This document shows positions 1-38,703 of a stretch of DNA of 38,703 nt, in pieces (position 1 is the stretch's first letter; every line of letters starts with the position of its first letter). The notes beneath the pieces are model-generated. The model was not told the origin of the DNA and searched no databases. It saw only the letters and a list, made by a program, of their open reading frames with translations. The DNA is from Chlorokybus atmophyticus. Its lineage: Eukaryota; Plantae; Mesostigma and Chlorokybus algae. A program made the position numbers and the translations under genes. The stretch lies in assembly GCA_009103225.1 (NCBI GenBank), contig RHPI01001946.1, positions 278,420-317,122 of the forward strand. The letters are read 5' to 3'.

Positions 1-69
<69 letters not shown>
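1..69. repeat. poly-G homopolymer at window start (contig end or sequencing artefact)
   Basis: 69 consecutive G, followed by a GC/GT microsatellite. Confidence 0.9.
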
Positions 70-119
70 CGCGTGCGCGTGTGTGTGTGAAGTGGGGTGA
101 GTGTTTGAAATTCGCGTAC

Positions 120-3100
120 ATGTCTGGTCGCTTGGGGTTGTTGTGTCCAGACCCTGCCATTCTAAAACGTCAGTCAAGCAACCTTTGTTGGTAAAAGTAG
201 AACATTTGACAAGCGTGTGGTCCTCTTGTTCACTCGCACGCACGCACGCACGCACGTGTACGCGCACACGCACATTTACACACAGTACACGAACTTACAA
301 AGCAATTGCGCAGTATCGCCACTTGCGCCGTCAACGTACTCGCGCACTCGCACGTGCACGCATACGCGCTCGAACACGTGGTTTTCCCCAGACTCCCCAC
401 CACACACCCAATTTGCTGTATGTTGGCCGCATTACACGTTTGTCCAACAGCGAGTGCTGGACACCCTTTGCTTGCTGTACTCAAACACGTTGCCGATGAC
501 TTTGCTGGCGGCGGCGAGGGAGGCGTGGGTGGCGTGCCCTCGGGTGAAGGTGGGGGAGAGTATGTTGGGGTGGAGTACACGGGTATGGTGAGTGGGGTGC
601 GTGTGAGGGTAGCTTGAGGTGGTGAGGAGATGTAGGAGGAGAGACCCTCTGTGTAGAGGTTCTCTGATAGGACGGTTGTGATAGCGGATTGGAGGTTGGA
701 GTTGATGGTGGAGACAAGCTGAGTGTCCAACGTCACCTGTGTGTGGTTGACGTTGCTAAGAAACGCGTGCGCGTGACATTATGGGTGGATAGATACCCGC
801 ACACAGCTATGCACAACAGTCACGCATGTTATACCTGCAATTCGTGCACACCACATAAGCATACAGACACGGACACACGCATGCACTTGCGCCGCACACA
901 CATGTACGCACGTGCTCGTGCATGTGCATGTCTGCACGCGCACACAAACACGCACACATGATAGTAGGTTGATAGACAACCCTTCATGCAGTACTCACCT
1001 TCACGGCCATCTCGCTTCCATAAGCCGCTTCCAACAGCCTTCTCTTCCCACCATTGTCAGCCCAATACGCATCTTTGATCCCCACCACTTCCACGTCCGT
1101 CCACACCACCGCGACGAACCCCGTCACCGCGTTGAACGTGTCGGCCACGCCCGCCTGGATGATCTGACTCGCGTAGCCGTCGTTCAGCGTGGCAGCGTCG
1201 AGGGAGGACAGGGAGAAGGAGAAGGAGACAATTGATTGATCGGATTGGAGAGATGTGGCTGTGCATTGGGAGAGCTGAGGGACGTAAGCTGAGAGACAAT
1301 CAGAACAGTCGGGCTTGGAGGTTACTGACTGGGTCCTGCGTAGCAGACGTGATGTTATATTGTTGTGGTGGTGGTGGCGGTGGCTGTTGATACTGTTGTT
1401 GTTGTGGTTGTGGTTGTTGTAGTGGTGGTCGCTGCTGTTGTCGTCAATGATGTAGCAAACAGCACGGATGACAACAACAGCCACAACAACAACAGCAATA
1501 ACAATAATAACACGTTCAATGTTGATATTAACTGCTGTTTTACTTGCCAGGACGCACCAAAGACACTGCAAGTTGGTTGCTTACTTGCAGTTGTTGGTGA
1601 AGCACGTGTTGTAGTCTGTGTCCCCATTCCCACAATTGCTAGCCAGGCAGTCCGCGACAATTGCCATAGCATCCGCATCGCACATATCTCCATAATTCGG
1701 CAGGCACGGCTTTATATCCGCAGCATTATCACTGATGCAATGTTGGCACTCGGTGCTGATAATATTATTATTCATAAGTGGCGAGCCGTTATCCGCGAGG
1801 CAATGTGTGTCACTCGCCGCGCATACGCCAAAGTTGTTGCCACCCACGCAGGCGTACACGCAGCGCCCGATGGTGTTCATGTCGTGGCGTGAACACACCT
1901 TGGGTGCGGGTGGCGGGGATGCGTAGACAGGTGGTGGCGAATATGTTGGTCTTAATTGTGGCGCGGAAGGTGATGGTTGTGGTTGTGGTTGTGGTTGTGG
2001 TTGAGGTTGTGGTTGTGGCGGGGCAGGTGGCTCTTGGCGAGGTGGTTGTGGTTGTGGGGAGGCAGGTGGTCCTGCTCCAGGTGTGGGTGGTTTGTTGTTG
2101 GGTGCTGGTGGGCCTGAAGGTTGCGGGCTAGGTTGTGGTGCTCCAGGAGGAGTGTTTGTGCGTGGCGCAGGAGGTGCGGGTGATGCTCCGGGTGGCGAGT
2201 ATGTGCGTGGTGCAGGTGGTCCAGGTGGCTGTGGTCCAGGTTGGCCAGGTGGTCCAGGTTGTCCACTAGGTTGTGGAGCAGGTGGCCCAGGTGGCTTGGC
2301 TGGCCCTGCAGCTGGTGGTGGGCTACCTTGCTGTGGCGGACCAGGTGGTGCTGCACTACAACCAGGGTCACCTGAGGGCCAGATATGAGTGTTACAACTT
2401 GTAGTCATGACCAGCATGCATGCAGATGTGTACCTGGTGTGCAGTCGATACTGCAGTATGGGTCCGTGTCAGGGTCGCAGCAAGTTGGGTCACCAGCTTC
2501 GCACGGCGGATACACCTCGCAGTAGGGGTCTGACTCAGGGTCACAGTCTTCACCTGGAGGAGCCAGCTGAACCGGCGCTGGTGGACCACCTGGTGTTCCA
2601 CCTGGCGGTGTGCCTGGCGGTCTGCCTGGTGGTGTGCCTGGTGTTGCACTTGGCGGCGCGCCACGTGGCGCGCCTGGAGGCCCTCCTGGCTGCCTTGGAG
2701 GTGGAGGTGCTGGCTCATCAACAGGTGGCGTGTTGCCATCAAGGTTGCATTCAGGGTCGTCGTCAGGGTTGCAGCAGCTGGGGTCACCAGGCGCGCAAGA
2801 ATCAGCAGGTGGCGAGCTATCGTTTGGTGGACTAGTATCAGGTGGCGCGCATGAGGGGTCATCCGCCGCACACGGACTGTCACAACTTGGATCATCAGGT
2901 GCGCAGTCACTAGGAGCACTAGGCGGCGAACTGGGGTGGGCACCAGGTGTCCCGGCTGGGGGTGGGCCACCTGGCTGGGCACCTGGTGTACCACCTGGTG
3001 CTCCAGCCGGAGGTGGACGTGGCTGTGCACCTGGTGTTCCACCTGGAGCCCCAGCTGGAGGTGGGCCACCTGGCTGAGCACCTGGTTGGGTTCCACCTGG

Positions 3101-6100
3101 TGCTCCAGCTGGAGGTGGAGGACGTGGCTGTGTACCTGGCGTTCCACCTGGAGCCCCAGCTGGAGGGACACCTGGCTGAGCACCTGGTTGGGTTCCACCT
3201 GGAGCTCCAGCTGGAGGTGGGCCACCTGGCTGTGCACCTGGCTGTTGACCAGGTGTGTCGGTGCCAGGATCGCACGTGTCATCGACGTTGGGGTCACAAG
3301 GCGGCGGCGTGTTATCAACTGGAGTACACTCCGGGTCAACATCAGGATTGCAGTCCTGCAGCAACCGACGCCTGCGCCAGTTGGCATTCACGAAAGACAC
3401 GTATGCCGCCGATTGGACATTGGAAGTGTCGTCACCCGAGTCCTCCAAAACCACGCAACGGTCGTCTTCATCTTGGGCGATGGACATCACGTCGCTGCAG
3501 GCGACGCCAGATAGGGAGTACCCGAAGGTGCCTATGAACACAAAGGTACTCTCAAAGTATGCGTGTGCGCGAGTCAGTGCGTGCCTGCGTGCGTGCTTGC
3601 ATGTGATCACTGTATAGGTGTGTTCATACTTCATGCTGCTATACAGCTGCAGCCTCAATGATTGCTATCAGCGTTTTCAACATGCTTTGGTTGAGTCGTC
3701 GCACAACATGTACACATTGTTGCTGTTGTAACCAACCAACAACATGCACAAGGCCTTACCGAAAAAGAATGGTGCCGTAGACGAGAGTGCCAGTCTCTGA
3801 TACGTCGCGTTCTTAATCTCCTGCCTCACAGCGGTCTGAACAGTGACAACACCGAGGTTGCCGATCGTCACGTTGTACGGCCCCTGTTCAGCAAAGCTGT
3901 GCTTCGTCTCATCGATCATCACAAACACGTCCAGGGACCCGTCCACGAGAGATGATAGCACGTCGCCGCGACCCAAATGAGAACCGCTGATGGCCTCGCC
4001 GGATCTGATAGCAAAAGTGTTGATACGAGTGCGGATACGCATGTTGGTACACAAGCGGCTTGAGAGTGTGTTCAACACACATGCATGCACACTTACTTTC
4101 CACCATCCACGGTGAGTTCTTGACGTCTGCCTGACTTGTTGGCCGCACGAATTACTCGCACCTGCATGCACGTACACATCTAGTTACACGCTATGTTCAA
4201 CTGCATGCACGTGCTCACTCAACAGTCGAGTATCAAACCTTTTCTGCGTTGACGGTGTCGGCATCCAACACAACATAATAGGGGGAGCCGTTGGTGTCCA
4301 TGGTGGGGAAGGGCGTGTAGTTGTCTACGGTGACGTTGATCCGCCACGCACCGAGCTTGTTATCAAAGGGGGCTTCTTCGGTGCGGGGATCGATGTAACC
4401 CTCCGCCTGAAAGTTGCACACGTACACCTGGTCCTTGTTCTTCTGGGCCATCTCATTGTACTACACACATACACATGCACACAAACATGTTAGCGTCTAC
4501 CATCCATAGTAACATATGGAGATGTGCGCACGTGTGCGTGTGTGCGCGCGTGTGCGTGTGTGCACGCGCTTGTGCCCATGCGTATGCGTGTGTGCGTGTG
4601 CGTGTGCGCGTGTGTATATGTGCAAGAGCATGTGCTCTTGTTTACTTACCAGCACATCTCCCGGGCACGGTGTGCAGCTCCCCGACACCGCATTCACCAT
4701 CTGCGTCCCCGCGTACGCGTCCAGCGACCCCACGAACCCTTTCACGGTCGTCTCGCCCGGCAGCAGGAACTGCTCGCAGGGCTCCGACACCGCGATCGAC
4801 GACGCCGTCCAGGGCTTCACCGTGTTCTGGAGGTTCTTGTAAACGAGGGGGTTGGTGCAGTTGCCGCTGCTGGAGCAAACCTGTTGGAGGACACAGTGAG
4901 AAGTGTGGCTTATTGCAGTCTACAAAGTTGGAGCATAACCACAAGGTCAAAGTATGGTGGACATGTTGGTTTCTCGTGTGTGTGTGTGTGTGTGCTCTTG
5001 CGCCCGTGCAAGTCTCATGGTAGCACTCCTCGTTATGGGTGCAGAAAGCATTGTTTGTCGAAGTTGGGACCGTTAATGCACACACACAGCAGTGACCTGG
5101 CCAGAGTAGCAGCCGTAGACTGCGACTCCCGATGCGGCGCAGTCGGGGTCCCACGCCCCGCATCCGCAGTGGCAACCGTCGTTGTCGCGCGACGCCCCCG
5201 AGTTGTACCACGCGGCCTTGCACACCCAACCTGACGGGGGCTCGGTCGAGTACGACTACACACAACCCAACGGTGAGACAACATACACGCTTGAATTTGG
5301 TGATAGAGATGTATTAGACTTACTGTTGCTGTGGAGCCGTCGACAGCAGACTTGAAGTCGATTGGATTCGGCCTCTCGACCTTTATTGCCACCGCATTCA
5401 CAGTGGCATTGATGCCAATCACGTTCACCTGCATTGACACAACATCAACAACATACCCACATGTCACCCTCTAGCAGCACACGTACCCACACCTACATAC
5501 CCGCTCTGTCCCGGCCATGCCGGAAAGAATGAGTTGAAACGGGAAGCATCGGCTATCATCAGGAGCAGTAACAAAGCGCGTGGAGGTGTTGGAGTCAAAT
5601 ATTGGACTTGGCAAGAACATTGTTGCACACATTTGTTGGCGCAATTGTTGGCCAGCTGTATCAGAAAGGATGATTGTCGTGTCGTTGATGCCGGGAGGCT
5701 TGATGAACCACTTGTTGAAGTCGATGGATGTGTATTCCATTGATGTGGACAGTGAACCGGATGAAGAAGAACCAAAGCGTTGACGTGCACACATCGTGGA
5801 CTGAACAGTGTGGTTGAAGTTGTTCACGTAGGTGACGGCCATCTTCCAGTCAAGCATACCAGCATCGCTGTTCGTGAAGTCATCCTGCCACAATGTGTGC
5901 ATCAGTGCGTATTTGTGCGTATCACTCATGCACAGGTTTGCTGCCATAGCACACATCCACCCACACACACACACACACCCAAAACGCATATATATACACA
6001 CGCAGATGCACACGCATGCAAAAGCACGTGCGTGCATGCGTGCGTGCGTGCGTGTGTGCATGTGTACGTGCGTGCGTGTGCGTGTGTATGTGCTGCACCT

Positions 6101-9100
6101 CAAGTTCGCTTATGAGTTGCGCGTCGGTGAGGTTCGCCCGCAAAACCAACAAGTTCAGGAACGCCTGCGTGGAGTTCATCCTTCCAACGGTCCCCACAGC
6201 TGCACACGCCCCAAACACGCATCATCAGAACCCAACCTTCAGTAATAACAATCATCCTCACATCTAACTCACTCCCACTCGTCTTCTGGAACACGCTGGG
6301 GTCCCACGTGCTCGTCCCCGCCGCCAGCGTCGACAGCGTGTCGTCCCCCTGAAGAGAACGCGGCAGGTAGCCGTACGGCTTCGCGCCGGCGCCCTGCACG
6401 GTGTCCATCTGGCGAGCGTGGACGAGACTGACTTGGAGCTGGCACTTCTTCAGTCGCGCGAGATCAGCCCTGCAAGTCAGCCAGTCAAGTCACAAACATG
6501 TGCTTTGCGTTGTAGTGAGCTGATGCATCGGCAAGTACTGTGGCAAGGCTCCTAGCAATCAATGCATGCATGCGCGTGTGAAGCAAGCACGCGCACACGC
6601 ACACGCACACGCACATACCTTGCAAAGCGTATGTACAGTGTTGCTTGGTGCGGGGGCATGAAGGACCCGTTCCTCGGGTCTTCTGTCAAAGCCTGTGTAT
6701 GTGATACCAAGTTAACCAACCATCCTGTTGCATACGCATACACGCCAACACTCACTACCTACCTTGATGATCTCAGGGTAGAACTTGTGCTGCCGTTGAT
6801 CCTGCAGCAGTTGTTCGACAGCAATCGAAAGGTTGCGCCCGACATCGGGAGTCAGCATGGACAAATCTGTAGGGAAAGTCTCTATCGGCACCTCAAACTG
6901 GCCAAAGGCCGCCACCGTGTGCGGTAAACTTGCATCTGGATCCCCAGAACTGTCCATAAACCAAGTGGTCAGTAATCACGCGCATGCAGTACACGCATGC
7001 ACGCACGTACGCACACACACACACAAGCACGCGCACGCGCATGTACATGCACATTCACAGAGACACACACATACGCACACGCGCACACGCGCGTACACAC
7101 ATACACGCGCGCGCGCACGCACGCACGCACACACACACACAAGTGAGGTGGGACACTACCTCATGCGGTCGTCATAGCCAAAGTTGTCGGCGATATCGAT
7201 GCGCTGGAGCGAGGGCGCGCCCTGTTCGAAGAAGATGATCTCGTTCTTCACCAACACGTCGATGGAGGGGAAGTCGAGCGTCACGGCCTTGCCATTGGGA
7301 GTCACCTGTCAAAGAGGACATGTGTGTGTGCGTGTGCGTGTGCGTGTGCGTGTGCATGGGTGGGTGCGTGCGTGGGTGCGCACAGTGTGCGTGCTGCAGA
7401 GTTACTCATAACATGCGCGTGTATGTTGTGTCACACTGTGGTTACTCACCTTGAGGTGGTAGTGCGCGAGGTCGCCTGTGATGGACAGGCTGTACGCGTG
7501 CGCCCACTGGTAGGCGTTCCAGCACAGCATGGCGATGAGCGCGAGCCGGCACACCGACGCCAGCAGCGCGCCCGTCGCCGTCTTCTTGTTGCGGAAGCGA
7601 GGGTCCTTGTAGAACTCGCCTGCAAGGTGAGGTTGCTTGCAATCATCAAAGTGAATATGTTGATTGAAGTGAGAGATCAGACACGTAAGTAAACTGATGA
7701 ACATAAGGCTGAGTATGTGCATGGAGCAGACTGACACATCAAGAGGTACAGCCAAGTGATTGCGGAGTCTTGCACCCAAGTGTTGTGTACGTTCCATTAC
7801 TTGAAGCTTACTGAACACTGCATAATAGACTTTCTTTTCTTCGCTTTTAATGCAAGAAAAGAGCTCAGTGACCTACTGCTCACCTCCGTAGCCATCCAGC
7901 TTGAGCAGCTTCGCCCTCCACCCTTTGAGCGGTTTCGCGTTCTCCACCTCCAGTTTGGCGTTCTTCTCCTCGTACCCTCCCTGCTCGTACTTGGTGTTGA
8001 TGCGCGGAAGCAGCTTCCCCGCGGTATCGTCAGCGCAGGGGTCGTCGCATGCGCCCTGCTGCTTGCTGTCGTCATCGCACGCGTCGGGGGGGGATGAAGC
8101 GCCTTTCTTTAAGGAGTTTTGCTTCTTTGTTGAGGGCTCCGGGACCACTTTTGAAAATGACACGTCACTCGGCACAACCTACATAACATGGTGGTGGCGT
8201 CAATAAGCTGCTCCTACAGATGCTTAATAAACAAAAAAAAGTAGAGAAATGTATGTGCATACATGTACACAAGTGCATACACACATGCGCACGCACGCAT
8301 GCACGCACGCACGCACGAAACAGATGCATACACAGATATTCACGATACGATTGTCTTCACCTGGCCTCCTATGACTCTGGGCATGCGTATGCCATTGGTG
8401 TTGTTGTTGATCTCGTTGTCGTTGTTGTTGTTGTTGTTGGCGTGCGGGTTAGAAGGCAGCGGCACGCCGAGGGGGCTTGTGATCTCCTCTGCGAGGTCGT
8501 CTGTGGTGCCGTTGTTGTAGTTGGCGCTGTCAACCTTGACGACCGCGGTTTCGTCTTGCACCGGTGAGAGAGCAGCACCCCTGTTTAGTGTACGTTTGGT
8601 TGTGTGCTCTTATGGCAAATTGCAATAGTCAGTCAGTTCGTGACATAGTATGGTCATTGACTTGTATGAATGTTCTCAACGGTCCGGTCCTTGTTCTTGC
8701 ATGTTTGTGATTGCTTCGTTACTACCACTACTCGTTACAGTGTGGCTGTCGTCGATGGTTGTGCACATGCACCACATTCATGCTTCTGTGTGTGGGTGTA
8801 CCGGTGTGCGTGCGCAAATGTGCACAAGTGTGTGTGCTTGTGTGCGCGTGCATGCTTGCGCGCTTTTGCATGCGTGTGGGCATGTCGACGCGCGTCTTAC
8901 CCTACATTCATCATATGCTTACACCCATCAAGCTTACCTTCTCGGGCTTGCACCGGGACTCTCAGTGTTGAGATAGTCATACCTCCCATCAGCATCCTAG
9001 CACAACGTAAAGAAAGCATCAGACTTCGCCGCACCCCAACACTCAACCATTCCGCTGATGTTCAGCTGCCTTTTGCGCACGCGCACACACACACACACCT

Positions 9101-9167
9101 GCAAAGGGGAGACCCGTCGTGGTTTCATCTTCTGAGGTGGCGTCCTGTTGCGAGCTGTGAAGGACAT
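120..9167 (-). CDS. Gene A: giant type II membrane Pro/Cys-rich cell-surface protein (>1860 aa, 3' partial)
   Basis: 21 exons join in frame with GT-AG introns and matching phases: 9167-9099, 8996-8938, 8580-8361, 8178-7884, 7619-7450, 7305-7160, 6949-6763, 6692-6619, 6469-6273, 6199-6099, 5884-5501, 5428-5324, 5255-5097, 4880-4650, 4460-4239, 4161-4097, 4004-3760, 3531-2434, 2371-1585, 1335-999, 736-299 (5589 nt = 1863 codons). A weaker candidate exon lies at 153-120, and no stop is reached. No signal peptide; ~230-aa hydrophilic N-terminus, one hydrophobic segment (GALLASVCRLALIAMLCWNAY, ~7512-7577), then a Cys motif, WRRRRLLQ, Pro-rich repeats, SPPP extensin-like tracts and Cys-rich domains. 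Confidence 0.85.
1336..1584 (-). repeat. Intron of gene A filled with degenerate (CAA)n/(CAC)n triplet repeats
   Basis: GTAAGC donor at 1584 and CAG acceptor at 1336 rebuild codon AAG and join two Cys-rich exons (NNC-K-TQSV). Confidence 0.8.
2940..3250 (-). repeat. Coding tandem repeat (~50-54 nt unit) encoding six PPAG[AT]PG(GT) units in gene A
   Basis: Translation PGAQPGGPPPAGAPGGTQPGAQPGVPPAGAPGG...; repeated ccacctgg(a/c/t)g units on the + strand. Confidence 0.85.
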
Positions 9168-9557
9168 TCCAAGCACAACGACCACAGCTGTTGCTGAGAC
9201 TGCGGCTGTCTCCTCCGCCCGCTATGCATGCCTCTCAACTTGATGTCTTGCTTGTTTGCTTACTCACGGCCTTTCTCACCTCCCTGGCTTGCACTGAACA
9301 AATGGAAACAACACAGGAGCCTGTTACCAGTCAGGTAGTCGATATACTTGGTACACTTTATGTGATCATCTTGACAAGGGCGATGACAAGCACAGCAACA
9401 TGACCAGCAGCAAATACCCACGCACTTGCTTGTGATCTTTCTTCTCCTTCACACCAACCAGGAGGAAGAGCCGGCGGCAGAGCTGCTGGAGAGCCCAATG
9501 TTGGCTGAATGAATTTTCTCAAATCCTAAGTCCTGCCTGGGAACCGATAGCCGATAG

Positions 9558-9783
9558 AAACCCTAATTGACATCACGACCGCCAACGTCAAGCAGCAGGG
9601 CGCTGAGGAGGTGCACACCACACTGGACACACCAACCGTGGGCAACGTTTTGCTTCCGGAACAAAAACATGTCCTTCCGTCACGTGAGCAGCAACGAAAC
9701 GGAAGGACAGGGGCGTGGAATCTGGAAAGCTTCCTTCCATAGTGAAACCCTAGATCTCTAAACCCTGACTGGCCTAAACCCTG
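9558..9783. promoter_or_regulatory. Telo-box cluster in the divergent promoter between gene A and MIC60
   Basis: AAACCCTAA 9558-9566, AAACCCTAG 9745-9753, CTAAACCCTG at 9758 and 9774; these match the plant telo-box AAACCCTA. Confidence 0.65.
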
Positions 9784-9847
9784 GCAAGTCTAAGCCTTGT
9801 GGGCGGCGAAGGAGGAGGCGGCGGCGGTCGCCGTGGTGGCGGGGGCA

Positions 9848-12800
9848 ATGCGGCGGGCGGCGCCGCTTTTGGGGACTAGGCTGCGGGCCGCCCACGCAGC
9901 CGCCCGCCGCCGGGCTGGTTTGGCCTCTTCAACTGGGAGCAAAGGATCTCCTCCAACTCCGCCGAAGCAAAACGGTGCTCAAGTACATCAGCCACAGGTG
10001 CCATGCAGAGACCAATGCAATGCATGCTCTGTTATTATTGCAGCATGAGCACATCACGCCGATGGTCCCGTCATGCTGGGAAAAATGCCGGTTGTTAACT
10101 CCATCAATTTCAGCGGTGTAAGCTGTCGGTATTGTATGGGACACATGCAATAACGCTTTCCCAAGGCTGATGCCTTTATCTGTGTTTCATGTTTGTCGAC
10201 AATGCATGGTTATTGACAGACGGTGAAAACTTTTGCAGTTCGTAAGCAGCACCATTGCATTGTGCACAAGCAATGATTTGTGTAATGCTCTTTGCATGTA
10301 TGTCAGCCAAGTCGCCTGTCACTGCGGTCGCATTGGCATGACGTCCCTGACAGACAAACGCACTCATACGAGCCAATGAGTGTGCTGCATCGTGCGTATC
10401 TTCGCCAATGTAGGTGTAGGATAGATGCATCCATGCAGTGCAAGTGTTTGCAAGGCATCATTTTTCCAGCATTACCATTGCCGCCAAAATTTATAGCGTC
10501 CCCACAGTGAGTTTGCTTCACAGGCAAAGCCTAAGGCTTCGGGGCCTGCCGCTGCCCCGACAGCACCAAAACCATCGACATCTGCACCTTCTGCACCACC
10601 GGCAGCTGGACCCATCACGCCGCCACCCCCACCCCCACCTGCATCCTCAAGGCGGTGGTTGTGGACTTCCCTCACAGCAGCAGCAGGGTTGGCGCTTGGT
10701 GTTGGTGCTGTATATGTGGACCCTTCGCGTCTGCCACCTGCGTTGCAACCATGGCAGGAACAACTGCGGCAGCTGCCTGCGAACCTGAAGTCTACCATAG
10801 GCCAAAATGAGGCATCAGACAAGCAGCAACAGCAGCAGCGGCAGCGGCAGCGGCAGCAGCGGCAGGAGCAGCAGCAACAGCAGCGGCAAGAACAGCAGCA
10901 ACAGCAGCGGCAGGAGCAGCAGGAGCAGCAGCAGCAGCAGCATGGGTCGTACATGCGTGAACATCAGGAGCAACCACAGGAACAGCCTGTCACATTGCAG
11001 GACACCAATCTTTCAGGACATGAGGTTGAGCAACTGCAGGCTGCAGCAGTTGAGCAGTTCGCTGATGCGCAGCGTGAGCTGCGGTCGCATTCAGAGACCG
11101 CCAAACATCATGCTGAAGCTGCAGAAACGTTCATTGATGGCCACATCAAGTCACAAAAGTCAGCTGCAGCGGTGCGTTGCGTTCTGTCTTATGGCTTACA
11201 AAGCTGTCCAGTTGTGTCGCATCACGCACATATAGTTAACTAAAGGCAGGGTGGCAGTCGTGCAAGTGGCCAAAAGCTGCAACTCATGTCTGCTCCTAAT
11301 ATGTAGTATTGTGGCAGCTTGAAGTGGAGAGCACAAACACTGGCAACTCAAACTTCGTTAAACTGCAGTCGTCTCCGCACCGGATTGAAAGCATGGAGGA
11401 GGCGGGTACAGACAAGAAGGATACTCGGGAGTCGATGCGGGAAGCGGCGCAAAGCAGAGATGCTAGCCCTGCTGGATCAGGTGAGGTGTAGCAGTGGCAC
11501 GGATGGTTTGGTAACAGGCAACAATTGCCCGCCATGATCATGGTTGTGTCACTGCAGTATAACATTGGTATTTGGTACATGTCACACTCGTTTGTGAGAG
11601 TTTTTGGATCACAAGCATGCGCAATAATGCCGTTTGCATTGATTGGGAAACTACAGGTGTTGCGGAGGCTGCAGCGGCTGTAGCTGCTGCAGCGGCACAG
11701 TCAGCTGCGCAAGACGCCAGCCGTTTGCTTGCTGACATGCGAGCAGAAGCGGAGGCACGCGTGGGCCTTCCAACAACATCTGCGCAACCATCACTGAGCG
11801 AGCAGAGCACTGTAGCTGTGGATGCACTGCTGGAAAACGCTAAACAACAACAGCAAGCCGTGGAGCCCGCTAGTGTTGATGGGGCAGAGGGTGAACGTGC
11901 TGTGTCAGAGGACGTTGGCGCGGTTGAAGAGTGGCGCAGAGCGCAGGGCCTAGTGCTTGTTGAAGCCATCCGAGCCGCGGAGCAGCGGCAAGCACAAGCT
12001 GATGCTATCAAGTTTAATGAGGTTTTGAAGCAACGAGATGATGAGACAGCGCGTGCCCTGCAGGCCGCACATGATGAAGCAGCTCGTCGGGCTCAGCAGG
12101 TACAATCTTAATAAATGCTGTTGTTGTCACGTTGGCTGAGGGTTTTCGTGCGTGTCCACACAGGTCAAGCAGCTTCAGGAGAGGTTGGAGGTCGGCACGA
12201 AGGCAATGAGGTCGGCACTTGAGGAGCAGCGGCGCGCGGCGGAGTTGAGGCTGACACAGGCGCTTGCACACAAGGAACAGGACGCGCAGGCCAAGGTGGA
12301 GGCCGCTATTGCTGACGAGCGTGTCAAGACAGAGGAGGGCCTGCTACAGGAGCGCATGGGGCGCATGAAGGCCATTGATGATCTTCGGATGAAGGTCAGC
12401 CGGTTGTATTGGGATGCATGCCCTGAGGATGTTGAAGATGTACTACATGCAAGATATATGCAAGACATGCAAGATGTGCAAGATGCAAGATGTATGCAAG
12501 ATGTACTACATGCTACACAATGGCCATGTTGTTGTCCTTTGCATCGTTGCAAAGGCAGCACGCACCAAGACTGAGTTGTTAGCTACTAGAATGTTTACTA
12601 CGAACACTCTTATCACTGGCATGGTTTGAGGGTATGTGCCACTAACAATCTCACTTGCCTTTCCAGATCAATGCATTGCAACAAGCATTCAGCCGGAGAT
12701 CAGATGAGGCTCACCAGTCTCACAAGGCTCACATGATCACCATGGGCGCATCGGCCTTGAGCGCAGCGGCTGATGAAGGCCGGCCGTTCAAGGCTGAAGC

Positions 12801-13541
12801 CGAGTTGCTCCTTTCTGCCTCACACTCTGATGAGGAAGGCGACCCCTTTGTGTTGGCTATCCTCTCCTCTCTACCGCACGAACTGGCTGAACGGGGAGCA
12901 CCCACTCGCACGCAGCTGGCCGACCGATTTGCACAAGTGAAGCGTAATGCACGACAGGTTTGTTGCCATGCAATGTACAGCAGACAAATTGCACCATTTT
13001 AAGCATGTAGTGAGCCCCCAATGCAAGTAGTAAGCTTATGTGATTGCTAAGGCTGCATGACAGGTTGCCTTAGTACCAGAAAATGGCGGTGGTGTCCTGA
13101 CATATGGACTCGCACATGTAGCTTCCAAGCTGAAGTTGCCAGAGTATGGTGCCTATTTGCCTGAAGGTATGCCACCCATGCATGATATGCCACACACAAG
13201 TCGAGTCACGCTTGTTTCCCGCTAACTCCCCTTGTCCAGGAGGCGGTTCAGAGGCAGTTCTAGCGCGTGCGGAAGCTCATCTCACAGCTGGGAACCTTGC
13301 TGGTGCAGCTGATGAGTTGCAAAGCGGACTTGCGGGTAAGTGTAGGTCGTTGACATGTAATGTTTTCGATGCACATGTCATCAACTCATTAGGCTTGTAT
13401 GTGCTGTCTGCTGCGACAGGGTCAGCGGCATCAGCAGCTGCCAAGGATTGGGTTGCGGCAGCGCGGGAACGCGCACTTGTAGAGCAAAATCTGGCTGCTT
13501 TGAGAGCACATGCTGTCACTCTTGCCGCTGGCCTAACGTAG
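9848..13541 (+). CDS. MIC60: MICOS subunit MIC60 / mitofilin (~743 aa)
   Basis: Exons 9848-9982, 10524-11171, 11318-11480, 11657-12099, 12164-12394, 12667-12957, 13064-13166, 13240-13335, 13420-13541, all phases consistent. Arg/Ala presequence, one TM (WLWTSLTAAAGLALGVGAVYV), long coiled coil and a C-terminal mitofilin domain (ALSAAADEGRPFKAE...GAPTRTQLADRF...GGVLTYGLAHVASKLK...DWVAAARERALVEQ). Confidence 0.9.
10822..10940 (+). repeat. Coding CAG/CGG/GAG repeat giving a Q/R/E tract in MIC60
   Basis: Encodes QQQQQRQRQRQQRQEQQQQQRQEQQQQQRQEQQEQQQQQ. Confidence 0.9.
12437..12513. repeat. Intronic minisatellite (six TGCAAGA units) flanked by a GATGTACTACATGC direct repeat
   Basis: TGCAAGA at 12448, 12459, 12468, 12477, 12484, 12495; 14-nt direct repeat at 12437 and 12500, inside MIC60 intron 12395-12666. 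Confidence 0.8.
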
Positions 13542-14051
13542 CACCACACTGGTGTGCTGCATTTGCTGTGCCATATTGTGGAATCCCCGAAGAATTCCTG
13601 GCTGCGCCTCACAAGACATTGCATGCGTCCGATGATTTCGCAAACAAGTTACAAGCACAACCTGGAATGTCTTCTCAATGTGACGCTAAATACATAATGG
13701 CTTGGCTCAACTTCAATCTGAAATAAACCATATCACGTCACCCGTCGTAGTGCATTTGAGTTGCCCAAAATGTGCCATTAAGTCTCTAGTCCATCATCAA
13801 GTGGTGAATATAGTGCAGAAGACAGTGTTAGTAACAATGCTGTCAGCTACTGCTACTGTCTGCGAATATAGCAACAATGGTAAGCGGTATAGTACAAGTC
13901 TTTTGCTCAACTCTGACTGTGTACACGAAACTGTACTGAGAAAAGCAGGACGCAGGCCATGTGTCCCCAAGCGCTATTTTCACGGGGCTGGCAGACCACA
14001 CAAAGTAGTCATGTGCGTCCACGCCCACAACAAGCTGTAGACTGTACACCT

Positions 14052-17000
14052 TTAATGGTTAGATGCGAAGGTGGATGTAGGCAACGGCGGGCGCGTAAGC
14101 GTTGGCGCCTGAAGCTTGCGCTTGCGTGGCGTGCCGCCCTCATCATCAAACCCGAGCGGATGGCTCGCAAGAGGTCCCTTTGTCGGGGCGTACATCGCCT
14201 CCAACATGGGATCACTCTTGTAAGCGGGTGCCGGCACGTCCTTCACCTTGTTGGCACGACGCCGACGCCGGCAGCAGTACACACCCACAATGGCACCGAT
14301 GATGACAAGTACAAGTAGCAAAGCTCCACCCAAACCAGCCCCGAGGGCAATGCCCAACGCTGAGGACTTCTTGGCGGAAGGGGATGTGGCCCCACTACCA
14401 CCAGCGTTACTGCGTGTGGATGCGGGGAGACATGTGGCGCTACCCGAGTCGCGGTACCAACTTGTAGCACATTCAGAGCAGTCCGTGCCGGTATAACCAC
14501 TATAACAAGCACATGTGCCACTCGCGGCGTGACACACGCCGTGAGCGCTGCACTGCTGACCGTTGGTGTTGGACAGGGGGCACATCACGAGGGAGTACGG
14601 GCAGTCCAATGCACAACATGTGGACACGCCGTCCTCCCCGCACCTCTCACCCATCTCGCACAACCTGTTGCCGCACACGCCCTCCGCCGTCACGTTGGCC
14701 ACCGCGTCAATAGTTGTGTCGGTACCGGCGAGTTGTCCACCCGAAGCCGCAGAGAGAGCCGTGCTGATCTGGTTCAGACCCAACGCACCCGAAGAAGTGG
14801 AAGTACTCGCCTTGTTGGGATTGTATTTGAATGTGATTGTGCCTGTTGTGCCGCTTTGCAACAAACGTCGTCGCCTCCAACCAGCGCTCGTGTACTCGCC
14901 AGAATCAACCGTCTCAATTGTGCTCACGTCCGCACCCAACATGCTCGCCAACCCGTACTCTACCGTCCCATACTGCAGAAGAAAGGTTCCAACATCAGCA
15001 TCACTGATGACCAATCACATTGCAACATGTAGGCCTTCTCCAAACCATTGCACTACACTATGGTGTGTATGTGTGTATGTACAGTGCATCATAGTGCAGA
15101 GCGGCAGAGTCAAGTGTTGTATCGTAGAGTTACAAACATCATGTATGGTACATATGGGTTGTTACATGATGTTGTACACAGCCACCTTATGGTGTGATTG
15201 CGGCAATATGTATGTACCTGGCTTGAAGTGCTTGCGTTGGCGCCATCGTTCTGCACCGTGCTGATATGAAGCACGGCGACCGTGGCGCAGCTCGTCCCGT
15301 CCCCGTCGCACACGCCGCATGTGTCGATGTTGCCGCTCTTGCAGCAGAGGCCGCCGTAGTCGAGGACGTCGCAGCCGGCGCCGGCGGCATCAACGGAGGA
15401 GGAGAGGCCATCGCACACGCCCAACGCATCCAACACACCACTGGATGAGGAGACAACACACACATGAGCACCATTGCAAGCATGATTGAAGAGGGACAGC
15501 ATGACACACGCACGCACGCGCACGCGCACGCACACACTGTGCTTTGTCACCCGTCCTCTCACCTTTCACAGCACATTGCGTCCTTGTCTAAGACTGCCTC
15601 ACCGCCGCTGCAGCACATGCCAACCTTGTCGACGGCCGTCGTGCAGCACCTGGCAGAATACAATGAGAGGGTTGAGTAAAGCTTGCCACAGTATCATGCT
15701 ATGCAGCACTCCGTCCACGTGCATGCTTGAACGTGCATGTATGTGTGTATGTGTAACTCATACCTTCCAAGGATATCGATCGCGTGTCCTTCGCATCCAG
15801 GCGGCAGCTGGCAGTACTTTCCAGTGTACCCATCCCCGCACGCGCACTTTGCGTTGGCACACACGCCATGTCCCGAGCACCCCTCTCCATTACAAAAATC
15901 ACACGGGTCCGTGCCACACTCCATCACTTCAGGTAGTTTCAGCACCCCCTGGCAAGAACCTGACGAGGCTGCGTTGCTGCCATCAGAGGCCTGGCAGGTG
16001 ACCTGACGGGCAGCGAAGCCGCCCCCGCAGGTGCGTGAACAGGGACCCCAGGACCCAACATTCCAACCGTACGTCACGCAGGCACCCTGGTGACAACCAC
16101 GGGACTCCGCTGGCTTGGAGGAGGAGATACACATACCCACATCCACAACACTACTTGTTGTGCTGTCCACGCACTCTACGGTCCGTGTCTGCGTGCCTCC
16201 CCCGCACACTTTGGTACAGTTGCTCCACGCCGTTGTGCGCCAATAATGCTCGGGACACGTCTGCGTGCTACAACTTTTACTCGTCGGGTACGCGTCCAAG
16301 TCGTTGCACTTTGTCGTTGGGTCTGTCGGGTACGCTCCCGTGGTCGCATCAGCACACAAAACGGTGCGGTATTGCGTCCCCCCGTCGCAGGTGGCGTCGC
16401 ACTCGGTCCACGCGGAAGAGTACACGCCGTAGCGAGAACAAGGGATGGAGTTGCACTGTCTATATGCTACAGGAGCAGTTAGAGAAGCGCAGTCTGAGTC
16501 TGATGCAGTTCTTCCGTCGCTGTAGCCGCAAACTACTGTCCGGACCTGAGGGGACATGTGCACACGCATCAGTACCACATGGAGGTTTGTCAAGTGGTGG
16601 TGGTTGAAAGTGCGCGCGGCCATGTCTTGAATGAAGTTGTCAAGCAATAATGGTACGCACGCACGCATGCACACATGCTGCTATGGGTCAGCTTGTAAAG
16701 ACAAGTGTGTGTACAAGTGTGTACATGCGTGCGTGCGCGTGCGCGTGCCTGTGCGCGTGTGCGCGTGTGTGTAAGAGAGTGCGTGTTAGTATGTTTATGT
16801 CTGCCACTCATAGACAAATTGGTTGTCTCACCTGAACACCACTTCCGCACGGTTGCGAGCACGGCGTCCAATCCGACGCGAACCACGCCGCCTGTCCGTC
16901 ACTCAACGCCCTATTATCCCCACTACTCCCACTATCTCCACTCCACCTCTGCGGCGAGCTGCACTCATCGCTACAATGCTTGGGTCCATTCTTCACAAAC

Positions 17001-20000
17001 CCTCCATTATACATATCAAGCGCTAGTTTCGCCAGATACACGGCCGCCAAGTCGTTGAGTCTGAATGAACACTTGGGCAAAGCTTTGGTTGAACACCAAG
17101 TGAGTAATGTGTCTATTGGAGTCTTGTCGCAACCGTTGGCGACATTGATTGAAGAGGTCACGAAGGAACGGCCGAGAGAGTAGAAAGGGTCGCCGGAAGT
17201 GCTGCCGAGGATGTTTTTGTAGGAGACGCCGCAGACGGAAGAGGTGGAGGGGATGGATTTGGGCCAGGAGTTGGACTTGGTTTGCCACCAGTTCTGGAAA
17301 AGAGAAGAGGCGGTGAGGGATGCACACACGTACGGGCACGCATGCATGCATATGCAGTCACACACGCACACGCGCATGCGTGCGCATACACATGCGAGCG
17401 TGTGTCACAGAGACACATACACACACAGAGATACACACGCACGCACGCACGAACGCCAAGTGTAACTTGTTTCTTTGTTTGTTTCAAGACATTGCAATAC
17501 CTGAGTGTATGAGCAGGTGGTTGTTGTTGGAGACGGGGTTGGCGTAGAGCTCACTGTGCAGGCTGTGGAACAAAGCCATCGCACATCAATTAATACTATC
17601 AACTCGCGACACACACAACACAAAGACCACAAAGTCCATCATCTCACACCTGGCAGCGCATCGTTGCCGAGGTTCCAATTCCCCAACAAATTCCCGATTG
17701 TGACGGCGTCATCGTTGTCATCGCTGTCATCATCATCATCTATGCCATCAAGATCACTGATACGACTTTTATACAAACACCTCTTCTCCAACATACTCTT
17801 GGCTTTGCGCGTAGACTTGATAAGATAATCGTGCGTGCACCCGTTGGCAATGTTGAGACTGGCAGAGATGTAATGTTGGGCCAAAAAGGTCCAGGGACTT
17901 TTTCCAGGATCGGATGTGGTGTTCCCGAGGACCTCCACCCAACTCTTCCCGCAAAGGGACTGAGGACCCTTCACGGGCCAGCCTCGGGACCTCCAGTAAG
18001 AGGGGTTCCAGACACAGTCTCCGCAGCAAGTAGGACTTGGGCTGGGAGCAGGACTATTTCCAACATCACCACCGCCAACATTATCATCATCGTGTTCAAA
18101 GTTGCACACATCGTCGATATCATCGTCATCGCCAGTCGTATCATCATCGTTACAGCGTGACACGCCTTTCTTCCCGCGGTTGAAATCACTCAGGGCCGAT
18201 ATGACGTGTAATGCTTGCACCGTGTTGTTGTTCATGAGTTGCTTGTTGCATGACGAGCACGCCCACTTTGCCCATATGATGTTGTCCGCGACATCATCCG
18301 TATCAGCTCCATTATTCACATTCAGCGTGGCGCACGCCAACTCTTTCCCGAGCGATATCGACACATCCGAGGCTTGCGCCGAGGTCCCGAACCAGGTCTG
18401 GTAAGAAGTCCCGCAAAGGGACCAAGAGGAGGATGAACCCTTCCAGGACTTGGGATTCTTCCCCCACCAGGACTTCTTACGCACGCAACCGGAAGGTGTT
18501 TGTGTGCCTTTGCAACCGGTAATGCCACACACGCCGGAGACTGAGACGGTGCCACGCACGGTGGAAGGAGAGGTTTGGTCCAACTCGATGGTGGCGACGC
18601 CGGTCGTGTACTTGCCGGGCAACTCAAGACTGTACTCGACAGTCATCTGTGCAGGCATATAGAGTGAGATTGTGCGTGTGTGGGTGTGGGTGTGGGTGTG
18701 GGTGTGCGCGTGCATGCGCAGGCAAGCGTCTATGTTGGTGTGTGCATGCATGCGTGCGCGTGTGTAAGTGTATTTGTTAGTGCGTGCAAGCACCAACATG
18801 CATGCATGCATATAGGTGGGCACGCACATACATGAGTATGCAAGAATGTCAGATTGCCAAAATGTGACTACAATATTTGTAGTGCAGGTTTGAGTGTGTA
18901 TTGAAACCTGTGTTGAGTCGCTGAAGCCAAAGTCCCACAGAAACATCCTTTTCCCATTCACCGTCACGATCTCCGCGGTTCTTCCCGTCCCTTGCGGTCC
19001 CCACGCAATAGTATCAATCGTTCCCGCCACGCACGTTGGCAACTGCACTCTGAACCCCGACACTTGTGACGAAGACCCACTCAACCTCTTCAACGTCCAC
19101 GTGAAGCGTGTGACGTTGGACTTGACATCGTAGCGAGAGCACTTCTTGTTGAAGGTGACCCAGAGACCGTTGGCTTTGGGAGCGTCCCATTGGGGACTGC
19201 ATGTTGTGTCGGAGGGGGGGGAGGAGGNGTTAACATCTGGACGGCCATCGTTGCCTGAGGGTTGTGCCGGTCTGTGTTTTTGGACATGAATGGTGAGGCC
19301 GGTGGATTGGTAGCAGAAATGGCTGATGTAATCACGGAAACGGCTTGGGTATCTGGAGGGGGGAGGGGGGGGAGGAGGGGGAGGGGGAACATCATCGGCG
19401 CACTGGGGAGGGCCACGCTTGCCCCCGCACCAATCATCGAGGTCCTGCAGGTGCATCGCACTGTCACTTTCACTCTCACTCTCACTCTCTTACACGCATA
19501 CGCACACGCACACGCACACGCACACGCATACCAATGGGCGTACACGCGCACGCGCACGCACGCACACACGCATACCTTGATGGCATTCTTGATCTTTGCC
19601 CTGTCATCGTCATCAGCATCATAGCCATTCTTGTTGCTGTAACCGCTATAACTCTTGCTGTTGACTTTGCACTTCTTCAGAGCCACTTGCGCTACAGCAA
19701 AAGCCTTTGCCACAGCTTTGTTGTCACAACCAGTATTCTTATTCAGATACGCCGATACATAACTCCTCTGCAGATGTGCAATAAGTTTGTTGTCGTCATC
19801 ATCATCATTGGTGTTGTCGTAGTCGTTGTCATCGTTGGCAGCATCCGACCACTTCTTGCCACAACATTTCCAGTCTTTTCCCCCACTCGGCCACTTGTTG
19901 GTGTACTTGCGCCAGTAATTGCGCGAGCGCACGCACGGCGTGGTGGATGTTGTTGGTGTTGGCGCAGGTGCAGGTGAGGGTGAGAGACCCTCGCCTGGAC

Positions 20001-23000
20001 ACAATTTGTTGTTGTTGTACGGCTTCACGGCATTGTTGAACGCCTCGAGGACGGCTGATACAGCAGTAGCTTGAGTTGTGTTCGTGCAGCCGCACGTGGC
20101 GAGTGTGGACTCGGCCCACGCGAGTGCATCAGCTACGGGTGATGTGTTCACGCCGTTGAGACCGTTTAACACGGCGCTGATATACTGCCTCGCAAGATTG
20201 ATAACCACAGGGTTCTTTGTCTTCGGCGTCTTCTTCATGATGTACCACCACGACTTGCCGCATAACCTCTTACCACCATACTGCCCATTCGTTGGCCAGT
20301 TGAGACAATCCGCCCAATACCCGGGCGTGTGCACGCATATGTTGGGTGGAGGGGGTGGAGGTCCACTCGCCGGGGGCGGGTAACAAATTTCAGGTCCACA
20401 TATAGAAGGAGCAGATACAATATTCCCAGAAGGCTCCACAATCTGCATGGCAACAGGTCCCAACCTCAATGCAACAGGGACCTCCACGGTGTAGTTGACC
20501 ATCAATGTGGCGTCATCGGGGAACAAGAAGGCGAACTCGAGGAATTGTGTGCCAGCTACGTTGACGAGGTTCACACTGTTGCCGCCAGTGTTGGGGCCCC
20601 AGTTTAGGTCACCGGGACGGGTACCGAAACAGCAAGGGACCTCAATGCGGAAGGACCCACGCCCCACCTGATGTACATAGATACAAATCAGTAGTTACTT
20701 GGTGAACTAGTATAGAGACAATAGACACGAGTAATAGACAAAGACCAAGAAAAGTAACCAGCATTATTTGAAGTGGACTCTCAGACCTCTAAAGATGTAC
20801 CCATTGTCATTTCAATATTACCTGAGTTGGGAACAGTGGCTGTCGCTTGACGAGGTAGGATATGAGTGTCTTTCGCGTGGCTGTGTTGTAGCTCCTATCC
20901 ATATTCACCCAATATCCAGTGTTGCCATCATCGAAGTGCGGGTTGCAATCGGCGTCGGGTACAACTACTGGTGGTGCAGACACAGAGGCAATACCACATA
21001 TGCTCGGGGCCTGGATGATGTTGTTGTTTGGTTGCACTATCTGCATTGCCACGGGACCCGTGGCGAAATCGTTGGCAACCTCAACAAAATATTGCACCAT
21101 CATCTGCGTGTTGTTGTCGAAGCCGAAGGTGAACTCGAAGAAGTACACGCCGTTGATTGTTGTGATGGATGCGGCTTTGGTCTGACCCGCAGGTCCCCAG
21201 ATTAGGTCCGCATTGGTTAGGGCTGTTGGGACCTGAACCCGAAACTTTCCCACCTGAGCATTGGCAATCTGACCCTGCCTTTTCACCTGCCAGGTGAAGC
21301 GCGTGCGGCCGTTCAACGTGGGTGAAGGCGAGTACCAAAAGTCCACCCAGTAGCCCTGCACGCCCGCGTCGAATGTTGGGTTGCAGTCGTCTCCACACGG
21401 GGGCGGGTAGTACGTTGGTGGAGGTGGAGGAGGTGCAGGGAGTGTGTAACATTGCGCGGGTCCACATACTGTCACCAATACAACATTGCCATTTGCATCG
21501 ACCACGTGGGCCGTTACGGGAGCGAGCTGAACCCCGCCGGGGAGAGCCAACGTGTACGCGTTGCTGGAGAACTGCCATTCCAGATACAATACCCCGTTGA
21601 TTGTGACGATATCCGCGTCCACAACGCTGCCGTCACGCGGACCCCACGCCAACAAGTCCGCGTTGTTGCCGAAGCAACACGGGACCGCTATACGGAAGGC
21701 CGAGAAGGGTGATGCGCGTGAGACAGAGTATGTGAGGATTGTAGCGCTGTCTGTTGTATCCACCACACGTGTCATGTCCACGCGCACGTCGCTGGACACG
21801 CCGTTGCTCGAGCATGACAGATCTGCAGGTGGAAGCGATGTTGTTGCCGGCGCGGGTGATATTGACATCAGGCCGCAGATGGATGGAGCTGATATCGTCG
21901 CCACGTTGTTGGGTGGGTCGAGTTGCATCGCAACGGGACCCGTAACAAACCCGCCGCCAGCTTTAAGTTGAAGAGAGTATTGCACCATCATCTGTGTGTC
22001 GGAGTCAAAGCCAGCAGTCCACTCAAAGAACACCACATTGTTTATAGTGGTGATGCGGGCGGTTTTACCCGCACCACTTGGGCCCCACGCCAGCGTGTTG
22101 GGGTCCACGTTGGCGTAGTTGCTCGGCAAACCCACCCTAAACTTCAGCACTTGTGCGTTGGCCACCTGACCCTGGCGCTTGACTTGCCAGATGAAGATAG
22201 TGTTGCCGTTGGCGTCGGGCGCAGGAGCGTACCAAAAGTCCACCCAATAGCCTTTGTCCCCTGCGTCGAATGTTGGGTTGCAGTCACTACCGCAAGGAGG
22301 CGGGTAGCTTGGTGGCGGGGGAGGCGGGAGCGGGTAACACGCCACGGGTCCACATATTGACCCGACCCGGATGAGTTGAGCCCCCAGAGGACTAATGATC
22401 TGAGCTTGAACAGGTGCAATCTGGATCCCCGTTGGCACGCTAAGCGTGTACGTCACCATCGCCACATCAGAAGTAGCGAACCCGAAGCTCCACTCAAAGT
22501 AACGCACACCACTTTCAGTGACGAGCCGAGCGGTGTTCCCGCTGTCACGTGGACCCCACTCGACCAGGTCCGTGCGGGACCCGAGACAACACGGCAACGC
22601 TACTCTGAAAGCGGCACCCGCCCCAACTTGTGCGTCCACCATAGGCTGTCTCTTCACTGTGTAGGAGAGGAGAGTGCGGCCTAAGTTGATGTCAACTGAC
22701 TTCGACATCGAGAGCCAGTAACCGCCGCCTTGATCGGTTGTATAGTCAAAGTTGGGGTTGCACTGCTGATCTGCACACACACAACGGAAGCAAGTCAGTG
22801 ACAGCTTTCATCACTATCAACGAGCAAGCAATCGTTGTATCCTACTCTCATCATATCACTTTTATCCCCCTCAACACGTAAACAAATGCGTGACACACGC
22901 ACGCATGCAGATGCACGAACACACAGGCTTGCATGCACGCACACATGTATGCACAGGGTGGGCAAGAATGCTATGCTAATTGATATCAGCCGCAGCAGCG

Positions 23001-25046
23001 CCAGCAAGTGAGTGGGCAATCACACAAGTATACACAACATTTACCAGCGGGTGCTTGTGGTGGGAGGCCGATGGCTGTGATTCCACAGATGCTTGGCACG
23101 GGAACAGTGTTGGCTGTGTTCGAGCCCTGCAACGGGATGTTGATGCTTGCAGCTACGGGTCCAATGCTGAACGCGCCGGGAAGAGTGAGCGTGTACGTCA
23201 CCATAATCTGCGTGTTGGTGTCAAAGGCAAAGTTCCACACAAAGAAGGTCTTGCCATCTATCTTTGATATCTGCGCGGTGTGGCCGGTGCCAGTGGGTCC
23301 CCACTGTATGGCACTGATATCGGTGTCCCAGACCACGTTGTTATCGGGTAGCTGGACTTGAAATCCTGTCGAGGGTGCGTTGGATATTGCCCCCTGGCGC
23401 TTGAGGTTGTACACAAAGGTGGTCGTGCCGCGGATATCAGGGTAGTAGCTGAAATCCAGCCAGAAGCCCTGTGTTCCCGCATCAAAGTTGGCATTGCATC
23501 CGTCGCACGGGTCCGTCGATATCACCGGGGCACCTGTCCCACAACCAGCGATGCCGCAGAGACCTGAGGCCCTAACGACAGCACCGGTAGCTGCACCCAA
23601 ATCGACCTCGGCCGCGACGGGACCCGTGTAGAACACTTGTAAAGGAGCCACATAAGGCCCAACATCGGCCGCGACAGGGAGCTGCAGGGAGTAGACTACA
23701 GTCAGAGTGTTGACGTCGGTGTAATCGGAGTCCCACTGGAAGAAGCGCACGCCGTTGAGTTGGGTTATCTGTGCGGGTCCAGGCGGGGAGTACGCTATAG
23801 CTGATACGGGACCAGCGATGCAGTCGGGCAAAGGGACACGGAAAGCCGATATCGCCTGCGCACCTGAGGACCGAGTCACCGTCCACGAGAACAATGCCGC
23901 TGTCCCGCCAGCAGCCGAACCCCGCGTGAAGGACACCTTCATCCCCGTACCGACGTCCGTGTACGCTGCAGTGCAACCCGCATCTGACACAGACAATCAA
24001 CTCAACTTCATCAGCCCCATGCAAGTTATTGATGTAGCGATCGAGTTTGAAAATATGGTTGCAAGGTTTCAACTGAATGCTAGATGTTGAGGACTGCCTC
24101 AATAATTGCTCCATCCTGTATTGAGTATGCAATTGACTCAGAAAGCGACTAAGGCGAATGTATCAACCTTCCAAAGACCTACTGATGGACTCAACCAGCT
24201 TCTGAACAAATAAAGGGACCATACGAATGATCAACCGATCCATTACTTTAGGCACTGACATGATGAGTACTGGAGTTCAGAAAGTGGTATCAACACGTGC
24301 ATGATCGATCAACAGTGTACCTTGCAGCAGTGCTCTTCCTCCTACGTGCACTCCCCTCCCCTCGTCTTCTCTCACCACAGGTATCTCCTCCGGCACGTCG
24401 ACGGGGAACTCCGCGTCGAAGGTGGTGTAGACCGCGTCGATGGGGATGCCGGCCAGCAGCTGCGGGGGGCCCTGCAGAGGGACGGAGGAGGCGAGGGAGG
24501 TGAAGAGGGCGAGGAAGAGGAGGAAGGAGGACGAGAGCCAGGAAGAAACACCTGTGGATGTAAAGGCGAGGGACTTGTGTGAGTGTGGGTGGGTGAGTGC
24601 ATATATGCGATGGGTGTGCGTTGCAACAACCACTGTGGCGGCTGGTTTCAACTTGACACGCAGTGTGTGTGAGCGCGTTGTGAGGTTGAGTGTGTGTGGT
24701 CGTGATGTATAGATACACGCAGCCGAAGGCCATTGCATGGACTTGCGTGTGTGCGTGCGTGCATACACACATGCACACGCGTGCACATACACATACGAGC
24801 TTGCCGGGTATTGATGCAATGTGCACAGGTGTATCGCAGCAGCAAAACAATGGTGAACAACCACATCGAACGCTGCAGGGCGTTGTCGAACAGCAATCAG
24901 ACAACATATGACGTGTGCTCGCAGGTTTGGTGCTCTGATCTGCGTTACAGATCAGCGATGAGCGATCTAAGCGGGGGATGGTGATTGATTGTGCACTTAC
25001 TCTGAGATCTGGGCCGCCTTGAGGGGCGGCCCCTGGAGGTAGCCAT
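14052..25046 (-). CDS. Gene C: giant modular type I membrane adhesion/receptor-like protein with TSP1 and EGF domains (~2775 aa)
   Basis: 13 exons, all phases consistent: 25046-25001, 24551-24321, 23983-23045, 22770-20822, 20667-19576, 19444-18908, 18646-17650, 17562-17501, 17293-16832, 16545-15764, 15649-15563, 15440-15218, 14972-14052 (8328 nt). Signal peptide MATSRGRPSRRPRSQSVSSWLSSSFLLFLALFTSLASS; 4 ADAMTS-type TSP1 repeats (W..W..CS..CG.G.Q.R.V.C); EGF repeats (CSGHGVC...C.C..GYTG..C); TM LGIALGAGLGGALLLVLVIIGAIVGVY followed by CCRRRRR; 72-aa tail. The count includes 43 codons from a suspect insert at 19228-19356. Confidence 0.88.
15890..16885 (-). other. Four thrombospondin type-1 repeats within gene C
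   Basis: WFASDWTPCSQPCGSGVQVRTVVC, YSSAWTECDATCDGGTQYRTVLC, WRTTAWSNCTKVCGGGTQTRTVEC, WNVGSWGPCSRTCGGGFAARQVTC. Confidence 0.9.
19229..19356 (+). repeat. 128-bp exact direct duplicate of 25290-25417, inserted between poly-G runs next to an N
   Basis: The sequence gttaacatctgg...gggtatctgg is identical at both positions; the only N in the window is at 19228. Confidence 0.9.
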
Positions 25047-25289
25047 TGAGGTGCGGCTACACCTCCGCCCACACCGCCACCGCCGCCGCCGCCGCCGCCG
25101 CTAAGGGGAGAGGAGGTTGTCCTCAGTAACAAATAAAAAACCGTCACGTGAGCCCTCGTCGGTTATTTATCATGCAATCCGGATCGTGCAGTTTCCTCGA
25201 AACAGGTTCAATCAGTGGAGGGTTGTGCGAACCGGGTCTGCAACTCGTTGACGTCGCAACGTGAACATCTCACGGTGACCAGCTGGCAG

Positions 25290-25417
25290 GTTAACATCTG
25301 GACGGCCATCGTTGCCTGAGGGTTGTGCCGGTCTGTGTTTTTGGACATGAATGGTGAGGCCGGTGGATTGGTAGCAGAAATGGCTGATGTAATCACGGAA
25401 ACGGCTTGGGTATCTGG
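25290..25417 (+). repeat. Second (intergenic) copy of the 128-bp duplicate
   Basis: Identical to 19229-19356; lies upstream of gene C in the divergent gene C/ZML interval. Confidence 0.9.
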
Positions 25418-25976
25418 TGCTGCACGACTTGTGCCTATCCTGCCTTGGCATGCGCTGCGCTGACCGGTCGCGTCGATCCAACGGCCACACAACTAACGCA
25501 TGTTCGATAGCTGCTCCACGTCGACAGGGCAAGAACCAGTCCAAACGCACTCGCTAACCGGCGATATTGAACCCCTACAGGTCATGGATGCATGATAGTG
25601 CCTGAGCAATTTCGCAATGTCCGACGCGTGTCGACTGTATTCAACGGTGAGCTGTTAGGGCACAACGTTAGCAGCCAAGTTGGCTTTGGTTCGTTCGTTG
25701 CAACGTGCTCCTTGGCGGCGAGGTGGTTGTGGGCATTGGCGGTCATGTGGGCCACGCCAGGGAGGGTTTGCCGGCCCGGGCGGCGCAGTCGAGCTTGTCT
25801 TTGCGAGCGTGCGGCTACTTCTGGACGGAGTGAACGAGCTTGCTGGAGACCTGTAAAGGAGTGCTGCACAAACAAGAAGGGTTGAGGCGCCGGCAGGCGG
25901 CGAGGGCGGTGGCGACGTGGGCGAGGGAGTCGGGGAGGTTCAGCAAGTAGTCAGCGCTGGCGTGTGCACGCAGCGC

Positions 25977-27770
25977 ATGGCGGAACTCGGGGAGGAGTCC
26001 GGGGTCGTGGACGGAGCTGCCGCAGCGGCTGCGGTCCGGGCGGCGGCAATAGCTGTGGGAGGCAGGCCGGCGGGGGACGGGGAGGAGGACCATGACGGCC
26101 GCCATATCGGCACGGCACAGCAGCTGCAGCTCTCTTACCAGGGAGACGTTTTTACTTTTGACACCGTCCCGGCTGAGAAGGTGCGTTTAGGACATGCCCG
26201 CAGGCAACATATTTTGCATTTATGCAAGGAACTTCTGCTTGATGACGTTGATACGACATTGGCTATCTTGACGAAAGCGTTAGGCACAGGGTTGCAATGA
26301 AGATGCGCTGCAGCATCATTATTTGGTGTTTCTGACAAGGCGCACCTACTCTAGTAATATGTAATGTTTGCTCGTATACACTCTCATTATGCTCTTGCAA
26401 GTTACGACAGCTTGAAAGCTTGCACAGCCGCTTAGCATGTAGTGACTGGCCTTATACACTCTCATTGTGCTGTCGATATTAACAATCGTGTAAAAGATTA
26501 ACAGCTTGCACATCAGCTTAGCCACATGCAAAAGTCCGAAATTAAGTTAAGCATCGCAGTCTTGCTTGCAATGGTACCAAACGGCAGCACAACCTTTCAT
26601 GGCAGCCGTACATTGCTGTCGTGAGACATAAAAGGGTTTGCTGGAATGGGTGCATTTGCTGTCACGCACTTTGGGTTCACTGGTGGTTTTTTATTTTTTT
26701 TCATTGCTTTGCTTCTGCACTGTGCTGTGTATTAGCATCCGCGGATTTACCCAATCATATGATCAGGTCCAAGCCGTGTTGTTGCTGCTTGGCAGCAGAG
26801 AAAATGCACCGCCGCCACCAATGCACACAAACATGTTAACCGCAACCGCTCCCACGCACAAGGTCCAGAAGGTAATCCAGCCGACATGGTTGTGTTTTAC
26901 ACTATGGAGCTGAAGTTTTCACATAGGTCTGTCTCACTATTAATGTTGCAACCGACCAGCAGGAGCTCCCGCGCATGAGCGTTCCCCATCGGCTAGCATC
27001 ACTGGAGAGGTTCAAAATCAAGAGGAAAGAGAGGTCTTTTGAGAAGAAGGTGCGGTATGACGTGCGAAAGGAGGTTGCACAAAGGTGAGGTTGACACCAT
27101 ACAACATGCATAATTTGGCGAAGCAGACACTGTCACTTCAGCTTTTAATCTTGTTTAGGAGTAATGTGTTTGATTGCTCATACACATATGCCGTGCAGGA
27201 TGCATCGCAACAAAGGCCAGTTTGCCTCATCTAAGGACAAGGATGCAGCAATGGCCAACCAGTACGGGCAGCCAACCACAAGCGGCGAGTCACAAACATT
27301 GATGTGAGCATTGTTTTGTCTGGGCAGCTGTAACTTTGGATCTGTATGGGTCTCATGTGCGTTGTGGGTGGCTTATAGATGCACACACTGCGGCGTTGCT
27401 GAAGGCACAACACCTATGATGAGGAGAGGGCCCAATGGTCCTAAATCGTTGTGTAATGCGTGCGGGCTTTATTGGGCAAACAAGGTATGTTGGGCATTAT
27501 TGAAGTGTGAGCACACACTGCAGTGGGTTGCACTGCTGATGGTTGCAATGCCCACAGGGCATGTTGCGGGATCTATCAAAGCATGGTTCATCCGGAAATC
27601 TGCTTCAGCAAGGACTTGAAGATCCCAGCCAGCACATGGAAGGGCTATCAGACCCAAACCAGGTATGAGTTATATGGTTCAGCTCTCGCACATAACTCTC
27701 ATGGCGCTGGATACTGATTCTTCACGCACGACCTTTGCAGTTGCAAGTAGCAATTGTGTCCTCCGAATAA
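25977..27770 (+). CDS. ZML: ZIM-like GATA transcription factor (TIFY + CCT + C-X2-C-X20-C-X2-C GATA finger), ~258 aa
   Basis: Exons 25977-26180, 26767-26871, 26963-27084, 27199-27303, 27379-27484, 27558-27662, 27741-27770 (last exon uncertain). [33 protein letters not shown]; [43 protein letters not shown]; finger [30 protein letters not shown]. Confidence 0.92.
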
Positions 27771-29799
27771 CGCTTGCAAGGATGGCAGCCCCGAGTTAAT
27801 TCGTCGCACAAGGGGCGGGGTGCCTTCTCTTTTTAAGTTGCATGTCTGTACAAGTATTGGAAGTGCGCTCCGTGCCAGGCTTGGCATGTTGGTAAGAGTG
27901 TTGCAGTGCGTAGACTGTGCGTAGGATAGGGTTATTAGCACTATTTACACAGGAGGATGGTATGTGCGGCCAATGCAAGACTGTTGGCAGTGATGCAGCA
28001 GTGCTACCCTCCGCGATCTCCATGCTAGGTTCATTGCGTCCATTGATGCTGCAATGAAGAATATATTAAGGTGACAAACCTGGTTTCATCAACCAAAGTG
28101 CATATGCAATGGTGAAGAGCATTGCACCAAAAGTGAAATATAATGCGCATATGCATGGCCCGCACGCAGAATCAGTCATCCCGCAAGCAATATCCATAGG
28201 GACCCACAATTCCTAGGCTTACAGACATTGGGGTCTACAAGCTACCTCACTCTTTCTACCACTACCACTACAACCCATCCCTAATGGTCGTGCATGCACG
28301 CATCTCAAGTGTTGGTATCATTACATTCCACAGTTGCAATTGTATATTATGGCACCATGCCCTTACATGGGTGGGCAGTCATAGCAAGCCAATGATCCAT
28401 TTAATAGTGCATCTTTGCAACTATCAGCCATGCGTCTTCTTCTCTATATGATCAAAGTAGCATATTGCATACCAGCATAAGAGTTGCTACGCATCCACAA
28501 GTAGCCCCTGATTATGAACCAAGGTGGGTGCCACCAACATGAGTAGATGCCACACTCATTGCAAGCTCCAACGCAAAGCACATGTTGAAAAGCGCATGCG
28601 ACCATATTGGGACAATGTTCTGAAGCACATGAGGTACGGCAATACTCTATTATTAACCATCTCGTTGGATGAAGGCGTTTTACACGATTAACTTCGGCAT
28701 GTGGTTAATGCTGAAAGCAATATCAGTACTTGAGACAAATTGTCATGGATTTGATCATAAATGCTTGTAGTCCTTATCAAGTTGAACTGAACGCAAGTTC
28801 GCCCACCACTATAATGTACACATGTGAAAGGTAATGATCGCAGCCTTAATCATTTCAAACTTTACGCAAGCTTACAACCATAATTAATAGTCACATCGTG
28901 CAACATATCGTCATCACTTAACAAAACACTTTACTTGTCACAATGGTAAACAGTACAGAGGATACAACTGAAAAACAAACACTTTTTGCAATTGTCGTCC
29001 ATCTATGATCCTATGCACTCAGTCATACGTTGAGGTGCTTCACTTGAGATACATTGCTCGTCATAAAAAGGGGTTGCAATTCGCAAACGAAATCCCCCAC
29101 CTGATTTCCCGTGGGGTCGTCCGCTGCTGCTCTGCCACAAGTCCCCTGCATGATGCGACGTGATGGCACAGAGCACACTGCGTTTTGTCCTGATCTGCCG
29201 CCATGCTCTTGCGCAAAGCAAAGTGTTTCACCGGAGCTCAGTCGAAGCATGCACGTGAGTCACATCCATCATGTGACTGAAAGGGATTTGGCAGGGGGGG
29301 TTTAGGTTGAAATTCTGTCATGGCGGGGAAAGGGAGGCGCTGCCAGCCCTGACTGGTGAGAGGGACGCTCTGTAGAAGCATGCCTCTCTGTCAAGCTCAA
29401 GGCTAAGTCACGGACAGGCTGAAGCTTAGGCTTAGACCTACCAAGGCGGGGAGAGCATTGCATTGCCTTGTACTAAACGTCCCTTGCCGCACTGCAAAGT
29501 CGCAAACATCGTCAACGCTGCTCCATGTAATCACTGCCAGCAGGCTCTGCGTCTGCGTGCTGGCTTGCACTATGTTGAGGGGCGCCCTTGTGCATGCATG
29601 GCCGTGTTTCGTGTTTGCACAGTCATTTGCGCACAAGTGCACCATAACGCAATGATAGGATGCGGCAGCCTTGCAACTGTAGCCGGCATGATTTTCTTTG
29701 TAGTGGTCAACGTCGAGACTGCTGATTGCGAGCTGCTTGCTGCTGCTGCTCCTCGTTCTGTCAATTCACAATGAGCATTCAATCTGAGCATTGGCGCAG

Positions 29800-30896
29800 A
29801 TGGGTACGAAGCGGAAGCGGATGGAAGCAGATTGGGTTCAGCTGGAGCGCCAGGTAAAGTAGACTGCTTGAAGGTTATTGACCCAAATTAGCAAATATCC
29901 TGAATTTCAACCACATGCTGCAAGGCACTTCGGATTGTTAACATCAGCGCAGGTCATCTGGTTGTTATACTTGTACCTAGGGCAACGTTGCCAAATGGTT
30001 TTGCAAGTAGCAACTGAGCTGATCCTGCAGCTTTGGACAGCAGTGTTCTTTCCTTGCAGGAGCAGATAACAACTATGCCGCTCTTTGTGGTCATGACCAA
30101 TGAGTTGGCCTTTACGATTCTGACGAAACGCATGCAACGCGGATGCGTGGCGGGAATTGCTGAAGTGAGCTGCACCAAGTTTGATCACCCGGCATACGTG
30201 TTGGGTAAGCTTATCTTCATTTATGCTTTGTGTGTACAATGCTGTTGTGCTTAGAGTTGGGCTACCAACGTTGCCTTTGTTGCTTGTGACTGTGCAGCAG
30301 ATTCTGGTTGGGCTTTGGGACAGCGAGTGTTTTTTGCAACAAAGCCCGTCAACGGACCCGGCTGGCGAGCAAAGCAGTCGGGTCGGGTGTATGAGTACTT
30401 CGACAATCAGCTTGAGGTGAGGCGGTTTTATGCGGCGCCAGATGGCAACGTTGCTGACAGCGCGGACCTCAAGAAATTTCAATTAAAGCAATACCGGCTT
30501 TTACTTTCCAACAACAACAGTTAGTGTCATACTGTGCCCAGCGCTTGCTGCCTCTTGAAAAATGCTGACTGTTGGAAAAGTGCTGACTGTAATTTGGATC
30601 AACAGACAGCGAGGACCCAAAGCTGTACTTTATGGTTGAAGCGGGACGTGTGCCTGACACCTCTGGTCGCTGGCAAGCATCCTGTAGCAGTATACCTGGT
30701 GAGTTCTGTGTGTATTTACGCCCGGTAGCATTATGCATGTGTCTGTGTGTGTATGTGCGCGCATGTATGCATGTGTGCGTGTAGTCCTCAATGTTATTGA
30801 TGCGCAGATGATGGTGCAGTAGCTGTGGAGGAGGACCGCACCGAATATGGGTGGGTCCAGCAATTTCTAGATGACGTGCTCGACAACAAGGCATGA
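29800..30896 (+). CDS. Gene E: unknown ~199-aa protein (possibly 5' incomplete; weak ASCH/PUA-like resemblance)
   Basis: Exons 29800-29853, 30060-30204, 30301-30519, 30606-30698, 30808-30896 join in frame with matching phases (600 nt). The ATG follows a CAG acceptor directly, so upstream exons may exist. No family recognised with confidence. Confidence 0.6.
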
Positions 30897-30898
30897 GG

Positions 30899-30989
30899 CG
30901 CGTGGTATCGACTCCAACAAGAGCAGGATCCTCATCCCGTATGATAGTCGAGATGAAGATCCTTCTCTTGTTGGACTCAATGCTACTCG
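30899..30989. ncRNA. Pre-miRNA-like fold-back hairpin
   Basis: Arms 30910-30936 and 30952-30978 pair at 24 of 27 positions, and further WC/GU pairs extend the stem to ~30899-30989. No expression evidence. Confidence 0.4.
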
Positions 30990-32089
30990 AGTAAGCTTAT
31001 AAATAAATGAATACGAGTTAGTTCATCGGCCTCGTCGATTTGTGTTATTTGTACTTGTCGTTGGATAAGTGACTCGTCGTAGGTGTATACACCCGGTATC
31101 GGCCTGTTGTATGCACTCATTCCAAACAACAGGCTGATACGGAGTGGTCCGCTGTTAGGATGGGGAGCGTACACTCCCCACACCGATACTCTATATAGCT
31201 CCTTTGTTTCGAGACTTGCGTAGACCCTCCATTTCATACACTGACAATTCAGGCACAACACTTGACACACAATTGCACACAGTCAGCACGTAACAAGACA
31301 AACATATAATAGCCAAGACAGAGCAGACATAAACAATGTATACGAACAGTGTATATGAACAGGTCTAATGCAGTGTACCAATAATAACAAATCTGGGCAC
31401 TTGCAGGGACACAGAGGTCTTGCAATGCAGGCGACGCTTTTTATAACCACGTCTGGATTGTCGAGCACCAACCAGGGCTATCACCTCCTTAAGCCACATT
31501 CTCATCTTCGCAAACCTGTTCATAACAATGGTACCAGCATGCTTCCGCGTACAGGCAGCCCTTCACTGCAATGTATTATCCACTGGCGATATTGCACCTA
31601 GATTGTGAGGACTAGAGCGGGTTGACACCTAGAACAACCAACACACCATGTTCCAAACTTGCTCCTATGTCATCAAGCAAGATCGCACTGGTGGCTCATA
31701 GCAAGCGCAGCCTGTCGTTAATGTTCCAAAGCCCCGCTGTCCATTGGCACGGGTCTCATCGGCATCTAAATGGTAAAGTAGCAGTCGGTAGTAGCCGTAA
31801 CAGGTATTTGTGAGATAGGTCAGATGATGACACGTGCAATGCGTTATGCCTTACATTTCGGCAATGCAGATACCCTCAGAAGCAACTCAACAAGATAATC
31901 ACAACGCAGCACGCCTGCAGCCTTGCTTACTTAAGTGCAAACAGAAACCAAACACTCTAATACCCTATTGTCGGGCACTATTGTCCGCCAAACCGTGAAG
32001 TGTCCTCACCTATGTACATGAAACATGCGATCACAGTCGCCACAACACACACCACGCAACCCCTGCTATGGCAGCATGATAAACCCACT

Positions 32090-33528
32090 TTACGATCCGG
32101 TTTGGAAGACCACGCAGCGGCGCGCCTGAGGGAAGTTGGCGTTGCTGTCTCCAGGGTTGAGGTTCAGCGAGCCGATCTGGACAGAAGTCAGCGGCAGCAG
32201 AATGCACTGATTGACAAAGTTCTGAACTGGTGCCTGGCTCTGCATGTAAGGACAGAGTCAGTGCATGTGCGACAGTGCTATGGATTCAGACAGAGGACGT
32301 ACTGGATGCACACAACAATACCTGGAAGACGCGCGCCTCGACTCTGTTGCTGGGCTCTATCGTAAACTGCGATGAAGGGGAGCCTGCTGTACTGGAAGAC
32401 GTGCATACGCATCAGTACAACTAACACCAAACACACCGGTCCAGTCCCAGTGCTGTTCTAAGGCAGCAAACACTGGCGTACAGTGTAATGTTTGTGAGAC
32501 TCCCGCTGATAAAGAAGAACCCTGCGCTGGCGTTAGCGGTCGTGACGGTTTGATTGGCTCCAGTCTTGACATCACTGCCGGAACAATAGTCACAATGAAC
32601 CACCAGCCAACAGCTAACGTAACCAGTGCATGTGTATGTTGTACATGTATGTTATCTGTGTCTGCTTACAAGAACTGGACTGGCCCGTCAAGTGGAGTGT
32701 CTCGCGAAGCTCCCGTCCTCAGGTCGAACACCGGTACCGCGGTAAAGCTTTGGGAGGTAACGAAGTCGCACAGCGTTGTCGCTTGCAGCCCCGATGGACA
32801 CCCTGACTGACACATGAAGTCAAGCACACTCATCATGCAACATTTGCAACCCGTAAACACAGCTAACACAGCATGGTTTCTCACTGGCGCAGGCGCAGTT
32901 GATGGTGCAGATGGTGGTGCAGGCGCAGATGTGGGTGCACCTGCCAGAGAAACCAAGACAGCACAACAATTCTGTGTACATGTACCAACATGCATTCCTT
33001 TCCGAGGACACAGCAAGTGGAGTACCTGGGGTGATGGGCTGCTGCTGCTGGTTGACGTTTACCTGGAGCACGCAAATAATGTTGGAGCCGAAGCACTGCA
33101 CGAGCGTGCCGCCGGGCAGGTTGTTGAAGTTGATCTCGTCGACTTGCACAACATTTGACTGCGAGACGGAGCTGCCCCCACCAGCATTGACATTTATTTG
33201 CGTGATCACCGCAACGTTGGATGCGCAAAGCGCCTTGTTCTGGAGCGCGCTGGCGAGGTTCAACACTTGCACCACCGACACAGTGTTGGACTGGCTGACA
33301 GTAACCTGGCCGCAGGGCGAACATGCCTGCAAGCACGCAGCAGCAAAATCAACTTGAGGCCTGAGTACACATACACATGCCGACGACAACATGGGAGAAA
33401 GAGAGTCATACCTGCAGGATGCGGCGGCTGATACCAAAGAAAGGCTCCGCATCTACAGAGGCAGCGCTGACCAGCAGGAGCAAGGACAAGATGGCCGCAG
33501 CTGCGGCGGGAGATGAACGCATCATCAT
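32090..33528 (-). CDS. Gene F: secreted protein (signal peptide, RRIL site, Q/N/V-rich domain, AP/SP linker, Cys-containing C-domain), ~307 aa
   Basis: Exons 33528-33412, 33326-33026, 32940-32885, 32806-32670, 32574-32474, 32383-32322, 32239-32090 (924 nt, phases consistent). N-terminus MMMRSSPAAAAAILSLLLLVSAASVDAEPFFGISRRILQ; stop after ...RRCVVFQTGS. Confidence 0.8.
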
Positions 33529-34154
33529 GATGCTAGCTCGCACGTGCACCTACTGGAAAACCCCTAATGCAGGGCAATCTGTCTGGCTCACGAATCAAGT
33601 AGGGCCTAGCACGCAGCCTGCCTCGGTAGATGTGTTTGGCCTGGTCTTGCTTGCTTGAGTGCTTCTCAACACAATGCACCAGACTTACTTGGCTTGTTGT
33701 GGTGCCAAAAGCTCAAAACGCCAAAGCTCCCGAAACGCGTGCTAGGCGTGTAGCTGTGACAGTTGTCCTGACACACAACACACCACCTGACAAGCTGTCA
33801 GCTAACACATCAGTAAGCGCACAACTACACTGCTGATCCTCCTTTCAAGCTCTTGTCGTGACCTGCACGAGGTCAGCACACGAGTCGCAACTTGCGACCA
33901 GACCATTTCCTCAGGTGACAACCACAATTCAACACATCAGAGCTGTCAGGGAGTGAACCTCCCCGTAGTTCAACGGGGGTGAGAGAACCAAGTCACGCGA
34001 AGTGAACACACAGTAAACATACAAGCGCATAATGGGAGCACAAATGCTTACTGTCAGCTCTAAGCAGCAAAGGCACACAACAGCCAACCGTACGCAGGGG
34101 CATATGAGGGTACAACATATCAATGTCAGGCAATCAACACGTGTTAGCTATCTT

Positions 34155-35432
<1,278 letters not shown>

Positions 35433-35619
35433 GCTCCCCTTTCACGTCCACGTCCACGCCGCTGCCGCCGCCGCCTCTGTCACCGTATGCTCCGCCGCCG
35501 CCGCCGCCACAGCACAGACAACGTGGCAAGCTGACGTGTGACACTTTTCCTCAGAGTGCTGATCTCGAATAAGATAAATTTCAGCATGCGGCGACTTTTT
35601 TCAGATCCGAGCGGAGTTT

Positions 35620-35740
35620 TCAGCCCCTAAATCGATGCATGCGGTAAGCCTGCCAAGGGTGTGTGAGGCAAAAAGCGATGGACCTCTCTGACACCTAAAC
35701 CTAAACCCAAAGCTAACCCTTACCTAAGCAAGCCCTAAAC
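35620..35740. promoter_or_regulatory. Degenerate telo-box-like motifs in the ~330-bp bidirectional WCRKC/GRXS16 promoter
   Basis: CCCCTAAAT, CCTAAACCTAAACCC (35694-35708), CTAACCCT and AGCCCTAAAC (35731-35740). Confidence 0.5.
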
Positions 35741-35765
35741 GTGATCTGCGGCGACGTTGGCAAGC

Positions 35766-37339
35766 ATGGTGGCGATGGCGGCGGCGGCGGCGGCGGCGGC
35801 ATTCTCGGTGTCGGTGTGCTCCACTTCGGCTGCAGCGTCGTCCAATCTTGCGACCAGGGCTAGCTCAAAGCGGCAAGGCAGGCCCGGCCGCGGAGCAGCC
35901 TTCCCTGCATTGCCAGCAGCGAGGGTAGGCGGCGGTGCTGTGGGCGGGAGTGTGAGTGTCAAGGGTGGGAGTAGCAGGGGCGGGCTGACGCGTAGGGCTC
36001 AGGCTGTTGTGGATCAGGGAGGTGTTGAAGAGCCTGCCGCCTCTGTTCCGAGGCTGTCTGAGGCCCCGAGCGTGCCCGCGAAGGCGGCGGAGATCCCCGC
36101 GGCCCCCGGCGTCTACGCCGTGTACGACCAAGCCGGAACGCTGCAGTATGTTGGACTGTCACGAAAAATCCAGGCCAGCGTTCAGGCAAGCGCGAGCAAA
36201 GAAACTCGCACTAGACATACTCCGTGCTTGCAGCGACTTGTTTGACGCTTCATCTCTCGACGATGTTGGTGTTGTGCTGCGTGTGGACAAAGAGACTGTG
36301 ACAACAGTAGTGTTTCAGGTAGTTGGTTCAATGCATGTTGCAGTCGCAAGCATATGTCCGATCGCAATGGTTGGTGGGCATGGTGTTGGATGGGTTGGTC
36401 GCAGTAAGTAAGTATGTCCTTACAGTGAACAAGGTGGATAGTCCTCGGTTGCTGCATGTGGCAATGGCGGCATTGAAGTGCATATTTTTGCTATTTGTGT
36501 ACCTCATGCCTTGTTGACTGTGTAGTATACCTTGCCGCATTTTGAAGTTGTTGATCAGTAGATAACAATAGCGGTGTTGTGCTGAGGATGCGTGATTGTA
36601 GGCACATGTAGAGGACCTCCCTGAGCTCACGGACACCATACGCTTTGCCACTGTCGGAGCCAGCGCCACGCGAGCCGACTTGCAAGGCGCCTGGCAGGCA
36701 TGGGTGCAGGAGCATTGTAAGCAGAAGCACAGCTGCAGCAAAGATGAATGTCATAAACAACAAGGCTGAACATAACATGGCGCTCTTTGTGTGGGCTTCC
36801 AGTGACAGAGACGGGAACAGTGCCTCCAGGCAACGCTGGCGGCAATACAACATGGACGCAGAGGCGAGCGCGCATGTCGAGGCCGGAAATTCGCATCCTG
36901 CCCGGCAGCCATGTCAGCTTGACTGTTCCGGTTGAGACCATCATCGACAAGATGGTGAAGGAGGTCAAGGTGCTTGCGTTCATTAAAGGCACACGAACGG
37001 CTCCCCAGTGCGGGTTCTCCCACCGTGTGATGCAGATCCTCACTGAGTCCAAGGTTGACTTTGACACGGTACGGCTCCTTTGCTATGCTTTGTTATGCCG
37101 CTTAGTTGTCCACGTAGACAGCTATTGTTGTGATGGCCCGTTGATGGTGTGTGTGTGTCCAGATCAATGTTTTGGATGAAGAGCACAACCCGGGCCTGCG
37201 CGAGGCCATCAAAACGTATTCCAAGTGGCCCACGATACCTCAGCTCTATGCGCATGGCGAGTTCATTGGTGGTGCTGACATTGTTGAAGAGATGTACCAG
37301 AGTGGAGAGCTCAAACAGGCGTTGTCAAAGCAGGGCTGA
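35766..37339 (+). CDS. GRXS16: Plastid monothiol glutaredoxin GRXS16 (N-terminal GIY-YIG-like domain + CGFS Grx), ~325 aa
   Basis: Exons 35766-36185, 36602-36716, 36803-37068, 37163-37339; first intron is GC-AG. Motifs GVYAVYD...LQYVGLSR, VPPGN, AFIKGTRTAPQCGFS, WPTIPQLY..GEFIGGADI. Confidence 0.93.
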
Positions 37340-38007
37340 GGTCTTGACGTACTGCTCGCAACAGCATGTGACCGCGACCATCCTCATGGTGTAAATCAAT
37401 GGTTGCACGACAATGCAGCGCATTCATCATGTCTTTCATACCACCCGTTGTGTCGCACAACTTGTGCATCGCAACGTTGTCATGGAAGGGTTATGGCTAT
37501 CATTGGTTCCTAAAGAGTGAGTGAGGATTGTCAATTGATCATGCTGATATATCCTGGTGTAACATCGTCGTGTGCGTTATTGCTTGCTACTGTTGACAAG
37601 CACCACGCAAGGAGTGCACACTGATGGCGGCCAGGCGCAGCACGTGTCACACTCATCTGTGATGGCAACTAGTACCATCTTCGCAATTGCAAGGTGTCAG
37701 AAACATGTGCTGTTAAAAACCACCTACTGTTAACCGTGTACAAACAGCGCCAGTAACAACATAGACACGTGCTTCACATGCACAGTATGAACCCAGCATA
37801 AGCTCACACGCTCATGAGCTAACTCCTGGATAGGTTGCCTGGCATTGGACTCTAAGGTTATATGCATGCCCGCCCTCACGGTTTGTGGGTGACTTGTGAT
37901 TGCCTTTGCTGCGGAAACCCAAGCAGTACAGTACCTCTGCCACTCCTGTTCCCGTCATGTGTGTTGTTGTGTTGCATCCACATCTGTTCTTCTGAGCTTC
38001 GGCACAT

Positions 38008-38518
38008 TCTCCCTGACAGATCCGATGTGTTGGAGATGTGGCTGTCACTTGATGTCACCTGAGGCAATGGTCTGGTCGCACGTTGCGACTTTGCAACGGC
38101 GCTATCGTGTGCTGATTTCGTGCAGGTCACGACAAGCGCTTGACAGAAGCATCAGCAGTATGGTTGATGTGTGGATTGACTGCTTGTCAAATGGTGATGC
38201 ACACATTGTTGCAGCTTTGGCGTTTGGAGCTTTTGGCACCGCAACAAGTCGAGTAAGTCTGGCGTACTTCTTGAGAGCACTCAAACAAGCAAGATCAGGC
38301 CATGCAATCCTGCCCCAGCAGGCTGACTGGTAGGACCTATTGAGGTTGTGGGCAGACAGGTTGCCCACACTCTCAAGAGGATGCACGTGCAAGCGAGCAT
38401 TACGATGATGCATTCATCCACCACAGCCCCCGCCACTGCGGTCTTATCCTTGCTGCTGCTGCTCAGCGCTGCCTCTGTCAATGCTGAGCCAACCTTCAGC
38501 ACCCGCCGCATCCTGGGG
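38008..38518 (+). repeat. Diverged inverted duplicate of 33412-33955 (upstream region plus exon 1)
   Basis: Shared blocks read by eye: ctccctgacag, gtcacctgagg.aatggtctggtcgca, tcgtgcaggtcacgacaag, gcttt(t)ggcacc.caacaag, agtaagtctgg, gcactcaa.caagcaaga.caggcc, gcacgtgc. Confidence 0.85.
38405..38518 (+). CDS. Gene G: first coding exon of a gene F paralogue (3' partial)
   Basis: MMHSSTTAPATAVLSLLLLLSAASVNAEPTFSTRRILG then a GTAAGC donor. It aligns with gene F exon 1, with the same phase-0 intron after the RRIL motif. Confidence 0.8.
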
Positions 38519-38523
38519 GTAAG

Positions 38524-38703
38524 CCTCTCTCTCTCTCTCTCGCTCTCTCTCGCTCTCTCTCGCTCTCTCTCTCTCTCGCTCTCGCTCTCGCTCTCGCTCG
38601 CTCGGTCTCGCTCGCGCTCGCTCTCGCTCGCGCGCTCCCTCCCTCTCCCTCTCTCTCCCTCTCCCTCCCTCCCTCCCTCCCTCCCTCCCTCTCTCTCTCT
38701 CTC
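38524..38703. repeat. (CT)n/(CTCG)n/(CCCT)n microsatellite, intronic in gene G, at window end
   Basis: Almost pure pyrimidine low-complexity run to the last base. Confidence 0.9.

Follow-up and report, generated by a model that had tools for sequence, protein, structure and literature searches.

Strict RR[LI]L motifs occur non-randomly in secreted or surface proteins of Chlorokybus atmophyticus, an early-branching green alga. Five are encoded in a 38,703-nucleotide stretch of its genome (hereafter the window), and the best-fitting, if tentative, reading is that they are recognized by an S1P-type subtilase (SKI-1, SBT6.1/SBT7) of the secretory pathway. We infer that the proteins are cleaved at these sites, that S1P is the agent, and what effect cleavage would have. 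At the level of the motif, S1P-type processing is a reasonable and testable proposal with decent statistics. A preliminary description of this DNA had reported six peptides, all of which translate as claimed at the coordinates and strands given below. The strict motif is found in five of them (RRLL three times and RRIL twice), whereas the sixth, C2, reads RALL. The coding frames of A1, A2, and the gene C exon-2 pieces are backed by GC3 values of 0.75-0.79 (0.75 for A1 and 0.79 for A2, by frame).

Table. Motif sites and associated gene features in the window
Feature	Position	Strand	Basis and remarks
A1, WRRRRLLQD, gene A	3356-3379	minus	translation
A2, KRRLLE, gene A	1029-1046	minus	translation; near exon end, donor gtgagt at 998
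C1, WRRRRLLQS, gene C last exon	14856-14879	minus	translation; residues 619-626 of P0001
C2, GRALLQ, gene C	24322-24336	minus	translation; RALLQ at predicted end of exon 2, weak loose motif
F, SRRILQ, gene F	33412-33426	minus	translation
G, TRRILG, gene G	38504-38518	plus	translation; gtaagc directly after
Coding portion of gene F exon 1: EPFFGISRRIL propeptide after the signal peptide (MMMRSS...SVDA), with Q as next residue	33412..33528	minus	
Gene F intron 1, 85 nt, GT..AG	33327..33411	minus	spliced out in RNA-like contigs, two runs
Gene F exon 2, start of mature protein (ACSPCGQVTVSQSN...)	33026..33326	minus	
Coding portion of gene G exon 1: EPTFSTRRIL propeptide after the signal peptide, with G as next residue	38405..38518	plus	paralog of F
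A1 module, 60 aa, begins at predicted acceptor	3353..3532	minus	weak homology to C1 module
Gene C last coding exon: C1 module, Cys-rich/EGF part, helix, RRRRR stop-transfer, cytosolic tail	14055..14972	minus	
Cys-rich/EGF part, gene C last exon	14469-14582	minus	
Membrane helix, gene C last exon	14271-14366	minus	
Gene C predicted exon 2: signal-peptide hydrophobic core and 53-aa acidic pro-region	24321..24551	minus	prediction
Gene C predicted exon 1	25001-25046	minus	prediction

RR runs occur six times in the ∼4,300 residues confidently assigned as coding and lumenal, and [LI]L comes next in five of the six, compared with an expected share of ∼0.6% per run. Genes A and C together hold three RR[LI]L where composition predicts ∼0.05, and the rate of the motif in coding sequence is ∼13 times that in other reading frames. 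Genes F and G are recent paralogs, and a short homologous module links A1 to C1; the sites therefore count as three independent events, not six. Scored as three independent hits in four RR runs, the motif has a binomial probability of ∼7e-7 before correction for motif choice, RR[LI]L having been defined post hoc. This value speaks against the view that chance and shared ancestry suffice, with a duplicated A/C module, the F/G paralogy, a chance hit at A2, a loose pattern chosen post hoc, and a Gln contributed by splicing (a CAG|GT donor places Q at the end of an exon). Several observations do favor such an account, including the small number of independent events, six further RR[LI]L in the non-coding frames of the window, and a count of the loose pattern R-x-[LI]-L that is at chance level; we nevertheless consider it quite improbable. 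The preliminary description had grouped all six sites under the loose pattern, and only its strict form exceeds chance. With ∼0.9 loose matches expected in gene C alone, the RALL of C2 is given no weight.

The octamer WRRRRLLQ shared by A1 and C1 is under protein-level constraint. The two copies differ at 8 of 24 bases and every change is synonymous; perfect residue identity despite this divergence argues for selection and is a second point against chance and ancestry. The octamers had been described as identical elements in two otherwise unrelated giant proteins. Their identity is borne out, but their contexts are related: the A1 and C1 modules are ∼30% alike outside the octamer, and the similarity, which has a z of 4.1 with the octamer left out, reaches upstream of it. 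In gene A, WRRRRLLQ closes the globular part of the protein, directly before a Cys/Pro-rich stalk. The possibility that the module is a clean shuffled exon was also considered. The introns of the two copies lie one codon apart and differ in phase, so clean exon-shuffling is not supported.

A homologous module raises the prospect that the motif is conserved without being cleaved. The octamer could be a structural element, the conserved core, of an A/C module that is small, beta-rich, and possibly akin to Calx-beta, or it could form a basic patch with affinity for acidic polymers of the wall, with the F/G motif a separate matter. Consistent with a beta-rich module, an ungapped alignment of 77 residues, with 30% identity, relates C1 to the Calx-beta repeats of P0002 and places RRRLLQ on a strand region, a position that would suit it poorly to proteolysis. 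The similarity is weak, however, reaching only 3-17 bits per repeat and being summed over repeats, and assignment of the C1 module to Calx-beta (PF03160) was rejected when Pfam gave no hit even at E=10. Moreover, four consecutive arginines would be unusual in a strand core, and the same RR[LI]L in the unrelated contexts of A2 and the F/G propeptide is left unexplained. We regard conservation without cleavage as unlikely.

Searches for relatives of these sequences returned little beyond the queries. The C1 module retrieved no relatives in a word search, and residues 586-640 of P0001, at E up to 10, retrieved the query itself only. HMMER against 1.84 billion representatives yielded only the query's own protein and four repeat proteins lacking the motif, and the F-family search only Chlat1/8812; the word, HMMER, and F-family searches thus gave no orthologs against which to check conservation of the sites. 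The modules matched neither solved structures nor Pfam, an ESM Atlas search for look-alikes gave uninformative scores (≤0.78), and a literature search for RRLLQ found only unrelated papers on the EGFR juxtamembrane segment. Modeling by AlphaFold2 without an alignment gave a pLDDT of 33.

An apparent strand-loop-strand setting had suggested a SEA-like juxtamembrane domain, an idea that was dropped at this pLDDT. A self-cleaving alpha/beta domain of the SEA/GAIN type was rejected, as there is neither a G↓S[VI]VV nor an HL↓T-type autoproteolytic motif and no match to Pfam or solved structures.

All strict sites fit the S1P/SBT6.1 consensus exactly: P4 is Arg, P3 basic, P2 aliphatic, and P1 Leu. 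The consensus applied, (R/K)-X-(hydrophobic)-(L/T/K/F), calls for Arg in P4 and Leu in P1, and RALL fits its loose form only. An S1P site should face the lumen, and wherever topology is known the Chlorokybus sites do so, C1, F, and G being lumenal or extracellular. The precedents cited in the preliminary description hold: RALF23 is cleaved at RRIL (PMC13082318), type I pectin methylesterases bear RRLL or RKLL (PMC4008260), and both RRIL and RRLL are S1P sites by experimental attribution (PMC13082318, PMC4008260). Chlorokybus is also reported to have a SKI-1/S1P-like subtilase, Chrsp66S07212, listed as Peptidases_S8_SKI-1_like (PMC6713707 supplement). Its prodomain junction reads RRKL, and those of its land-plant orthologs read RRLL, RHLL, or RKLL (PMC6713707). 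In early streptophyte algae, the large SBT1-5 families are reported absent and the SKI-1-like clade present (PMC6713707).

An enzyme that recognizes basic residues, either a furin/kexin-like convertase or a bacterial-type subtilase reported in the genome, might instead cut after RR or RRRR, leaving [LI]L as a secondary or fortuitous feature. The RRRR of A1 and C1 fits R-X-[KR]-R, A2 offers only the dibasic KRR, F and G only RR, and C2 does not fit; furthermore, RR is rare elsewhere in the ectodomains, as if dibasic sites were avoided. Such an enzyme leaves the [LI]L after five of six RR runs unexplained, and furin-type enzymes are not known to favor an aliphatic residue immediately past the cut. 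Convertase-like subtilases are encoded by green algae, as are numerous secreted proteins that bear sites of this kind (PMC6313938), yet a basic-residue protease seems to us an improbable agent here.

Genes F and G both have classic signal peptides ahead of the motif. RNA-like contigs from two runs link position 33412 to 33326, showing that gene F is transcribed and that its splicing matches our reading, and its first exon consists of the signal peptide and an 11-residue propeptide and stops right after RRILQ. Gene G is not covered by these RNA contigs, and its expression was not seen there. Cleavage at the motif would take off the 11-residue propeptide that is left in F and G once the signal peptide is gone. 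The proposal that the motif sits at an exon end is thus confirmed by RNA contigs for F, read from the adjacent gtaagc for G, and a matter of prediction for C2, where a donor, gtacac, is predicted one base past CAA with an in-frame acceptor at 23983. The further idea of a shuffleable leader exon cassette is not sustained: its basis is the F/G paralog pair, and the leader of gene C is unrelated and spread over two predicted exons.

Short motifs close behind a signal peptide are known from other lineages. In the distant Apicomplexa, PEXEL/TEXEL motifs (RxLxE/Q/D, RRLxx) are cut by an aspartic protease for export into the host cell. Four of the six Chlorokybus sites presumably also match a PEXEL-like RxLx[EQ] downstream of a signal peptide; F and G, unlike PEXEL/TEXEL, have Ile at position 3. 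The RXL domain of diatom silaffins, cingulins, and silicanin-1 is a short pro-segment that follows the signal peptide, ends in RRL/RXL, and is removed proteolytically (PMC5525289). The same layout is seen in F and G (11 residues) and possibly at the gene C N terminus (53 residues, with the loose motif). Diatoms are stramenopiles and their RXL proteins are biosilica proteins with no sequence relationship to those of Chlorokybus, so this is a resemblance only and not membership.

In gene C, cleavage would have a different outcome. C1 falls within the public gene model P0001 (Chlat1/8807), the only source of spliced sequence for the analysis, which describes a type I membrane protein in which C1 lies ∼170 residues outside the membrane helix and is followed in order by the helix and an RRRRR stop-transfer sequence. 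The suggestion that an internal site releases the ectodomain is compatible with this modeled geometry: as C1 is outside the helix, a cut there would free a large ectodomain. The giant TSP1/EGF-bearing ectodomain would be parted from a membrane stub comprising a Ser/Thr-rich linker, the Cys-rich/EGF part, the membrane helix, and the tail. In gene A, for which a type II topology is putative, cuts would part the globular portion from the proline-rich stalk modules. A comparable arrangement is found in animal surface glycoproteins matured by S1P or furin, such as arenavirus GPC with its RRLL, where an RRLL or RRRR site in the ectodomain, at some distance from the helix, splits a type I protein into two subunits; S1 cleavage of Notch is a further case. 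The animal proteins have no homology to those of Chlorokybus.

The closest counterpart is the land-plant S1P/SBT6.1 system that acts on RALF23, type I PMEs, GLV/CLEL6, and bZIP17/28. The same four-residue motif is used there and is lumenal, the Chlorokybus motif likewise lies at the boundary of pro-region and mature protein, and Chlorokybus is reported to possess the enzyme clade. The candidate substrates differ, being giants that resemble TSP1/EGF adhesion receptors, an extensin-like mosaic, and a small lineage-specific secreted protein, as does the host, an early-diverging streptophyte alga.

S1P is conserved across eukaryotes. To our knowledge, its known plant substrates (RALFs, type I PMEs, GLV peptides, and bZIP17/28) have been described in land plants, and a literature search turned up none from streptophyte algae. 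It is conceivable, although doubtful, that S1P at the base of the plant lineage already matured extracellular matrix and adhesion proteins through a code of RR[LI]L followed by Gln/Glu, both stripping short N-terminal propeptides and dividing giant, animal-like TSP1/EGF receptors in two or shedding them (compare Notch and dystroglycan in animals), and that processing of PMEs and RALFs in land plants is a later re-use. Should the sites prove real, Chlorokybus would serve as a simple system that pairs one candidate enzyme with a small number of clear substrates. It would then be possible to ask what role S1P had before land-plant peptide signaling arose and whether the giant adhesion-type receptors of algae mature by cleavage as animal ones do.

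Strict RR[LI]L motifs occur more often than chance predicts in genes A, C, F and G, four neighbouring predicted secreted or surface proteins. All six peptides in the preliminary description translate as claimed, and the motif is non-random in the strict form only, with 3 occurrences in A and C versus ~0.05 predicted from residue composition. The loose R-x-[LI]-L form shows no excess; ~0.9 matches are expected in gene C alone, so C2, the RALL near the gene C N-terminus, adds nothing and is dropped as a motif site. Confidently lumenal coding sequence of the four genes totals ~4,300 residues; in it, with the cytosolic tail excluded, [LI]L follows five of six Arg-Arg runs, the chance for a given RR being ~0.006. 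Only ARRCVV, close to the C-terminal end of P0006 (a relative of F), breaks the pattern. Non-coding frames of the window hold 6 RR[LI]L in ~70,000 codons, the composition-predicted rate. The F and G sites are one event, and the A1 and C1 sites (genes A and C) are probably one as well, because their likeness runs upstream beyond the shared 8-mer. Three of four independent runs are then successes (binomial probability ~7e-7, uncorrected for post hoc choice of the motif), a value that is small even after generous correction. Chance plus ancestry is a possible explanation, given only three independent events. The RR[LI]L observation is real and non-random.

Exon 1 of F encodes, in order, MMMRSSPAAAAAILSLLLLVSAASVDA, EPFFGISRRIL and Q, with gtatga next. 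Two runs of this organism yielded RNA-like contigs in which 33412 adjoins 33326 and the 85-nt intron between them is absent, confirming that this motif lies at an exon end with the splice directly after it; the contigs also reveal two more introns and one 5' UTR intron. Exon 1 of G, as read from DNA, encodes MMHSSTTAPATAVLSLLLLLSAASVNA, EPTFSTRRIL and G, with gtaagc next, and has no coverage among RNA contigs. Because their 5' UTRs and first exons are clearly alike, F and G are, by sequence, recent paralogs. Both have a 5' UTR intron with the same donor context (..AAGTAAGTCTGG and ..GAGTAAGTCTGG, respectively). Of 5.8 billion proteins, only Chlat1/8812 (P0006, 67% identity) is related to the mature F part; it is probably gene G itself. 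This model lacks the signal-peptide exon present in the window, and its product would therefore be misread as non-secreted. The mature F and G/P0006 parts contain imperfect ~21-residue repeats (SQSN.V.VVQV..., SNVAVITQINVN...), reminiscent of curlin-type beta-solenoid repeats, and have a sub-threshold DUF4813 match. Between the inverted paralogs, a thioredoxin-like gene and a CGFS glutaredoxin gene are divergently transcribed ~320 bp apart; the glutaredoxin has a GIY-YIG-like segment at its N-terminus and resembles GRXS16. The window is eukaryotic and intron-rich (G+C 54%) and also includes genes for mitofilin and a GATA factor.

Features of the window, in window coordinates
Feature	Position	Strand	Remarks
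69-base G run	1-69		left edge; assembly artefact possible
A2, KRRLLE	1029-1046	-	gene A
A1, WRRRRLLQD	3356-3379	-	gene A
Extra RRIL (TRRILG)	11415-11426	+	short open frame in mitofilin gene region; candidate only
Chlat1/8807 model	14055-17800	-	C-terminal 893 residues of gene C only; starts at internal Met
C1, WRRRRLLQS	14856-14879	-	gene C
Long upstream gene C exons	17642-23996		absent from Chlat1/8807
C2, RALLQ	24322-24336	-	gene C N-terminus
Predicted gene C exon 2	24551-24321	-	prediction only; hydrophobic core, 53-residue acidic segment, RALLQ
Predicted gene C exon 1	25046-25001	-	prediction only; product MATSRGRPSRRPRSQ
Start of mature F part (exon 2)	33026-33326	-	~21-residue repeats
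F site, SRRILQ	33412-33426	-	exon end
Region of F 5' UTR intron	33563-33700	-	supported by loose contig end at 33563
Thioredoxin-like gene	34019-35486	-	chloroplast-type redox, WCRKC motif; expressed
CGFS glutaredoxin gene	35808-37557	+	chloroplast-type redox; expressed
Region of G 5' UTR intron	38230-38260	+	
G signal-peptide exon	38381-38518	+	
G site, TRRILG	38504-38518	+	
CT-rich microsatellite	38525-38703		long, right edge; occupies start of G intron 1

When part of gene C served as query, a full HMMER search retrieved a 100% identical 893-residue protein, P0001 (in EukProt: Chlorokybus atmophyticus, jgi/Chlat1/8807, Chrsp90S08122), which agrees with the splice read from DNA (…STSSQ/YGTVEY…). 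In P0001, TSP1 repeats precede C1 (residues 619-626); a Ser/Thr-rich linker and a Cys-rich/EGF part come next, and the membrane helix after them is followed by RRRRR and a tail of 72 residues. This predicted order makes the protein type I and puts C1 in its ectodomain, ~170 residues from the membrane. Public annotation probably splits or truncates gene C, because the long upstream exons are missing from the model. Predicted exon 2 is followed by a gtacac donor and then an in-frame acceptor at 23983. The CT-rich stretch encoding its hydrophobic core could alternatively be a polypyrimidine tract; GC3 favours coding.

The open frames that contain A1 and A2 have GC3 values of 0.75-0.79 as well as good splice sites. 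The preliminary description placed the 8-mer in otherwise unrelated proteins, a view contradicted by the A1/C1 likeness upstream of it (GT..Y.L…DSG..TS…WRRRRLLQ): without the 8-mer the alignment gives z=4.1, matched by 0.2% of shuffles. Each module, the segment around an 8-mer, starts adjoining an intron. The 8-mer residues are the same despite base differences at 8 of 24 positions, every one synonymous, and the rest of the module is ~30% alike, a pattern that reads as a signature of selection on those residues. A rival to cleavage is a structural role, suggested by the ungapped 77-residue match (30% identity) of the C1 module (P0001:612-688) with the Calx-beta repeats of P0002, a 3020-residue bacterial-type protein; yet each repeat scores only 3-17 bits, and Pfam detects no Calx-beta in the module. 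AlphaFold2 folding without an alignment gave pLDDT 33, and sequence searches for relatives of the motif-bearing modules turned up neither orthologs nor additional paralogs.

RRLL and RRIL are textbook sites of the subtilase S1P (SKI-1, SBT6.1). As the preliminary description stated, RALF and type I pectin methylesterases are processed at such sites: AtS1P/SBT6.1 cuts RALF23 at INRRIL/ATRRY, with an RxxL/RxLx consensus (PMC13082318), and RRLL/RKLL serve as cleavage motifs in the pectin methylesterases (PMC4008260). In animals, S1P cleaves viral glycoproteins at RRLL. SBT1-5 are reported only from Coleochaetophyceae and Zygnematophyceae onward, and the SKI-1-like clade throughout Archaeplastida (PMC6713707). 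An S1P-type enzyme is present in Chlorokybus, since Chrsp66S07212 is listed as Peptidases_S8_SKI-1_like (PMC6713707 supplement). Its prodomain/catalytic junction reads …SARRKLMGAASSITSMF…, where Marchantia and Spirotaenia have RRLL, Physcomitrella RKLL, and Selaginella and Arabidopsis RHLL (same supplement), which suggests the usual S1P specificity. A dibasic convertase, a kind of enzyme that occurs in green algae (PMC6313938), would also fit, as RRRR, KRR and RR all suit it, but would leave the constant [LI]L unexplained. S1P cleavage is the best-fitting, if unproven, reading of the candidate RR[LI]L sites.

Acting in the Golgi, S1P would remove an 11-residue propeptide from F and G, separate the very large N-terminal ectodomain of the gene C protein from a membrane stub, and cut gene A between its globular and stalk parts. 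Gln or Glu comes next after five of the six sites, and could form pyroglutamate after the cut; a CAG/GT donor by itself would also put Gln at exon ends. The notion of the leader as a shuffleable exon cassette does not hold up. The sites mark these proteins of an early-diverging streptophyte alga as candidate new substrates of a processing system that is already known.

What the first reader, a model, noticed from the sequence alone, without database searches (positions are those of the whole stretch)
14052..25046. Gene C: ~2775-aa adhesion-receptor-like mosaic unlike land-plant surface proteins
Seen order: signal peptide, pro-region ending RALLQ, 7 beta-rich repeats with poly-Pro hinges, 2 TPGYW domains, an 8th beta repeat, 3 more TPGYW domains, 4 TSP1, EGF, CC-rich and CGVCDGDG repeats, SEA-like module with WRRRRLLQ, CGNRLCEMGERC, EGF, TM, CC-polybasic juxtamembrane (possible palmitoylation) and a 72-aa tail with two Tyr and a Pro-rich end. 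Inference: an animal-like adhesion, mating or mechanosensing receptor with a cleavable ectodomain, probably undescribed in this architecture.
Basis: partly seen in the sequence, partly recalled or inferred. Interest (0 to 1): 0.75.

Follow-up and report, generated by a model that had tools for sequence, protein, structure and literature searches.

The report
Giant mosaic surface protein of Chlorokybus
An early-branching green alga related to land plants has an intact gene for a very large cell-surface protein that strings two unnamed building blocks onto animal-type adhesion modules, most likely tying the cell membrane to its slime coat.

Summary
I rebuilt the gene on the minus strand. It has 13 exons and 12 GT..AG introns, and the exon lengths add up to 8328 nt, which is 2775 codons plus a stop.

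Pfam confirms four TSP1 repeats and one EGF above its cut-off, with a second EGF just below it. The eight beta-rich repeats and five 'TPGYW' modules are real repeat families with no Pfam, NCBIfam or PDB sequence match. The 'SEA-like' label and the cleavage sites remain inference.

A profile of the beta repeat, searched against 1.84 billion representative proteins, gave only 14 hits. The best six are Chlorokybus atmophyticus proteins. Three of these are 350-aa proteins built as domain, poly-proline, domain, which is the layout of volvocine pherophorins, but none matches Pfam's pherophorin model. No protein in that collection has more than two full copies of the domain, and the gene's own product is absent.

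Best reading: a membrane-anchored, proline-rich matrix or adhesion glycoprotein, possibly cut by a Golgi subtilase at RALL/RRRRLL. No expression data or orthologue with this architecture was found. The same stretch was noted twice by this scan (s1-179467, s1-179508), and TSP1 genes were noted elsewhere in this genome. I rate it a new variant of a known kind, of moderate interest.

The parts
14052..25046 (-). Whole gene C: 13 exons, 12 GT..AG introns, 2775 codons plus stop
   Evidence: Hand-built model. Elevated GC3 in exons versus intron GC, and stops in the introns.
24322..25046 (-). E1 plus E2 (intron 24552-25000): Met, a basic n-region, the hydrophobic signal-like segment SSFLLFLALFTSLASS, and a roughly 50-aa acidic stretch ending RALLQ (24322-24336)
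   Evidence: Hydropathy above 1.6 only here and at the TM. The E1-E2 splice is the least certain junction.
23532..23981 (-). Beta repeat R1
   Evidence: Alignment A1; hmmsearch iE 3.4e-46.
23076..23516 (-). Beta repeat R2 (B type)
   Evidence: Forms a clade with R4 and R6, support 98/98.
22331..22768 (-). Beta repeat R3 (A type), followed by a PPPPPP hinge
21863..22300 (-). Beta repeat R4 (B type); this is the copy that was folded
   Evidence: AF2 with A1: pLDDT 87, pTM 0.84, ten-strand beta sandwich. Only generic Ig-like or sandwich matches in PDB.
21443..21823 (-). Beta repeat R5 (A type), followed by a PPPPPP hinge
20987..21403 (-). Beta repeat R6 (B type)
20380..20959 (-). Beta repeat R7 (A type), split by intron 4 (20668-20821) and followed by a PPPPPP hinge
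   Evidence: The C-terminal part is in A1. The N-terminal part, not in the profile, is found at iE 2.7e-9.
19993..20346 (-). TPGYW module T1
   Evidence: Alignment A2. AF2 pLDDT 68: a three-helix core after a poorly modelled N-terminal part. No PDB match.
19576..19941 (-). TPGYW module T2, with an acidic Asp/Asn insert. It is followed in E6 by DLDDWCGG... and a P10 hinge.
18509..19207 (-). Beta repeat R8, split by intron 6 (18647-18907)
   Evidence: The N-terminal part is in A1. The C-terminal part, not in the profile, is found at iE 3.9e-6.
18137..18499 (-). TPGYW module T3
17747..18037 (-). TPGYW module T4
16964..17562 (-). TPGYW module T5. Its opening motif CSYTQ|NWWQ is split between E8 and E9 (intron 17294-17500).
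15901..16885 (-). Four TSP1 repeats. The first is split by intron 9 (16546-16831).
   Evidence: Pfam TSP1_ADAMTS E 2.5e-32 with 4 stretches, plus a partial hit at the E9 end, E 5.6e-6. Human thrombospondin-1 TSR structures at E 2e-4. W..W/CS.TCG motifs and two Cxx[ST]CxxG sites.
15808..15900 (-). EGF-like module 1
   Evidence: EGF_Teneurin E 2.7e-4, 21.4 bits, below the 24.3 cut-off. Six-Cys pattern.
15284..15807 (-). Cys-rich short repeats (CC.SG..D ... CGVCDGDG) across E10 end, E11 and E12
   Evidence: Sequence only. No Pfam family.
14679..15283 (-). WRRRRLLQ lies at 14856-14879.
   Evidence: No SEA hit in Pfam or in PDB sequences. Fold not tested.
14442..14675 (-). CGNRLCEMGERC Cys-rich stretch and EGF-like module 2
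   Evidence: EGF_Teneurin 26.6 bits (cut-off 24.3) and EGF_2 22.9 bits (cut-off 22.1). Stramenopile mastigoneme EGFs at E 3e-5.
14277..14366 (-). Transmembrane segment
   Evidence: 19-mer Kyte-Doolittle mean up to 2.35; sequence.
14055..14276 (-). Cytoplasmic part: CC, RRRRR, then a 72-aa tail with two Tyr, PRKRKL and PPLP

Best explanation
Gene C is a real, intact 13-exon gene of a Chlorokybus-type streptophyte alga. It encodes a type I membrane glycoprotein of about 2775 aa whose job is most likely structural: to tie the plasma membrane to the cell's glycoprotein and polysaccharide sheath, or to neighbouring cells in the packet.

Shown:
- The outer 1900 residues are built from two lineage-restricted modules.
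- The first is a 135-150-aa beta sandwich, present in 8 copies of alternating A and B types. Poly-Pro rods follow the A-type copies.
- In effect these form three and a half 'dumbbells' in tandem. Chlorokybus also makes the same dumbbell as free 350-aa secreted proteins.
- The second module is a roughly 110-aa 'TPGYW' unit with conserved Cys and a predicted three-helix core, present in 5 copies on short Ser/Thr/Pro linkers.
- The inner 800 residues are four TSP1 repeats, an EGF, short Cys-rich repeats, a juxtamembrane module holding RRRRLL, a second EGF, one TM helix and a short tail.

Inferred:
- The Pro runs are hydroxylated and glycosylated and act as stiff spacers.
- The beta-sandwich heads bind like heads (the free dumbbells) or sheath polymers.
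- The TSP1 repeats bind acidic or sulfated glycans.
- A Golgi subtilase of the S1P/SBT6.1 or kexin type cuts after RALL (removing a short propeptide) and at RRRR-LL. The ectodomain is then either shed into the matrix or held non-covalently on the stub.
For: Gene integrity and single-transcript logic:
- All splice sites are canonical, and elevated GC3 in the exons versus lower intron GC supports the coding model.
- Five domains run across introns (R7, R8, T5, TSP1 no. 1 and the Cys-rich repeats).

Membrane topology: hydrophobic segments occur only at the N-terminus and at 14277-14366, followed by CC+R5.

Module identities:
- TSP1_ADAMTS E 2.5e-32; EGF 26.6 bits, above the cut-off.
- Thrombospondin-1 TSR structures at E 2e-4.
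- The beta domain folds confidently as a sandwich (pLDDT 87).

Family context:
- Of 1.84 billion representatives, only 14 match the beta profile. The top six are Chlorokybus atmophyticus proteins.
- P0001-P0003 have the layout signal peptide (absent in P0003), domain, poly-Pro, domain.
- Other members are joined to a plastocyanin-like domain (P0004), or to a Laminin_G_3 domain (E 7.4e-5, below Pfam's cut-off) with a TM segment (P0007). So it is an extracellular module.
- The dumbbell layout is what defines pherophorins, the matrix building blocks of Volvox (PMC9818292). Pherophorins are often cleaved to release globular domains (PMC6313938).

Processing and habitat:
- RRLL fits the SBT6.1/S1P preference R-(R/K)-X-L or R-(R/K)-L-X, and that protease predates the plant-animal split (PMC7162652).
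- Two free Chlorokybus dumbbells end in RKLLR and RLLRY just after their last domain.
- Chlorokybus cells live in packets inside an extensive sheath (PMC10762512).
Against: - There is no expression, localisation or binding data.
- No orthologue with this architecture was found, so conservation cannot be used.
- The beta fold matches only generic sandwiches (best Z 8.1, Foldseek E 6e-4). That shows no ligand.
- The TPGYW module is modelled only moderately (pLDDT 68) and has no match at all.
- R.LL motifs are expected about once by chance in a protein of this size (my estimate), and a third one (RTLLS) lies inside repeat R3.
- RALL lacks the basic P3 residue preferred by plant SBT6.1.
- The signal peptide rests on an unverified 46-nt first exon.
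Confidence: 0.55

Rival explanations
1. It is a signalling receptor rather than a structural link. In this reading it is a wall or matrix integrity or strain sensor, processed like Notch or the transmembrane mucins. A constitutive cut at RRRR-LL makes a two-chain receptor. Pulling on the ectodomain exposes the stub to intramembrane proteolysis. The 72-aa tail (PRKRKL looks like a nuclear localisation signal, PPLP like a WW/SH3 ligand) then carries the signal.
For: A basic site lies about 170 residues outside the TM, within an EGF ... module ... EGF-TM arrangement. The tail carries RKRK and PPLP. The long, stiff ectodomain is suited to transmit force.
Against: The tail has no recognisable domain. 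No SEA, GAIN or NRR family match was found. The nuclear-signal and ligand motifs are short and common. No intramembrane protease site can be read from the sequence.
Confidence: 0.2
2. It is a recognition or attachment protein of a particular life stage, for example zoospore settlement or scale attachment, or a cryptic mating agglutinin like the hydroxyproline-rich agglutinins of Chlamydomonas.
For: The ectodomain is long and proline-hinged with globular heads. Chlorokybus zoospores carry scales of unknown chemistry (PMC10762512). TSP1-bearing type I adhesins drive attachment in other protists (PMC4501334).
Against: To my knowledge (not checked here), sexual reproduction is not described for Chlorokybus. 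No stage-specific expression data were available. No similarity to agglutinins was detected in any search.
Confidence: 0.12
3. The 2775-aa model is an artefact. The locus holds two or more genes, or a decaying gene, read as one.
For: The gene's product is absent from a collection that does hold the Chlorokybus proteome. The E1-E2 junction and a possible extra intron in E6 are uncertain. There is one N in E6.
Against: There are 8.3 kb of open frame across 13 exons with 12 canonical introns. Domains are completed across introns 4, 6, 8, 9 and 10-11. GC3 is uniformly raised. Large repetitive genes are often missed by annotation pipelines (general knowledge).
Confidence: 0.08

Closest known systems
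Pherophorins (hydroxyproline-rich matrix glycoproteins of Volvox and Chlamydomonas; Pfam PF12499)
   Same: Both have the dumbbell layout of two globular domains of roughly 130-170 aa joined by a proline rod (PMC9818292). Here that layout appears as A-PolyPro-B units in gene C and as free 350-aa Chlorokybus proteins. Both are secreted, multi-gene and lineage-expanded. A protein language-model search placed PF12499 clusters second and third (0.88 and 0.87).
   Different: PF12499 was never matched by any of 15 family members, even at E 10. The profile search reached no chlorophyte pherophorin at E<=1e-3. The Atlas scores are under 0.9 with 160-166 shared features, which is within chance. Here the units are concatenated, membrane-anchored, and joined to TSP1/EGF.
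TSP1/EGF type I adhesins of protists (apicomplexan TRAP/MIC2 class; chromerid TSP1-EGF proteins)
   Same: Both are type I membrane proteins with tandem TSP1 repeats, EGF modules and a short tail (PMC4501334).
   Different: Gene C has no vWA/I domain and no acidic tail with a subterminal Trp. The TSP1 block is membrane-proximal and makes up under 10% of the protein. The host is a streptophyte alga.
Transmembrane mucins and other EGF-SEA-EGF-TM proteins of animals (MUC13, MUC17 class)
   Same: Both have a long, rod-like, probably heavily O-glycosylated ectodomain, a membrane-proximal EGF ... module ... EGF-TM order, and a candidate cleavage site in the module between the EGFs. The mucin features are from my own knowledge.
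   Different: No SEA match by sequence. The candidate site is a basic subtilase-type motif, not the autocatalytic G/SVVV. The fold was not tested.
Thrombospondin/ADAMTS-type TSP1 repeats of animals
   Same: The best Pfam model is TSP1_ADAMTS, which matches over its full length 1-55. The closest solved relatives are human thrombospondin-1 TSRs. Two repeats have the Cxx[ST]CxxG O-fucosylation-type motif.
   Different: Only the repeat is shared. There is no protease, spacer or other ADAMTS or thrombospondin module.

Membership tests
TSP1 repeat (Pfam PF19030/PF00090) | HMM match above the curated cut-off | tested here: met
   PF19030 at 111.3 bits against a cut-off of 23.8, 4 stretches; PF00090 at 29.5 bits against 21.6.
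TSP1 repeat (Pfam PF19030/PF00090) | Trp ladder plus CS.TCG.G motif and six Cys per repeat | tested here: met
   WFASDWTPCSQPCGSG, WTECDATCDGG, WRTTAWSNCTKVCGGG and WNVGSWGPCSRTCGGG.
EGF-like domain | HMM match above the cut-off and the six-Cys pattern | tested here: met
   E13 copy: EGF_Teneurin 26.6 bits against 24.3, and EGF_2 22.9 against 22.1. The E10 copy is below the cut-off (21.4 bits) but has six Cys.
Pherophorin (PF12499) | Match to the family HMM | tested here: not met
   No PF12499 hit at E<=10 for the 8 repeats or the 7 Chlorokybus and other relatives.
Pherophorin (PF12499) | Dumbbell layout: globular domain, Pro-rich rod, globular domain, secreted | tested here: met
   Seen in R3-P6-R4 and R5-P6-R6 of gene C, and in P0001-P0003. 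The definition comes from PMC9818292.
Pherophorin (PF12499) | Shared fold with a pherophorin domain | not testable with these tools
   No pherophorin turned up in the PDB searches, and no library of predicted cellular structures was on hand.
SEA domain | Sequence match to the SEA family or to a solved SEA domain | tested here: not met
   No SEA hit in Pfam at E<=0.1 and none among PDB sequences at E<=1.
SEA domain | Alpha/beta sandwich fold with a cleavage loop between strands 2 and 3 | not tested
   The module spans intron 12.
S1P/SBT6.1 substrate | Luminal R-(R/K)-X-L or R-(R/K)-L-X motif (PMC7162652) | tested here: inconclusive
   RRLL at 14856-14876 fits the motif. RALL at 24322-24336 fits only the looser animal form R-X-(L/V/I)-X. 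The motif is expected about once by chance in 2775 aa.
Type I membrane protein | N-terminal signal sequence, one TM helix, positive-inside flank | tested here: met
   Hydropathy peaks occur only in E2 and at E13 residues 203-232, followed by CCRRRRR. No dedicated signal-peptide predictor was available.

The most novel reading that the evidence does not exclude
The unnamed beta domain is the streptophyte counterpart of the volvocine pherophorin domain. That would mean dumbbell-type matrix building blocks predate the chlorophyte-streptophyte split. In Chlorokybus they would exist both as free units and, in gene C, as a membrane-tethered poly-dumbbell wired through TSP1/EGF modules to a subtilase-cleavable stalk and a tail with a nuclear-signal-like motif. 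This would be a direct matrix-to-membrane link with Notch- or mucin-like shedding logic in the plant lineage.
Probability: 0.2. Interest if true: 0.7.

Novelty: new variant of a known kind. Interest (0 to 1): 0.5.

Why it matters
Land plants lack TSP1-type adhesion modules (my own knowledge), and Chlorokybus sits at the base of the streptophytes. A gene that joins proline-rod matrix units to TSP1/EGF modules and a membrane anchor shows what kind of cell-to-matrix link existed, or could exist, in that lineage. A review describes the Chlorokybus sheath only as containing arabinogalactan protein, so this gives a concrete protein to test.

The work also defines two unnamed extracellular domain families. 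The beta-sandwich family has at least seven genes in Chlorokybus and rare bacterial and other relatives. The TPGYW family has no detectable relatives.

Finally, a 2775-aa gene appears to be missing from the public proteome of this alga.

Tried and rejected
Searches that gave nothing:
- Word-index protein searches with E4, with the TPGYW alignment and with E13 all gave nothing. Two of them were capped at 8000 candidates, probably swamped by poly-Pro and poly-Arg words. They are therefore weak negatives, and they only see proteins of 0.55-1.75 times the query length.
- NCBIfam gave only noise: MamD on the Gly/Ala-rich TM region, and myxo_SS_tail.
- PDB sequence searches of E4 and E5 gave nothing.
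- Fold searches for both unknown domains returned only generic sandwiches or three-helix bundles.
- A metagenome scan with E4 found nothing.
- Rfam found no RNA family in the window.
- Pfam found nothing for the ten largest ORFs outside the gene.

Ideas tested and dropped:
- The pherophorin idea was tested three times with Pfam and not met.
- The C-terminal part of bacterial P0012 looked to my eye like a TPGYW module. hhalign (7 columns, E 0.74) and hmmsearch found nothing, so I dropped it.
- A genome-contig scan gave one spurious 20-residue match in a Geomesophilobacter lipoprotein.

Steps not done:
All searches were exon by exon, by reference. Modules spanning introns (R7, R8, T5, TSP1 no. 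1 and the juxtamembrane module) were analysed as pieces.

Full report
**Observation**

The region is eukaryotic, with 52-58% GC per kb, and the coding strand is the minus strand. I read every junction by hand and obtained 13 exons joined by 12 GT..AG introns of 87-449 nt. The exon lengths add up to 8328 nt, which is 2775 codons plus a stop.

The length is a sum of exon lengths, and all searches and folds were done exon by exon, by reference.

The coding model has three lines of support:
- GC3 is 0.61-0.84 in all exons of at least 28 codons (0.55 in the 20-codon E8), against 0.35-0.59 GC in the introns.
- Nine of the 12 introns carry stops in all three frames.
- Domains run across introns.

The domains that cross introns are these:
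- Repeat R7 crosses intron 4 and R8 crosses intron 6. The two pieces that I had left out of the repeat profile are found by it independently, at iE 2.7e-9 and 3.9e-6.
- The opening motif of the fifth TPGYW module is split CSYTQ|NWWQ by intron 8.
- The first TSP1 repeat is split by intron 9.
- The Cys-rich repeats cross introns 10 and 11.

The weak points of the model are the 46-nt first exon, one N at 19228, and a possible extra in-frame 99-nt intron at 19335-19237.

**What the modules are**

Pfam confirms four TSP1 repeats (TSP1_ADAMTS, E 2.5e-32, full model length) and one EGF above its cut-off. A second EGF falls just below the cut-off but has the six-Cys pattern. The closest solved sequences are human thrombospondin-1 TSRs for the TSP1 block (E 2e-4) and stramenopile mastigoneme EGFs for the EGF.

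Hydropathy gives just two hydrophobic segments, one in E2 (signal-like) and one at 14277-14366 (TM). The TM is followed by CC, RRRRR and a 72-aa tail with two Tyr, PRKRKL and PPLP. This is a type I topology.

**The beta repeat**

Eight copies align at 42% mean column identity. They share a signature of an N-terminal Cys, F.V.LP, WGP.G, ING..FF.W.FGF and a C-terminal ICG.

A tree separates a B type (R2, R4, R6; support 98/98) from an A type (R3, R5, R7; 87/89), with R1 and R8 apart. Poly-Pro runs follow the A copies R3, R5 and R7. The unit of duplication is therefore A, Pro rod, B.

AlphaFold with the eight copies gives a confident ten-strand sandwich (pLDDT 87, pTM 0.84). The PDB holds only generic matches: Foldseek best E 6e-4 to an uncharacterised Ig-like protein, and VIA best Z 8.1 to mu-homology domains, pilins and macroglobulin domains. 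Those scores are at the tool's background level. There is no Pfam, NCBIfam or PDB sequence match.

A full HMMER scan of 1.84 billion representatives found 14 proteins at E<=1e-3, of which nine carry the whole domain. The top six are Chlorokybus atmophyticus proteins from the JGI Chlat1 set. That also supports the scan's earlier placement of this genome in Chlorokybus.

- P0001 and P0002 are 350-aa proteins built as signal peptide, domain, poly-Pro, domain. P0003 has the same two domains and rod, but no signal peptide is evident in the model as given.
- P0004 joins the domain to a plastocyanin-like domain.
- P0007 is a Ser/Thr-rich type I membrane protein of unstated origin, with two copies and a sub-threshold Laminin_G_3 match (E 7.4e-5).
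- P0012 looks bacterial and adds an SdrD_B domain.

So this is an extracellular module, expanded in Chlorokybus and rare elsewhere. Gene C's own product, which would have scored far above everything else, is not in the collection. No listed protein has more than two full copies.

**The pherophorin question**

The layout of domain, Pro rod, domain is the defining layout of volvocine pherophorins (PMC9818292). A language-model search also placed PF12499-bearing clusters second and third, at 0.88 and 0.87.

However, those scores are under 0.9, with 160-166 shared features. PF12499 was never hit by any of 15 family members. The profile search reached no chlorophyte pherophorin. I therefore say it 'works like' a pherophorin and do not claim it 'is a' pherophorin. 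Homology stays open, at about 0.3.

**The TPGYW module**

Five copies share 8 invariant columns (W, W, CG, L, N, G, C). The model is only moderate (pLDDT 68). It shows a three-helix core after a poorly modelled N-terminal part; the four conserved Cys may staple that part (my inference). Nothing matches it in the PDB, in Pfam or NCBIfam, in the word-index search or among the beta-domain relatives.

Bacterial 110-138-aa hypothetical proteins came up at 0.86-0.87 in the Atlas. That is a lead only.

**How it most likely works**

Shown: a very long ectodomain of globular heads on proline and Ser/Thr/Pro spacers, a TSP1/EGF/Cys-rich stalk, one TM helix and a short tail without any enzyme domain.

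Inferred: the Pro runs are hydroxylated and glycosylated as in other green-algal HRGPs. The heads bind like heads (the free dumbbells) or sheath polymers. The TSP1 repeats bind acidic glycans. This makes a membrane-to-matrix tether, fitting an alga whose cells sit in packets inside an extensive sheath (PMC10762512).

Two basic-Leu motifs sit at telling places:
- RALL|Q lies right before the first domain.
- RRRRLL|Q lies about 170 residues outside the membrane.

RRLL fits the SBT6.1/S1P preference, and that protease is older than the plant-animal split (PMC7162652). RRRR also fits kexin/furin-type enzymes. Two free dumbbell proteins end in RKLLR and RLLRY, and pherophorins are commonly cleaved (PMC6313938). 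Still, such motifs are expected about once by chance here. I put cleavage at about 0.35.

**Rivals**

- A Notch- or mucin-like sensor that uses the tail: 0.2.
- A stage-specific attachment or recognition protein: 0.12.
- A model artefact: 0.08.

**Novelty and score**

Mosaic TSP1/EGF surface proteins are common in protists, for example in chromerids (PMC4501334), and proline-rod matrix proteins are typical of green algae. The kind is therefore known.

What is new:
- the combination of modules;
- the membrane-tethered tandem dumbbells;
- two unnamed domain families;
- the streptophyte host;
- the gene's absence from the public proteome.

No paper in the library links Chlorokybus with thrombospondin. 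Other first-stage notes report TSP1 repeats in three more genes of this genome (unchecked), so the stalk cassette may be a recurring anchor. I rate this a new variant of a known kind, with interest 0.5.

Noticed in passing
P0002 and P0003 (Chlorokybus proteins): Both free dumbbell proteins end just after their last beta domain in an R-x-L-L motif (…GNRKLLR and …PPRLLRY). This is the same motif type as RALLQ and RRLLQ in gene C, and it may be a lineage-wide processing or sorting signal.
   Followed up: partly
P0007 (UniParc UPI0006B2C941): An 884-aa Ser/Thr-rich type I membrane protein of unstated organism. It carries two copies of the beta domain, a sub-threshold Laminin_G_3 match, a TM segment and an RRRR flank. 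It is the only other membrane-anchored member of the family found.
   Followed up: partly
P0012 (Logan assembly): A bacterial-looking lipoprotein with one copy of the beta domain (iE 7.5e-12) followed by an SdrD_B domain. The family therefore has rare bacterial members.
   Followed up: partly
window 19237-19335 (-): A possible extra 99-nt in-frame GT..AG intron inside E6. It would remove an odd 33-aa stretch between the P10 hinge and repeat R8. One N at 19228 lies 9 bases beyond its acceptor.
   Followed up: partly
window 18678-18706, 19492-19528, 22896-22953 and other introns of gene C: The introns carry (GTGTGG)n, (ACACGC)n and similar runs. These read as long Cys/Val/Arg/His 'ORFs' in several frames and inflate mechanical ORF lists.
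   Followed up: yes
window 1-13000 and 25200-38703: The ten largest ORFs outside gene C have no Pfam family at E<=1e-3. First-stage notes describe a type II membrane protein with extensin-like stalks at 120-9167, and a fucoidanase-like gene cluster just before the window. The neighbourhood may therefore be rich in matrix genes.
   Followed up: partly
L001 3001-3060 (Geomesophilobacter sediminis): A 20-residue match (KKGWPVKGPQTLPGS) to TPGYW module T4 lies in an unrelated 389-aa lipoprotein. It is a chance hit, not a relative.
   Followed up: yes
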